Of a stretch of DNA of 64,000 nucleotides, positions 1-64,000 are shown in pieces. Source of the stretch: Hyaloraphidium curvatum SAG 235-1 (taxonomy: Eukaryota > Fungi > Monoblepharomycota); the NCBI GenBank assembly GCA_025558095.1, contig JAIVFI010000009.1, positions 62,001 to 126,000 of the forward strand, read 5' to 3'. The notes beneath the pieces are model-generated. The model searched no databases. It was not told the DNA's origin and saw only the letters and a program-made list of their open reading frames with translations. Position numbers and translations under genes: made by a program. How positions within the stretch are numbered: the stretch's first letter is position 1; each line of letters begins with the position of its first letter.

Positions 1-654
1 CTGCCCCCCGCCCTCGCCGTCTTTCGCGAGATCGACACCTCGCGCCCGCCCGCGACCCCGGAACAGCTCCGCGTGGCATACAAGCACCTCCTCGTCGCAC
101 ACGTCAACGGCGGCGACGTCCCCGGCGCCATGCGGCACTTCCGGCGCATGCGCGAGCGCGGGATCCCCGCCGACCCGTTCTCGTACGCGCTGGCGGCGAG
201 GCACGCGCCCACGCTGGCCGAGGCCCGCGATGCGCTGGCGAGCTACCCTGGCCGGCCCGACGCGCGGATGCTCGAGGCCGGTTTCCTGGCCCATGCGAGG
301 GCCGGGGAGTGGGACGGCGCGTGGGCGTGGTTCGCGCGCGCGCTGAGGGAGCGGCCCGGGGCGAGGATCTGGTCGGCTCTGGCGCGCGGCGTGTTTGGCG
401 ACGCGCAGCACCGCGAGGCCGATGAGTTCGACGGTGATTTGCTCGAGGGGATGGAGGGCGAGGGTGAGCTGACGGACCGCCTCGGGGTACTGGACGCCCT
501 GGGGATGTCCGCGCCCGCGCAGTCCGGGCCGTCGAGGGAAGAGGCAGAGAAGGCGATCGCGGCGGCGGTCGTCGGGATGGAGCGGGCCGGGATCACGAGG
601 GGAGACAGGGAGCGGGCGAGGGAGGAGCTGACGAGGAGATGGTCGAGGCGCTGA
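1..654 (+). CDS. Pentatricopeptide-repeat (PPR)-like protein, 3' portion (5'-truncated by window)
   Basis: Frame open from base 1 to TGA at 652-654. PPR-like helical repeats AYKHLLVAHVNGGDVPGAMRHFRRMRERGIPADPFSY and PDARMLEAGFLAHARAGEWDGAWAWF. Confidence 0.7.
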   Translation: MPPALAVFREIDTSRPPATPEQLRVAYKHLLVAHVNGGDVPGAMRHFRRMRERGIPADPFSYALAARHAPTLAEARDALASYPGRPDARMLEAGFLAHARAGEWDGAWAWFARALRERPGARIWSALARGVFGDAQHREADEFDGDLLEGMEGEGELTDRLGVLDALGMSAPAQSGPSREEAEKAIAAAVVGMERAGITRGDRERAREELTRRWSRR

Positions 655-835
655 GGGCGCTTCGATTTTCGGAAATCTTGGGATCCTTTTGGATCAATGT
701 AGATAGTGCAAAGGCGTTCTAGACCAATGGCGTAGATGTGCGAGAGGATAGCGAACTCTCGGCCACGAGGTCTAATGATAAATTACCATCACTCGTTAAC
801 TCAGCCCGTGTGGGAAGGTGTGGGAAGGACAAAGA

Positions 836-3800
836 CTAGCCCAGACAGAATCCCTACCACGCGGCCTCAACAGCACACCTGCGCCGAAGCAGTTGCTCCC
901 ACGTCGTAGCTCGCCGAGCACGGGTTGCTGCACCCCGATGTCGAACAGTCCATCCCAGAGAAGGAAAACTCCCACGAGAGCGTGCTGGGTACCGGCGCGG
1001 GCAACGTCGAGAGGTCGACCGGGGAGCCGACGGCCAGCGGGAGGTTGCTGAATCCAGGGATGGCAATCCTGGCGTCGTCGAAGAAGGTGATTGTTGCGGA
1101 GGTGAAGCCGCGAGTGGTCGAGACGAGGGTGAAGTGGTTCCAGCCCTGGAACGACTGCGTGCCTGCAGATTCGGTGGTTGACATGCGGCGCGGCCCAGGT
1201 GGCCGAGGTGCACCTACAGCTGCTGTTTGCGAGCACGACCGGTGTATAGCTCGCCGAACCCTGCGGATCGTTCGTGCAGCCCTTTGTCTGGGTGAAGGGG
1301 TTGAAGAGCCAGATAGCGCCGGAGTGAGCGTTCGTCCCTGGGGAAAACAGTCGTTTTCAGGGCCAAGAAGCTACCGGCGGCGAGGAAATTCACAGTAGCA
1401 CGTCGGCGTCTGCTCTCTGATCACGTATGTGCTGTAGGTTGCTGCGGACGGGGCCAGATTGAGCAGTGGCCACACGCCGGTGCACAGTTGGTTAGTGGTC
1501 ATGTCGAAACAGCCCACGCCCGAGTCGTAGGGGAAAAGGTACTTGGTCCCCGTGAAGATTGTTCCCGATGCGACCATGATTTCGAGCCCAGTGTTTCCGG
1601 GGTTGACGGGCCCCGCAACCAGCGTCCCAGCGAAGTCCCAGCAGCGGATCTGGCCGCTGGAGGTGTCAAAAGCGTACGGAAGCTGCTTAACGCCGCCAAT
1701 GCAGATGCCCGCCGGGTTTCCCGCGGATGGGACATATGGGAAAAGGCTCGCCGCCTTGCCTTGATCGGCGTCCACCGTTACGTCCGATGGAACCGCGACG
1801 CGCCCGTCTGTCCCGAAACCCGAGCACATCTGCTTAGTGGCAACATCCCAGCAGAATATGTAGTTCTGGTTGAATATGCTCCCCTGGGGGATCCCGTTCA
1901 AGTAGATGAAGATGCGTCCAGCCGTCTCCTGGATCCACGCCGCATCCTCGAAGATACCGTTGGTAGCTGCGACCACCCAGCCACTCGGGTAAGTGATGGG
2001 GTACGGCGAGCCGGGGCAGGCGGCCTGCGTCGCCGCATCGTAGCACAGCAGCGCGTTGGCGGCCCCGGAGAGGGCCACGTTCCTCTTGACGTTGATGGCG
2101 TAGAACCGCGTTCCCAGGAGAACCCCCCCCGAAGGACCCGTGGGTGCGCCCACTGCGTACCCGGCCTCGCCGGGCGGCGACAATTGCCGGAGCCACTTGA
2201 GCTGCGGCGTGCTGCAGAGCGTTGAACCGACGTCGATGCCCAGGATCCCCGCCCAAACGTCCGCCGCCCCAGCATTGGAGGTGACCCAAACCACGAGCAC
2301 GTTGGGGTCTGTGGGGTCAAAAGCGATGAAGGGCTGCTGCACCGCGCCGATCGAGGAATTGGTGACGAAGGGGTAACCTGGGCACTGCGATCCGTCGGTC
2401 AAGCGCTGTCGGAAGCAACAATTGTGAGAACGGCCTCGCACCACGGGCAGGTAGCGGGCTCACGTGGCAATCCAACCTGAGCGGAGCCTCCTATGGACCG
2501 GACGGATCAGCGGCGCGCAAGGCGGGAAGGAAGGCACCCACGTGGTGAAAGACGTTGAAAACGCGCTCCCGGTCCCGCGAGAAAGCAATGTCCCAACCGT
2601 CCGCTCCAGTGACCAACCCCGTGAACCCGTCGGTGTTCCGTGGCACCACGGCCGTGTCGAAGCGGGTTCCCGGGTTGGGAAGAACGGGGGCGCTGGCGGT
2701 GGGGCACGTCGTCGTGGAGGTGGAGGGAGTTCCCGTCTGCACACCGACGAGTCGGTCAGTGACTGCCAATAGCGCAAAACCAGGCTCTGCGTGGAACGAA
2801 CCGTTGTAATGCTGGTGGACGTTCGGGTCCGCGTCTTGCTGCTGGTCGACGAGGTCTGCGTCCCGCTGGTCGTCGAAGATGTCAAGCTCTCGCTGGTCGT
2901 CGAGGACGTCCGGCTCTTGGTTGTGGTCGCCGAGGTTTGCGTCTCACTGCTGGTCGACGATGTCAAGCTCTCGCTCGTCGTCGAGGACGTCAAGCTCTCG
3001 CTGGTTGTCGAGGAGGTCTGGCTCGCGCTCGTGGTGGACGACGTCAAGCTCTCGCTGGTCGTCGAGGACGTCAGGCTCGCGCTCGTGGTCGACGACGTCT
3101 GCGTGCGCGAGGACTGCGTGCGGGCACTATAAACCAGGACCCTCGTACCTCTCATTTGGGCCGCTTACCGAGGTCTGCGTCATTGTGGGCGGCGTCTGGA
3201 TGGTGCTCGTTTGGCCCGAAGGAACCGTCGGGACCGCCACCGTGGTGCTCGAGCTCGGCGTGAACGTGATCGTGCCGGGCGTCTGAATCGTCGTTGTGTG
3301 ACCGGAGGGCAGCGTCGGCACCGCAACACTCGTGCTCGAGCTCCGCGCAACGGTCGCCGTGGGCGGCGCCTCCAAGGTGCTCGTGGAGCCCGGAGAGGTC
3401 GTCGTATGGCCCGACGGCAAGGTCGGCACTGCCACGGTGGTGCTGGAGCTCGGCGTGAAGGTGATCGTCCCGGGAGTCTGCAAAGTAGACGTCTGGCCCG
3501 AAGGCAGGGTCGGAACGGCGACGGTCGTGCTCGAGCTCGGCGTGAACGTGATCGTGCCGGGCGTCTGAATCGTCGTTGTGTGACCGGAGGGCAGCGTCGG
3601 CACCGCAACACTCGTGCTCGAGCTCCGCGCAACGGTCGCCGTGGGCGGCGCCTCCAAGGTGCTCGTGGAGCCCGGAGAGGTCGTCGTATGGCCCGACGGC
3701 AAGGTCGGCACTGCCACGGTGGTGCTGGAGCTCGGCGTGAAGGTGATCGTCCCGGGAGTCTTCAAAGTAGACGTCTGGCCCGAAGGCAGGGTCGGAACGG

Positions 3801-6800
3801 CGACGGTCGTGCTCGAGCTCGGCGTGAACGTGATCGTGCCGGGCGTCTGAATCGTCGTTGTGTGACCGGAGGGCAGCGTCGGCACCGCAACACTCGTGCT
3901 CGAGCTCCGCGCAACGGTCGCCGTGGGCGGCGCCTCCAAGGTGCTCGTGGAGCCCGGAGAGGTCGTCGTATGGCCCGACGGCAAGGTCGGCACTGCCACG
4001 GTGGTGCTGGAGCTCGGCGTGAAGGTGATCGTCCCGGGAGTCTGCAAAGTAGACGTCTGGCCCGAAGGCAGGGTCGGAACGGCGACGGTCGTGCTCGAGC
4101 TCGGCGTGAACGTGATCGTGCCGGGCGTCTGAATCGTCGTTGTGTGACCGGAGGGCAGCGTCGGCACCGCAACACTCGTGCTCGAGCTCCGCGCAACGGT
4201 CGCCGTGGGCGGCGCCTCCAAGGTGCTGGTGGAGCCCGGAGAGGTCGTCGTATGGCCCGACGGCAAGGTCGGCACTGCCACGGTGGTGCTGGAGCTCGGC
4301 GTGAAGGTGATCGTCCCGGGAGTCTGCAAAGTAGACGTCTGGCCCGAAGGCAGGGTCGGAACGGCGACGGTCGTGCTCGAGCTCGGCGTGAACGTGATCG
4401 TGCCGGGCGTCTGAATCGTCGTTGTGTGACCGGAGGGCAGCGTCGGCACCGCAACACTCGTGCTCGAGCTCCGCGCAACGGTCGCCGTGGGCGGCGCCTC
4501 CAAGGTGCTGGTGGAGCCCGGAGAGGTCGTCGTATGGCCCGACGGCAAGGTCGGCACTGCCACGGTGGTGCTGGAGCTCGGCGTGAAGGTGATCGTCCCG
4601 GGAGTCTGCAAAGTAGACGTCTGGCCCGAAGGCAGGGTCGGAACGGCGACGGTCGTGCTCGAGCTCGGCGTGAAAGTGATCGTGCCGGGCGTCTGAATCG
4701 TCGTTGTGTGACCGGAGGGCAGAGTCGGCACCGCAACACTCGTGCTCGAGCTCCGCGCAACGGTCGCCGTGGGCGGCGCCTCCAGCGTGCTGGTCGAGCC
4801 CCGCGAGGTCGTCGTGTGCCCAGATGGCAACGTCGGCACCGCCACCGTGGTGCTCGAGGTCCCAGTGAAAGTCACCGTCGGCGGCGCGCCCAAGGTGCTG
4901 GTCGACCCGAGAACCTGGCCTGTGGGGATTGCCACGGTCGTGCTCGAGCTGGGGGTGAAGGTGATCGTCCCCGGCGTCTGCACCGTCGAGGTATGCCCCG
5001 ACGGCAGCGTCGGCACCGCGACGGTGCTGCTGGAAGTCTGTGCCTGCGTCGGGGGCGCCTCCAGGGTGGACGTGGATCCGCGCGAGGTCGTCGTGTGCCC
5101 CGAAGGCAACGTCGGCACGGCCACCGTCGTGCTAGAGCTCGGCGTGAAGGTGATCGTCCCGGGCGTCTGAATCGTAGACGTCTGGCCCGAGGGCAGGGTC
5201 GGAATAGCGACCGTGGTGCTCGAACTCGGCGTGAAAGTGATCGTGCCGGGCGTCTGAATCGTCGTCGTGTGCCCGGAAGGCAAGGTCGGCACGGCAACCG
5301 CGGAACTCGTACTCCGCGCCACAGTCGCCGTCGGCGGCGACTTCAGCGTGCTGGTCGACCCCCGCGAGGTCGTCGTGTGGCCAGATGGCAACGTGGGCAC
5401 CGCCACCGTCGTGCTGGAGCTCGGCGTGAAGGTGATCGTCCCCGGGGTCTGCACCGTCGACGTGTGGCCCGAGGGCAGGGTAGGAACGGCGACCGTTGTC
5501 GAGGAGCTCGGGGTCAAAGTGATCGTCCCGGGCGTCTGCAATGTCGTCGTGTGACCAGAGGGTAGAGTAGGCACCACAATGCTCGTGCTCGAGCTCCGCG
5601 GAACGGTCGCCGTCGGCGGCGCCTCAAGCGTGCTGGTCGACCCCCGCGAGGTCGTCGTGTGGCCAGACGGCAACGTGGGCACCGCCACCGTCGTGCTGGA
5701 GCTTGGCGTCAAGGTAATCGTTCCGGGGGTCTGCACGGTGGAGGTGTGGCCCGAGGGCAGGGTGGGAACGGCGACCGTCGTGCTGGAGCTCGGGGTGAAG
5801 GTGACCGTCTCCGGGGCCTGTAGGCTGGTGGTCGTGTGCCCCGAAGGCAACGTCGGAACGGCAACCGTCGTGCTCGAGCTCCGCGAGAAAGTAACGGTCG
5901 CGGGCGCCTCCAGGGTGCTCGACGACCTCACAGAGGTCGTGGTGTGCCCCGACGGGAGGGTTGGCACCGCGACCGTGGTGCTGGAGCTCCTGGTGAAGGT
6001 GACCGTCGGCGGCACCGCGGGGGATGTGTTGCTCTGCCCCGGCGGGACCGTCGGCGTCGGCGGGGCGGTGGTGGTGACGAAGACCAGGCTCGGCGTGTGC
6101 ACGGTCGCCGAGGACGACGTCGCGGTGCGGGAGCGGGTCGAGGTCCCGGGGAGGGAGGGGAAGTCCACGTCGGGCTGCGACTCCGTGGTGAGGGTCACGT
6201 GGATCACGCCGCCGTTCTGGACGACGGTGCCCGGGGGCTGGGTGATCTGGGTGATGGTGTAGTTTCCGGGCCACTGATTCGATTGGGGTGGGGTTCAGGA
6301 GGCGGAAAGCAGCACGTGCGGAGGGGGGACGTTACCAGACGATCAAATGTGTAGGTGCCGTTGGCGTTGGTCCGGACCCGCCTCAGGACCTTATCGCCGT
6401 AGATGTTGGTCCCGTTGATCCGCAGGAAGATCTTCTGCATCGGCTTGTCTCCGGGCACGAAGGTTCCCGTGTTGGTCAGGTCCAGGAACACCACCCCCGT
6501 GATGTTGAGCGGCCCCGGGATGAAGGACGTCGCCGTCCTCGTAACGGTCCGCGTGGTGGTCCGCACCACCGGGACCGTCACGGTTGCGGTCGACCGCGTC
6601 GGGCAGCACGGGGACCAGTAGCTGTGCGATTGCCCGGGGCGGCACGGGGTGCACTGATGCCGGGCAAAGAGGGCGTGGCCATCGCCGGCACCGTCCGGTT
6701 CGCCAGAAAACTCCACGTCTTCGGGCTCGCCCTCGACAAGAGAACGGCGGCGGATGTGGTCCCCGTCCGTGTCGGGCAGCAGGTCCCCGAGCGCGACGTG

Positions 6801-7384
6801 GGGCGCGTCCGCCGCGGGCACCAGGTCCCCGATCGCCACATGCGGTGCGACGGGCTCGGACACCAGGCCGCCGATCTGCAGCGACGACTCGACCTCGACC
6901 TGCAAAGCCCGCCCGACGCCCGGCGTCTTCTTGGCCGCCCTCCGCCGCTTCGTCGATGTGGTCGTGCGCCTCGTCTTTGTGCGGCGCGTCCGCGTGGTCC
7001 GCGTGGAGGTCTGCGCCACCCGCTGGTTCTTCACGCCGACCCTCAGCGGCGCCGATGTCGTCCGCGTGCGCGTGATCGTCGCCGTGACGGTCGTCGGCAC
7101 GCGCGAGTAGACGGTCGCCGGGCGGAAGACGCGCGGGGCGCAGCAGCCTGGAGGGGCGGGTCAGCGGGATCGGCGGGCCCCGGCGATCGCCCACAGTTCT
7201 GCGCGTTGTTGTCGCGGTAGCCGCAGCCCGGACAGCACGTCGGGAACGCTGCTGCCGCGCCGTTGGCGGCCGCCGCGCCCGGCGCCAGGCACACCGCCAG
7301 GAGAGCGCACGCCGCCGCCGCCCACGCCGCCAGCGCCGCCCACGCCGCACGATGGCGCGCTCCCGGCCGTCCTGGGCCGCGCAT
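836..7384 (-). CDS. Giant secreted mucin/adhesin-like protein: signal peptide, Cys-rich segments, SdrD-B-like domain, long Thr/Ser repeats, C-terminal Cys-rich beta-rich (propeller-like) domain; multi-exon
   Basis: ATG at 7384 followed by hydrophobic AAWAALAAWAAAACALLAVCLA. GT-AG introns at 7148-7194 and 6274-6335 restore frame, and further short introns near 3130-3168, 2740-2800 and downstream appear to join ORFs 6204-7100, 3127-6207, 2460-3155, 2491-2769, 1371-2444 and 867-1184. Predicted end SYDGFCLG* (TAG 836-838). The 3' exon boundaries are less certain. Confidence 0.75.
2840..3110 (-). repeat. 27-bp (9-aa, TSSTTSESL) coding tandem repeat
   Basis: Repeated gtcgaggacgtcaagctctcgctg-type units; translation TSSTTSASL TSSTTSESL... 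Confidence 0.9.
3200..4830 (-). repeat. Near-perfect 282-bp (94-aa) coding tandem repeat, about 5.5 copies, continuing as degenerate copies to about 6010
   Basis: Matching antisense ORFs start at 3332, 3614, 3896, 4178, 4460 and 4742 (period 282). Each unit holds three SSST(T/S)VAVPTLPSG(H/Q)T sub-repeats. Confidence 0.95.
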
Positions 7385-8194
7385 AGTGCCGCGGACGCCC
7401 ACGGGACGCGATCGGCGGACGGGAAGGTGAAGAACAAGGTCTGAATCTAGGCTCGCCCCAGCCTCTTGGCCGGCACAATAAAATCACCAGCCACCACCCG
7501 CAACACCGATCTGCACCGATCGCGCTCCGTGGACCGTGATGGAGCCTTCAGTTCCGGCACCGCAATGCTGCGGGCTCCAGCGTAGTCCGTTCGCGGCTCG
7601 GCTGGCGCGGATCCTCGGGCTAGCGGCGCTCCGGGCGTTCGATCCCCCACCTGCGGCCGCCGCACCGCCGCATACGCCCGCCGGCCGACATCCCGCCCGT
7701 GGCGCCTTCCAAGCTGCCGATCCCGGTCCGATGCGGGTCCGCAATGCGTCGGAGGTCGGAGAGCACAGACTCCGACCGCCGATTCCGGGTGCAGCTCCGC
7801 CCGGCGGCGCGGCTATTACGACGCGGCCGCTGTGCGCGCCGACGCGTCCCCCGGACCCACCCCGGTCGGATCGCCACCGGCGCACGCGCGCGGTGTTCCA
7901 TGCCGTGCCGGCCTATTTCACGCCCGATCCTCCCCTCCCGACGCGCGCTCGCCGGTTCGCGGATGCCCGCATTGCACAGCCATAAGCCGGTCCCTGCGCG
8001 CGATCCCAATCTGCGGCTCCTGCCCCCCCGCAAAGGACGATTTCGGGCAACCGATGAATCTGCCTGCGATGCCAATCAGCAGCCAATGCCCAGAGGACAA
8101 CGGAGATCCGCATCGCACAGGGAGCTTGACTAGGTGATAACTTATAGCAACGAATGGGAACAAACAGCAACCGGCGCCCGAACCCGGAGCACTC

Positions 8195-9363
8195 CTACAG
8201 CTTCAGGTCCCCCCTCACGATCAGGTCCTCTACCGTATCCACCACCGTCGCGCCCGCCTTCCTCCACTCCATCCCGAGCTCCTTCTCGGCCCTGGCCGTC
8301 GACAGCCGCCACGGCCCCGCGCCCAGGTGGAACCGGAGAAAGTCCCTGATCCCCGGCTCCATGGTGTACGAAGCGAGCTTCACGAGCGGGGTGGGCAGCC
8401 GGAGGCGGGACCACCTGGCCTTGGGGTAGCGTTCCTTCAGGTACGGGATCATGCGGCGCACGTTCCAGCTCTCCGAAAAGGCGATGTAGCGCCCCGCCGC
8501 GGCGGGGTTCTGCGCGGCCAGCACGTGCAGCAGGGCGACGTCGCGGACGTCCACGATGCCCATGTCCATGTCCATCTGCGTGCGGCGCGGGGGAGCGTCA
8601 GCGCCGGCGATCGTCCGGGCTTGGGAACGGATGCCGCCCACGTACCTGCGGGTAGCTGCCCTTTGCCATGTCGAGGACGGCCTTTCCCGAGTCGCTGACC
8701 GGCCCGCCCACCCTCGGCCCGAGGACAAAGGCAGGGTTGATGCTCGCGCAGCGGATCCCCGGGTTCCTGGCGGCGAAATCGACGACGGCCTTCTCGGCCT
8801 GCACCTTGGACAGGAAGTAGGTCCCCCTTTCGCGCGTCGACTTGGTGTTCCACCTGCCCTCGTCGACGGGGCCGGCGCCGTGGTCCGACGGGCTCTGCCA
8901 CACCGCCGCGACGGAGGAGGTCTGCACGATCACTTTGACCGTGCCCGACTTGCGGCACGCCTCGAGCACGTTTAGCGTGCCCTTGAGCGCGGGCACGAGC
9001 AGCTCGTCGGGGTCCTTGAACGAGGTCGAGACGGGGCTGGCGGTGTGGAAGCACACCGTGACGCCCTCCATGTGCCTGTCGAAGGAGCCGTCGACGAGCA
9101 GGTCCGCCTTGACGAGCTGCAGCCGCTCCGCGGCGCCGGGCAGGGAGGTCAGGTGCTTGGCCTTGGCGGGGTCGCGGACCGAGCCGCGGACCGTATAGCC
9201 GGCGTTCAGGAGGATGGCGACGAGGTGGGAGGCGATGTCTGCCGCGCAAGGGGGGTCAGAAGGGGTGCGGAGGGGCGGAGGAGGCCGAGGGAGACACACA
9301 GCCGGCGGCGCCGGTCACGAAGGCGACCTCGCCCGGGGCGGCGGGTTTCGGCTGCGGGGCCAT
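8195..9363 (-). CDS. NAD(P)-dependent extended SDR (dihydroflavonol/cinnamoyl-CoA reductase, Gre2-like); 2 introns
   Basis: AFVTGAAG|(Y)IASHLV Rossmann motif, VRGSVRDP, FHTASP, TSSVAAV, YFLSK (YxxSK), INPAFVLGP, IVDVRDVALLH. Confidence 0.9.
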
Positions 9364-9911
9364 GTCGGAGCAGGCGGTTTCGGAGCAAAGCTGGAGAAAT
9401 GCTGCGGAGGGCGTTCCATGGCGGCGTTGATATGGGGGAGCGCGGGACGTCGAGGTTCTGCCCGCGGAGTTTTGCCGCCCGCCTGACTTTGGTCAGCGCG
9501 CCGGGCCATGGCGCATAGCGCGGTCGCGCCGTTGACGTCAATTCGCGCAATCCGCTCGCGAAAACCTCCGGGCGCGGAGAAAGATACGCTGGGAGCTACT
9601 CCCGGGCCGGTTTGGGAGCGCTTTGCAGGATAACTTCGGGAAGGCATCCCCTGCCGGCATGGCGCTATGGCCAGCTGGCTTCAACCGTCGATGGCTGCTT
9701 CAATTCCTCGACGTTGCCGTTTGTCCAAATCAAACACCGCAATGGCGAGAGCATGGAGACCGTTTTGCAATGCCGATGCTCGGGCACTTTTCTTGGTGGT
9801 AATGCGGGGATCGGCCGCCTTCCTCCAGGCGACCCGTACAACCGCTCAAGACGTGACCCCTGACGTCTCCCAACGCGACCGCTCCCCGCCGCCAGCGGAA
9901 ATCGCGCTCCA

Positions 9912-11551
9912 ATGGCGGAATTGGAGCACGCCGAACCCGGCGGCCCCGCCAAAGGCGCGCCGGCAGACCTCCTCTCCTTCCTGACCGGAGCCGAGCTCCT
10001 GTGCCTCTTGCCGGCACCCGTGGCTCCCCCCGCCGGAATCGGCGAAGACGACCCCAAGGACCCCGCGGCCGCCGCCCGGAACGAGCGTCCGCTGACCGCC
10101 GAGGCCGTGCGGGAGGCCGTTTCCGCTGCGGGCGACCCCCTGCTTGATTGGTTGACGCGCACTTCGCTCGCGCTGTCGCCCTACGCGTCGCGGGGCAGGC
10201 TGCGGATCACCGCCAGCCACGTCTACACCGTCTGCGTTATCGTGCCCTTTCTCTGGATAGCGGGGGTCCCGCACGGATTCGGCCGGAGGCAGTTGGCCGC
10301 CACGACCGCGGTGGCCGTCCTGGAATGCCTCGCCTATTCTCTTCTCGCCACCAACATCGGTTGGTTACTAGGGCGCCGAAGCGGACCGAAGTCAGCGCCG
10401 CCGAAGGAGCCGGACCCGGAATACGAGGGCCGGGCAAGGAAGGCATCTTTGCCTGCCGGGTTCTTCTCGGCCCCGACGCTCGACACGTGGGCGGAAGCCT
10501 CCTTTTGGCGCTACCTCATGCTCTGCCAATCAACCACGGACGGACTGTTCCTCGAGCACAGCGACCGGGACTGGTCCGACTGCTGCTGCCCGCGCGGCTC
10601 CTGCGCCGGAGCGATCCCGCGGCGCGCCGGCCTGGCCCGCATCGCGGGCATCTGCAGCTTCCTCGCCACCATCTTCTTCTCGTACGTCACGAGGATGTGG
10701 ACCCCGCTCGTCACGCTCGGCGGGCAGCTCTGGACATCCGCCTGGGCGATCGCCGGTGTACTTTGGATCGTGGTTTGGTGCAACAACCAGATCCCCTCGG
10801 CGTTCGGCGGCGTCGGCACGACGGACAACATCCCGGCAAGGGAGCTTGAACAGCGGCTCGCGCATCGCGCGGTGCGCCGTTCGCTCGAAGCCCTAGTTGG
10901 GCGGCTGAGGGACGAGGTGGCCGGGGCCGAGGGGAAGCATCCGGCGGGCTGCGAGAGCTGGTGCGCGGACCTGGTGCCCCTGCTCGCCAGCCGGTGGAAG
11001 CAGGATGTGGTGCTGCCCCAGTGGGCGGTGATGGCGGGGATCTTTTTTGGGACCGAGGCGATCGCAATCATCATCTTCGTGGTGGGTCGCCTCAAAGCCA
11101 TTGAAGGCGCCTCGATTCCGGATTCTCTGACCCCGACTCGCCGTCGCAGACCACAGGCAACTGCCTCCCCCTCTACACCTTCGCGCAGGTCCTCACCGGC
11201 CTCTTCGTCCTCATGTACGCCCTCCTCAACGCCTCCTTCGGCAACGCCCGCATCACCGGCACCGCCGCCCTCCTCCGCTCGGCCTCCCTCTCCCTCGCCC
11301 GCCTCGAGCTGGCCGTACCCGACCCCCATGCACCCCTGGCGAGACGTATCGCGGCGCACCGCGCGGTGCTCGGGGAGCTGCTCGAGGTGCACGTGGAGGG
11401 CGCGGGGGTGAGGCTGTTTGGGACGCGGGTGACGGCGGGGTTGGCGAGGAAGGTGGTGGCGGCAACGGCGACGGCGCTGTTTGCCGTGTGGACCGTGTTC
11501 CGCGCGCTGGGGGTGGTGCTGACGATGGAGCTCGTTTGCCCGGCGGCGTGA
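9912..11551 (+). CDS. Unknown 7-TM membrane protein, paralogue A (gustatory-receptor/DUF3537-like layout); intron 11082-11149
   Basis: The intron joins ORF 9912 in frame to the ORF ending at 11551. About 7 hydrophobic segments, CCCPRGSCAG, GNCLP, C-terminal VRLFGTRVT...FAVWTVFRALGVVLTMELVC. Confidence 0.8.
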
Positions 11552-14019
11552 GCGGTGTGTGCTTTGTGCTGGGAGAGCTGATATGTCGAGCTCGTGTAGG
11601 CAGCGAAAGTGGATGCCATCGCACGCTGGATCTAACGAATGACCATTGTCGCTACATGCTAAGGCAGTAGAATCAGAACGGACACTCGTCCCATCTCTCG
11701 CCATCGAGACGTCGCGTCGTTTCCTCGACCTCGCCCGCCTCCGTCCAGCACAGCTTCGTAAACGTAGACGAACAGCCGGAATGCAAGGTAACTGCGGTTC
11801 CCCCGCTTCTCGATGAATCCCTGGTCAGGGTCGGGGTCGAGCATTTCGTCTGTAGGGAATGTGGACCACCCATGGCCCACGCCGTCTTGGGCCAAGAGCG
11901 TTGGAGAAGAAATCGTGATCAGCGGGGGGATCTTGATTGGGCCCGCGAACCATGAATCCGACTTTGGCCCACTGGAGTGGGCAGAATGTCGTGCAAGCAG
12001 ACGGAGCAGGTGCTCCAGGAGGGCGCGGCGGCGGCCATAGGGGCAGAGTGGGGAGGGTGGAAGTGCGGCGGCGGTTTCGCAGCGAGCGATCACCGGTCTC
12101 TGATTTCAGAGGGACGTCAAACCGTCTTCATTCCCTATTGGAAGCTGACGAACGAAGGCAATTTATGTGAATTTGCATTGCGAGACCCGCTTTACCCGAT
12201 CGCTCCCTTGTACCCTCGCTGTTATTGCGTGATCAAACCCTTCCGATGCTGTCGCCGGAACGCCTCCGACCGTCGGATCCGCGGATGCGCTCCGTTGTGA
12301 TCTGGTGCGACCGAGGCGGCGGAAGATGCCACTACCCCCGCGACTCGACGATCGTCAAGGATGCCCCGATCGGGACTTCCCGAGCCCCATGGCGAGCCGC
12401 GGGTGCCCCAGATGCATCCCTTCCTGTCCGCGCGAGTAATGAAAGCCGGTGCTGTATAGCCCTGCATGACGGACGCCCCGCTCCGACCCCGCGACAGCAG
12501 CCAGGATGCGGAGCGTTCCAGCGGCGGATGCGCGGGAACGATCCTCCCCGTAGTGCTATGCCGCGGGTTCGACCGACGTCCCTCGCCGTCCTGCAAAGGG
12601 CTAGAAATCTAGCCCCCGCGGCCCGGATTGCAAGTGCCCGGGCATTCCAAGGGAGATCCCGCAGACGCTGCAAGGGCCGCGGGTGCGTCCCATCCGCGCC
12701 TGACGAACGCGCGGGTCCCGATCCCGTAGGTGCAAGTCCGCGAAACCATTGCCGCCGTACCGGGCGGCAACGATCCCTCGGCCCGCCCCACGGGTCCAGG
12801 CCCCGGTCCGTTGGGACATGCGAAGCTCGGGAGAGTCCGGTGGGCGGAGCTCAAACTCTGCGACCCCCGCGGCTGCGGAACTCCGGGGTGTTCGCGAAGA
12901 AGCTCCGTGTCGGAGCTTCTGCGCCGCGGTCCGAGGCCGCGGGTGCTCTGAGTGCGGTCCTGCCGCCTTGCACGAACCCGATCCGGAGCTTGCAGACGTG
13001 TCGGCGCGGAGCTCCCGCGGCTTTCTGACTTGAGAGCGGCACACCAAATTCGGTGCGCCGTCGGAAGCTTGCCGGCCGCGGGCCTTTCCCCATGGTACAG
13101 AGCCGACTATCAAATCCCCGCGGCGCTTCAGAAGCGGAGTACGGAAACCCCGGATCGGAGCTTCCGCAGGACCTCGGGACGCCGCGGGTGCGCTAGTGCC
13201 CCGTCCATGCCGGCGCCAAGACACGGAGCTCCCGCGGCGACAGTACCTGGTGAGCACGGCCTGTGATAAGTCGCGCCGAAGAGATCCTGCCTGCCGCGGG
13301 TGCCGGTCCCTCCCCGTCCTCCCCGTGGAGCACCGTCCGGCGAGAAGCCACCGGGCGTCCGGTCCGTCCGCGTTCGCTCTCCGTCCCGCTCCCCGGCGCG
13401 CCGTCCATGGGCGATGTGCCGGCACCGAGCACGGGTCAACGACCCCGTTCCGGGTCCGGGTCCGTACGGTGCGAGCAGCCGAACGTGGTGACGCGGCGGT
13501 CGTCCGCGGCCGGTTGACTTCCCGCACGGGACGGCGCGTCGCCCGCCGGCAGCGCGCCGTCCAGAGGAGAACAGCCCGACCTCGGTATGCTGCAATAGGG
13601 CGCGGTGTGCGGCGCGGGGTGTGCACTTGCGCGCGGGGGATGAGTCGGCCGCGCCGCGCAAACAACGCTGCCCGTCTGATCTCCCGAGAATGACAATTGC
13701 TGGAGCCAAGATCGAATATTCCATTCACATCATAGAGCCAAGGGCTTCAGAGATCGACCGCCCGGCGGCCAGGATGGCGCCTCGCGCCGGAAGACGCCGC
13801 CCGGGCTTCCCGATCCGTCCCCGCCTCCCCGGCGGCCACCCACCGGCGGATCCCTCCTTTTCCACCGACCTTGATGTTGGGTCGCCTTCCATCCTAGTTC
13901 TGGGCCCGGTTGGCGGGACTTTGGGGGGGGGGGCGGGCCTCTCTGGGGGATCGGGCGGCCTGACACCGCAGCCGCCTCTCTTCTTAGGGACCTCGGTTGG
14001 AAGCACCCCGCACGCCGCG

Positions 14020-16235
14020 ATGGCTTCGGAGCCTGCCGCGGGCATGCCGGCGGTGCGCGTGGCGGCGCCCGAGTCGGCCCCCGCGGACGCGGGCGCGCGG
14101 CGGCCGTCCGGGCAGGCCGGGCCATCGGGCGCCGCTGCCGGCCGGGCGCCGCCGCCGCTCGCCAAGGCGTCGTTCGACTTCTGGCTGGCGCTGCTGGGGG
14201 CGGCCGGGCTGCCGCCGCAGCGCGCCATCGACGTCGGCGTGGCGCTCGTCGAGCGCGGCTGGACGCCCGGCAACGCGGACGGGCTGCTGCGGGGCGACGG
14301 GCTCGCGCGCTGCGGGCTCGCCGCCGAGGACGAGCGCGTGCACGTGCAGAAGGCAATCACCGCCTACAGGCTGGACGCCGTCGAGAAGCAGCTCGAGGCG
14401 ATGGGCGTCGCGCACGGCGGGGCCCCCGCCGCCCCGCCCGCGGCCCCGGCTTCCCCGGTGGCCGCCTCCCCCGCCGGCCAGCAGGCACACGCTCCCCAAT
14501 CACAGCCCACCGGGCAGCCGCTGGCCACGCAGGCGGCCGGCCAGCCCCGTGCCGCGCCGCAGCGGGCTGCCACCGTCGGCGCAGCCCCGCCCGCGCCCCC
14601 CGCCCCCACCGTCCCGCCGCCCTCGCGGCCCGCCCGCCAGCGCACCACAACCGGCGGCTCCGTCGGCCAGCCCGCGCTCGCACCCCTGATCCCCGCCAAC
14701 GTCGGCGCCGCGCCCCCCGGGGACCAACCCCAGTCGGCCTCGGCCGTGCCCCCGGTCATGTTCGCCGTGCACAGCAGGAACCGCTCAGGTCCCTCGCCGC
14801 TGCCCAACACGGGGCCCGGGGTCGCGTCGCTGGCGCGCAAGGAGCTCAGCATGTCGAGCAACGTCATGTACGGCACGCCGCACGCCAAGTCCTTCACTAG
14901 GAGCAACTCGGGCGGCGCAGGTGGGTAGCCGGACCGCTTTCCTGTTCCCGTTCGGTCGCCAACTTCCGCTCCCTCGGCGTAGCAGGCGGCGAAGCCGCCG
15001 ACGCGGCGCAGGCCGGCCCCGCCTCGCTCAAAAACATCCAGCAGTCGTCGACCTACGACCCCGCGCAGGCCGCCACCGCCACGCACCCGTCCCAGGCCGG
15101 CCTCCGCCGCGGCTCCTCCTTCACCAACCCGCAAACCGGCGGCGCGCAGAACCCCTCGCCTCCCTCCCTCGCCCGCCAGGCCACCTCGACCCCCACCATC
15201 CCCCGCGTCCCCGCCCCCGGCGAACCGGCACCGGGCACCCCCCTCCGCCTCCTCACCGGCCACACCTCCCCCGTCACCTGCCTCTCGCTGCACCCCACCG
15301 ACCCCGCGCGCCTCTTTTCGGGCTCCAAGGCCCCCGAATCCGCCATCCTCGAGTGGTCCGTGGCCTACTCCCCCCTCGACAAGCCGCAGGAGCAGAACGG
15401 CCGCCTCGCGGCCGCCTACTCGGGCCACACCGACGCCGTCCGCGCCCTGGTGGTGTCCCCGGGGAGCAACAGGCTGTACTCGGCCTCGGACGACAAGACG
15501 GTCCGGGAGTGGGACATCGACCCCCGCCAGCCGGGCACGCGGGCCGCCCTCAGGGTGTTCAAGGGCCACCACGCGCCCGTGGGCTCGCTGTTCCTCGCGG
15601 CGTCGGGGGACCGGCTGTACACGGGGAGCGCGGACAAGACGGTCAGGGAGTGGGATTTGAAGACGGGCAAGGACCTGCGGAGCTTCAAGACGGCCGGGTT
15701 CCTCGACCGCGCGCACCAGGTCGTCCAGGTGGCCCTGTCGGCCGACGGGCGCAGCCTGTTTGCCGCGGTGGGCGACGGCATCGTGCGGTGGGACCTCTGG
15801 AGCGACGACAAGATCGGCAAGACCAAGATGGCCTCCGAGGTGGGCGAGCGCGAGACCACCTCCGGGGCGCAGCCCAACCCCACGGACTTTGCCCTGTCGC
15901 CGGACGGCCGGTACCTCGTCTCGTGCGCGGACGACGGCGCGGCGCGGGAGCACCTCGTGGCCACTGGCGTCACCACGCGGCTCTTCCGCGGGCACTCCGG
16001 GCCGCTGGCGCGGCTGCGGGTGTTCGAGAACAGGATGTTCACCTCGGGCAGCGACGGCACCGTGCGGGAATGGGACATGGCCACGGGGGAGTGCCGCGGG
16101 GTGCTGCGCACGGGTGGGCAGGGGGGGGATCTGGTGCTGGTGGTGTTTGGGAGCAGGAGGGAGGGGGGGGTGGTGGGGGAGGTGAGGAGGGTGTGGGCGG
16201 GGGTGGGGGAGGGGGTGAGGGAGTTTGCGGTGTGA
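14020..16235 (+). CDS. WD40-repeat protein with N-terminal SAM-like helical region and Pro/Ala-rich linker; intron 14921-14982
   Basis: GHTSPVTCL, GHTDAVRAL...SASDDKTVREWD, GHHAPV...GSADKTVREWD, GHSGPL...GSDGTVREWD. Confidence 0.85.
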
Positions 16236-16542
16236 TGCGGTTGGCTCGGTGCGAGTGTATTGGTATGTCGGATGAGAGGCTATCTTTCGTTGATCGGTTG
16301 CGTTGTGGCGCGATGGGGCGATGGGTGAAGGCGACGTCGATAGGCGGGGAGGGAGGAACGGATCGAAGTCTGCATGAGTTGCTTGCCATGCTTCTAAAAC
16401 ATCTCGCATGACAAAAGAAGGCTCAGCTAGCTTCGTTGGGACCTTGGTGACGGATGTGGCGCAGGCGGTCATCCGCAGGTCCCCTACACCCACTTTCCAC
16501 CCACCGGCAGGCCAGCGCCTTGACAAAGGCCTGGGCGTGCCG

Positions 16543-18828
16543 ATGGGCCTTCCGACGTTCGCCTCCGTTCTTTTGGTGGCGTGCGTGAACGTCCTCGCCG
16601 CCCCGGCCGCAGCAACGCCGCCCGCGCTCGTCTCCCGCGCCCCCAACCCGTGGGCGCCCATCGCGGCCATCGCCGCCCGCAACGAGTCGCTCGTGCCGTG
16701 GTCGGTCATCCGTTCCGGGTTCGACTCCCTGCCGCTGTCAGCGGACCGGCAGAGGTCGCTCGTCCGCTTCGTGCGCGACTCGATCGGCACGCTGCACGCC
16801 TTCTCGGAGCGCTCCGTCAGGCCGCCGGACCCGCGCATCGAGGTTTCCGTGGACATCTGGGCCGAGCTTACTGTCATCGCTGCACGCCGCTACGCTGCCG
16901 AATGGCGCCTGCAGGCCGACCTGGTCAGGTTGGTCAACCGCCTTGGAGATACCCACTCCTCCTACCGGCACACGTGCTTCGTCGGCGACGGGGGCCCGGA
17001 AAGGCCCAACGCCGACCCCATTCCAGTGTACTACTACCAACCGCTGAGCTTCGTGGCGGTGGTCACCGGAAACCCGAGGCGGCACATCGTGCTCGTGCAC
17101 TCACTACTCGACGTCGCCACCCCGAGGGGCACAGCACCCCTCCAGGACGTCTTCTTCCGCCGGACGACGTTCGTTGTATCACAGTCTGACCCCACCGCCC
17201 TCGCTGCGGTGCGGAGCGCCGGATCGTTGGCGCCGCTGGTCGGCGGCGAGCTTCTCTTTGTCAACGGACGCCGGGCGTTTGACTATTTCTTTGCCTACGC
17301 TCGGAGCGACAACATCGGCAGGCACAAGGACAAGCAGGCCACCCTGAACAGACTATTTGTCCGCCACGAGAAGGCCTACGGACGGCACACGACCGGCAGT
17401 TGGGAGAACCGCGGAAGCAACCACCTCCCGGAATCCGACTCGGTGCGATACACGGTGCGGCTGGCCCGCGGAGGCAAGGTCACCTTCGTGGTGCCATGGC
17501 TGGTGGACGGGTTCATTCTGAACGGCCTGCCGCGGTTCCAGTCTCCTGCACTGTACCTCCACGCCTGCCTGACCTTTCCGCGAACGCAAGCCCGCTTACC
17601 GGATCCGCGTGCAGGCCTGGTCGCAGCACCGAGAGCCGGCTCCACGAACGCAACGGCTAGGCCGCCAGGCTACTTCAAGACGGAAAAGGAGGGCAACCAG
17701 ATGCGCCTCCCCGACACGGCGCCCAACTCCAACCTTCCCCCGCCGGCCGCGACTGAATGGTTCCTCGAGGCGACCATCCTCGACAAAGAGAACCTGTACA
17801 TGGCCGTCATGGCCCGCCGCCGATCCGGCCGCATCGTCGCCCGCGCCGGCGTGATACAGTTCCCCGGGGGCATGGAACCCGATCCCTACTTTGCGGACAT
17901 GCACGACTTCGCGCCCATGTTCGCGTCGGCCTTCCGCAACCTCACGAGGCGAGTGGAGCGGAGCAACCCCACGAAGCTCCTCGTGGACGTGACGGGCAAC
18001 GGCGGCGGCTACCCGTGCTTCACGCTCGCGGTGCTCTACTTCTTCTTCCCCCGCGCGCGGGCGGACCCGCCGGTGCTCGATCTCCGCTCGTCGCCGTGGA
18101 TGCAGGCGACCGCGGCCGCCATCGAACGGGGCAAGCCCCCGCGCACGTCGGGCCTGTGGGACTACCGCAGCTACGGCGACCTTGCCCGCAAGGGGCAGTA
18201 CATGGCGGATCAGGCGGCGCACCCGGACGGCCGGTGGATCCGCAGGACGGCCGTCCGCTCGGTGCCGGGCACCCGTCGCACGCTCAACGTGACGCAGACC
18301 GTGACCTACCAGTGCTTCGCGCCCGACAATCCCGACAGCCGCTCGATCGACCGGGCGTGGTTCGGCAGGAACGTGCCCGCGACCGCCGCTTTCCTGGCGA
18401 ACAAGGTCGATCCGAAAAGGGTCGTGGTTTTCGGGGACGGCAACTGCGGGAGCGCCTGCGCGGTGTTCCTCCGCGCGATGCGCCGCGCGGGCGCGAAGGC
18501 CGTCGTCAGCGGCGGCGCCCTGCAGCGCACCGATTTCATGCCGGACGCCTTCCAGGGCGGCTTCGTGAGCGACCTGTCCGAGCTGCTCGCCGCCTCCCCC
18601 GTCGGCTCTCTGGGCCCCGCGCCGCCGGACGGCGCGGCCAGCGTGCGGCTGGTGCCCGTCGAGGCGCTCGATTGGGCGGACGGGAAGACGCCGCTCGAGT
18701 TCGTGTACAGCCCGGCGGACGCGAGGGTGCACTACGAGGTGCCGGGCGTGGGCTTGGAACAGGCGAGAGCGGCGATCGCGCTGCCGAACCTGTGGGCGAG
18801 GGCCATGGACATGGTGTGGGGTGAGTGA
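16543..18828 (+). CDS. Secreted S41-family (CPAF/tail-specific-like) serine peptidase, fungal type; intronless
   Basis: Signal peptide MGLPTFASVLLVACVNVLA; RLGDTHSSY, LLVDVTGNGGG, GDGNCGSACAVF (catalytic Ser motif), PLEFVYSPAD. Confidence 0.85.
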   Translation: MGLPTFASVLLVACVNVLAAPAAATPPALVSRAPNPWAPIAAIAARNESLVPWSVIRSGFDSLPLSADRQRSLVRFVRDSIGTLHAFSERSVRPPDPRIEVSVDIWAELTVIAARRYAAEWRLQADLVRLVNRLGDTHSSYRHTCFVGDGGPERPNADPIPVYYYQPLSFVAVVTGNPRRHIVLVHSLLDVATPRGTAPLQDVFFRRTTFVVSQSDPTALAAVRSAGSLAPLVGGELLFVNGRRAFDYFFAYARSDNIGRHKDKQATLNRLFVRHEKAYGRHTTGSWENRGSNHLPESDSVRYTVRLARGGKVTFVVPWLVDGFILNGLPRFQSPALYLHACLTFPRTQARLPDPRAGLVAAPRAGSTNATARPPGYFKTEKEGNQMRLPDTAPNSNLPPPAATEWFLEATILDKENLYMAVMARRRSGRIVARAGVIQFPGGMEPDPYFADMHDFAPMFASAFRNLTRRVERSNPTKLLVDVTGNGGGYPCFTLAVLYFFFPRARADPPVLDLRSSPWMQATAAAIERGKPPRTSGLWDYRSYGDLARKGQYMADQAAHPDGRWIRRTAVRSVPGTRRTLNVTQTVTYQCFAPDNPDSRSIDRAWFGRNVPATAAFLANKVDPKRVVVFGDGNCGSACAVFLRAMRRAGAKAVVSGGALQRTDFMPDAFQGGFVSDLSELLAASPVGSLGPAPPDGAASVRLVPVEALDWADGKTPLEFVYSPADARVHYEVPGVGLEQARAAIALPNLWARAMDMVWGE

Positions 18829-19190
18829 CAGGCGTGTTAAAGGAAGAGTATACTGCACTCGTTTCTCCTCTTGCTTGTCCCCGTCCAGCGGAGTTCAGTC
18901 CAACGCCTTCGCCTTCGCGAGCAGGGCCGACATCCACCGAGGTTGCGAGTGACACACCGATGGCCGGGCGGATGCGGGCTCGGTCGGGGAAACGCCGTGA
19001 GGGCTCGAAAGGTAGCTCGCGTGGGGCAGAAATCAAGAGGCCTATGGTGCGATAGAGATCGCAAGCTGTCGTGGCGGAGATCCGGGTCACCCGACATGTA
19101 CTATGCCAAGGCGAACATTGATTAATTGATTGATTGATTGAAGGAGGAGCATGGGAAGAATGTCCCTTCTGATTCCCGCACTACACGTCA

Positions 19191-21409
19191 TCAGACCGAA
19201 ATTGAGTACAAAGTGACATAGCCCTGCAGAAAGACGATCCTCGACCCGGAAAAGAGCCACGGATCGGGCACGAAGTCCAGCACCTTCCTGTCCCCTGACG
19301 ACGGCGACCAGACGTGGATCCCCCACGCCGTCCCGGCGTACGCCACAAGCCCACTAGTAGCTTTCACGTCGCATTCAAAGCTCGGAGTCGACTGCAGCGT
19401 GACCGCCGGCCCGCCGGCCACGGATGCTTTGACAACCACCGTGTCGGGCGTGGGGGTCTCACACCAGGCCAGCACCCCGTCAGCGAGCGCGAACGCCGTC
19501 GCGTTGATCGACACCGTTTCCTGCCGGCCTTCGGGTGCAGGCATGACCACCAATGAGTGGCCATCACCCGCCTTCCACGCGACGCGCTGGCCGTCCGTGC
19601 CGACCGCGGGCCGGCCGACGGCGACGTCGTCCGAGATCCTCGTCGTGGCGTTGGTTGCGGAAGACGATCGCAGGAGCACGGTGCGGGTCGGCGCACCGAA
19701 GCAGGTCCACGACCTCTGCGGGGTGATGTATAGCTCCACGTCGGTGCCGTTGGGGTAAAAGTCGAACTCAAAGCTGGGCTCCAGCCCTTCGGGACCCGGC
19801 ATCGTCAAAATCCCGGAAGCTGGGTCGTACGCCGTGAACCCTGCCGACGCGCAGCCCCGCACGCTCGCCGCCACAACCCTCCCGGGCTTGGCTTTGGGTG
19901 TGAGTTCGCCGTAGTCGTCCCCAGCGGGCTTGATCGGGTTGGCCTCCGTCAGGTTCGCCACGCCGCCCGAGGCGTCCCACCGGAGCACGCACGACGCGAG
20001 GGTGCAGTTGGGCCCCCGGGCAACGGAGGTGTAGGCCGCGCCGCCTGCAAAGGACCAGCCCAGGCCCGTGGAATCGATCGCGATGGTGGATCCCTGCAGG
20101 TCGACCGAGGCGCCGGTCGCCAGGTCGAGGACGTGGTTCGTCGGCTTGCCCCCAGGGTCTTCGGCAAAATAGGGAACCTTGGTTCCGTCCACGGCGCGCA
20201 GGTAGGAGGTTGCGTGCGGCAGCTTTCCGTACGGCGCATAGGCGAGCTGCGGCGAGGAGGCGACCTGGATGCTGGCCTCGACCGACCCGAAGGCGCCTGT
20301 CGAGTCTTGGGCAAAGACGATGAAATTGGCAAGGCCAGGGAAAGAAGGGTCGAGGTTGATCTGCTTGGAGAACGGCCCGGCCGAGGTCGCGATGAGCACG
20401 TTTCCGTATCCGGGGACCGAGACCTCGACCGAGACGATGCGCGTCCCGCGCGCCCGGGCGGATGCGGTGCCCGAGACGGTCACGGAGCCGTAGTAGATCC
20501 GGCCGGCCTCGGGCGACGTGAGCTGCACGACGGGCGGCGGTCCGCTGAGGTAGAAGTGGTGCCGGGACTCCCTGGCAAGGCCGCGCTTGTCCCGGATGCG
20601 CAGCCTGGCCGTGTGGTTGCCGGACGAGACCGCCTGCAGCTCAGCCATTGCGTCGCTGTCCAACTTGGTCCGGGTCCCGTTGGGCGGGGAGCCGGCGTAG
20701 ATGAGGGGTACGCTCCGGCCGTCGACCCACAGGGCGAGCGAGGAGATGCCGCCAGCGGCGTACGCGTCGACGAAAATCGTCACCGGCCGCCGTTCCGCTT
20801 ACTGCTCTGTATCGTCCCCTACGTCGGCCCACCCCGCCGAGACTTGGGTGGAGAAAGGGAGGTTGCTGAGGTTGAACCTCCTCGTGGCGACGGTCCGCAG
20901 GCGGCCAAGCGGAGGCCCCACGCGGGCCCATACGGTGTGGATTCCGTCCACAAAATCCCGCGAGTCCCATTCGGTGGATGGCTCGGCCGCCGTCGCCGAG
21001 CCGACCTCCGCGCCGTCGATAAAGTACGAAACCGACGTGCCCTGCTCGGGCGGCGGGACCACCGACAGCAAGACGGTGCCCGAGACGGGCTCCGCCATGC
21101 CAAAGGTGACGAAGCTGGTCGGGGAGGGCCGCCGCGTGGTCGTCCGTCTGCAGGTGGACGTCCTGCGCCGCGACGTCGTCCGGCGGAGCCCAAGCTGCCG
21201 GGCTTGCAGCGGCGGCGCAAAGCTGTCCATATACGAGCGAGGTCATCGTGGGGTGCTGCGGCGGGCAACGGCTCGACGGCCGTGCACGGAAGAGCCGGGA
21301 GGAGAACGGTGCACGCGAAGAACGCGGCGACCGCGGTGCAGAGAGCGGCGGTCGCCCAGGCTGGGCGCCATCCGGTTGTGTTGAAATGCTGTCCAGAAGA
21401 TGTGCGCAT
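19191..21409 (-). pseudogene. Disrupted copy of the secreted Ig(Big_7-like)/beta-rich protein at 28222-30441
   Basis: Colinear with the paralogue, but 2 extra nt near 21230 shift the frame after the signal peptide, and an in-frame TAA lies at 20799-20801 (DDTEQ*AERRPVTIF). Confidence 0.75.
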
Positions 21410-22222
21410 TGCTTAGGAAGCGGAGATTCTCGTCGTTTCGATGATTGGAGTTGGATGTGACTCCGCGTGTGGCGAAGGCGGATCCCTCTTGGATCCCTCG
21501 CCCTCGCGCCAAGATCTCCAGAAGACAGATCTTCCTGGTGAATAGAGCTGGATCGTTCATTTCTCGACTGTTGAGAAGTAATTGGCGATTGCCGGAAGCT
21601 TTGAGCAGCCCCTACTCGGAAAAGATGGAACGCTGCCTTCTCGGGCAACCTCCCCTGCGAGCCCACCTTGCTGCTTGCGCCGGCGGACCGGGGTGCTGGA
21701 GCGGCCCGAGAACCCACTTATCGGCGGGATGTTGAACAGGGCTCACGAACTCGACCTTGGGTTCTCAGTCCGCCCCGCACGATATGATATCGTTTGAAGT
21801 TAAGTTCCGCCGACCTCGTGATTTTCCGTTTCACGTATCGGCACACGGAGGTGGCTGCATGATTTTCCTGTTCCTCTGCTGGCCTGAAGAAAGCAGCCAG
21901 ACTCCGTGTCGATGATTTGGAGACGCCGCAGCGACGGTTCGGGGCCGCCTGAACAACATTCGCGAGTCCGTCCGTGTCGCAATGCTGCGGCAGCCGAGAA
22001 GCTCACCGGCCCTCCAGTCGCCCTTTTCATTGGCGCATCAGCGCTTCTCCCAGTCGCAGCGGAACGTCGGATGCCGCTTGCGGCGGGGGACCAGCTGCTG
22101 CGGAGCAGGGACGCGGCGGTCGAGCGGTCGCGGGCTGGTGGTGGCTTGGGAACCGAAAACGTGAACCGTTTCCCCGGCCGTTCCCGCCCTCATTTCCAGC
22201 GATGCGGCGCCCCCACTCCGCG

Positions 22223-23768
22223 ATGCGGGCCTATGTCTTCGGGGCCGTCGCCGCCGGGGCGCTGCTGGCGGCTCTGGCCGGCAGTGCGTCCGCCACGCCG
22301 GTGCCGCGCGCCGACGACCGGTTCCCCGGCGCCGTGTTCGTCGACGTGCCGTCCGAGCCGTGGCCGGCGTTCCCGGGGCTGCGGCCGCAGACGGCGCCGG
22401 CGACCGCCGGGCAGACGGGCGGCGGCGGCGTCGCGCCCAACGGCCTCAACCTGCCGTGGCAGCGCACGCCGCCGGCGTCGATCCCGTGCGACCCGCCGAG
22501 CCCCGCCTCGGCGCCGTTCTGCCCGCGCGGCCGCGTGTCCAACGCGCCGTACTGCTCCGCCTTCACCGTCGCCCGCGCCGGCGACACGTGCGCCTCGATC
22601 GCCCGCGCGTTCGGCCTGGACGGCCCCACGCTGGCGTCGCTCAACGCCCCCGCGCTGCAGACCCAGCCCGGCTGCCCCGACCTGCGCGTCGGCATGCGCG
22701 TGTGCATCTACGGCTGGCAGGGCTGGATCCCAGACGACCCGACCCTGAACGCCGGCCAGCGCTACCCGACCGTCGCCGGCGCGAGCTACCAGTACTGCTC
22801 CCGCCCCGGCGTCATGGCCCTGACCTTTGACGACGGCCCGCACATCTGTGGGTCCCATCGCCGGCCGCTCCACTTTGGTGGATTGCTGACACCGCCTCGA
22901 TCCAGTCACGCCGCGGCTGCTCGACTACCTCCGCGCGCAGAACATAAAGGCCACCTTCTTCATCAACGGCTGGAACAAGAACTGCATCTACAACGCCACC
23001 TTTGCCAACATCGTCCGCCGCGCCTTCCGCGAGGGCCACCAGATCGCCTCGCACTCGTGGTCGCACCCGTCGGTGCGCGGCATCTATGACCAGTACGGCG
23101 CGGCGGCCGTCCGCGTCGAGCTGGACCGCGTCGAGGCGGCCATCGAGAAGATCATCGGGTACAGGCCGCGGTACTTCCGCCCGCCGTACGGCGAGGGCGG
23201 GCACGACCGCGTGCTGGCGCCCATCTTCCGGGAGCGCGGCTACGTCGTGTCCATGTGGACGTTTGCCACCATCGACGCAAACATGTGGGTCCCGTGCCGG
23301 ATGCTCCTCATCATCGCGTCCCTTGCTGACCCTCCTTCCGCCCCTTGCAGCGACGACGGCCTCGCCGCGCCCGCCTCGCGCTTCCCCGACAACGTCATCA
23401 ACGCCGCCACCCGCCGCGCCTTCTGGGTCGGCTACTACGGCTCCACCAACTACCGCCCCGGCGTCACCTCGCACAGCGTGCTCATGCACGACCCCCTGCA
23501 GCGCACCGTGCGCGACCTCGCACCCTGGGTGGTCGCGCAGGGCCGCCGCCTCGGGTACCGGTTCGTCACCTTTGGCGAGTGCCAGGGGGACACGGACTGG
23601 AGGCGGTGGTACAAGCCCCGCAGGACGGGGGTCAACTACACGCGGCTGATGACGCCCGACGCGAGCTGGGTGTGCCCCGAGGACGGACCCGCGCCGAGGT
23701 GCCTGCCGTGGCAGCCGCGGTGCAGCGCGAGGCCCAACGCGACGGCGATACCGAGGCCGTGGCGGTGA
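22223..23768 (+). CDS. Secreted LysM + CE4 polysaccharide (chitin) deacetylase; 2 introns (about 22848-22905 and 23285-23350)
   Basis: Signal peptide; LysM CSAFTVARAGDTCASIARAFGL...LNAP...C.DLRVGMRVCI; NodB motifs TFDDGP, ATFF, HSWSHP, RPPYG, LMHD. Confidence 0.92.
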
Positions 23769-24105
23769 GGGGATGGGGGCTTGGGCCGCCGTGGGAGTTG
23801 TTGGAGGGATATGTTTTATTGCCGTCTGCGCGTAGAGCTGTATCCTATTGGTCGCTATGCCTTGTCCCGCTTATTGTGCCTTCTGTCCGTCGGTTGCCGT
23901 GCGGCCGATCACGGAACATGCGACGACTGCACGGCTCTAGTCTGTGCATCCGCCGTTCCGCGCTCGCTACGAGTGAATGGCTTCGTCCACCGACGCCAAG
24001 GGGCGCTCGCACGCGGTGAGTGAGGGATCGATACCTGGGATGCGCCGCCCCAGCCTCGCCGAGACCCTGAGGGCCTGCCCCCAATGTAGCCAGCATCGCG
24101 GCGGC

Positions 24106-25566
24106 ATGCGCGCGCCCATGCGCCTCCTCCTTGCGGCGGCCGTTGCGCTCGCCGCCCTCGTCCGCCTGCGCGGTGCCCGTCCGCCCCCGCCGCCCGCGCG
24201 CTGCGTGCTGCTCTCGACGCTGTGCCCGCACGGCGCCAACGGGCCCGCAAACGGCTACATGTCGCTGTTCCACCTCGCGGCGCTCGCGCGCAACTTCAAC
24301 GCGCTCGACGTCGAGCTCGACGGGCGGCCCGCGGCGCCGCGGTGCGGACAAGTGCGGGTCGCGCTGCCCAGGATGTGCCACGCCGGGAACTGGACGACGC
24401 CAAACACCGATGCCGGCGCACTGTTCGATCTCCGCGTGGGCTCGATCGACGATGGCTGGGAACGCGGGGCGCCGCTGTGGATCGAGGAATCCGGCGCGCT
24501 GGCGGCCCTGGGGGACCGCGGGGTGCCCTGCCTCCTCGACGGGCGGTACCTGCGGCGGAGGTTCCTGCCCTTGCGGGCGAACTCGACGCGGGCGAGCCGC
24601 TACAACGGCAGGACAGCCAACTACTCCTCGGACGTCTTTGGCGGGACTTTCCGCTGCGAAAAGTACCTCGCCGCGGGCTACGAACGCCTCCTGGGTGACC
24701 CAACACGGACAGAGCCGCGTTCTCCGACCATCGGATCCAGCATCGCGAGCGGCGGGGATGGCACCCTGTTCATCGGGCTCCCAGTCCCCCTGCATCTCTT
24801 CTTCAGGGGCGAGTCGGCGAGGTTCGCCAGGACCAAAGCGGTCCGCGAGGACATCCGTTTCCACCCCTGGCTCTTCGACACGGCCAGGGAGCTCCTCGTG
24901 CGGAGCGCGGGGCTCGACGGCAGGAAACCCATCCCCTGGGCATCGCCGGCGCGCATGCCTTCCTTCACTGCCCTCCTCTCCCGCCTCGTGGAGGACCCGG
25001 ACCGGCAAGCCGCCGCGGGCATCGCCGCCGCATCCCTCGCCCAGCTCGCGGCGGTCCACGACTGCCTCATCCCCGCGGCCGGCCCCACCCCCACCGTGCC
25101 CCCCTTCGCGGCCGCGCAGTTCCGCACCGGCGACCTGTCCGTCCTCTGCGCCGGGATCTGGGCAACCCCCGCCGAGCGGGACCAGCCGTGCGGGGCCAAC
25201 CTCTCCGCCCTGGACCCCGTGGCCTCCGAGATCCGCGGCCTGGACGTCCCGCTGGTCGTCGCAACGGACGGCGGCGACGACGTGCGCGCGCGGATCTCCG
25301 CCGCCCTCCCCGTCGCCGCCTTCCTGGACCCGTGGCTCCCCGCGGCGTGCCCGGCGTCGTCCGCAATCGCCTACGTGCTCAGGGGGCTGCTCACCCAGCT
25401 GGCGCTCTCGTGCGCGTCGCGGGTGAGGTGGACGCTGGCGAGCACGTTCTCGAGGATGATCGCAGAGATGGCAGAGGACGGCGAGTGCGGCGGGACGGGG
25501 GGGACGGCGGAGCCGCTGCCGGGAAACCTGCCGGATGCACCTGCGCACGGCGTTGCGCAGCAATGA
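24106..25566 (+). CDS. Putative GT-B fucosyltransferase-like glycosyltransferase (O-FucT/GT23/GT65-like), signal-anchored; intronless
   Basis: N-terminal hydrophobic anchor; AAQFRTGD (HxRxGD-like), LVVATD and STFSRMI motifs in the usual fucosyltransferase order. Confidence 0.6.
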   Translation: MRAPMRLLLAAAVALAALVRLRGARPPPPPARCVLLSTLCPHGANGPANGYMSLFHLAALARNFNALDVELDGRPAAPRCGQVRVALPRMCHAGNWTTPNTDAGALFDLRVGSIDDGWERGAPLWIEESGALAALGDRGVPCLLDGRYLRRRFLPLRANSTRASRYNGRTANYSSDVFGGTFRCEKYLAAGYERLLGDPTRTEPRSPTIGSSIASGGDGTLFIGLPVPLHLFFRGESARFARTKAVREDIRFHPWLFDTARELLVRSAGLDGRKPIPWASPARMPSFTALLSRLVEDPDRQAAAGIAAASLAQLAAVHDCLIPAAGPTPTVPPFAAAQFRTGDLSVLCAGIWATPAERDQPCGANLSALDPVASEIRGLDVPLVVATDGGDDVRARISAALPVAAFLDPWLPAACPASSAIAYVLRGLLTQLALSCASRVRWTLASTFSRMIAEMAEDGECGGTGGTAEPLPGNLPDAPAHGVAQQ

Positions 25567-25829
25567 TACCATGTCTGAAGACCTGGATAGAGCCATCTTT
25601 GCATCGGCTGCCGTTGGTCCTGTCCTGTCACAGTTAGGGCGGCCTTGGGCACCCAGCATGCAAACCTCCTGGTCAGCGAGATGTGCATTTGCGGTAGCGC
25701 TTGGCTAAGGCTCGTCAAGAGTGGCGCGCCGAGCCAGGGATCTTGGATCGCCTTCGCCGCACGTCTAGTCACATCCAAACCCAACATCGAAAAGGCGACA
25801 ATCTCGCTTCGGCACTAGCTGCGTACATC

Positions 25830-25950
25830 TCTTAGGCTGCGCATAGGAGATGCGAGGCTCCGGACCCGGGATTCCGGCACCTCTTCTACCTTCCGCCGCC
25901 GCCGCCGGTGGTGATGATGACCTCTCCCGAAGACGGACGTATGTACCACG
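25830..25950 (+). pseudogene. Relic fragment of the Ig-domain secreted family
   Basis: aggctgcgcataggagatgcg...ttctaccttccgccgccgccgccggtggtgatgatgacctctcccgaagacggacg matches 29010-29130, with frameshifts. Confidence 0.8.
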
Positions 25951-26238
25951 GACTTGCCGCCATGGGCTGCAAACGCTGGGAACGAGCGGACTTGCTGATC
26001 GCTTCCTTCTCCTCCCTTCCCCGAGTCCGTTAGCGGCTGCTGAACGTATGTGGCTTCGGAGTGCCCCTGCGGGCACCTCGGTCGTCCGTGATGGTCCCGT
26101 ATTCCTGGATAAACGCAGTTGACATCGCATAACCCTTCCTCTCCTCCCTCTCTCCACAATTATATGGTACGGACAATGACGCCACACAACATGCCCGAAC
26201 AATGCCCCGGCCGCCAAAGGTCCAAGCGACGGCAAAAA

Positions 26239-27585
26239 TCAAAAGACCAGCGTGGTAAAGTACGGCGGCGTGGAACAGTTGAGCGTCTGGTTCAGCGAAT
26301 TGGTCATAGACGAGATGGGAAACACGGGCGGCGAATTGGAGAGCCACTCCGTGTTAAGCTGGAACCGCTTGTACCCGTACGAGTCAGCGTTACGGATCCC
26401 CGTCAGGGCGTACTGCGTCGAGTTGTAGGTCCGCACTGGCGGCGGCGGCCCTGCATCGTACTGGTATCCCGTGTAGGTGGGGTTGTTGGTAGTCCCCCAG
26501 CCCTGGAGGTAGCACGCCAGGTTCTGGACTTCGCCCCCGGTTACCACAAACTCGAGGAAGCTGGGCACATCCAGCTCGTTTGCCGCGACCATCCCGCCGG
26601 TGGTGACCGTCATCCACGGATCGCCGGCGTACGGGTTATTCGCCTGCACCAAGGCCGCCCAGTAGTACTGGTCCACGCCGGGCGCCGACTGGACGTAGAT
26701 GATGAGGCTGACGTCGACGCCTGTGTCGCTGTCCCCTGTGTGCTCGGCACACTGGCCCGGAAGGATGGTGTCGATCACGCCCGTGCCGACAAAGTCGTCG
26801 TTGAGGTGGAAGTTGAGCACGTTGAGGTTGGAAGAGGCCGGGAGGGTGTTGCAGACCGCTACCGCGGTGGCCTCCGTGAAAAGACCAAGCTCGGGCTGGC
26901 AGTTGAACGGGTACGGGCGCGGATACGACGACGTCGCGTTGCCTCGGTGGAGGGCGACGTAGGCTTTGCAGCACCAGTGATTGCTGGGGTTTGTCAATGG
27001 GCAGCTCTTCGGCGTCGCCCGCTCAACTCACGGGTCTTCGTAACCCGAGTCACCGAACTTGGCAAGATGCTCGGCGCCGCAGGCCATGACGGGGCTCCCC
27101 TTGCCGGCCCACCTAGCCCCGGCCACGCAGCCGCTGGTGTCCCACATGCAGGCTCCCGTGTCGGGGTTCAGCAGGCACGCCGCATCGTCGCCTGGGGTAA
27201 GCATGACGGGGGTGCCCACGCCCGCGGGGCAGACAAAGGGCGACGCCGCAGCCGTTGGGCCCAGCGGGCAGTCCGCGGACAGCGGGGGGCCGCAGACCAC
27301 CGCCGTGCCGGGGCCGGGCGGGGGCAGGTCGGCGGCGTTGCAGGCGGCGGTGCTCGGGAAGACGGTGCACAGCGATGCGCCCGGCTGGGCTGCGCAGGCC
27401 GACGTTTGGTTGCCTTTGGCGCCGAGGACGGCGGTCGCGAGGGCGCCTGTGCCGAAGGGCGCGCACGACCACGGAGCCGTCGGCGCCGTGCGGACGTCGA
27501 GGTGCGCCGGCGCAGCGCCCACGGCAACAGCGGCCCCCAGGATGAGGAAAGCGGCTTGGAGAGCGTTCTGCAGAGCGTTGTGCAT
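26239..27585 (-). CDS. Secreted Cys-rich protein with a chytrid/oomycete-type CGxxHxxxxGxxGY...HWC module; intron 26984-27031
   Basis: Signal peptide LQAAFLILGAAVAVGA. The 48-nt GT-AG intron joins ...CGAEHLAKFGDSGYEDP to NHWCCK. Confidence 0.8.
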
Positions 27586-28024
27586 CGCGTCGAGGGCGTC
27601 TGGCTCGGGTCACGTCGGTCTCCCGGTCGTGAGGGATCTGAGGGATCTCCGATTTCAGGACCAAGAGACCGAGACCCAGCCAGTCTGCGTCCCCCAGCCC
27701 GGTTCTGCACCTCTCTTTCGGCGGCTCTTTCGGCGGCGCCAAACCCGTTTTGCCTCTCCGACACGCCGCTTTGCTCAAGGCACGTCGAGACCCGACTCAT
27801 CCCGTGGGAGCAGGAACCCCTCGCGGCCTCGGGCGACAAACCTCGCACAACACACTACAATCTGCACCAAATGTACGCGAATCGTCATTGAGTAGCACAT
27901 CTGACCCGCTATCGATCGCACGCCAGCCCATCCGCGCACCCGGCGCCCGCCGGTACCCGCCACCCCTTCTTCATCGGCACTCCAAGAAAACCATCACGAT
28001 AGCCTGTTGTAGCCCCCGGGCCGG

Positions 28025-28163
28025 TCATTGTCGTCGCCAAGGACTCGGCCGGAAGCTACGGCAGCGGGCTCGGCCATCCGGTCGGGGACGGGCGGCGGGT
28101 GGTCGTACGCCTGCACATGCCGGTGATCGTCCTGCGCCGCGAAGTCGTCCGGCGGAGCCCGAG
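28025..28163. repeat. Scrambled gene-derived fragments: a direct copy of about 29297-29340 joined to an inverted copy of about 28435-28541
   Basis: 28025-28066 resembles tcattatcatcgccaaggactcggccggaggctacgccagcg. 28067-28163 is the reverse complement of the RQLGLRRTTS...GMAE coding segment. Confidence 0.85.
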
Positions 28164-28221
28164 TGATCGAGTCACATCCAACGCAATCGTCGTAACCGAC
28201 GACAATCTCTCTTCTGAAGCA

Positions 28222-30441
28222 ATGCGAACATATTTTGGACAGTTTCCCAACATCTCCCAACGGCGCCCAGGCCATGCGGGCGTCACCCTCTGCGCCGCGA
28301 GCGCCGCCCTCCTCGCGACTGTCTTCCTCGTTCCCCCTTCCCCGTGCACAGCCCTGCAGCAGTTCACTACCGCGGCGACCCACTATGACTCGCTTCGCTT
28401 GAACAGCTTTGCGCCACCGGTGGAAGCCCGGCAGCTTGGGCTCCGCCGGACGACTTCGCGGCGCAGGACGAGCACCGGCAAGCGTACGACCACCCGCCGC
28501 CCGTCCCCGACCGGCTTCATCGCCCTCGGCATGGCCGAGCCCGTTTCGGGCTACGTGGCGCTGTCGGTGCTCCCGGCACTCGAGCCGGGGTTCCCTGTCG
28601 ATTTCTACGTCGACGGCGAGGCGGTTGACGCCGGATACCCGGACGGCGCCAGATGGAACACGTTGCCCTTCCCGGACGGCGTGCACACGGTCCGCGCCCG
28701 CGTCGAGCTGCTCGACGGGCGCGTGCTGGAGCTCGCACAGCCGCGGAGGGTCAACGTCAGCAACCTCCTGTTCTCAACCACGATCCAAACAACCTGGGAC
28801 GAGGAGACTGCGGACCCAGGCGGCCGGCGCGACGTCCGGATCGACATCTCCCCCTACGCTGCCGCCGGCATCTCGTCGATGGTCCTTTGGGTGGACGGGC
28901 GGAGCGTCACCCTGGATTACCATGGGCGGAAGCCGGACGGCCGCAAGACTACGCTGGGCAGCGATCCCAGTGCTGCGGTGCACTCGTGCACCTACGGCAA
29001 CCACACTGCCAGGCTGCGCATCAGCGATGCGCGGGGCCGGACCCGGGAGTCAAGACACTTCTTCTACGTTCCGCCGCCGCCGCCGGTGGTGTCGATGACC
29101 TCTCCCGAGGACGGACGCATCTACCACAGGTCGCTGACTGTCTCTGGCACAGCAAGGGCGCGAGCCCGGGGTGCCCGCATCACTTCGGTCGAGATTAGCG
29201 TCAATAGGTCCTCGATCATGCTCGTCTCCACCGCCGGAGGCCCGTTCTCCAAACTGCTCAACCTGTCCCTTGTGGTCCCCGGGCCGGAGTTCGACATCAT
29301 TATCATCGCCAAGGACTCGGCCGGAGGCTACGCCAGCGCGTCGCGGACGGTCAGGGTCGCATCCTCGCCGCAGCTTGCCTACGCACCGTACGTCAAGCTG
29401 CCACACACCTCCACCGTGCGCATGCACGCCCTGGACGGCACCAAGCTGCTCTACTCCGCAGAGGACTCGGATGGCGGGTCGACGACCCACGTGCACGATC
29501 TCGCGACGGGCTCCACCGTTGCCCTCCAGGGATCCGCGGCCTGGTCGTACGACGGTCAGGCGTGGTCGTTCGCTGGCGACGCGACCTACATCACCGTGTA
29601 CCGCGGCCGGGACTGCGCCTCCGCGTCCTGCGTGCTCCGCTGGGATGCCTCTGGCGCGCTCACCAACCTGACCGCGGCCAACCCTCTCAAGCCCGGGGGG
29701 GGCGAGTACGGCGAACAGGACCCCCACGCCAAGCCCGAAAAGGTGGTCTCAACCAGCTTGTTGCGCTGCGCCTTGCAGTCCTTTACAGCGTACGACCCCG
29801 CGTCGGGATCGTTCGAAGTGATCCCCGGGCCCCGCGGGCTCGAGCCCCGCATTCAGTTCGACTTCTACACCAACGGCACAGGCCTGGATCTCTTCTATTC
29901 GCCGCAGAGGAACTGGATGGCCTGCGCACAGTGGGGTGTCGAGCTCATGCACTGGTCGTCAGGCACCAACGCCACCACGCTGGTCTCTGACGACGTGGCA
30001 CCGGGTCCACCAGGCGTACGCACCGACGGGAGGAGGGTCGCGTGGATCGCCGGTGACAGGCGGTCCCTGGTAGTGATGCCCGCACCCGAGGGCCCACAGG
30101 AAATCGTGTCGCGCAACGTCAGCTCGTTCGCGCTGGAGGACGGGGTGCTCGCATGGTGCGAGACTCCCACATCGGATTCCATTGTGATCAAGGCATCTGC
30201 CGAGGGTCCGGCGGTGACGCTGCAGTCGCGGCCGACCAGCGAGGGCGACAACGATTGGTGCGACGTGAGGGCAGCCGGGGGCCTGGTGGCGCACGCGGGG
30301 CCCGGGGTTGGGATCGCGGTCTGGTCGCCGGCGGAGGGCAACAGGAAGGTGCTCGATTTCTTGCCGCCGCAGTGGTTCTTTTCCGGATCGAGGCTCGTCT
30401 TCCGCGTGGGCGACAAGACGCTGTATTCGATTCCTGTGTAA
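28222..30441 (+). CDS. Secreted protein with polybasic Thr-rich linker, 2-3 bacterial-type Ig (Big_7-like) domains and a C-terminal beta-propeller-like region; intronless
   Basis: Signal-like segment, RRTTSRRRTST, VSGYVALSV...VDFYVDG...WNT..FPDGVHTVRARV, PPVVSMTSPEDG...LTVSGTA. Confidence 0.8.
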   Translation: MRTYFGQFPNISQRRPGHAGVTLCAASAALLATVFLVPPSPCTALQQFTTAATHYDSLRLNSFAPPVEARQLGLRRTTSRRRTSTGKRTTTRRPSPTGFIALGMAEPVSGYVALSVLPALEPGFPVDFYVDGEAVDAGYPDGARWNTLPFPDGVHTVRARVELLDGRVLELAQPRRVNVSNLLFSTTIQTTWDEETADPGGRRDVRIDISPYAAAGISSMVLWVDGRSVTLDYHGRKPDGRKTTLGSDPSAAVHSCTYGNHTARLRISDARGRTRESRHFFYVPPPPPVVSMTSPEDGRIYHRSLTVSGTARARARGARITSVEISVNRSSIMLVSTAGGPFSKLLNLSLVVPGPEFDIIIIAKDSAGGYASASRTVRVASSPQLAYAPYVKLPHTSTVRMHALDGTKLLYSAEDSDGGSTTHVHDLATGSTVALQGSAAWSYDGQAWSFAGDATYITVYRGRDCASASCVLRWDASGALTNLTAANPLKPGGGEYGEQDPHAKPEKVVSTSLLRCALQSFTAYDPASGSFEVIPGPRGLEPRIQFDFYTNGTGLDLFYSPQRNWMACAQWGVELMHWSSGTNATTLVSDDVAPGPPGVRTDGRRVAWIAGDRRSLVVMPAPEGPQEIVSRNVSSFALEDGVLAWCETPTSDSIVIKASAEGPAVTLQSRPTSEGDNDWCDVRAAGGLVAHAGPGVGIAVWSPAEGNRKVLDFLPPQWFFSGSRLVFRVGDKTLYSIPV

Positions 30442-30477
30442 TCCACGTCCCGCCTACTGAGCCGTTTAACGATGCTC

Positions 30478-32133
30478 TCACGCCGTCAGCCGGCACGCCA
30501 AGTCCATGGTCACGCCGACGCCGAGAGCCCTGAGGACAGTCCACAATCCGACGAGGATCGAGAACCCCGCAACCACGATACCCCTGAGAGTCGCAAACGT
30601 CATGGGCACACCAAAGAACCCGGCCTTGAACGCGTCGAGATCCGTGAATGAGAGGAGTAGGTCCCGGTGCGACAGGATCGTGTGCCGGAGCAGCGCGCGG
30701 GAAGCGGGGAGGCGGCCGGCCAGCACGGAGAGCTCTTGTGCGCAGGCGCGGTACTGCGCCGTCGCGTGGCGCGACTGCAGGTTCTTGTACGCGTACGACA
30801 GGGCGAGGTAGATCATTACATGCAGGGTGATGGCAAAGTCGCCAATCAGCAACGCAGGCAGGCAGTTTCCGACGGCGATGCTGACGACGGCTGCGACGGA
30901 GTGGGTGCACAGGGCGCCCACGCCGAGGAGGCGCAGTGGCGCGTTCGAGTCGAGGCTGCTGCGCCAGTCGGCGAGAAGCTGCCCGTGCAGGCCGATGTAG
31001 GGTTCCTTAGGGATACAGGATGCGAGGTTGGCGTCATTAATGTTTGTGTCGCCGTCTGTTGGGTGATCCGCAGCGCAAGTTAGGCGGTCTACGAGGTTGC
31101 GCAAGCATATGGCCACTGCACGGTGCCGTAAGCGGAGTTCCAGAGCGTAGACACTTGGATTCGGGGGCCCTCCGGGAAAGTACGTGTTTATCTCGGTGGC
31201 CACAAACAAGAGAACCATCACTGGTACTAAAAGCGCCGTTGCCACCGTTGAAGTCCAGACAAAGGGTCCGAGGGTGACAGCAGCAGACCAAAATGTCGCG
31301 ACGATCAAGGTGAAGTTGGTCAAGCACATGTGCACGATGAGGAAAGCCAGCATCGAGAGTCTGCTCTGCTTGACAAAAGGTCCGGTGCAATCGGGACACG
31401 AGCAGAGTTTCTCGGTCGCGTTGTCGTCAAGCAAACGCGATGAATCCGGGCGACGGCCGGCAGCAATGCTGCTCTTCATATCACCCTCCAGAAGCTGAAG
31501 GTATCGAACCAGGCCCGAGTATCCCTGGGCATCGAGGTGATCGAGGCTTTCAGGCGACCGTATGGGGCCCATGTGTTCTGGATCATCGTCCCTAGCAGCT
31601 TTGCGGCGATCTGCAGCCGCAGCGCGTCTGGCACGTTCCGTTGGAGGCGCAAAGAGACCGACCACGTAGAGCAAGTCCCAGCCCAGTTTGTGGAGCACGA
31701 AGACGACCTGACCAGCGGCGAGATTCCGGATCCCGAAGGTCCCGGGCCCCAAAACCCAAAGAAATACGTACAGAGCCTGCGAACACGCCTCCACCAGGGC
31801 CCCAATCCACGGCTTTGAGCCGAAGTTCTTGTGCAGGACCATCTCGAGTGCCAACATTGAGCCCATGGGGTTTGCCGCGGAATCCAGCGCGGCCCGGAAC
31901 GCGTCCAGTGTGAGCGGACGAGAAGCACGCCCCGCAGCAGCCGCGGCGTTGGCACCCGTCGGCCACAGCCACGCCGGGACGTCTTCGGGCAGCGGCGCCG
32001 CGTTGCCCCCGAGCGAAGGAAACAGCGCAAGTTGTTCAGCCGGCGAAAACGGGTACGGCCGCGCGCCGTCCGGTGCCTCCGCGCTATTCGCCACGTCGGG
32101 CTGATCCATATTGCTCATTGTCGTCCGCGACAT
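30478..32133 (-). CDS. Unknown 7-TM membrane protein, paralogue B; intronless
   Basis: 551-aa ORF with about 7 TM segments, LCSCPDCTG, GNCLP, KAGFFGVPMT...LWTVLRALGVGVTMDLAC. Confidence 0.8.
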   Translation of the reverse strand: MSRTTMSNMDQPDVANSAEAPDGARPYPFSPAEQLALFPSLGGNAAPLPEDVPAWLWPTGANAAAAAGRASRPLTLDAFRAALDSAANPMGSMLALEMVLHKNFGSKPWIGALVEACSQALYVFLWVLGPGTFGIRNLAAGQVVFVLHKLGWDLLYVVGLFAPPTERARRAAAADRRKAARDDDPEHMGPIRSPESLDHLDAQGYSGLVRYLQLLEGDMKSSIAAGRRPDSSRLLDDNATEKLCSCPDCTGPFVKQSRLSMLAFLIVHMCLTNFTLIVATFWSAAVTLGPFVWTSTVATALLVPVMVLLFVATEINTYFPGGPPNPSVYALELRLRHRAVAICLRNLVDRLTCAADHPTDGDTNINDANLASCIPKEPYIGLHGQLLADWRSSLDSNAPLRLLGVGALCTHSVAAVVSIAVGNCLPALLIGDFAITLHVMIYLALSYAYKNLQSRHATAQYRACAQELSVLAGRLPASRALLRHTILSHRDLLLSFTDLDAFKAGFFGVPMTFATLRGIVVAGFSILVGLWTVLRALGVGVTMDLACRLTA

Positions 32134-32216
32134 GTCGTTCCACGGTTGGGAGGCAGTTGCGCGGTCTGGTTGCGGGTCATCACTCGACGCTGCCCTCCCG
32201 GAACGAGCTCACAGCA

Positions 32217-33779
32217 ATGGAATTGGCATCGCTCCCGCCGCTGCTCCTCGCCGTGCTCGCGGCTGCCCTGGCGGCCCTCTGGTTTGTGCGCACGCGCCCG
32301 GGTCAGTCGCGCCTGCCCCCCGGCCCGCGCCCCGAGAGCTGGCTCCGCGGAAACCGGCTGCCCCCCACAATGCCGTGGCTCCAGTTCGAGAAGTGGACGC
32401 GCGAGTTCGGTGACGTGTTCTCGGTGCGGTTCGGCCGCACCAGGCTCTTTGTCCTCGGTCGCGCCCCGTCGGCCCACGAAGTTCTCGAGAAGCGCGCCGC
32501 GGCGTCCGCGGACCGCCCGCGGCTCATCATGGCCGGCGAACTCATCTCGGACAACAAGAGGATGCTCATCCTGCCGCATGGGGACCGCTGGCGCCTGTTC
32601 CGCAAGGTCGTGCACGAGTTTCTCTCCGAAAAGGCGTCCAAGATGTACGAGCCCATCCAGGAACGCGAGGCGCGGATCGCGATGCTCAACCTGGGCCGCT
32701 CGGAGCCGACCAAGGGCGCGTTCCAAGCCATCTTCAAGCGGTACGCCGCGTCGACCATCATGCAAGTCACGTACGACTACGAGATCACCTCGCTCGCGGA
32801 CCCGCTGCTCAAGGCCGTGGAGGAGAGGCTGACGGCCATGGCCACGTGGATCCGGCCGGGGCAGAGCACGCTGGACAATTGGCCGGTGCTCATGTACCTG
32901 CCCACCTTCATGAACCCGTGGAAGAAGGAGGGGCTTAGGCTGCGCGCGCTGGAGCAAAAGCTGTTCCTTGGCGAGTTTCTGAAAGTGCGCGAACGCGTTG
33001 GCGAGGGCAAGTGCAACCCGTGCTTCGTCTCCGCGATCCAGGCCAAGCAATCGGAGCTCGGCTTCACGGACCTGGAATGCTCTTACATCGCGGGAAGCAT
33101 GTTTGGTGCCGGCTCCGACACGACTGCCAGCGCCCTCGCCATCTTCGTCCTTGCGTGCCTGCACCACCCGGACGTGCTCAAGAAGATGCAGGCAGAGGTC
33201 GACGCCGTATGCGGCTCTCACCGTCTCCCCACCTTTGCCGAAGCCCCCTCGATGCCCTACGTCAACGCTTCCGTCAAGGAGACCCTGCGGTGGCGCCCCG
33301 TCAGCGCGGGCGGGTTCCAGCACCGGCTCACTGAGGACGTAGACTACGGGGGCTACCTTCTCCCGGCGGGCTCCACCGTCGTTGGGCCGCACTGGAGCAT
33401 CAGCCTGGACGAGACCGAGTACCCGGATCCGCACGCATTCAAGCCGGAGCGGTTCCTCCCCGCAAACCAGCCCGTCTGGTTCGCGCCCCGGGTTGGCTCC
33501 GTGGCCTTCGGCTTCGGAAGGAGGATCTGCCCCGGTCTGCACGTGGCCATGCGCTCCCTGTTCATCAACCTGGCCTGCATGGCGTGGTGCTTTGACATCT
33601 TGCCGGCGGGACCGGATCCCGTGGACACGTTTGCCTTCACCAGCGCGGCGAATTCGCACCCCCTGCCCTTTGCGGCCGTGTTCAGGTTCAGGGACGATCG
33701 GAGGAGGGAGGTGCTGGAGGCCGAGTGCCGCGGGACGGGGGAGCTGGAGCGGATCAGGGAGAGGGAGGCCGGGGGCTGA
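32217..33779 (+). CDS. Cytochrome P450 (microsomal); intronless
   Basis: N-terminal anchor plus PPGP hinge, AGSDTT (I-helix), ETLR, PERF, FGFGRRICPG heme motif. Confidence 0.97.
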   Translation: MELASLPPLLLAVLAAALAALWFVRTRPGQSRLPPGPRPESWLRGNRLPPTMPWLQFEKWTREFGDVFSVRFGRTRLFVLGRAPSAHEVLEKRAAASADRPRLIMAGELISDNKRMLILPHGDRWRLFRKVVHEFLSEKASKMYEPIQEREARIAMLNLGRSEPTKGAFQAIFKRYAASTIMQVTYDYEITSLADPLLKAVEERLTAMATWIRPGQSTLDNWPVLMYLPTFMNPWKKEGLRLRALEQKLFLGEFLKVRERVGEGKCNPCFVSAIQAKQSELGFTDLECSYIAGSMFGAGSDTTASALAIFVLACLHHPDVLKKMQAEVDAVCGSHRLPTFAEAPSMPYVNASVKETLRWRPVSAGGFQHRLTEDVDYGGYLLPAGSTVVGPHWSISLDETEYPDPHAFKPERFLPANQPVWFAPRVGSVAFGFGRRICPGLHVAMRSLFINLACMAWCFDILPAGPDPVDTFAFTSAANSHPLPFAAVFRFRDDRRREVLEAECRGTGELERIREREAGG

Positions 33780-34020
33780 TATCGCAGGATGTCCGTGCCT
33801 AGACGGGCAAGCTCAGATGTCCTACCATTGAATCCATGTGGATTGCAACAGATTCCGGCCAGAAGAGCTGAACCGCCATGATCCGAGGCCCGCCTGTCTC
33901 CCGCGCCTGTTGAGATGCACAGAAGCTTCCACGATTCCAACTTCCGCGACAAGCACCTCAGCGTGCTCGGCATTGTCCCTTCCGGAGAGCGCAGGTCAAA
34001 GCTTTCACCGCCCTGCAAAC

Positions 34021-35769
34021 ATGAAGGACGCCGAGGATTCCGAGGACGCGGCGCCGGGCGACTTTTCCCTTCTCCCCGAACGCATTGTCGGCCGCCCCGA
34101 CGCGGACTACGCGGCGGCAATCCGCAACCGGCTCGGGCCACCGGCCGTGGACCCGCGGCACAGGTCGAGGGCGGACCCGCAGTGCGCGCGGGAGGCGCGG
34201 CTGCCCCTGCCCACGGCGAAGGACAGGCCGTTGCTGGGCCGGTGGCGGCCACCGCTGTCGGCGGCCCAGGCGGCGGACATTTTCGCGGCAAATGGGCTGC
34301 CTGCGCTCGCGGGCCTGTGCCGTTTTCTGCTCGCGGCTTCCGTGGCGGAGAAAACGGTGGCTGCGTTCGTCGTGGGGACCGCGACGATGCTGGCCACCGT
34401 CCCGGCGTTGCTCGCTGCGATCGGCTTGTCGCGCCCACCCGGCCCTGTCGGCCCTTTTGCCACGGCATGCGCCGGCATCCTCGTAGGGTACTACGTGTCT
34501 ATCGTCTCGTTCGCGCTTCCGCACCACCGTGTTCTCGCCCCGCGGCGGTTCAAGTCGCCCGCCGATCCGCAACTGGCGGGCACGCCGGCGGTAATCGCGT
34601 GGTATTGGGCTCGCGCTATTACCGACAGGGCCGCATTGCTGCGGCACTGCCCCCCCAAGGACGACTACGCGGGGATGGAGGAGCTATTCGTACCCGAGGA
34701 GGGCCCCAAACTCGCGGACGCCGCCGCCGTCCGGTCCTCGGAATGCCCATGCCCACAGTGCTTCGGGCTCTTTGCTGGGAATGGCTGGCTGTTAGTTGGC
34801 TGGTTCATTCTGCACCACTTCGTTGTCGTGTCTGGCATTTTGGTTGCGATGCTATGCCTTTCCTTCTGGGACCTTTGGGGAAGCCCGGGAAGCCCTCTGC
34901 TCTCACGGCCGTGGGTCGCGGCGTGTTTCGCCATCCATGTCGTGGGCATCGTTGCTACCAATTTCGTTGCGGCCGCCAGGGAAAACCATGTCATGGTTCT
35001 CGCCCAGGCCCAGATCATTCGGAGGGTGCAGATCCGTGCATCGCGCGCCGCTTGCGACGCGTTTGTTCGCGAGTGTGCGGAACGCGTACGGATGTCCATT
35101 ACTGACCGCGGAACCAGCCCCGGCTTTGGAGAGCTGGTCCCTCAACCCAAACCAGCGACGGAAGCATGCAACGGCCTCAAGGCTACTAATGAGGAGCAGC
35201 TTGGCGGACCTTCACCGGATTGGGCGCTCCCGCAGCTCTATGCACGCGTGGCCTCCGATGTCAAGCAGTACGGGCGCTCACGGACCCTCTATACTGTGTA
35301 CCTACACTTGCCCCTTGGAACTGCCGGAATCTCCCTGCTTGCCGCCTTGCTATGCTCCTTCTCCTTCGGCGGCTCCTGCTTCCCCGCATGGGGCTTTGCC
35401 ATCCCCTTCCTCGGTGTCTTCGTCGCCGCGGGCAACCTCGCGGACATGGCTGTCATCAACGCTGCGTCGGCTGCGGTCGCCGATGTGTACCGCGAGGCCG
35501 GCGATGCCGTCGCCTCCCTCGCCGCGGACCTGCCTTCCGGCCCCGGATCCGCCGTGCTTGCTGCCGACCTGGAACGACACCGCATGGAGCTGGATCGCAT
35601 CGCGGATGCGTTGCTGCGGGGCACTGCCAAGGCCAAGTTCCTCGGTTTCGCCGTCACGGGGGCGTCGCTAATCAACATCGCCGTAGCGGTGATCACCGTC
35701 GGCGCGACACTGTTCCGGGCTTTCGGGCTGAGGCTCCAGCTGGGGACGTACTGCACCCCAGTCGAATAG
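34021..35769 (+). CDS. Unknown 7-TM membrane protein, paralogue C; intronless
   Basis: About 7 TM segments, ECPCPQCFG, GSCFP, KAKFLGFAVT...ATLFRAFGLRLQLGTYC. Confidence 0.78.
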   Translation: MKDAEDSEDAAPGDFSLLPERIVGRPDADYAAAIRNRLGPPAVDPRHRSRADPQCAREARLPLPTAKDRPLLGRWRPPLSAAQAADIFAANGLPALAGLCRFLLAASVAEKTVAAFVVGTATMLATVPALLAAIGLSRPPGPVGPFATACAGILVGYYVSIVSFALPHHRVLAPRRFKSPADPQLAGTPAVIAWYWARAITDRAALLRHCPPKDDYAGMEELFVPEEGPKLADAAAVRSSECPCPQCFGLFAGNGWLLVGWFILHHFVVVSGILVAMLCLSFWDLWGSPGSPLLSRPWVAACFAIHVVGIVATNFVAAARENHVMVLAQAQIIRRVQIRASRAACDAFVRECAERVRMSITDRGTSPGFGELVPQPKPATEACNGLKATNEEQLGGPSPDWALPQLYARVASDVKQYGRSRTLYTVYLHLPLGTAGISLLAALLCSFSFGGSCFPAWGFAIPFLGVFVAAGNLADMAVINAASAAVADVYREAGDAVASLAADLPSGPGSAVLAADLERHRMELDRIADALLRGTAKAKFLGFAVTGASLINIAVAVITVGATLFRAFGLRLQLGTYCTPVE

Positions 35770-35996
35770 AGGACAACGGTCGGTCGGTGCTTTGTCCGAA
35801 TCCGTGAACGTGCCGTAGATGGAGTCCGGAACACCAGGCCATTATCGGATCCCAATGCCAGAGTCCATCCATTTGGCCACTTAAAACGCCAATGCGCCAT
35901 TCAGCGCCCACGACGGAACGGGGCATCGGGAAAAAAGACGCCGATCGCGCGAGGCAATCGAGACGCGTCCCGTCGTTTCCGACGTCCGCACCCGCG

Positions 35997-37564
35997 ATGG
36001 AGCGCCAAAAGTCCCTCGCAGACGTGCTTCCGGGCCTTGCTGCCGTGATGCCCGCGTACACGGGCTCGGCGTCGGCCCCGCGGCCCTCTGCGGCGCCGGC
36101 TTCGTCGGGCCCTTCGGCTCCTTCCACGGGCCGGCAGGCGTCTCTGGCGGAGCTCATGCCGATGCTCGCTGTGGCGATGCCGGCGTACACGGGCCCCAAG
36201 CCCTCCGCTGCCGCGCCGGCCGCCGCCGCGGGCTCCGCCTTCGAGCCCGCGCCCGCCATCCCCGGCCTGCCGCCGCGCTTCATGGCGCACACCATCCGCG
36301 CCGAGGACGAGGGCCCGCCGATTGCCCCGCGGACCGTCCGCGTGGCGATCCTGCTGCCGGAGGACATCTTCGACTGGAACATCGAGTGGCAGGCCTTTGC
36401 GCCCGACGTGGCCGGCGGGATCAGGAAGCGGCTGCCGGCGCTGTTCCGCTTCGCCGCGGCGACCTACTTCCCCGAAATCTCGTTTGAATTCGACGAGTAC
36501 ATCTTTGAGCGTTACAACGGGTGGCCGCAGGGTTCAAAGCTGGCCAGCTACGACTGCGTTTTCGTCACCGGCGCAAGTGGGTCTCCCTGCCGCCTTCCGA
36601 ACTCGCCTGTTTGCTGACACCGAGCCGCAGAGGAGGGTGCTTACGACCAGCACGTGCCTTACGTGCCGATTCTGGAAAAGTACATCGGAGACAATGTCAA
36701 CGTGACGCGCTGGATCGGCCTGTCGTACGGCCACCAGACCATCGCCTGGGGCCTCTACCCTGGAGGTTGGTTTTCTTTTCGGTTCACTTCCGGACAGGAG
36801 CGTGACCCTGGACCCGTATTCTCAGGCAAGAACGTGATCAAGAACCCCAGCGGCTGGGAGAACGCGGCGGTAGAGAGCGTGATCACGCCGGAAGGCCAAA
36901 AAGCCCTCAAGACCACGAAAAAGGTGGGCCTGCTGTCGGTTTTGTGTCGCCTCATTCCTTGCTCACCGCTTTGCACTCCCAGACATACTTTGTCCACAAC
37001 CACCACGGCGACGCCGTGATCCTCACCCCTCCCGGCTGCACCCAATTCTCCTTCTCCCCCCAGACGCCCGTCCAGGGCTTCCTCTCGGACCGCGTCTTCT
37101 GCAACGAAGGCCACATCGAGTACTCGGCCGGGATCATGGCCAACTGGGTCGGTCCCTGCTCGCTGGCCTCATTCGCCTCAGCACCGCTGATCCTGATTTG
37201 GTAGGGCTGCTTCGACACCCTCAACGGCGCCTACACCCTCGAGAAATTCCGGGAGTACCTCGCCACGCGGGTGTATCACCCCCCCTGCGACAACCGCCTG
37301 GGCTACCTCCCCGACGCCATTTGGCTCTGCGGCAAGATGGTCGGCTGGCTCGCGCGCCGCGGGGTGGTCCCCAGCGACGCGGAGCTGGAGGCGCGTAGGG
37401 TGCGTTTCTACGAGCAGGCGCTGCCCAAGCGGGCGGCGATCGAAAGGGAGCTCGCGGACGTCGAGTACGCGAAGGTCGTGGAGAGGTTCGGGGGGGCCGC
37501 CAAGGTCGCGGCGATGCATGAAAAGTACAGGCGGTGGTTCGAGGACGGGGTGAGGCCGCAATAG
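35997..37564 (+). CDS. Class I glutamine amidotransferase-like protein (Cys-to-Ser at nucleophile); about 4 introns
   Basis: YDCVFVTGA, IGLSYGHQTIA, KNPSGWE, HHGDAV, EGHIEY match the GATase1 pattern GICFGHQ...QGHPEF. Confidence 0.78.
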
Positions 37565-38051
37565 CTCGGGGACGCCGCCGGGGAGTATTGGCCTTCGTTT
37601 GTGGGAGAGACGGTGCTAGTGGAGGATCGGCAGGAAGAGGGCTCGGAAGAGCAAGAGCGGGAAGGAGGTTCGGACGGCGAGGTGGAAGGCGTGGACCAGG
37701 ACGAGGGAAAGGGATCGGAGGGACTCCCCGGCGGCGGAAGCGAGGCCGAGGGAGACGACGGTTCCGCAGACGACGCCCCTGCGAGCCCGATCTTTCTGCT
37801 GGTCAACGTCTTCCAAGGAATCGTCTCGACACTCTTTTGATTAATCGGACGGGCGAGCGTGCTAGAAGAGCAACAGGTACTATAGATCTATCTGCCTCGA
37901 GAATCATTTTGGGCCGATGGTGCGGAATGGTCGGCGGCGGTTGAGTGAGGCGAAGTAGGTGAAGGCGAGCTGATCGATGACGACCGCTCTCGTCGCGCTC
38001 TCCGCCACCCCACTCCGAACACACCTCCTGCCGACGGACCCTCGCTTCAAG

Positions 38052-39248
38052 ATGCTCCTTTCCTCTCCCGAGCCGCGCACACCCCGCAACTTGCCGCTAG
38101 AGGTAGGCGCGGCGACAGCCGCCGCGCAGCCGCCTTACGACGCCTCTTTCGCGCAGCTGCTCCTCCGGATCTTCTCGCACCTTCCCCCACGGGAGATCCT
38201 CCGCATTCGCCGTGCTTGTGCCTTCTTTGCCAGATTCTGCCTCCATCCCGCGCTTTGGGCCGAGCTGTGCCTCCTCGGGACCGACCCCCGCAAGGGCCGC
38301 GACCTCGCCGGGATCCCGATCGACGCGCTACACCGCCTCGTGGCCTCCATTTCGAAGAATGGTCGGGATGGACAGAAAGGTGGCGTGGCGAGGGTGGCGC
38401 TCTCGGGCGACGAGGCGGCGCGGCTCGGCGCGACGGTGCTGCGAACTACGTTCCGGCTCCAGATGGCCACGCTTCGCCAGCTCCTAGTCAAGAACGCGGC
38501 CGATTCTGCCAAGCTCGTCGGAACGTTCCTCGCTTCCGCGCGCTACCCCGCCCTCGAGGAGATCTCGGCAGTGCTCTCGGTCACGACGAAGAAGGACGCC
38601 GATTCCGCTGCGCAGTTCCTCGGTCCTGCCCTGCGGTGCTCGCCGAACCTGCGATCGCTCAATCTTGGCCTAAAGGTGAACGAGAAGGGACGCGGTCTGG
38701 ATTCGGGGAGGTTCCTGTTCCGATCGCTGGACGAGCACGCCGCCCTCCGCCGCCTCTCGATCTCCGCCGGCACGGGATTGTCGACGGACAAAGGGTCGTC
38801 TCAAGCGAGCACAATCGACTTCCTCGATGCGGTGGCCATGTCGGAGTGCTTCCCCAAGCTTGAACAGCTGGTGATCGGACCGGGCTGCGGCTTCGCGGGA
38901 CCGGCGGGCGAGGATCGGCGGAAGCTTTTCGAGCGCGTGGTGGCTTCCTTACCAGAAAGTCTCTTGGCTGCCTCTCTCTGGGTCGACGATATCGCGGAGC
39001 TGGATGAACTGCTCCAGGTCGTGGCCAAGGCGCGGTCGCTTCCCAACCTCAAGGACCTGCAGGTCTCTTGCCGCGGAGGGACCGAGGAGGATGAAGACGT
39101 CGGAGCAGAGTCGGTGCAGGAGCTCCTGGCCAAGCTCTGGACATCGAAGGCCAAGAGGAATCAGCGTGGCTGCGCTCTCGTGCGTGTGAAGGTGGTCATG
39201 CTTGAGGATGGCACGGAGATCGAGGCGACCGATCCTAAGTTAAAGTAG
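38052..39248 (+). CDS. F-box/LRR-like protein; probable in-frame intron 38103-38156
   Basis: NLPLE|LLLRIFSHLPPREILRIRRAC...HPALW F-box; LRR-like segments CSPNLRSLNL, FPKLEQLVI, LPNLKDLQV. Confidence 0.82.
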   Translation: MLLSSPEPRTPRNLPLEVGAATAAAQPPYDASFAQLLLRIFSHLPPREILRIRRACAFFARFCLHPALWAELCLLGTDPRKGRDLAGIPIDALHRLVASISKNGRDGQKGGVARVALSGDEAARLGATVLRTTFRLQMATLRQLLVKNAADSAKLVGTFLASARYPALEEISAVLSVTTKKDADSAAQFLGPALRCSPNLRSLNLGLKVNEKGRGLDSGRFLFRSLDEHAALRRLSISAGTGLSTDKGSSQASTIDFLDAVAMSECFPKLEQLVIGPGCGFAGPAGEDRRKLFERVVASLPESLLAASLWVDDIAELDELLQVVAKARSLPNLKDLQVSCRGGTEEDEDVGAESVQELLAKLWTSKAKRNQRGCALVRVKVVMLEDGTEIEATDPKLK

Positions 39249-39522
39249 CAATCTGCCCTCAAAGCTAGCGAGTCAAGCTAGTGGCAAAGGCCAAGTCGAA
39301 TAAATGTCACCTCCGAGGCTAGGCTGGGATACAAAGCGCCGCGCTCGGCGGGGGAGCATGGCTTCGAAAGGTTCATTGGGCTTGATCCATGCCATTTTCC
39401 CCTTTCCCGTTCGGCCAAGGAATCAAGAGAAAGACCGCCCTCACCAGCCCGCACGAAGGTTCCGCTGGAAACCACGCTCCTACCGTGTCGCCCGCAAACC
39501 ATCCTCCTCCGCGAATCCGACC

Positions 39523-40718
39523 ATGGCCGCGCTCCCGAGATATCGCTCTGTCTTTGCTCCTGACGTGCTCGCGGGCCAGGTGATCATCGTAACGGGTACG
39601 GCGTCGCGGCGTGGCTGGGATCGCCACCGGAGCTAAGCTACACTCCACTGGCAGGCGGCGGCACCGGGCTCGGGCGCACAAGTGGGTTTCCACGCGCTTT
39701 GGGGCTTCTTTCGGCAACGCGATTCTGACGGCGCTCGCCCAGTGGCGCACGAGATTGCTTCTCTCGGTGCGACCGTTGTCATCGCCGCGCGGCGCCCCGA
39801 GCCCCTGGAAAGGACAAAGAACGAGATCGAGGCTCTCGGCGGCAAGTGCGACGTGTTGCCGGGGCTCAACGTGCGGGACGAGAAGGCGTGCGCGGCGGCG
39901 GTGGCGGCGGTGGTAGCGAAGCACGGGAGGCTCGACGGGCTCGTGAACAACGCGGGGTGCGTTTGAACAGCGGGACCATACGATTCGTGGCTCATCGAAA
40001 TCCAGGGGCCAGTTTGCGGCACCCGCGGAGAAGATCACGGCAAAGGGGCTCAGCACGGTTCTGGAGCTCAACGTCGTCGGCACCTTCAACATGACCAGAG
40101 CGGCCTACTTGGGCTACATGAAGCAGCACGGCGGCTCCATCGTCAACATCTTGGCAATGCATGAGAACGGATACGTGAATTTGGCGCACACGGCGGCTGC
40201 GCGAGCCGCGGTGTGGAATTTAACTAAGACCCTTGTGCTTGAGTGGTCAACGCACAGCGGCGTAAGGATCAACTGCGTCGTCCCGGGGCCTATCCTCGCC
40301 GGGGGCGCCGTGAGTGGGCATTACCCTAAGGAGCTCGTCGACGCCTACGACGGCGTAGGTGACGGATGGCTTCACACCGCTGGAATGGGCTAGATTCTCG
40401 TCCCTACAGGCTTTACCCATGATACCCTCCGGTCGCTTCGGCACCGATTCTGAGGTCTCCGCTGCTGTCGTGTATCTCCTCTCCCCGGCGGCAGCTTACA
40501 CCAACGGGGCCGAGATCAGGGTCGACGGTGGAGTTTCGCTGCGACAGCCCCTGATTGGGGGCGAAGCGGCCTTTTTCTCGAAAGAGAGCAAAACGCGAAT
40601 GTTTTCGGGATGGGGCGACGCAGATGCCAGCATCGCGGTGGGGAAGCTGGGGGAACCATTCGCAGGGTGGCTCCGCAAGTGGATGGCCATCGGGGAGCCT
40701 AGCGCGCCAAAGCTCTGA
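39523..40718 (+). CDS. Peroxisomal trans-2-enoyl-CoA reductase (PECR)-like SDR, copy 1; 4 introns
   Basis: [19 protein letters not shown]|GGTGLG, LVNNAG|GQF, HTAAARAAV, RINCVVPG, VDGG; C-terminal PKL may be a PTS1 variant. Confidence 0.88.
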
Positions 40719-40897
40719 GCTGTCGGGGAATGTAATGAGTCAGTTGACGCATCTATCTCTTGGAGCGTCTTCTTGCCCTATGCGTCTGCAGAGGGTTTCC
40801 GGTCATTCTAGCTTTTGCTAGCCGATCTGTGGCGGACGCACAGTCAGCAAATGTGACCGGAACTGTCCTGGAATCGGAGAGGAGCGAGCTCTCATCA

Positions 40898-41180
40898 AGG
40901 TGTTACACCGTTCAGTGTCCCATCAGAGTGCCTGTGGGGTCGGCTTTGTCCCACAGCGCCGCGCTCCCCAGTTGACGGCCGACCATGTACCCGCCTCCCT
41001 GCTGTTCTTCCGACTGGGCCGTCGGCTCGGCGCCCTCGTTCCACTGTTGCGGCAACTGTAAGCCTTCCGGCCAAGGCTGCAACTCGCATCAAGCCGTCGG
41101 CCCGGTGCGTCCACGCCAGCTGGCCGGACCGGCATTCGGAGGCGGCGAAAGGGACAACCGGGGAGCGCGCGAAGCAGTAA
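40898..41180 (+). pseudogene. Decayed copy of the Cys/His microprotein gene
   Basis: tgttacaccgttcagtgtcccatc (CYTVQCPI) and caaggctgc...gtccacgccagctggccg remnants; no start codon, deletions present. Confidence 0.55.
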
Positions 41181-41441
41181 AGCAGGAGCCGTTGGCGCTG
41201 GAATCGAGCTTGGCTTGTCTTCGGGGCTTCGGCATCAACCAGCTGACTCTAGGTGCTGGCGGCTCCCAAAGATCGAGGCATGGCGGGTTCGGCGCGTCGG
41301 GCCGGGCGGGATGCTCGGCTTACAAATCCGGCTCGGTCAGCGCGGCTTGCTCGGCACCCTACATAAACCCCGGCTCCAGGCCAACTCTGCATCAACCACC
41401 TTCCAAACGACGCAGCCTGCCTACCTCTCCGACCATTCAGA

Positions 41442-41680
41442 ATGTGCTTCCCCACGACCTGCCCTGACTGCCACAAGACCGCCTGTGAGTGCCGAGCGTC
41501 CCTGCTCCGCTTCCCCGACCGGCGCTCACACTTTCTCCGACCCCAGGGGGAGGCTGCGGCCGCCACGTCGCCGGCGTCGCCGCCAGCGTCAAGCCCGCGG
41601 ACCGCTGCATGCACGTCTCCTGGCCGGACATGCCCAAGCCGGCGCAGCAGCAGCCGGCGAAGGCCATCGCCGGGCACTGA
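41442..41680 (+). CDS. 58-aa Cys/His microprotein MCFPTTCPDCHKTAWGGCGRHVAGVAASVKPADRCMHVSWPDMPKPAQQQPAKAIAGH; intron 41485-41546
   Basis: GTGAGT donor and CAG acceptor; splicing yields the MC..CxxCxKxxWxGCGxH motif. Confidence 0.85.
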
Positions 41681-42153
41681 GCCCCCGGCCCTGGCCGGCC
41701 CTGCCCGACTCCTCGGACGGGCTGCCGCCGCCACCACAGACATTGCTTGAACATCGCGGGCCGATGCGGGCACCCAGGAGCCTGCGGGCCGCCGCGAGCC
41801 CGGATTCCGGGCACCTTCTTCTTCACATCTCCGCGTAGAACTCTTGCCGCCCTCGGGCCGCACGCACAGATGTAGATACCCACTAGATCTCTTTCTCTCT
41901 TTCATCTGCTCTGTTTGTGCCGCCCCGTGCGTCCGCGTCCAAGAGGAGCATATCCAGTGGATCGAGGGAAGTGCGTCAGTCCGACTTCGAAGACCACAGC
42001 CGGTCGTAGCAAAGACTACCAGCGAAATGAACACATACATTGATACGATGCTGTGCAATAGTACATGACTGGACTTCGGCACGACGGCACTTTGAACCAC
42101 TTCGCGCCTTGCAACTCCTCCCCAGCGCAGCCCCATGAAGGCGCCCGCCTCCA

Positions 42154-42320
42154 TCAAGCGGACCTCGGTCCAGGCGCCACCCGCCCTCTCCCGCGCAAGT
42201 TCAACACCGAGTACGTCGCCGCAAACAGCACGAACCACCCCCCGATGCACGCCTCGAGCACCGCCCACCATCCCGGCAGGCCGTCCCCGTGCGGCCTGGT
42301 GAGCGTCGCCGCCACGCTGA
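42154..42320 (-). pseudogene. Duplicated 3' fragment of the UNC-93-like MFS gene
   Basis: Encodes VSVAATLTRPHGDG...APGPRSA*, same as the end of the ORF finishing at 53084. Confidence 0.85.
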
Positions 42321-42321
42321 C

Positions 42322-42690
42322 TCTCTTCTGCGACCCCAAGGGGGAGGCTGCGGCCGTCACGTCGCCGGTGTCGCCGCCAGCGTCAAGCCTGCGGACCGCT
42401 GCATGCACGTCTCCTGGCCAGACATGCCCAAGCCGGCGCAGCAGCAGCAGGCGAAGGCCATCGCCGGGCACTGAGCCGGTCATGGCCGGCCCTGCCGGAC
42501 ACCTCGGACGGACTGCCGGCGACATCCACAGACATTGCTTGAACATTGCGCACCGATGGAGGCGCCCAGGAGCCTGCTCTCCGCCGCGAACCTGGATTCC
42601 GGTACCCTCTTCTTCGCAACTCCACGTAGAACTCTTGCCGCCCTCGGGCCGCATCCACACTTGTAGATACCCACTAGATCTCTCTGTCGC
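42322..42690 (+). pseudogene. Direct, more diverged repeat of about 41530-41895: exon-2-only microprotein copy plus 3' flank
   Basis: GGCGRHVAGVAASVKPADRCMHVSWPDMPKPAQQQQAKAIAGH* at 42341-42474. Exon 1 is lost at the 42320 junction. Confidence 0.8.
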
Positions 42691-42971
42691 ACCCAACTGC
42701 TTTGAGCCGTCCGAATGACCACTAATGGCCTCCCAGGCCCCCGTACATGGCCGGGAGCGGCAGGGGCCGGACTCGGACCAAGATAATAGTCGAAGATGTA
42801 TTGATGCGAGCCCCCGAGATACTCGTATTTCGCCGCCTCCTCCTCCCGACGCGTCCAAAACCTCCTCTTGAAGTGCATATACCGAACCTTTCGGACGTTG
42901 ACGAGTTCGAATACGAGCCGCGACAGGAGCAGACTTCCCAAGCCGAACTCACCTCCGACTGGATAAGCACT

Positions 42972-43615
42972 TCAAGTAGCCGCATCGCAGCAGCCAGCCC
43001 ACAACCCCACGGCCGGAATGGAGCACGACCCCGACCCGCTGCCCACCTGGCCCGTCGAAGGATCGCAGCTCAGCTTGACGCCGTTCGTGATGGTCAGGGC
43101 CGCCGACGTCCCGTCGACGCATTGATGTTTCGGGCCGCAGATGAGGTTCAGCCCGGCCACGGGGACGCAGCAGCCACTGTAGCACGCGCCCGGGGAGGAG
43201 GTGGCACCGGTGGGTGCGAGGGCGCCCGTGGCCGTGTCGCAGCCGCGCCAGATGGAAGAACCGGTAGCACACTGCACCGTGGCGCCCCAGCTGACTGCTT
43301 GGGAATCCGTGCAGGCGGGCTCCGCCGTGACGTAGCGGCGGTAGAGTGATCTCGCCCCATGGCCGTTGTGGACCACGCAGGCGACATGACCTTCCGGCGT
43401 ACCGGGGAACCCGAGCTCGCAAAACGAGGCATCATCGCACGAGGAGCAGCTGCGGGTGAACAGGACGCGAGCGAAGGCCGCGTTCTGAACTGGGCTGCAC
43501 GGGGGATCAGTGGGAAGCGCAGAGCAGCGCGCCCGCGGGTCGCCGCCCACCTCCCGGCCACGAGGGCGCTGAGCGCGACAAGTAGGACTAGGGCAGACGC
43601 GATCTTGGCCGCCAT
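42972..43615 (-). CDS. Small secreted Cys-rich protein; at least 1 intron
   Basis: MAAKIASALVLLVALSALVAG signal; intron about 43496-43551; many Cys including two GCC pairs. Confidence 0.65.
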
Positions 43616-44029
43616 TTGCGCAGCTGGTTGGGTTCTCGGGTGTGTCCTCAGAGCGATCCTGGAAAGTGTCCTCGTTGCGTCCTTGCCGTCGCCCCATTTG
43701 GCCTCCAACGCATCCCGCCGGCTTCCCGGGCCTACAGATCACCACCATCAATGCACAAGGACATTCTGTTCGATGTCATGCACCGGCTTGGCGCTCCGTG
43801 CGACGATCGGTTGCTGACGGGCGGAAGGCCGGGCGGCTTACCCGCCTGCGCCAAAACCAGAATCTCCACTTGCCGATTTGGGGGCACCTCGTCGCATTCT
43901 GATCTGCTCCGATCCGGTATCTCCGCGTCGTCGTACATTCGAGTTGCTCTCGGATGCCGCGTCCACGGCGGCATCCTCACGTCGCTTGCTCCCGTCGACC
44001 CTCTCCGTGGCCCCCGCAAAAAGCAACCC

Positions 44030-46063
44030 CTAGATCGCTATCCTCCGCGGCAAAAACGCCCGCACCACCATCTCCGCCTCCCCCAGATCCACATCCGGCT
44101 CCGCGTTCGCGGCGCTCTTGTGCCGGTGGTCGTACGCCCAGAACCGCAGCAGCAGATCCTGCCCCGCCCTCTCCTCCGCCGTCAGCACGTGGTCCAGGTC
44201 GCCGTTGAGCAGCGGGGAGAAGGAGTGGTACCGCAGGACGTACGAGACCTCGGGGGGAAGATGCGGGGCGAGGCGGAGGTGCGCGACGTCGTCGTGGCCG
44301 AACTGCGTCTCGATGGCGGCCAGCCCGCGGCCGGCGAGGGAAGCGAGTGTTTCGCGGGATGCGGGCCGGCCGTCGACGAACAGGGCGTCGTTGGTGCACA
44401 CCACGTTTGCCGGGTCCTCCCCGTCCAGCAGCGCCACCTTGCCGACGTCGTGGTACAGCGCCAGGAACAGCAGCCGCGGGTCGGTCACGCCGTCCTTTTG
44501 CATGGCTTCGAACACCTGCAGCCCGTGGACGTACCCCGACAGGCCCATGAGGGAGTTGTCCGAGTCGTCCGTGACGTTCTTGAGCGCGAGGAAGGCGTCC
44601 CACGGGTCGACGTCGGGGCCGAGGGCGAGCCGCGAGGACCATTTCGCGCGCAGGGCGGCGATGGAGGCGGGGGTCTGCAGCCGGTGGCGGTCGTAGATCT
44701 CGGCGGCGCGGGCGGCGAATGCCTGCTGCTCCGCGGGGGGCAGGCGCGGGGGGTTGCGCCGGGCGGCCTGTTCGATGACTTCGCGCTGCGGGAGGTCCGC
44801 AGGGTTGGATTGGGCGAGCACGAGGGCGGCGCGGAAGGCAGCGGGGTGGGTGGTGGTGTTTGCGGGGGCCGGTGCCGGGCCGCCGGAGCGGGCGAGGCGC
44901 AGGGCATGGGCGGCGCGGTGGCCCGGGGCGGCGGCCGCGGCCCAGTAGTTCGTTGATTTCTCGGCTCCGCCGGGGCGCAGTTTGTCGAAGGAGCGCGTGT
45001 CCGTGTGCACGATGGGGGCCGCGTGGAGCACCGCGCACGGGTCCACGGGGCGGTCCAACGCAACATTGTGGTTTTCCACGTACGAGGGCAGGGTCTTTCG
45101 GGGCACGTCGGTGTTGAGGCCCATCGGGCCGCCCGTGGCGTTGGCCGCCAAGGCGGCGACGAACTCGGGGTTGGGCACGCGGCGCGAGCGCACGGGGAAT
45201 GCGGCGGCGCGGGGCAGCGGCTCGCGCTCCAGCACCGTGCGGTCCAGGTAGTCCGCCGCCGCCGAGCAGAAGACATGGTCCATCTTCCTGGCCGACGCCA
45301 GCGCCGCCTCGGGGACCGGGGAGAGCACGGTGCGGTGGCAGTGCGCCCAGAACCCGGCGGTGAAGAGGGGCGCCATGACCTCGACGATGAAAGCGGGGCC
45401 CACCTCCCATGTGGCAGTGCGGCGCTCGTCGGCCCACAGGTGCTGGAAGGGCGTCTGCTGGCGCTCCGCGGCGGGGTGGCGCGCGATTGACGGCTGCGAG
45501 AGCGGCGCCCGCGAAAGCAGTGCCGAGGCCAGCATCGCCGAGAGGTTGAAGTTGTCGCGCCCAAAGGCCATGTCCGCGTCCAGGCACCAGACAAAATCGA
45601 ACGACGAGGCCAGCTGCGGCGTCACCGCGGCCTTCCAGAAGGCGGGTTTGCCGACGGGCAGCTCGTACGTGCCGGCGACGAGCTCCTCCACGCGGGCCTC
45701 GTGCACTGCGATCTCGAGCGCCTTTGCGGCGGCGGGGCCCTCGAACGAGTTGAGCGCGAACCGCACCGCCGTGCCCCTGTACGACGCCATCTGGGCCACG
45801 AAGGCGCGGCGCTCGGCGTGCGGCACGGCGGACGCGATGAGCACGCGGATCGGCGGGTCCATCGGCGGGGCGGGAGGGTTCGTGGCGGGGCCGGGCAGCA
45901 CGTCGGGCAAGCGGGGCGACGTTCCCCCCGGGACGGCCCCGCCGAGCAGCAGCACCGAAGCCGCCAGAAGGCACGCCGCCGCGATGGCCCGCCCGGCCGG
46001 CGGCCGCGGGGAGCCCATCGGGCCCTCGCAGCGCGCAGGGGAAGGCCAAGGGATTGGACCCAT
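44030..46063 (-). CDS. Fusion protein: signal anchor + DUF707-like (GT-A-type) domain + myo-inositol oxygenase-like di-iron HD domain; start at 46063 or 46018; intronless
   Basis: FDFVWCLDADM...SQPSI...VEVMAPLFT (DUF707-like); DDSD...VHGLQ...YHDVGK...FGHDD...RYHSF...AYDHRHKS (MIOX-like). Confidence 0.8.
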   Translation of the reverse strand: MGPIPWPSPARCEGPMGSPRPPAGRAIAAACLLAASVLLLGGAVPGGTSPRLPDVLPGPATNPPAPPMDPPIRVLIASAVPHAERRAFVAQMASYRGTAVRFALNSFEGPAAAKALEIAVHEARVEELVAGTYELPVGKPAFWKAAVTPQLASSFDFVWCLDADMAFGRDNFNLSAMLASALLSRAPLSQPSIARHPAAERQQTPFQHLWADERRTATWEVGPAFIVEVMAPLFTAGFWAHCHRTVLSPVPEAALASARKMDHVFCSAAADYLDRTVLEREPLPRAAAFPVRSRRVPNPEFVAALAANATGGPMGLNTDVPRKTLPSYVENHNVALDRPVDPCAVLHAAPIVHTDTRSFDKLRPGGAEKSTNYWAAAAAPGHRAAHALRLARSGGPAPAPANTTTHPAAFRAALVLAQSNPADLPQREVIEQAARRNPPRLPPAEQQAFAARAAEIYDRHRLQTPASIAALRAKWSSRLALGPDVDPWDAFLALKNVTDDSDNSLMGLSGYVHGLQVFEAMQKDGVTDPRLLFLALYHDVGKVALLDGEDPANVVCTNDALFVDGRPASRETLASLAGRGLAAIETQFGHDDVAHLRLAPHLPPEVSYVLRYHSFSPLLNGDLDHVLTAEERAGQDLLLRFWAYDHRHKSAANAEPDVDLGEAEMVVRAFLPRRIAI

Positions 46064-46097
46064 TGCCGCCCGCCTACCCGCCAATCCCCGGGAGGCC

Positions 46098-47558
46098 ATG
46101 GGACCGGCCATCGTGATCCTGGGGGCGGGCCCGGCGGGCCTCGGTGCCGCCTCCGCGCTCTCTGCCCTCGGCGACGCCGCCCCTCCCTGGCTGCTCCTCG
46201 AAACCTCGGACTCCCCCGGCGGCCTCGCTTCCACCGACGCGACCCCCGAGGGCTTCTTCTTCGACCGGGGCGGCCACGTGATCTTCTCGCACTGCCGCGA
46301 ATTTGACGCCGCGCTGGACGCCGCCCTGCCGCGGGGGGAGGACTGGCGGTGGCACGCGCGGGCGTCGGCGGTCCGGTGCAATGGCAGCTGGGTGCCGTAT
46401 CCGTTCCAGAACAACGTGGCGGCGCTGCCGGAAAAGGAGAGGGAGGAGTGCATTGCCGGGATGGTGGAGGCGCTCGAGGCGCGGCGGGAGCGGGAGAAGG
46501 CGGGCAAGGCGGGGCCCCCAGCCGATTTCGACGAGCTGATCCTGCGCACCATGGGTCGCGGCATCGCGGACCTCTTCATGCGCCCGTACAACGCCAAGGT
46601 GTGGACCGTGCCCCCCTCCGCCATGTCGTGCTCCTGGATCGGCGAGCGCGTGGCGGTCCCCGACCTCGCGGGCGCGGTGGCCGCCGCGAGGGAGGGCAGG
46701 CTGGATCCGGGGTGGGGACCCAATGCGCGGTTCAGGTTCCCAGCGAGGGGGGGCACGGGGGCCATTTGGAAGGGGGTGGCGGGGAAGTTGGACCAGAGGA
46801 GGGTGAGGTACGGGTGCCGCTTGGTGCGCGTTGACACCGAGGCCCGGAAACTGGTGCTCGCCGACGGCACTTCGCTCGGGTACCAACGGCTCATCAGCAC
46901 GGTACCGCTCGACACCCTGGTTGGGATGCTCCACCCCCCGCGCCCGGACCTCTCCGCCGCCTCCTCCCGCCTGGTGCGCACGACCGTGCACGTCGTCGGC
47001 CTGGGCATCCGCGGCCGCCCGCCGCCGGAGATCGCCGCCGCATGCTGGCTCTACTTCCCCGACCCGCAGGTGCCCTTCTACCGCGCCACCGTGTTCTCCA
47101 ACTACTCGGAGCACAATGTGCCGCCTGAGGAGACCTTCCTCCCGACCCTGATGGTCGCCGACGGCTCACCACCCGACCCGGAACCGCGCCCGGGACCGTA
47201 CTGGTCCCTCATGCTCGAGATCCCCTCCCTCCCCTCCTCCCCACCCCCGGCGGACCTCATCCCTCGCGCCGTGTCCGGCGCCATCCACACCGGCATCCTC
47301 CCCCCCTCTTCCTCCCTGGTATCCCTGCACTCCCTCGCCCTCCCGCACGGGTACCCCGTCCCCACCCTCTCCCGCGACTCGGCTCTGGAAACCGTGATCC
47401 CCGCGCTTGCAGATTTTGGGATCGCGGGGGTCGGCAGGTTCGGGGGGTGGAGATACGAGCTGGGGAACCAGGACCATGCGTTCGGGGAGGGGTGGGCGGC
47501 GGCGCGGGGGGCGGTGGAGGGGATGAGGCGGGAGGCGGGGCCGATGGAGGCCGGGTGA
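46098..47558 (+). CDS. ugmA: UDP-galactopyranose mutase, eukaryotic type (FAD); intronless
   Basis: ILGAGPAGLGAA, GGLAST, FDRGGHVIFSH, VPYPFQNN, MRPYNAKVW, WGPNARFRFPARGGTG, PFYRATVFSNYS, GRFGGWRYELGNQDH. Confidence 0.93.
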   Translation: MGPAIVILGAGPAGLGAASALSALGDAAPPWLLLETSDSPGGLASTDATPEGFFFDRGGHVIFSHCREFDAALDAALPRGEDWRWHARASAVRCNGSWVPYPFQNNVAALPEKEREECIAGMVEALEARREREKAGKAGPPADFDELILRTMGRGIADLFMRPYNAKVWTVPPSAMSCSWIGERVAVPDLAGAVAAAREGRLDPGWGPNARFRFPARGGTGAIWKGVAGKLDQRRVRYGCRLVRVDTEARKLVLADGTSLGYQRLISTVPLDTLVGMLHPPRPDLSAASSRLVRTTVHVVGLGIRGRPPPEIAAACWLYFPDPQVPFYRATVFSNYSEHNVPPEETFLPTLMVADGSPPDPEPRPGPYWSLMLEIPSLPSSPPPADLIPRAVSGAIHTGILPPSSSLVSLHSLALPHGYPVPTLSRDSALETVIPALADFGIAGVGRFGGWRYELGNQDHAFGEGWAAARGAVEGMRREAGPMEAG

Positions 47559-47788
47559 GGAGGGCGGGAGGGGATCAGGGCGGATGCGGGTATCCGAGCA
47601 GATGCATGTTCTGTATTGAATAGCGATGATGGATTGATCCACGAACGAAGAAGCGTGATCAGATCCGAGGTTGATCCGTGGACGACGTACGGACGGCCGG
47701 CCGTGTGCCGCCAACCGCGAACCGCACGGGCCAACCGCCCCAACCGTCGCCCCGCCGCGCCCGGCACGCGCCCTGATCCGCCGCCGAA

Positions 47789-49439
47789 ATGCACCTCTAC
47801 GGCGGGTCCGCGCCGCCGCCCGCGCCGCACGCGCGAATGCTGTCGCTGCTGTCGGCCATCGGCGAAACGACGCCCGCCGCGCAGCCCCCGCCCGCACGCG
47901 CCCACGCGCACGGCGAAGGCCCGAGACGCGCGGGAAACGGGCACGCTGCGGAAAGCGCCTCCGGCGGGCCGCGGCAGGAGGCGTCCAAGCCCAGCGGCCC
48001 CCCCGCTTCGGGCGTCCAACCCGCCGCCCGCACCGCCCCCGCGCCCCACTCGGATCCCCGGCCGCGCCGCACGCCCTCGCTCATCCGCCCCCCCGGCCCG
48101 CCGCATGAATTACCGAGGACCCACGGGGGGGCGGGAGGGGACGGGTTCGTGGGCGAGGCGGCGTTCGCGGGGGCGGGGATGAAGAGGCGCAAGAGGAGGG
48201 GGGAGCCGGGGGATGCGAGGCGGTGGTGGGTGGCTCGGGCCGGCTGTGATCATCTGGGGCATTGCGGAGTTGCTGACGGGGAATTTGGGCAGGGCGTGTC
48301 CCGAGCCGGGCTGCTCGAGCGTGGGTTTCTCGCCGCTCGTCTCTCTGCGCTCCGCGTCCCAACTGATCTCCCCTGCCGATTTCCCTCCAATTTGCCCCTC
48401 GACCCGTCCCCCCTCCAGTCCTTCGAGCGCCGGTACGACCTCGAGCGCCACTCCTGGGTGCACCGCGCCGACCGCCCGTTCACCTGCAACGACTGCGGCA
48501 AGGCCTTCATCCGGCAGGACTACCTCAACAAGCACCCGTGCCCCGGACCGCTGGCGCCCGAGCAGGCGGGCAAGAGGCGGTGGGTTCTCGTCGCGTGCGT
48601 TGCAGGGTCGGATCGGGCTGATTTCGGTGGATGCGGGCAGGAGGAAATCGGCGCCGGCGGGAAGGTCGCCCGCCGGTCTCTCGCCCGCGTCGGGGTCGGC
48701 GTCGCCCCCCGTGCGCCCCGCGGCGATCGCCAAGCCCGGGCTCGCGCAGGCGGCGTCGGCGTTCACATCGCGGGCGACGCTGTTTGACGGGCCGGCGGAC
48801 GACGGGGAGGAGGAGGGGTCGTCGGACGTGGATGACGACGGGGAGGTAGAGTACGACGCCGAGATGGACGAGAGGGAGGGGGCGCGGATGGAGGTGGTGG
48901 AGGTGGAGCGGACGGAGGACTACAGCCGGCGCGCCTCTCTCGAGCCCTCGGACAAGCAGGCTTTCGACCCTCGGCGCGGGATCCCCGCTCCCGCCCTCCC
49001 CACCCCGCAACCCATCAGCACCCCGCGCGACCTCCCGACCTCGCACCTCCCCGCCATCCGCCTCCCCTCCCCCGAGATCGCGATCGCCCCGCGCTCGCGC
49101 GCCTCCAGCACCGCCCGCTCCCCCCTCCAGGACTTCCTCCTCTTCGAGCCCCCCGTCCCCACGGACTTCCCCGCCCTCCTCGGCACCCCCCACCCGCGCA
49201 CGCGCTCCGCATCCGGCAGCCCCCTCGCGGCCCCGCAGGGCGATCACCCCCACGACGCGATGGCGTGCGCCGCGCGCGCGCGGGACCTCGAGGAGCGGCT
49301 GCGCGCCTCCGAGGCGCGGTGCCAGCAGCTCGGGGCGCTGCTGATCCAGGCGCGGAGCGAGGCGAGCGCGTGGAAGCAGAGCAGCGCGTACCACCAGCGC
49401 AAGGCGGCCGAGGCCGGGGTTGGGGAGGGAGCGAGGTGA
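47789..49439 (+). CDS. C2H2 zinc-finger transcription factor with acidic region and C-terminal coiled coil; about 3 introns
   Basis: CPEPGC.|SFERRYDLERHSWVH, linker RADRPF, CNDCGKAFIRQDYLNKHPC. Start and exon boundaries approximate. Confidence 0.8.
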
Positions 49440-49690
49440 TCGGGGCGCGCGGGGGGATCTGGGGGAATCTTGGGGTGGCGCAAAAGGGTGATGCGGATGG
49501 AGAGAGATGATACCGTTATTCCTTGATGCTGTACAGCGGTTTCCTAGCCCGCCGTTCGGCGATTGGGTGCTCCGACGGGGTGCACCGGCACCGCGCTGGA
49601 CCCGTGAACGGCCCACCACCACCCCACGGACTCCCCACCGCCCCCGCGCCGGCTTCCGGCGGCCGATGCGGCGCGCGCCCCGTGCTTAGG

Positions 49691-50916
49691 ATGGCCAAGT
49701 TCGAGCTGAAGCTGCCCGCGCTGTTCGGCGGCGGCGGCGCGCCGCCGGCCGGCAAGCGCGCCGCGCGCAAGGGCCCGCGCCTGCCGCGCGACCTCCCCGT
49801 CGCAAAGTACCCGCCCGGCCTCAGGGGGAAGATGGCCAAGGAGGCCGTGCAGGGGCTGGGCGAGCTGATCGGCACCGTGCTGTTCCTGTTCTGCGGCTTC
49901 GGCGCGCTCGAGTCGGCCGCGACCATCGAGGCAAACGCCGGCATGACCAACCTGACCGTGGCCTTCGGCTTCGGCATCGGGCTGCTCGTCAACTGTGCGT
50001 GCCTTTTTTGCCGCCCCCGGGCCCGCGTGATGGGCACGCCCTGACCTCCCCGCCGCACTTCTAGGCTGGGTCTTCTTCCGCTTCACCGGCGGCCTCTTCA
50101 ACCCCGCGCTCACCTTCGCCGTCTTCGCCTCGAACCCGCGCACCTTCGGCTGGCGCCGCTTCATCATCTACACCGCCGCCCAGCTCGCCGGCGGGATCGC
50201 CGCCGCGGCCATGGCCGACGCGTGCTTCCCGACCAACAACGTCGTCACGGTCAACTTCCCCGACAACGGCACGACGGCGGGGCAGGCCACGGTGCTCGAG
50301 CTCATCGGGACGTATCTGCTCACGAGCGTGGTGCTCATGGGCGCCGTCGAAAAGAGCAGGTGCGACGCGCTGCCCTGCCCGCCTCCTCCGTCCCGATCCC
50401 CAACGCCCACCTTCCTCCAGGGCCACGTTCCTCGCGCCCCTCGCCATCGGCCTCACGCTCTTCGTCGTCGTCCTCATCCTGAACCCCTTCACGACCTCGG
50501 CCATCAACCCCGCCAAGGCCCTCGGCAGCGCCGTCGTCTCGGGCTTCTGGCTCAACCACTGGGTGTACTGGGTCGGCCCCTGTGTGTCCTTTTCCCTCGC
50601 TCCCTCCCGCTCCGGATCCGCTGACCGTTCCCCGTCCGTTTCCGCAGACTCGGGCGCCCTCCTCGCCGTCCTCTTCCACACCGCCCTCCGCATGCTCGAC
50701 TACCAATCCATGAACGGCGGCGTGGACGACTTTGACTTCACCGCGCTGCGCCCCGCCGAGCCCGGGCCGGGGGAAGACGAGGACGAGCTGATCGCCCCCG
50801 AGGCGGACGAGGAGGCCGACGCGGAGCCCAAGGCGCGGCAGGCGGGGCAGCCGGGGAAGAGGGAGGCAGGAGGGGAGAGCGCGGTGGGGCTGCTGGATGA
50901 TGCGGCGGAGGCGTAA
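49691..50916 (+). CDS. Aquaporin (MIP family); 3 introns
   Basis: ELIGTVLFLFCG, TGGLFNPALT, LELIGTYLL, LAPLAIGLTL, SAINPAKALG, HWVYWVGP. Confidence 0.92.
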
Positions 50917-51327
50917 GGGGGGGTGGAGGATGTACAGGGGATCGGGAGTTGGGTGCTATATTATGCCGCGTTCACAAGTCAACCTGGGCTGGGGGGCTGG
51001 CCGTGGGGCGATTGAGACACCGGTATGCTCCGATGGTAGCGCGGCGGCCGTGTTGCCTTGATCCGCGAGGGCGGCCGTCTCTTGGGTTGGTGGGAGGTGT
51101 CGGGATTTGCGTGCAGGCGATCTGGGTCCGCCAGGGAAACACGCGGAGCGTAAAAACAGCCATCCAAAGCGTCTTGCATGGCCAAATATGCTGGCATTTC
51201 CTCCCTTTTGCCTGTTTGGCGCACCTTGGCGTCAGCACCGGTTTAGGCCTGTGCGAGCATCCCAAAACACCGCCTTCGGACCCCCGAAGCGCCGAGTAAA
51301 CACACACCTCCGAGCCATCCGCCCGCC

Positions 51328-53084
51328 ATGTCTTCGCTCGCCGAAGTCGCATGCGAGCCCGCAGAACCAGCGCCGAAGGTGCCCGAGCCGGGTTTGCAGC
51401 CTGCGGGGGCGGGGGTGCGGCTCCGGAATTCCCGGCTGCTCGCCGACGAGCTCGCGCGGCTCGAGGCGGAACGCCTCGGAAAGCGCATGGGAGGATCGGA
51501 AGGGTCTCTGCTTGAGATTGGGACTGGCAACGTGTCGGAACTTAGCAAGTCGGCCGGCGGGGACGCCGATGTGCCCGCCAGAACGCCGTCGGCCGAGCGC
51601 AGGCGGTGCGGCATGCGCGGCACGACGTTCGACGCGGCCTACCTTGGACTGTGCTTCGCATGCCTCTTCACAGCATGGAGCGTCACCCAGAACTTCCTCA
51701 CAACCCTGTTCCCCGGATACGGCTTCCTCTCGCTGGCCCTCATCTTCGCCTCCTTCGGCATCTCCTCCCTCCTCGCGCCCACCCTGGGCCGTCTCCCGCC
51801 CATCAGCGGCGACCCCCGCCTGGCCATCCTCTTTGGCGGCTCCCTGTACTGCAACGCCATGCTCGCCGTCGCCTCGGGCAGCGTCGCCTACCTCCTCGCC
51901 TCCTCCGCGCTGGCCGGCCTGGGCGCCGCGATGGTCTGGATCCACCAGGGGGTGTACATCGAGGCCGTGGCGAGGAAGAGGGCGGCGGCGGATGCGGCGG
52001 CGGTGGGGGAGGATGGGCCGGAGGGGGCCGAGGCGCGGCTGAGGAAGTCGGTAGGGGAGGCCGCGGGGACGTTCTGGCCGCTGGTGGCCTTGGCGGGTCT
52101 CTTGTGGGTCAAACGCTGCTTTGCCTGCACTTTCTGTCTGTCCTGACGGCTCCGCTTTGCCATCACAGGGGGAACAGCGTTGGCCTGATCGTGCTTTCGA
52201 GCGGGGCAAACTCGTCAACCATGATTTGGACGTTCTTCGGGATCGGCCTCGGCGCGCTCGTACTGATGTTCTTTGCCAACTCGGAGTACCGGGAGCACCG
52301 AAGGATTTTGGCACCACAGGCCACCGAGAAGCAGTTCTACGGGCAGAAGCAGCTGCCGGAGAAGCAGCTCTCCGAGAAGCAGCTTGGCGTGGCGGTGCCT
52401 CCTCCCACCCGCCGCACGGGGGACTTCGCGGACCTCTTCGCCTTCCTGCGCTCCAAGCTAGCCCTCCTGACCATGCCCATGTTCATCATGCAGGGCTGCA
52501 CCGCCGCCTTCAACGGCGGCGTCATGTCAAGCATGGTCGGCCTCGACGGCGGCGGGCCAAAGACTCTGACCACATACTACCTCATCCACGCCGTTTGCGG
52601 TACCATCGCAGCCCCCACCACCTCCCGCATTTTCCAGATCCGCGGCGGATGGACCTGGTGCACACTTCTGTGCGCAGTGGCGCTCGCCGCCGAGCTATCC
52701 CTCTCCATGCTCATCGTCGCCGGCCGCTTCGGACTCCCGGGCGACTCTACCCGGCACTCGGTGCTCCTCACCACCGCCGTGGCCGCCGGTACCTTCGACG
52801 CCTCCTTCAACGCCCTCATTTCTTGCACGATCATGAAGCTCTCGCGGGACGGCCCGCGCCCGCTCGTGGTGTTTTCCGCGTACCGCGCCGCATCGTGCCT
52901 GCTGGGTTTCGTGCCGGTCAGCGTGGCGGCGACGCTCACCAGGCCGCACGGGGACGGCCTGCCGGGATGGTGGGCGGTGCTCGAGGCGTGCATCGGGGGG
53001 TGGTTCGTGCTGTTTGCGGCGACGTACTCGGTGTTGAACTTGCGCGGGAGAGGGAGGGTGGCGCCTGGACCGAGGTCCGCTTGA
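51328..53084 (+). CDS. UNC-93-like MFS transporter; intron about 52104-52168 (alternative start at 51614)
   Basis: LGLCFACLFTAWSVTQN, GFLSLALIFASF, GLGAAMVWIHQGVYI, |GNSVG; about 10-12 TM segments. Confidence 0.82.
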
Positions 53085-53564
53085 TGGAGGCGGGCGCCTT
53101 CATGGGGCTGCGCTGGGGAGGAGTTGCAAGGCGCGAAGTGGTTCAAAGTGCCGTCGTGCCGAAGTCCAGTCATGTACTATTGCACAGCATCGTATCAATG
53201 TAGATGTTCATTTCGCTGGTGGTCTTGCCACGACCGGCTGTGGTCTTCGACGTGGGTTGGAGTCGGACTGAAGCACTTCCCTCGATCCACTGGATATGCT
53301 CATCTTGGACGCGGACGCACGGGGCGGCACAAACAGAGCAGATGAAAGAGAGAAAGAGATCTAGTGGGTATCTACATCTGTGCGTGCGGCCCGAGGGCGG
53401 CAAGAGTTCTACGCGGAGATGTGAAGAAGAAGGTGCCCGGAATCCGGGCTCGCGGCGGCCCACACTACTGGGTGCCCGCATCGGCCCGCGATGTTCAAAC
53501 AATGTCTGTGGTGGCGGCGGCAGCCCGTCCGAGGAGTCCGGCAGGGCCGGCCAGGGCCGGGGGC

Positions 53565-53803
53565 TCAGTGCCCGGCGATGGCCTTCGCCGGCTGCTGCTG
53601 CGCCGGCTTGGGCATGTCCGGCCAGGAGACGTGCATGCAGCGGTCCGCGGGCTTGACGCTGGCGGCGACGCCGGCGACGTGGCGGCCGCAGCCTCCCCCT
53701 GGGGTCGGAGAAAGTGTGAGCGCCGGTCGGGGAAGCGGAGCAGGGACGCTCGGCACTCACAGGCGGTCTTGTGGCAGTCAGGGCAGGTCGTGGGGAAGCA
53801 CAT
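53565..53803 (-). CDS. 58-aa Cys/His microprotein, second intact copy
   Basis: Same two exons and intron as 41442-41680, in reverse orientation. Confidence 0.83.
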
Positions 53804-54061
53804 TCTGAAGGGCGAAGAGGTAGGCAGGCTGAGTCGGTCGTTTGGAAGGTGGTAGATGCAGAGTTGGCCTTGCGCGGGGGTTTATGTAGGGTGCCGAGCA
53901 AGCCGCGCTGACCGAGCCGGATTTGTAAGCCGAGCATCCCGGCCGGCCCGACGTGCCGAACCGCTCCCTTGGCAAGCCGCCAACACCTCAGGCCCGAGCG
54001 TGGTGATGCCAACGCACCGCAAAAGACATGCCAAGCTCGATACAGCGCCGTGGCTCCTGCT

Positions 54062-54360
54062 TCGATGCTTCGCGGGCTCCGCGGTGGTTCCTTTCGCCGC
54101 CTCCGGAGGCAGTTCCGGCCAGCTGACGTGGAGGCAACGGTCCGAGTCCTTGATGCGCGCAGTGACCTGCGCGACGTGCCTGCCGCAGCCTTGCCCTGAA
54201 GCCGTCTGAAGAGGGAGGGCCCGAGCAGAAGGCCCATTTTGGAAGGCAGGGAGGGGGGAATGGGGTCGGCTGTCACTTGGCGCGCCAGCGCGGGAACGGC
54301 GGAAAGCTCCGACCCACAGGCGCTCTTGTGGCCAATGGGACACTGAACGATGTAGCATAT
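54062..54360 (-). pseudogene. Divergent microprotein paralogue with damaged start and lost stop
   Basis: CYIVQCPIGHKSA|WQGCGRHVAQVTARIKDSDRCLHVSWPELP...KH. Start reads ATGCTAC rather than ATGTGCTAC, and CGA sits where the paralogues have TGA. Confidence 0.7.
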
Positions 54361-54575
54361 TGATGGGAGCTAGCTCCTCTCCTTATTCAACCTACAGTTC
54401 CGGCGGCGGCAGTTTGGTGTGCGCAAATCTGCTGACTGTGCGCAGCCCCGACAACAACAACCAGCAGCTACCGAGAGCTAGAGGACTGGAACGCTCCGCA
54501 GAGCCCACGAGCCAGAAGCCGGTTGCTTCATATGGCCGCTTCGAGAGCAGATAGCCGTCCAAATTCTCCAACTTC

Positions 54576-55777
54576 TCAGAGCTTCGGTGCCCCTTCTCCA
54601 CCGATCGCTACCCACTTGCGGAGCCAGCTAGCGAACGGCTCCGCAAGCTTTGCCGCCGCGATGCTGGCATCGGCGTCGCCCCATCCCGAAAACATCCGCG
54701 TCCTGCTCTCCTTGGCAAAAAAGGCAGCCTCGCCACCGAATATAGACTGCCGCAGGGAAAAACCACCGTCCACCCTGATTTCGGCCCCGTTTGTGTAGGC
54801 GGCCGCCGGCGAGAGGAGATATACGACAGCCGCAGAGACCTCGGAGTCGCTGCCAAAGCGGCCGGAGGGGATGGTGGGAAGCACCTTTGTAGAACGGGAA
54901 TCTAGCATCTCGATGCGCATTGGGTGACCGGTGATCCGTGACTTACGCCGCCGTATGCGTCGACGATCTCCTTGGGGTAGTGCCCGCTCATGGGACCTCC
55001 CGCGAGGATTGGCCCGGGGGTGACGCAGTTGATCCTTACACCGCTCAGCGTGGACCATTCCAGCACCAACGTCTTGGTCAGGTTCCACACCGCGGCGCGC
55101 GCAGCCCCCGTGTGCGCCATGCTTATGAAGCCAGTCTCGTGGTTGGCTAAAATGTTGACTATGGACCCCGCGTGCTGCTTCATGTAGCCCAGGTAGGCCG
55201 CTCGAGTCATGTTAAAGGTCCCCACGACGTTGAGCTCCAGAACCGTTATGAGCCCCCTTGCCGTGATCTTCTCCGCGGGCGCCATGAACTGCCCCCTAGA
55301 TCTCCGTGAGCCACGAATGACAGATTGTCGAGGGCGGCTTACCCCGCGTTGTTGACCAGGCCGTCCAGCCTGCCATGCTTCGCAACCACCGCCTCAACCG
55401 CGGCCGCGCACGATTTCTCGTCGCGGACGTTGAGCCCTGGTGCAATGTCGCACTTCCCGCCGTGCACTTCGATCTCCTTTTTCGTCCTTTCGAGAGGCTC
55501 GGCGCGTCGCGCCGCAATGACAACGGTCGCACCGAGAGAAGCAATCTCGTGCGCCACTGGGCGAGCACCGTCAGAATCTCTTTGTCGACAGAAGTCCCGA
55601 AGCGCGTTGAAACCCACTTGTGCGCCCGAGCCCGGTGCCGCCGCCTGCCAGTGGTGTGGAGCTTAGTTCCGGCGGCCATCCCCGCCGCGCCGCGGACGCC
55701 GTACCCGTCACGATGATCACCTGGCCCGCGAGCGCGTCGGGAGCAAAGACGGAGCGGTACTTTGGGAGCGCGGCCAT
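54576..55777 (-). CDS. PECR-like SDR, copy 2; same intron positions as copy 1
   Basis: [25 protein letters not shown]..., HTGAARAAV, ends in APKL. Confidence 0.88.
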
Positions 55778-56003
55778 GGCGTGATTCGCGGAGGACGAGG
55801 TCGTGGAATGGGCGACAATGGTGGTGTTCCGGGGAACATTCGCTGGGGCTGGTGCGGATCCTCTCCTCGAATCCTTAGCTTGTCGGGATGGGATAGGACG
55901 TCGAACAATTAAAGGTGTTCATTCCTCCAAACGACACAACTACGCGATATGCTTATCAAGCCGGCCAGCGGAGCTTGCCTCTTGCCTCCCCACCACATAG
56001 CAA

Positions 56004-57879
<1,876 letters not shown>

Positions 57880-58166
57880 GGCGTGCAGGCGAAGGTGGAG
57901 GGTGTTGCAGCAAGGTAGCGTCGCTTTGCGGTGCGGAACGGTGTCTGGAGGCAACGGGGTCGAAGTTGTGCGCGAACGAGCTTTAGATCCGAGGCAGCAG
58001 GTTGAGGCAAGTCGGAGGCGCGGGCTGAGGCACAGCGCACCACGGCCCGACGGCAGCAATACGGTTACCCGGTCCGTTGAGCCACGCGGGAGGCAAGCTG
58101 CTTCATCCGACATCTCTTATCTAGACACAGTATATGGATGCCTGTGGTATCGGCCCGCCCCCCTCA

Positions 58167-61100
58167 CTAGATTGTGATCTTTGCCGGCATGTACGCCCCC
58201 GGGTACAGCTTCCGGTCCGGCAGGATGTTGGGAAAGTCGTAGTTGGGAATCGATATCCGCCCCTCCTCGTCGTACGCCACGGTGTGCAGCTCGTGCGGTC
58301 CCGGCGCCAGGTCCGACACATCCAGCTCCATCGACCAGTAGTAGTACTGGATGCCCGGTGAGGGGAACGTCCACGTGCGCACCGTGCGGCGGTCCAGCTG
58401 AAGCTCGATCCGCACGACGCCCACGGCGCGGCCCATGACCTGGAATCCGATCGAGCTGTCCGCCTCGCCCTCGACGAGGAGCATCGTCGAGCCGACGGGG
58501 ATACCGCCGGGCGCCACCATCGCCGCGTACAGGCCGGGCGTCTCCCAGAGCAGGTTGCCGGCGATGCGCGTCAGCTTGGCCATGGGGCCCGAGGCCACGT
58601 TGCGTCCCGGATGGAAGGTCGGCGCCGGCAGGTCGCCGAACCACGGCCGCGGCGGCGTGTAGGCGCCCGCGTAGCCCGCGGGGAAGTCCACCTCCACGTG
58701 CACGTCCCCGACCCACATGTTGGCCGGTAGCGAGATGATGATCCTGTTGCTCGCCCGCAGCGCGGCGGCGGGCAGCTGCAGGATGACCCCCTGCGGGTCC
58801 CCGCTCGCCACCGGTCCGATGGTCCGGTTGACCGGCGTCCAGCCGGGCACCATGGCCGTGCACACCGTCGGCTGCCCCCATACGGTGTATGCCCGGTCGT
58901 TGAAGCAGACGACCGCGGTGCCGTCCCAGAAGCGCTCGTTCGAGTTGCGGTCGCCCTGCCGCGAGAACTTGAGCCGCGCGGCCGTGGCCTGCGACAGATC
59001 GTCCGGGATGGAGACGCTGTAGGTGAACTCGGAGACGTCCAGCGTGGGGCCGGCGAGGCGGTAGTTGGCGTCGTTGGTCCCGCGGTAGGAACGCACAACG
59101 CGCCGCGCAGGGGACACGGAGCTGAAGCCAAAGTTGTCCCTGTTTCACGGTCCAGGTCAGCCAGGCATCGGGACGAAGCCACGGCCCTTCACCCACCAGT
59201 GCACCGTCACGAGCGGCATCGAGTTGGCGTTGGTGACGTTGGCAAACTGCTGGAAGTGCACCGATCCCCTTTGGAACGGCAGGCCCAGATTGCTGACGGT
59301 CATGAGCCTCGTCCCCGACACGTCCAGCGTGAACGTGCTCCTCGACATGCGGATGAGGAACGGCCGCCGCAGGTTGGGAGTAAAGTCGATCCCGAAATCG
59401 CGCACGTTGACGTTGGCGGCCTCCCAGCCGCGGTTGCCGTCGTACACTTCGACGAGCATCTTGTTGCCCGCGGCGTGGAGCCGCAGCGCGCCCTCGGGGA
59501 GCGCCGGCATGGGGGCGACCGGCTGGTGCGCGGGGCCGGAGAAGGAGAAGCGGTCCTCGTCGGGGCCGGGGACAAAGTCGAGGAACCAGTAGTTGGACTC
59601 CGAGGGGCCGTCTGCGAGAGAGGATGTCGGTCAGCGAGGTGTCTTCCGAGGGCGACGAAGGACCAACCAAAGTCGAAGGCGATCGTGCCGGTGGTGTCGG
59701 TAAAGTCAAACACCCCGATGGGCCTGGACGTCACCATGGCGGGGCTGTGAGATGCAGATGATTAGCATGTAGGCTTCCCTCGAAGCCAAAAGACCCACTA
59801 GATGTCGCTCAGGTTCGCGCTGGGACACCTTCCCGAGGTCTTGACCGCGTTGTGCCCGTGGAATTGCCTGTGTCCGCACGGATCAGCACCGTCCGATCAC
59901 CGCAGCCGAGACGGACCACCCACCCGTTGACAAAGTTGGCCGACGCCGCCGGGTCCGTGCACAGCGAGTAGCTCGTGACCCACTTGGCGGGATCGAACTG
60001 CCCCGCGCCGATGTTCATGTCGTCGAAGAACCCGCTGCACGCCTGCCGCAGCGCGTCGACCCTGGAGGCGTTGCTCCGGAACCGCACCTCGGCGCTCGGC
60101 GGGCCGAGACGGCCGGCCGAGGTGCCGGCGTCGATGGCCTGCACCACGGCGCCGTAGAGGACGCCGGGGACGAGGGGCTGCAGCTGCGTCGCGCGGAAGG
60201 CGGTGGGGATCTTGAGCGCGGCCGAGGTGTTCGAGATCGGGTACTGCCGGCGGCGGAATCAGCACGAGCGCAGGCAATCCGCAACGCTAGCAAACGCACC
60301 CAGGTCACCAGGTATCCCGACAGCTTCCTCGCCCAGAACCTCGTCCCGTACTCGGTGAAGTGCCCCAGCGAGTCCCACGACAGCGTGGCCACCCTGTCGT
60401 CCTCGACCACCTGCACGTTGCCCACCGCCGGCAGCGCCGGATCCGAGCGCGGCGGGAACACCGGCAGCCCCGCGACCGCCTTGGGCTGTCCCAGCTCCGC
60501 GACCATGCCCAGGGTGACGTTCTTGCCCCTCCACGTCCCGTACGGAAGCCCGTAGGCCCCGACGCCGTCGTAGTCCGCGAACCACGGGTTCCCCGCCGAA
60601 TCGTACGCCCTGACCTCGATCCCGAGCCGCCTGTCCCCGCCCTGGCTCCAATCCGCCAGCGGCACCAGGTCCACGTCCGCCCACCCGTACACGTAGCCCA
60701 TCCCCGGGCGCGGGTACGTGTACCTCTGCGCCACCTGCCCCGCGACGAGCAGCTCCACGCGCGCCACCCCGCGCTGGGCAAACTCGGCCCCGCGGATGCG
60801 CCCCGCGAGCGCGGTACCGGCCTCCCACTCGACCTGCAGCACGGTCGAGTTGACGCGCAGCCCCGTGCGGAAGAAGAGGGGGTGGTTGCCCCACACCTCG
60901 ACGCCCTGCACCCGCGCCAACCCGGCGGCGGGTCCCGTGCCGAGCCAGGCGGCGGTGGGCTCGGGGTTCGACGCCGTGAGGAAGGGCGCGAGCCAGTGCG
61001 CCGCCGGCGCGTAGGCGGGTACGCTTGCCGCCGGGTAGGTGAGCTCCACGTGCAGGTCGCCGACCAGCACGGGCCCGAGGAGGTCAAACAGGAACACGTT

Positions 61101-63416
61101 GGTCCCCCTGGCGACCCACGCCGGATCCAGGCGCACGATCCAGGTGCCCGGCCACGCGCCGGGGGCGCCGAACTGCGCCGCGACTTGCCCGGCGGTCTGC
61201 TCCGCGGCACCCGCCGCGGCGGCGGATGAGCACGGGATCGACCGCACCCCGACGAACCCGTACACGTTCATCGCCACCCCGTTCGCGCGCCCGGGGGCGA
61301 GCACGCACAGCGCGTTGCGCCACTCCCACATCGGCGGCTTCCCCCCGAAGTTGGCGTACGAGAAGTGCAGCAGGATGGAGGCGGCGCCGGTCGGCTCGGC
61401 GTTGATGTCCACGGCGAAGGCGAGCTGCTGCCCCGGCACCACGCGGCGGTAGGTCGCCTGCGTCGAGTACGGATAATCGAGCACGTTGCCCTGCACGGGA
61501 GCGGGGGCGGGCGCCGAGCGGGACCACCACAGGTTGTCCACCGATACCCTGTGCAAGGGAACCGCGGTCGGGCCGTCGGTGTCGTTGCCGGCCAGCTGCA
61601 GGAGGACCTGCGCGCGGTCCCAGTCCATCCCCGGCACGGCGGCGCGGAGCACCTCGGTGCCCGCGAGCGAGAGGGCAATGGAGCCTTTTGACACCCGGAG
61701 GACGAACGCGCGGCGCATGCCGGGAACCCCGAGCCCGAGGTCCAGGGAGTCGAGGTCGGAGCGCTCCGCGAGGGAGGTCCATTTCCTGCGGAGGGAGAGG
61801 AGGTTGCCCGCGACCTGGTGCACGGCGAGGAAGTCGGACTTGTCGGCCGAGAAGGAATCGTACTCGCGGGCCGCGGTGGGGAGGTTCGTGCCGAAGCCGG
61901 GGTCGGCGCGGTCCGCCGAGGGGTTGGGCACAAGCATCACCGTGAAGCTGGACGACCAGTCCGGCACGCCGTCGGTTTCCCAGCCCACGAGCGCCTCGGC
62001 CCCGCCGGAAAAGTCGAGCGTGCCGAGCGGCTTGACGCTGACGGCGGCCGGGGAGCCCGGCGGGCACAGCGGCGAGTCGAGGTTGCGCGAGGTCATCAGC
62101 AGGTGCGAGGCCGGCACGTAGGCGGATGTCGATGCGGGGTCGGCGCACGGCGAGTGCAGCACGAGGAAGCTGCGCGGATCGGGCGGCGACAGCGGCGCGT
62201 TGAAGTCCAGGAAGCGCGCCGCCGACGCGCGCAGGGCGGCCACGCGGGCCTCGCCCGCCGACAGCGACACGCCGATGCGCATGCCCGCGCCGAGGGGGCC
62301 GACGCCCGACGCCGACACGGTGCGCACGGTGCATCCCCAGGTTTTGGAGGCGGCGGCCTCCTGCGGCGTCAGCTCGACCTGGATCGCCCGGTACGGCGTC
62401 ACGAAGGCCTTGCTGATGCGGCCGTCGGGCACCGGGTCCGATGCCGAGGCGGCCGAGAAGCAGTCCACGGCGAAGCCGGTCACGCGCGAGTCCGAGTCCC
62501 AGAAGCGCGAGCCGTATGCGCGCACGCCGCGCCCGTTGGCAAAGGTGCCCCAGCCGATCGAGAAGGCGGTCTCGGAGACGAGCAGCACCGAAAGCGGGCC
62601 CGGGGGTATCGGCAGCGTCGGGTCCTGCGCGTCCTTGGTGGCGATCGCGGCCGCCGGGGGAGGGGGCGTCGGCTGCGGGTTGATGGTCGACTTTGGCGCT
62701 GATGGCGATGGCGGAGGTGGAGGCGGGGGAGCGGGCGGCGGCGGGGGTGGCGGGCTGGGCGGCCGCGTCGTCGTCTTTGCGGGAGGCGGGGGCGGCGGGG
62801 GGGCGGGCGCCTTTGTCGTCCGCACGACGGCCGGCGGCGTGGTGACCTTTGGCGCGGCCGTCGTCGGCCTCGGCGCCACGGCGTCCCCGGCGCCCCGCTT
62901 CGTCGTCAGCCGCCGCCTGCTCGTCGTCAGCCGCCGCCTGCTCGTCGTCTTGCGCCTCCGCGACGTGGTCTTCCTGACCGCCTTCCTCGTCGTCTTCCTC
63001 GCCGCCCTCTTTGTCGTCTTCCTCGCGACCAGCTGCCTCCGCGCCATCCGCCGCCGCTCCGCCTCCAGCGCGCCCACCGCCGCGCCGCCCTTTGCCCGGC
63101 CCTCCTCCGCCCTCAGTCTGCGCTCCTCCATCTCGCGCCCGCGCCGCGCCCGCTCCTCGGCCAGCAGCGCCGAGCCCTCCTCGACCGTCCGCGCCCGCTC
63201 GTACGCCAGCTCGTCCCAGAACCCCGGCACCTCGCGGTCCGCGTTCCCCTTGCCGTGCGCGAACGCCGGCGCCCTGCTCCCGCCGTGGTTGTGCAGCGCC
63301 GCCGACGCGTCCGACCGCCGTTTGTGGAGGAGAAAAGGCGTGCCCGCCGCGAGCGGCAGGAGCAGCAGCAGCGCCGCCGCCGCCCACGCCGCGGCACGGA
63401 TCTCGCTCGGGCGCAT
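58167..63416 (-). CDS. Large secreted protein: polybasic Thr tract, Pro-rich linker and two tandem copies of an FN3-like/ConA-like/Ig-like module; about 5 introns in the second half
   Basis: Signal peptide AAAWAAAALLLLLPLAAG. Motifs occur twice: YGSRFW/YGTRFW, RVAALR/RVDALR, CADPASTS/CTDPAASA, VGDLHVE/VGDVHVE, RVELLV/RIELQL, RAYD/VAYD. Confidence 0.78.
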
Positions 63417-64000
63417 CTCAGGAGCGTGCGGGAAGACGGCGGGACCGCCCGGGGGGGCGCACGGGCCGGGGAGCCATTCTGGGATGTTGGCACCGCCAGA
63501 GGGTCTTTTGCAACGGCAAGGTGAGGTCGGCGGCTGGTGCTGATGACGGCAACCCCCAATCCCCCCCGACCTTCCGACCGCCCGGATTGGCTCCGGAGAG
63601 CCGCCCAAACTCGTCCGGAGGGATCAACCGGACCATTCGTGGGGCAGCGTGACCGGGGAGGTGCGGATCCCGGATGACTCGCCGTCCCTCTGCGGCGTCC
63701 CCCCAGGCAGGGCCGGGGACCACAGCCCTGCGCTTCCCCTGGCGAAAACGGGACCGTCGGAACGGCGGGTGCCACGGGCATAATCTCCGGAAATCGCTGG
63801 TGCGGGAAAAGTAGGCCGGACCGGTGGGGATGGGGACGGTGAAGCTCGTCCGCAAGCTGCACCCACGAGCCGCGCCCGGAATGGGACCGTGGTGGCGCGC
63901 ATCGCGCGTCCGGCAGGTCCGGCGCCGGCACGATCAGGATAAAACGGTCCGGTGGGGAAGTGCAGAGGGGCGATTCGGCTGGACTCTGGGAAGCGGACCG

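Follow-up and report, generated by a model that had tools for sequence, protein, structure and literature searches.

Three genes in the window, the whole 64,000-nucleotide stretch of DNA that was analysed here, belong to a family that has hundreds of members in Hyaloraphidium curvatum and is previously undescribed. These genes are read here, with a probability of roughly 0.55, as members of a very large seven-helix family with the fold and orientation of the 7TM ion channels (7TMICs), forming a putative diversified repertoire of ligand-gated channels. The three genes and the features discussed below are located in the window as follows.

9912..11081, plus strand: exon 1 of gene 1, 390 codons, encoding the N-terminal region, TM1-TM4, the H/Cys motif (EHSDRDWSDCCCPRGSC), IL2 and most of TM5
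11082..11149, plus strand: predicted intron of gene 1, 68 nt, GTGGGT...CGCAG (GT..AG), phase 0
11150..11551, plus strand: exon 2 of gene 1, 133 codons plus stop, encoding the TM5-TM6 turn, TM6, the invariant Asn, TM7a, the VRLFGTRVT linker, TM7b and the C-terminal Cys-Pro
30478..32133, minus strand: gene 2, a single exon with one ORF of 551 aa plus stop, for which a structure was predicted
31384..31446, minus strand: cytoplasmic Cys motif of gene 2 before TM3, residues 230-250 (LLDDNATEKLCSCPDC), family consensus LLxHxxxDxLCPCx2-4C
30856..30867, minus strand: outer turn NCLP of gene 2 between TM5 and TM6, residues 423-426 (four residues), with the invariant Cys424
30523..30597, minus strand: TM7b of gene 2, residues 513-537, aligned in the model with the terminal helix of OR/GR chains, where the aligned range stops at 533-537
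34021..35769, plus strand: gene 3, a single exon with an ORF of 582 aa plus stop from the first ATG

The paralogy of these genes, proposed in the initial annotation, is borne out by BLASTP and by a family hidden Markov model (HMM), both of which identify them beyond chance as intact, divergent members of one family. In BLASTP comparisons, exon 1 of gene 1 shares 30% identity with gene 2 (E 2e-20) and exon 2 matches the C-terminus of gene 2 (E 7e-12), while the pairwise comparison of genes 2 and 3 yields only 22% identity (E 5e-5). Against a family HMM built without the three genes, gene 2 scores 355 bits, gene 3 scores 115 bits (E 2e-34), and the two exons of gene 1 score 217 bits (HMM positions 12-366) and 110 bits (positions 367-498). 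Gene 3 is the most divergent of the three and heads its own subfamily, and a six-frame HMM scan of the window returned exactly these three family members. Among the matches listed, the closest paralogue of exon 1 of gene 1 is located at C19:90296 (61% identity). The stop of an ordinary-looking ORF with a Big_7 domain is 36 nt away from gene 2, which also adjoins a P450 gene.

One correction concerns gene 1, which had been described as a single ORF (9912-11551) and consists instead of two exons split by the 68-nt GT..AG intron at 11082-11149. This intron is predicted because the two homologous ORFs of the gene are separated by a +2 frame shift, because the family HMM continues without a gap across the junction (position 366 to 367), and because the predicted splicing joins ...IIIFV to TTGNCLP..., by which the GxC(I/L)P turn of the family is regained as GNCLP. 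The only sequencing run that contains this DNA (RNA or DNA) yields patchy, short contigs here; they span 9551-10527, and none falls within 10570-11948.

Each of the three genes encodes seven TM segments by hydropathy, arranged as the pairs 1-2, 3-4 and 5-6 and a single TM7, and the helices of the AF2 models of genes 2 and 3 agree with this count. No hydrophobic, signal-like N-terminal segment is evident from hydropathy, in line with the absence of a signal peptide noted earlier. The expected N-in orientation is also predicted: the positive-inside rule places the N-terminus inside and the C-terminus outside in 98/98 family members, with 11.6 K+R residues on the N-side flanks versus 2.0 on the short loops and C tail, and with the N-side exceeding the C-side in every member. 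The long inner loops average 76 (IL1), 77 (IL2) and 68 (IL3) residues versus 11, 13 and 4 residues for EL1, EL2 and EL3, so that the outer loops comprise only 4-13 residues. Most fungal 7-TM sensors are GPCR-like and N-out, and both the seven TM helices and the large family size would suit a receptor family of this type. This reading was rejected and is regarded as vanishingly improbable, since charge bias places the N-terminus and the long loops inside in all 98 members, no GPCR Pfam match was obtained, and neither GPCRs nor the other 7-TM classes considered (rhodopsin, AdipoR/PAQR) occur among the best 50 structural matches of either model.

The structural models point to the insect odorant and gustatory receptor (OR/GR) channels. 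In the AF2 model of gene 2 (pLDDT 87.8), TM5 (378-422, 45 residues) and TM6 (427-474, 48 residues) each form a helix about twice the thickness of the membrane, and the secondary structure of the last helix is divided into TM7a (477-495), a break and TM7b (513-536). The models thus suggest long extensions of TM4-TM6 into the cytoplasm, and their secondary structure would fit a cytoplasmic anchor bundle built from TM4-TM7a extensions. The structural match anticipated in the initial annotation was obtained, as OR/GR entries make up the top 12 Foldseek matches of gene 2 and, for gene 3, 19 of its top 21. For both genes, alignments over ~300-350 residues that occupy the top ranks in a set of 48,161 chains were obtained with all eight solved 7TMIC clusters and with no others, at E-values that are weak overall (0.004-0.4; best E 3.8e-3, probability 1.00) and with TM-scores of 0.25-0.41. 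The models of genes 2 and 3 share one MSA and are thus not fully independent. When the ESM Atlas is searched by shape, only one listed row exceeds a TM-score of 0.5, an arthropod cluster of membrane proteins aligned over 372 residues; at the level of a lead, language-model features computed from sequence place DUF3537, 7tm_7 and Trehalose_recp clusters among the nearest named ones. A tetramer prediction from four copies of gene 2 residues 322-551, made without an alignment, reached a score of 0.10 (mark 0.32), which speaks neither for nor against binding. Taken on its own, a 7TMIC-type fold is considered highly probable. The three outcomes that had been named as speaking against it, an N-out topology, a TM count other than seven and the lack of a structural match, were examined and none was found.

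A 7TMIC-like shape could also arise by convergence or by generic packing of long helices, in which case the family would represent an independent, new 7-TM fold class unrelated to 7TMICs. This is judged improbable: the top Foldseek ranks are held by 7TMIC clusters for two paralogues sharing 21% identity; the topology, the asymmetry of the loops, the predicted split of TM7 and the pattern of conservation agree independently; and DUF3537 and 7tm_7 are likewise indicated by the embeddings, which are computed from sequence alone. As stated in the initial annotation, the link to the insect receptors is architectural only, and no sequence link to Pfam or the PDB was found. At a threshold as loose as E <= 10, no match to Pfam 7tm_6, 7tm_7, Trehalose_recp or DUF3537 was obtained for any of the 98 members, a search of the family profile against PDB sequences returned no OR/GR chain, and the GR TM7 motif (T/S)Yhhhhh(Q/K/E)(F/L/M) occurs in 0/98 members (regular expression, last 90 residues). 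This motif is described as diagnostic, not definitive (PMC7746228).

Conservation was counted among 98 family members, which share 19-57% identity. The Asn after TM6 highlighted in the initial annotation is present in all of them (N451 of gene 2), and the pre-TM7 segments VRLFGTRVT, AGFFGVPMT and AKFLGFAVT occur as quoted there; across the family they correspond to the pre-TM7b consensus (R/K)A(R/K)FLGFxVT, with Gly in 95/98 members. TM7b itself is the most conserved helix (2.60 bits versus 1.25-1.39 for TM1-TM4), with the signature RTxxVTxxTVxVGLWSxLRG and an invariant Arg at both ends, the one at the outer end being R535. The most conserved segment of the whole family is the turn GxC(I/L)P, which connects TM5 to TM6 (3.04 bits per column); in the model of gene 2, a beta bridge links the NCLP turn to residues 540-542, and the C-terminal Cys (Cys547), likewise invariant, lies on the same outer side as the Cys of the turn. 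Ahead of TM3, the motif (H/D)x3Dx2CxCx2-4C contains the invariant C244 and C249, with C246, H237 and D241 each in >=90% of the 98 members; gene 2 carries D and E instead at the His and Asp columns. In addition, an N-terminal region of ~90 aa contains a conserved FSxxEWLALFP motif. In 7TMICs, the pore and anchor are the conserved parts (10.1101/2023.08.30.555482), and the profile of the fungal family, high in TM7b and low in TM1-TM4, agrees with the pattern reported there.

The description of the genes as part of an expanded, fast-evolving repertoire in an early-diverging fungus, which H. curvatum is, is supported as to the expansion but not as to the pace. At least 229 phmmer matches were obtained, and at least about 160 distinct genomic loci were counted by hand; searches of the fungus's own genome scored the best 79-106 of 279-887 candidates, and the last profile match listed still had an E of 1e-115. 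The copies are dispersed over all contigs, mostly intronless and mostly open over their full length, and some of the family matches carry one in-frame stop. Divergence is deep, but selection is purifying: dN/dS is 0.20-0.34 in eight close pairs and dS is 0.5-1.3 in the closest pairs, from which the duplicates appear old and constrained.

Hundreds of mostly intronless copies over all contigs, some with one in-frame stop, might also be expected if the genes were cargo or relics of mobile elements or mostly decaying pseudogenes, with a copy number that reflects selfish spread. A transposon cargo or pseudogene swarm was rejected, and this origin is very improbable, since the duplicates are old, constrained and located in tight, ordinary gene contexts, most copies are open and full-length, and the identity of 19-57% among members is not repeat-like. 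At gene 2, the 36 nt to the neighbouring stop and the adjoining P450 gene leave no room for element termini.

To our knowledge, large 7TMIC repertoires occur only in animals, chiefly in arthropods. Compared with the insect OR/GRs (Orco, MhOR5, AaegOR10, AgamOR28, BmGr9, Gr43a, Gr64a), to which no sequence or profile similarity was detected, the fungal proteins have ~100-150 more residues; their N-terminal region is conserved, and IL1 comprises 76 residues. Features of their own are the invariant cytoplasmic His/Asp-Cys3 motif, the invariant Cys residues on the outer side (in the TM5-TM6 turn and in the C tail), a conserved linker of 17 residues joining TM7a to TM7b, and an invariant Arg at both TM7b ends; a tetrameric assembly and conductance, taken over from the insect channels, are putative for the fungal proteins. 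Outside animals, GRLs of unicellular eukaryotes were identified through their BLAST similarity to DUF3537 or to GRLs of animals; among them are SpunGRL1 and SpalGRL1, from two chytrid species listed with a single GRL each (Benton et al. 2020, PMC7746228). Like these, the family described here sits in an early-diverging fungus, but it has hundreds of copies in H. curvatum versus a single one per chytrid species and shows no such BLAST similarity. Four of the five features used in the same GRL screen (PMC7746228) are found, namely no significant similarity to other families, seven TM segments, a predicted intracellular N-terminus and outer loops that are shorter than the inner ones, whereas the length of about 500-580 aa exceeds the range of 350-500 aa applied in that screen. 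The DUF3537 (PF12056) proteins of plants form small families of 4-12 per plant (PMC7746228), and the fungal family gave no HMM match to PF12056; a search of the H. curvatum genome for 7tm_7 and DUF3537 gave no match, but neither did the control genomes. A structure-defined 7TMIC screen did not, by its own account, recover chytrid 7TMICs and does not mention Hyaloraphidium (Himmel et al. 2023, 10.1101/2023.08.30.555482), and a literature search combining Hyaloraphidium with chemoreceptor terms or the 7TMIC superfamily returned no paper linking them.

An actual ligand-gated channel or chemosensory role, suggested by analogy, is proposed tentatively, at somewhat less than even odds. TM7b is the pore-lining helix of insect OR/GR channels. 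By analogy with these, the subunits would assemble, probably as tetramers, through a cytoplasmic 'anchor' bundle, and TM7b would line a pore at their centre. TM1-TM4 and TM6 are variable in their outer halves, which may likewise form a ligand pocket that differs between paralogues and would thus provide a diversified repertoire of channels sensing external or internal chemicals. The cytoplasmic His/Asp and three-Cys motif at the foot of TM3 is a candidate metal site or S-acylation site, and the Cys of the TM5-TM6 turn may pair with the C-terminal Cys in a disulfide that would staple TM7b at its outer end. The conserved FLGFxVT linker between TM7a and TM7b is a third addition specific to the family. 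Two observations count against this picture: R535 at the outer end of TM7b is an odd fit for a cation pore if it faces the lumen, which speaks against the channel reading, and H. curvatum is described as non-flagellate, which makes the use of a huge chemoreceptor set puzzling.

The same fold could instead serve ion homeostasis, cell-surface or self/non-self recognition or an organellar function, as a channel or as a scaffold, and the family would then have diversified under pressures unrelated to ligands. A shared fold shows no function, and no chemosensory role has been demonstrated for other non-animal 7TMICs such as DUF3537, PHTF and the GRLs of protists (PMC7746228; 10.1101/2023.08.30.555482). 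Additionally, the His/Cys motif, the ~90-aa N-terminal region with FSxxEWLALFP and the outer Cys are missing from the OR/GR descriptions consulted, and an invariant R535 at the end of the pore is atypical for a cation pore. Such a role is nevertheless considered unlikely, since hundreds of deeply diverged paralogues, kept by selection, that are variable in TM1-TM4 and conserved in TM7b present the pattern of a receptor repertoire, not of housekeeping channels.

If the reading as a ligand-gated channel repertoire is taken further, a cryptic 7TMIC lineage may have undergone an independent expansion in this early-diverging planktonic fungus, which is non-flagellate, and in one or more relatives, giving rise to several hundred functional ligand-gated channels, a repertoire of insect size with its own His/Cys metal or acylation site and outer disulfide clamp; this wider scenario is speculative and somewhat doubtful. 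If true, it would represent the first large chemoreceptor-channel repertoire outside animals, and the expansion of 7TMIC repertoires would not be an animal invention. Hundreds of intact, selectively kept, mostly intronless genes of 7TMIC fold in a 32-Mb genome would alter the picture of where, and how many times, such repertoires originated, and would offer a compact microbial system for studying what is sensed by 7TMICs outside animals and whether these act as channels, as well as naturally diverse sequences with conserved Cys/His features for structure-function work. Sequence-based annotation, in which all members are a 'hypothetical protein', misses what may be one of the larger gene families of this genome. 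Beyond H. curvatum, relatives of the family were found in JGI metagenomes and in one further sequencing run.

Hyaloraphidium curvatum is a monoblepharidomycete, an early-diverging fungus, and the best protein matches carry its NCBI locus tags (DFJ74DRAFT_*). Three related genes for seven-helix membrane proteins lie where the initial annotation had placed them, namely gene 1 (9912-11551, plus strand) and genes 2 and 3 listed below, but its reading of gene 1 as one ORF over that span does not hold: the frame changes between ORFs 9912-11411 and 11213-11551, so that there are two ORFs, with an intron to be removed.

Gene models of the family in the window
30478-32133, minus strand: gene 2, single ORF, 551 aa
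34021-35769, plus strand: gene 3, single ORF, 582 aa counted from the first ATG
11082-11149, plus strand: intron of gene 1, 68 nt, GT..AG (GTGGGT...CGCAG), phase 0, predicted from sequence

Intron removal fuses ...AIAIIIFV with TTGNCLPLY..., by which the invariant GxC(I/L)P turn is regained, and the exon junction corresponds to family HMM positions 366 and 367, exactly contiguous. Exon 1 of gene 1 aligns with gene 2 at 30% identity (E 2e-20) and exon 2 at E 7e-12; on these alignments, genes 1 and 2 are clear paralogues. Genes 2 and 3 are colinear at 22% identity (E 5e-5). Against a family HMM made from 96 other members, with the window genes left out, the scores are 217 + 110 bits for gene 1, 355 bits for gene 2 and 115 bits (E 2e-34) for gene 3. 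A six-frame HMM scan found no fourth member in the window. Each of the three genes heads its own subfamily. Among the matches listed, the closest paralogues, named by H. curvatum contig, are C19:90296 for gene 1 (61% identity), C24:93958 for gene 2 (57%) and C27:595151 for gene 3 (55%); since these nearest relatives lie on contigs other than C9, of which the window covers 62001-126000, the window genes are not local tandem duplicates. Tandem family pairs a few kb apart do occur elsewhere (C19:88527-93541, C26:548493-561781, C29:111747-118498, C39:391478-395099), and the three measured pairs, on C19, C26 and C29, share 71-79% amino-acid identity.

Hydropathy resolves seven hydrophobic segments, arranged as the hairpins TM1-2, TM3-4 and TM5-6 and a lone last helix. 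Across an alignment of 98 members, the loops on the N-terminal side are long (mean IL1 76, IL2 77 and IL3 68 residues), those on the opposite side are short (11, 13 and 4 residues), and the membrane flanks carry 11.6 K+R on the N-terminal side versus 2.0 on the short-loop side, the former being richer in 98/98 members. By the positive-inside rule, this excess places the N-terminus and the long loops in the cytoplasm and the C-terminus outside, a predicted N-in/C-out orientation that is the inverse of that of GPCRs. Hydropathy and loop lengths thus agree with the paired layout with long loops proposed initially; likewise, the conserved Asn after TM6 proves invariant (N451 in gene 2, whose numbering is used here), and the three segments quoted as preceding TM7 are all present and fit the consensus (R/K)A(R/K)FLGFxVT, in which Gly is found in 95/98 members. 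At the foot of TM3 lies a near-invariant cytoplasmic motif, LLxHxxxDxLCPCx2-4C, whose His is replaced by Asp in gene 2 and its closest kin. Also invariant or near-invariant are RLxxRA after TM4, YxxLH in IL2, a Cys in the four-residue outer turn between TM5 and TM6, a Cys close to the C-terminus (mostly Cys-Pro) and an Arg at both ends of TM7b, the membrane half of the split last helix: R517 at the inner end and, at the outer end, residue 535 (window 30529-30531), which is Arg in 90/98 and Lys in 7. The best-conserved parts of the family are the turn between TM5 and TM6 (3.04 bits), TM7b (2.60), the C-terminal tail and the His/Cys motif, and the least conserved are TM1-TM4 (1.25-1.39 bits), a pattern matching the conserved pore and anchor described for the 7TM ion-channel superfamily (7TMICs: insect OR/GR, GRL and plant DUF3537; 10.1101/2023.08.30.555482).

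AF2 models of genes 2 and 3, built on the 98-sequence alignment, are confident (pLDDT 87.8, pTM 0.88) and fair (pLDDT 76.2, pTM 0.78), respectively. In both, TM5 and TM6 form helices of ~45-48 residues, twice the membrane thickness, and TM6 is followed by the cytoplasmic helix TM7a (477-495), a non-helical conserved linker and TM7b (513-536); the C tail and the TM5-TM6 turn are connected by a small beta bridge. In Foldseek, gene 2 gives E-values of 0.1-0.4 and gene 3 values down to 3.8e-3, all of them weak, with TM-scores of 0.25-0.41; even so, OR/GR entries take 12/12 top rows for gene 2 and 19/21 for gene 3. No GPCR, rhodopsin or adiponectin-receptor chain appears in the best 50 structural matches of either model. 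Among the matches listed, a shape search of the ESM Atlas returned a single row above TM 0.5, which is a cluster of arthropod membrane proteins with no Pfam family. By language-model features, computed from sequence only, the nearest named clusters include DUF3537, 7tm_7 and Trehalose_recp, which is a lead only, given the low recognition score that the tool itself reports.

Even with the threshold at E <= 10, no member of the 98 matches Pfam 7tm_6, 7tm_7, Trehalose_recp or DUF3537, and none consistently matches any Pfam family; the family profile found no OR/GR chain among PDB sequences, and all 98 members lack the GR TM7 motif. Additionally, the proteins, at ~500-580 residues, are longer than the 350-500 aa criterion for GRLs (PMC7746228). 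The family is therefore filed by fold and topology and not as a demonstrated sequence homologue. In the predicted models and by charge bias it has the 7TMIC fold and topology, and it probably forms a very distant offshoot of that superfamily. A fungal survey of GRLs reported one protein each in two Spizellomyces species (PMC7746228), and a literature search found no paper treating Hyaloraphidium together with gustatory/odorant receptors, 7TMICs or DUF3537.

Using gene 2, phmmer retrieved 229 matches at E <= 1e-3 and 120 at E <= 1e-10 from 1.84 billion representative proteins. In the own-genome searches, which scored the best 79-106 of 279-887 first-look candidates, the last full-length row among the matches listed to the profile still has E 1e-115, and a hand count over five such lists gives at least ~160 distinct H. 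curvatum loci. In eight of the closest paralogue pairs, dS is 0.5-1.3 and dN/dS 0.20-0.34; these are old duplicates constrained by purifying selection, which speaks against the copies being a swarm of pseudogenes or transposons. This alternative is further disfavoured by the tight neighbourhood of gene 2, which adjoins a P450 gene and, 36 nt from its stop codon, a Big_7-domain ORF, so that no room is left for element ends.

Hypothetical proteins of H. curvatum make up 24 of the 30 family matches looked up, and the other six come from elsewhere. The Logan run SRR26194948 holds three contigs (53-55% GC vs ~65% in the H. curvatum window) with four family genes, including a tandem pair, and two JGI metagenome contigs carry members, one being 3300043314.

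Family members on external contigs (four Logan genes and one from JGI 3300043314)
L031, 76-1748: family gene
L033, 2076-3797: family gene
L033, 3805-5653: family gene
L034, 1160-2870: family gene
L032, 1982-3471: family gene

Among the matches listed, the JGI metagenome member shares no more than 36% identity with any copy in H. curvatum, and one Logan contig carries a symplekin gene that matches its H. curvatum counterpart at 42-54% identity. At least one other, fairly distant eukaryote therefore has several copies of the family; the members outside H. curvatum are newly found here. The hallmark residues are all kept in the two external members aligned (L031, L032). In three of the four Logan genes the frame is broken near HMM positions 235-259, which may mark a conserved intron. 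On L034, a myo-inositol oxygenase (MIOX) gene (2960-4969) is the tail-to-tail neighbour of the family gene, and, perhaps by coincidence, a MIOX-like ORF is found in the window at 44030-47008 (minus strand), ~9 kb from gene 3.

Sequence and structure prediction, as far as they reach, support the 7TM ion-channel-like architecture proposed at the outset. What the analysis shows is the fold class (from predicted models), orientation, conservation pattern, constraint and copy number; that the proteins work as ligand-gated channels is a hypothesis, to which we assign a probability of roughly 0.45. By analogy with solved OR/GR channels, subunits would assemble via a cytoplasmic TM4-TM7a bundle, TM7b would line a central pore, and paralogue-specific ligands would bind to the variable outer portions of TM1-TM4 and TM6. 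Among features specific to the family, the cytoplasmic His/Asp-Cys3 cluster is a candidate metal or S-acylation site, and the two invariant outer cysteines are candidates for a disulfide that ties the TM5-TM6 turn to TM7b at its outer end. A cation pore would not usually have an Arg like the invariant one at this end of TM7b, which may indicate a different selectivity or face away from the pore.

The window contains several further features. The cytochrome P450 gene (32073-33779, plus strand; Pfam p450, E 6e-73) lies between gene 2, from which it diverges, and gene 3, whose start is ~240 nt downstream; the spacers are short. The Big_7 ('bacterial Ig') ORF ending next to gene 2 spans 28099-30441 (plus strand, E 4e-7), and a second lies at 19191-20783 (minus strand, E 8e-6); the two may encode paralogous secreted or surface proteins. 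An ORF with an F-box-like domain is located at 37977-39248 (plus strand, E 1e-8). Finally, GC content reaches 72-76% at 14001-16000 and 44001-50000 against a background of ~65%, and the long overlapping ORFs on both strands of these stretches are probably composition artefacts.

What the first reader, a model, noticed from the sequence alone, without database searches (positions are those of the whole stretch)
44030..46063. Unusual fusion: signal-anchored DUF707-like glycosyltransferase plus myo-inositol-oxygenase-like di-iron domain
Seen: one uninterrupted ORF carries a hydrophobic anchor, a DxD-containing DUF707-like domain (about 45250-45700) and a C-terminal domain (about 44030-44720) with the six MIOX-type iron ligands in order (H in VHGLQ, HD in YHDVGK, H in GHDD, H in YHSF, D in AYD), plus DDSD and the Lys of HDxGK. 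The canonical VVGDT substrate loop reads VVCTN. Known: MIOX is a soluble cytosolic enzyme that cleaves myo-inositol to D-glucuronate. Inference: a secretory-pathway enzyme that couples sugar transfer to oxidative cleavage or modification of an inositol/cyclitol or glycan, for example on inositol lipids or wall polymers. I know of no described protein with this architecture.
Basis: partly seen in the sequence, partly recalled or inferred. Interest (0 to 1): 0.85.

Follow-up and report, generated by a model that had tools for sequence, protein, structure and literature searches.

The report
Glycosyltransferase fused to MIOX-like iron oxygenase
A GC-rich eukaryote carries one real, transcribed gene that joins a secretory-pathway sugar-transferring domain to a relative of the di-iron enzyme myo-inositol oxygenase; it sits head-to-head with the gene that makes UDP-galactofuranose, and because bacteria keep the same parts as neighbouring genes, it points to an undescribed oxygen-dependent step in building cell-surface sugars.

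Summary
It has coding-type GC3 throughout and is spanned by one colinear, RNA-like contig. It encodes an N-terminal hydrophobic segment, a GT-A glycosyltransferase domain of the DUF707 kind (D162-A-D164), and a C-terminal MIOX-family HD domain. That domain keeps all six iron ligands and the HDxGK lysine. Its model has pLDDT 96, and the best solved-structure matches are MIOX, then PhnZ and TmpB.

The fusion is not unique. Collinear homologues occur in another eukaryote (45% identity), bdelloid rotifers and uncultured protists. In databases they are auto-named "inositol oxygenase". I found no paper describing the fusion.

New here:
- The gene lies head-to-head, 43 bp between start codons, with the genome's only UDP-galactopyranose mutase (UGM). 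The 45%-identical orthologue keeps this pairing.
- A betaproteobacterial genome has UGM, a MIOX-like gene and a DUF707 gene as three adjacent genes.
- An Acidimicrobiales genome has MIOX-like, UGM-like and GT2 genes in a row.
- The same MIOX-like clade is also fused to a GT77-like domain and to DUF3431.

Best reading: a glycosyltransferase-oxygenase pair that works on galactofuranose-containing glycans. The chemistry is untested. I class it as a new variant of a known kind.

The parts
44030..46063 (-). Single-exon CDS of the fusion protein (677 aa plus stop). An alternative start at 46018 (Met16) is possible.
   Evidence: ORF and translation. GC3 is about 0.9 throughout. It is collinear at 45% identity with P0001 over aa 49-676. 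One 1969-nt contig of run X1 covers 44043-46010 with no joint.
45926..45988 (-). N-terminal hydrophobic segment (aa 26-46), preceded by Arg. It is either a signal peptide or a type II signal anchor.
   Evidence: Sequence. Full-length homologues P0001, P0004 and P0007 also start with a hydrophobic segment. I had no signal-peptide predictor, so cleaved versus anchored is undecided.
44954..45850 (-). GT-A fold glycosyltransferase domain of the DUF707 kind (aa 72-370). It carries D162-A-D164 and the conserved residues N105, K139, W143, W159, P191, C266 and C343. About aa 281-331 form a low-confidence insertion.
   Evidence: The AF2 model has pLDDT 81. Foldseek gives 192 hits at E<=0.001, and those listed are almost all GT-A glycosyltransferases. 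VIA-align gives Z about 15. Homologues hit PF05212 above its cut-off. hhalign against a bacterial DUF707 protein gives probability 97.5%, E 5e-12.
44732..44953 (-). Ala/Pro/Arg-rich linker (aa 371-444). It is poorly conserved but is coding.
   Evidence: Alignment A1; GC3 0.84-0.96.
44033..44731 (-). MIOX-family HD-domain di-iron domain (aa 445-677). Ligands are H513, H538, D539, H590, H613 and D645. K542, D499, D502, S614 and K649 are also conserved.
   Evidence: Pfam PF05153 at 43.5 bits. Invariant columns. AF2 pLDDT 96. Best PDB matches are MIOX 2huo (TM 0.76, E 5e-9), then PhnZ and TmpB.
46064..46106 (.). 43-bp spacer between the two divergent start codons, presumably a shared bidirectional promoter region.
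   Evidence: Coordinates. The RNA-like contigs of the two genes end at 46010 and 46071. Promoter function is inferred.
46107..47558 (+). Eukaryotic-type UDP-galactopyranose mutase (483 aa), divergent partner gene and the only UGM in the genome.
   Evidence: phmmer E 2e-150 to Aspergillus fumigatus UGM 3uka over residues 2-472. Single copy in G000. The same head-to-head pairing occurs in L004.

Best explanation
Shown: window:44030-46063(-) is a genuine, expressed, single-exon gene. Its protein enters the secretory pathway through an N-terminal hydrophobic segment. It carries two catalytic-looking domains: a metal-dependent GT-A glycosyltransferase of the DUF707 kind with an intact DxD motif, and a MIOX-family HD domain with the complete H..HD..H..H..D di-iron site and the HDxGK lysine.

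The MIOX-like domain belongs to a distinct, sparsely distributed clade that is repeatedly tied to glycosyltransferases. In eukaryotes it is fused to DUF707-like, GT77-like (Nucleotid_trans) or DUF3431 domains. In bacteria it sits next to DUF707, GT2 or GT-C genes. In three independent settings it is also tied to UDP-galactopyranose mutase.

Inferred: UGM supplies UDP-galactofuranose. The GT domain transfers a sugar, most likely galactofuranose, onto a cell-surface glycoconjugate. The di-iron domain uses O2, by MIOX/PhnZ-type hydrogen abstraction next to an iron-bound hydroxyl, to oxidise or cleave a vicinal-diol part of the donor or the product. The exocyclic C5-C6 diol of galactofuranose is the obvious candidate. 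Fusing the two activities would hand the intermediate from one site to the other, much as lysyl hydroxylase 3 combines an iron oxygenase with glycosyltransferase activity in the ER.
For: Gene reality:
- ORF and GC3.
- A 1969-nt contig of an RNA-like run covers 44043-46010 at depth 130, against less than 4 in the flanks, with no joints. Adapter-ended contigs stop at gene borders.
- P0001 is collinear at 45% identity over aa 49-676.

Domains:
- Pfam MIOX at 43.5 bits, and ligands invariant in 7 and 56 sequences.
- C-domain model pLDDT 96; its top PDB matches are exactly the three known HD-domain oxygenases.
- N-domain has a GT-A fold, Z about 15. DUF707 is hit above cut-off in P0003, P0004, P0007 and P0010. 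hhalign gives 97.5%.

Linkage to glycosyltransferases:
- P0063 is Nucleotid_trans plus MIOX, and P0102 is DUF3431 plus MIOX.
- L011 has a MIOX-like gene followed after 3 bp by a PMT_2 GT-C gene.

Linkage to UGM:
- The neighbour is a UGM at E 2e-150, and it is the only UGM in the genome.
- The pairing is kept in L004, while no other neighbour is kept next to it.
- L014 has GLF-type UGM, MIOX-like and DUF707 genes adjacent.
- L015 has MIOX-like, UGM-like flavoprotein and GT2 genes in a row.

Contrast: a distant canonical-type bacterial MIOX (L032) sits beside glucuronate isomerase and a mannitol-dehydrogenase-family gene, not beside glycosyltransferases.
Against: No activity, metal content or substrate has been measured for any member of this clade.
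- The UGM link is seen in 3 of roughly 15 independent loci with usable flanks. P0007-type genes lie next to SKN1/KRE6 instead, and two bacterial loci show no sugar genes.
- Land-plant DUF707 proteins exist in organisms that, to my knowledge, make no galactofuranose. So DUF707 is not inherently a galactofuranosyltransferase.
- A mixed-valent di-iron enzyme in the oxidising secretory lumen would be unusual.
- Run X1 is only guessed to be RNA. Its contig stops 8 nt short of Met16 and 11 nt short of the end of the stop codon.
- Pfam DUF707 does not hit this protein itself.
Confidence: 0.6

Rival explanations
1. The C-terminal domain is an ordinary myo-inositol oxygenase. It makes D-glucuronate from free inositol (or opens the inositol of a lipid head group), and the GT domain uses or decorates that product.
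For: The Pfam MIOX hit. Conserved counterparts of the MIOX residues D85, D88, K127, S221 and K257 (D499, D502, K542, S614, K649). The best structural match is MIOX itself. The genome has no other MIOX-family gene.
Against: Identity to MIOX is only 19-22%, and phmmer E is 0.0016. The seven-residue VVGDT segment that holds the inositol-binding Asp142 is absent, and the aligned Asp is not conserved in the family. The context is UGM plus glycosyltransferases. A canonical-type bacterial MIOX sits with glucuronate catabolism genes instead. The luminal location does not fit a cytosolic inositol pool.
Confidence: 0.12
2. The HD domain is a dinuclear phosphohydrolase, not an oxygenase. For example, it could hydrolyse the UDP released by the GT domain, or a sugar-phosphate or polyprenyl-phosphate link, to pull the transfer reaction forward.
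For: Most HD-domain proteins are phosphohydrolases, and some dinuclear ones use a similar ligand set (review PMC8177086). A glycosyltransferase releases a nucleoside diphosphate, so fusion with a phosphatase would make sense. Weak Pfam HD and HDOD hits occur in relatives.
Against: The only significant structural matches are MIOX, then PhnZ and TmpB, all oxygenases. HD phosphohydrolases appear only at E>0.1 with TM<0.3. The family-specific Pfam model hit is MIOX. The residues that bind sugar hydroxyls in MIOX are conserved.
Confidence: 0.12
3. Only one of the two domains is catalytic. The DUF707-like domain may be just a sugar-nucleotide or glycan-binding module that brings the substrate to the oxygenase, or the MIOX-like domain may be a metal-binding structural appendage.
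For: DUF707 has no demonstrated activity in any organism. The LH3 segment that matches this domain in the VIA-align second look is residues 293-523, which as I recall is LH3's non-catalytic accessory GT-like domain.
Against: The DxD motif and about ten further positions are conserved across 38 sequences. All six ligands and the lysine are conserved across 56. Independent fusions with three different GT-type domains argue for coupling of two activities.
Confidence: 0.1
4. Gene-model artefact: two separate genes, or an unrecognised intron or frameshift, read through by chance in a GC-rich genome.
For: GC-rich genomes give long spurious ORFs; this same frame stays open for 315 further codons over the UGM gene. 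A 172-aa product identical to aa 506-677 (P0002) is the only form of this protein found in the public collection.
Against: GC3 is coding-like across the linker. Seven proteins from unrelated sources share the collinear two-domain layout. One contig of the RNA-like run spans 44043-46010 without a joint.
Confidence: 0.03

Closest known systems
Myo-inositol oxygenase (MIOX, PF05153; mouse 2huo, human 2ibn)
   Same: Same fold (TM 0.76). The same six iron ligands H..HD..H..H..D and the HDxGK lysine. Counterparts of D85, D88, S221 and K257 are present.
   Different: Only about 20% identical. It lacks the VVGDT loop segment. It is fused behind a glycosyltransferase and a signal or anchor instead of being a free cytosolic enzyme. 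Its genomic partners are UGM and glycosyltransferases, not inositol or glucuronate genes.
PhnZ and TmpB (HD-domain mixed-valent di-iron oxygenases that cleave C-P bonds)
   Same: They are the second and third best structural matches and share the ligand set. Like them, this clade works next to a partner enzyme encoded beside it (review PMC8177086).
   Different: TM is only 0.38-0.43. I did not look for the PhnZ/TmpB YxxE substrate loop in this protein. No phosphonate genes are nearby; the partners are glycosyltransferases and UGM rather than 2-oxoglutarate hydroxylases.
Lysyl hydroxylase 3 (LH3/PLOD3), an ER-luminal protein with GT-A domains and an Fe oxygenase
   Same: One secretory-pathway chain that combines GT-A glycosyltransferase domains with an iron- and O2-dependent oxygenase acting on the same substrate. 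LH3's GT-A-type domains are among the best structural matches of the N-domain.
   Different: LH3's oxygenase is a mononuclear Fe(II)/2-oxoglutarate enzyme of an unrelated fold, and its substrate is collagen lysine. The resemblance is in logic, not descent.
DUF707 proteins (PF05212) of plants and a few bacteria
   Same: Homologous GT-A-like domain with DxD. Plant members are Golgi-proteome proteins proposed to be glycosyltransferases (PMC3522684; PMC5217351).
   Different: The window protein is too divergent for the Pfam model. It carries a 50-residue insertion and a C-terminal oxygenase domain. No DUF707 protein has a demonstrated activity.

Membership tests
MIOX family (PF05153) / HD-domain di-iron oxygenases | Profile match above the curated threshold | tested here: met
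   43.5 bits against a cut-off of 25, E 3.8e-11. Orthologue P0001 scores 60.1 bits over profile positions 9-247 of 249.
MIOX family (PF05153) / HD-domain di-iron oxygenases | Six metal ligands H..HD..H..H..D, plus the Lys of HDxGK | tested here: met
   H513, H538, D539, H590, H613, D645 and K542 are invariant in 7 fusion proteins. They are invariant or at least 90% conserved in 56 clade members.
MIOX family (PF05153) / HD-domain di-iron oxygenases | MIOX-type all-helical HD fold | tested here: met
   AF2 pLDDT 96.1, pTM 0.92. Foldseek rank 1-3 are MIOX 2huo and 2ibn (E 5e-9, TM 0.76); next come PhnZ and TmpB.
MIOX family (PF05153) / HD-domain di-iron oxygenases | myo-Inositol pocket: the VVGDT loop with Asp142 (the role of Asp142 is recalled from the MIOX structure papers) | tested here: not met
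   HMMER places a 7-residue gap where MIOX has 'pqwavvg'. The residue aligned to Asp142 is D551 here but E, D, K, K or unaligned in the other fusion proteins.
MIOX family (PF05153) / HD-domain di-iron oxygenases | O2-dependent four-electron substrate cleavage by a Fe(II)/Fe(III) cofactor | not testable with these tools
   Needs purified protein, EPR or Mossbauer spectroscopy, and O2-uptake assays.
Canonical MIOX function (inositol to glucuronate) | Association with inositol or glucuronate metabolism | tested here: not met
   The neighbours are UGM and glycosyltransferases. In contrast, the distant bacterial MIOX in L032 lies beside UxaC and a mannitol-dehydrogenase-family gene.
DUF707 (PF05212) | Direct profile match | tested here: not met
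   No PF05212 hit at E<=1 on the window protein. The best PF05212 hit in the whole genome is elsewhere and below the cut-off.
DUF707 (PF05212) | Homology through intermediates and profile-profile comparison | tested here: met
   P0003, P0004, P0007 and P0010 align to aa 72-270 and hit PF05212 above 24.1 bits. Profile A3 against the bacterial DUF707 protein of L014 gives hhalign probability 97.5%, E 5e-12.
GT-A fold glycosyltransferases | Rossmann-like GT-A fold with a DxD metal/nucleotide-sugar motif | tested here: met
   Z 14-15, about 200 aligned residues, rmsd about 3 A to RmlT, TarS, GalNAc-T2, LH3 and PcManGT. D162-A-D164 is present, with D164 invariant and D162 at least 90% conserved in 38 sequences.
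GT-A fold glycosyltransferases | Sugar-transfer activity and donor identity | not testable with these tools
   UDP-Galf as donor is inferred only from the adjacency to UGM.
UDP-galactopyranose mutase (the neighbouring gene) | Full-length similarity to a solved, characterised UGM | tested here: met
   E 2e-150, residues 2-472 against 9-474 of A. fumigatus UGM 3uka.

The most novel reading that the evidence does not exclude
This clade is a fourth reaction class of HD-domain mixed-valent di-iron oxygenases. It would be a glycan- or sugar-nucleotide-tailoring enzyme that oxidatively cleaves the exocyclic C5-C6 diol of galactofuranose, either as UDP-Galf or after transfer. The product would be a five-carbon furanosyl aldehyde or uronate residue. 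That would be a previously unknown O2-dependent route to modified furanoses, running from bacteria (separate UGM, oxygenase and GT genes) to eukaryotes (GT-oxygenase fusion in the Golgi).
Probability: 0.15. Interest if true: 0.9.

Novelty: new variant of a known kind. Interest (0 to 1): 0.72.

Why it matters
Only three HD-domain oxygenases (MIOX, PhnZ, TmpB) have known reactions (review PMC8177086). This finding defines a further clade with an intact di-iron site. Its fusion partners and gene neighbours give a concrete, testable hypothesis about its substrate: galactofuranose or another glycan diol.

Galactofuranose is absent from mammals, and as far as I know it matters for the surfaces of many fungi, protists and bacteria. 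A new enzyme acting on it would therefore interest glycobiologists.

The finding also suggests a partner activity for the uncharacterised DUF707 family. In addition, the only form of this protein found in the public collection is a 172-aa C-terminal piece, so the public gene model appears to hide the fusion.

Tried and rejected
- The search for homologous proteins was tried with the whole protein, with region 445-677 and with alignment A1. It gave nothing or only P0001, apparently because Ala/Pro/Arg-rich words fill the candidate list. The exhaustive representative search supplied the homologues instead.
The 10-sequence A4 worked.
- A sample of 401 genomes from the class of the L014 bacterium held the clade in that genome alone, plus one distant canonical-type MIOX. 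No large neighbourhood statistic was therefore possible.
- The search of earlier findings returned nothing for this place or genome.
- The protein atlas gave only sub-threshold leads of 0.78-0.80.
- A photosynthetic alga was considered as the host and rejected: no chlorophyll a/b-binding family match in the genome. The organism was not identified.
- A 3' intron was considered because the RNA-like contig stops 11 nt before the end of the stop codon. I rejected it because the C-terminus 'LPxxIx(F/L/I)' aligns to the very end in all orthologues.
- Complex prediction was not run. The two domains are covalently joined, and UGM is cytosolic, so no binding claim is made.
- The A. baumannii outer-core locus paper lists both a Glf and a DUF707 ORF, but the text read did not show them in one locus.
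Full report
**1. The observation**

The minus-strand frame is open from 47008 to 44030. Upstream of 46063 it only mirrors the plus-strand UGM gene, because the two frames share their GC-rich third codon positions. From the ATG at 46063 the product is 677 aa, and a second ATG lies at 46018 (Met16). GC3 is 0.84-0.98 in every 150-nt block down to the stop, including the Ala/Pro/Arg-rich linker between the domains. The genome (G000) is 31.9 Mb in 55 contigs, about 67% GC, and eukaryotic, with no chlorophyll a/b-binding family match. I did not identify the organism.

**2. Is it one gene?**

Three lines of evidence say yes.

- The exhaustive search of 1.84 billion representatives found P0001. It is 669 aa, 45% identical and collinear over aa 49-676. 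P0003, P0004, P0005 and P0007 also match in both domains (alignment A1).
- The one public run that holds this stretch behaves like a transcriptome. It has 98,341 contigs totalling 26.7 Mb. Depth is 130-245 over the two genes but 0-4 outside them, and contigs end in Illumina adapter sequence at gene borders.
- One 1969-nt contig of that run covers 44043-46010 without a joint or mismatch, so it spans both domains.

There are caveats. The run is only guessed to be RNA. The contig stops just short of both candidate start codons and 11 nt short of the end of the stop codon.

The collection also holds a 172-aa protein from NCBI that is 100% identical to aa 506-677 (P0002). This suggests that the public gene model is truncated and hides the fusion.

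**3. The C-terminal domain**

Pfam MIOX hits at 43.5 bits against a cut-off of 25. Human and mouse MIOX are the only solved relatives by sequence (E 0.0016).

H513, H538, D539, H590, H613 and D645 are conserved together with K542, D499, D502, S614 and K649. They are invariant in the seven fusion proteins and invariant or nearly so in 56 clade members. In the alignment they correspond to the MIOX residues H98, H123, D124, H194, H220 and D253, and to K127, D85, D88, S221 and K257. The mouse numbering is from my recollection of the MIOX literature.

The AlphaFold model is very confident (pLDDT 96.1). Its best matches in the PDB are MIOX (TM 0.76, E 5e-9), then PhnZ and TmpB. These are exactly the three HD-domain oxygenases with known reactions (review PMC8177086).

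One detail in the finding needs correcting. HMMER aligns the 'NVVC' of this protein with the 'FPVGC' of MIOX and leaves the seven residues around VVGDT unmatched. That inositol-binding loop is therefore missing rather than changed.

**4. The N-terminal domain**

Pfam DUF707 does not hit the protein itself. However, homologues aligned to aa 72-270 hit it above threshold: P0003, P0004, P0007 and P0010. A profile of 38 homologues (A3) matches a bacterial DUF707 protein with hhalign probability 97.5%, E 5e-12.

The model (pLDDT 81, with a disordered insertion at about aa 281-331) has a GT-A fold. Foldseek gives 192 PDB matches at E<=0.001, and those listed are almost all GT-A glycosyltransferases. 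VIA-align gives Z about 15 over about 200 residues to RmlT, TarS, GalNAc-T2, PcManGT and LH3.

D162-A-D164 is the DxD motif, and D164 and N105 are invariant. Two Cys residues (C266, C343) are conserved in at least 90% of the 38 sequences. Together with the N-terminal hydrophobic segment, which the full-length homologues share, this fits a luminal protein. Whether the segment is cleaved could not be tested.

**5. Surroundings**

The plus-strand gene at 46107-47558 is a eukaryotic-type UDP-galactopyranose mutase (E 2e-150 to the A. fumigatus enzyme). It is the only UGM in the genome. Its start codon is 43 bp from that of the fusion gene, and the two genes diverge.

In the contig that carries P0001 (L004, 53% GC, clearly another organism) the same two genes are again head-to-head. 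No other gene of that contig has a counterpart next to the pair in the window. Neither domain has a paralogue in G000, and there is no canonical MIOX.

**6. The clade elsewhere**

All members hit Pfam MIOX only weakly (36-84 bits). A tree splits them into two groups. One holds all fusion proteins and named eukaryotes: Rotaria, Perkinsus olseni and dinoflagellates. The other holds the known bacterial members.

Within the first group the same oxygenase domain is fused to three different N-terminal domains: DUF707-like domains, a Nucleotid_trans (GT77-like) domain in P0063, and DUF3431 in P0102. DUF707-like domains are in turn found fused to GT2-like and GT29-like domains.

Bacterial contexts:

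| Locus | Organism | Arrangement |
|---|---|---|
| L014 | betaproteobacterial MAG | GLF-type UGM (-), MIOX-like (+), DUF707 (-), all adjacent |
| L015 | Acidimicrobiales MAG | MIOX-like, then a flavoprotein whose only PDB relatives are eukaryotic UGMs (E 3e-11), then GT2, same strand |
| L011 | Solibacteraceae MAG | MIOX-like followed after 3 bp by a PMT_2 GT-C gene |
| (no DNA held) | uncultured, JGI metagenome contig | AftB_C gene nearby |
| L017, L031 | Pseudomonadales MAG; second copy in the Solibacteraceae MAG | no sugar genes nearby |

About nine bacterial members start with a twin-arginine-like RRxFL motif plus a hydrophobic stretch. The L014 and L015 proteins do not. The enzyme therefore seems to sit in the compartment of its partner transferase.

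GLF-type UGM is present in 3 of 5 bacterial genomes that carry the clade, and a fourth has the UGM-like gene. This compares with 4 of 14 control genomes, a sample too small to count for much.

A useful contrast comes from L032. It is a distant, canonical-type bacterial MIOX and lies beside glucuronate isomerase and a mannitol-dehydrogenase-family gene, as expected for inositol catabolism. The P0007-type fusion lies next to SKN1/KRE6 (beta-1,6-glucan synthesis), not UGM. The common denominator is therefore glycan synthesis, with UGM as a frequent but not universal partner.

**7. Mechanism**

Shown:
- Two domains with intact catalytic motifs on one secretory protein.
- Recurrent fusion or adjacency of this oxygenase clade with glycosyltransferases of several families.
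- Adjacency to UGM in three settings that use two different UGM types, which argues for function rather than shared descent.

Inferred:
- UGM supplies UDP-Galf.
- The GT domain transfers a sugar, probably Galf.
- The di-iron domain performs a MIOX/PhnZ-type O2-dependent oxidation at a carbon that bears an iron-bound hydroxyl.

The feature that distinguishes Galf from other sugars is its exocyclic C5-C6 diol, which resembles the vicinal diol that MIOX cleaves. Oxidative C5-C6 cleavage, of the donor or of the transferred residue, is therefore my favoured specific guess, at about 15%. The order of the two steps is open. LH3 is the nearest analogue in logic: a luminal protein that combines GT-A domains with an iron oxygenase.

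**8. Rivals**

- Canonical inositol oxidation. It fits the conserved pocket residues but not the missing loop, the location or the context.
- A dinuclear HD phosphohydrolase, for example one acting on UDP. This is plausible a priori but is not supported by the structural ranking.
- One inactive domain.
- A gene-model artefact, which I consider very unlikely.

**9. Novelty**

The architecture exists in public databases under automatic 'inositol oxygenase' names. Full-text searches for DUF707, for MIOX-like or MIOX-domain terms, for HD-domain oxygenases and for MIOX together with UGM found no description of the fusion or of the UGM link. I rate it a new variant of a known kind. The family and fold are known, while the architecture, location, partners and probably the substrate are new. 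Interest is 0.72.

Noticed in passing
window:44033-44548 (-); protein P0002: The collection holds an NCBI protein of 172 aa that is 100% identical to aa 506-677 of the ORF and starts at internal Met506. The public gene model of this genome therefore seems to cover only the end of the MIOX-like domain and to miss the GT domain. The RNA-like contig reaches 1.4 kb further upstream.
   Followed up: partly
window:46064-47008 (-): The minus-strand frame of the fusion gene stays open for 315 more codons over the UGM gene, giving a 992-aa ORF from its first ATG. This is an antisense shadow caused by shared GC-rich third positions, not coding sequence.
   Followed up: yes
window:30493-31131 (-), 11156-11539 (+), 35338-35757 (+); L004:12097-12768 (-): Three diverged copies (27-29% identity) of a hydrophobic protein family with no Pfam match lie in the window. 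They share conserved G-x-C-x-P and a Cys near the C-terminus. Their homologue in L004 lies directly downstream of, and convergent with, the fusion orthologue. Function is unknown, and a link to the fusion gene is possible.
   Followed up: partly
L015:5001-7997 (+): In this 75% GC Acidimicrobiales contig a 744-aa ORF (5763-7997) is a composite. Its first 424 codons overlap the real UGM-like gene (5656-7032) in another frame, and only its last 320 codons (7035-7997) are the GT2 gene.
   Followed up: yes
L032:1478-5149: A low-GC bacterial genome (G285) has a distant canonical-type MIOX next to glucuronate isomerase (UxaC) and a mannitol-dehydrogenase-family gene. This is the expected inositol-to-glucuronate catabolic context and serves as a useful negative control for the clade studied here.
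   Followed up: partly
proteins P0125 and P0139: DUF707-like domains also occur fused to a GT2-like domain (P0125, 24.6 bits, just under the 27.5 cut-off) and to a GT29 sialyltransferase-like domain (P0139). This suggests multi-transferase enzymes built on this uncharacterised domain.
   Followed up: no
window:22890-23765 (+), 8601-9314 (-), 14901-16232 (+): Other clear genes in the window are a polysaccharide deacetylase, an NAD-dependent epimerase/dehydratase fragment and a WD40 protein. The first two also concern sugar metabolism.
   Followed up: no
L006:2218-4032 (-), next to P0175 at 4184-5839 (+): In an AT-rich uncultured eukaryote the DUF707-MIOX fusion gene diverges from an SKN1/KRE6 (beta-1,6-glucan synthesis) gene instead of from UGM. 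The same arrangement is seen in three samples.
   Followed up: partly
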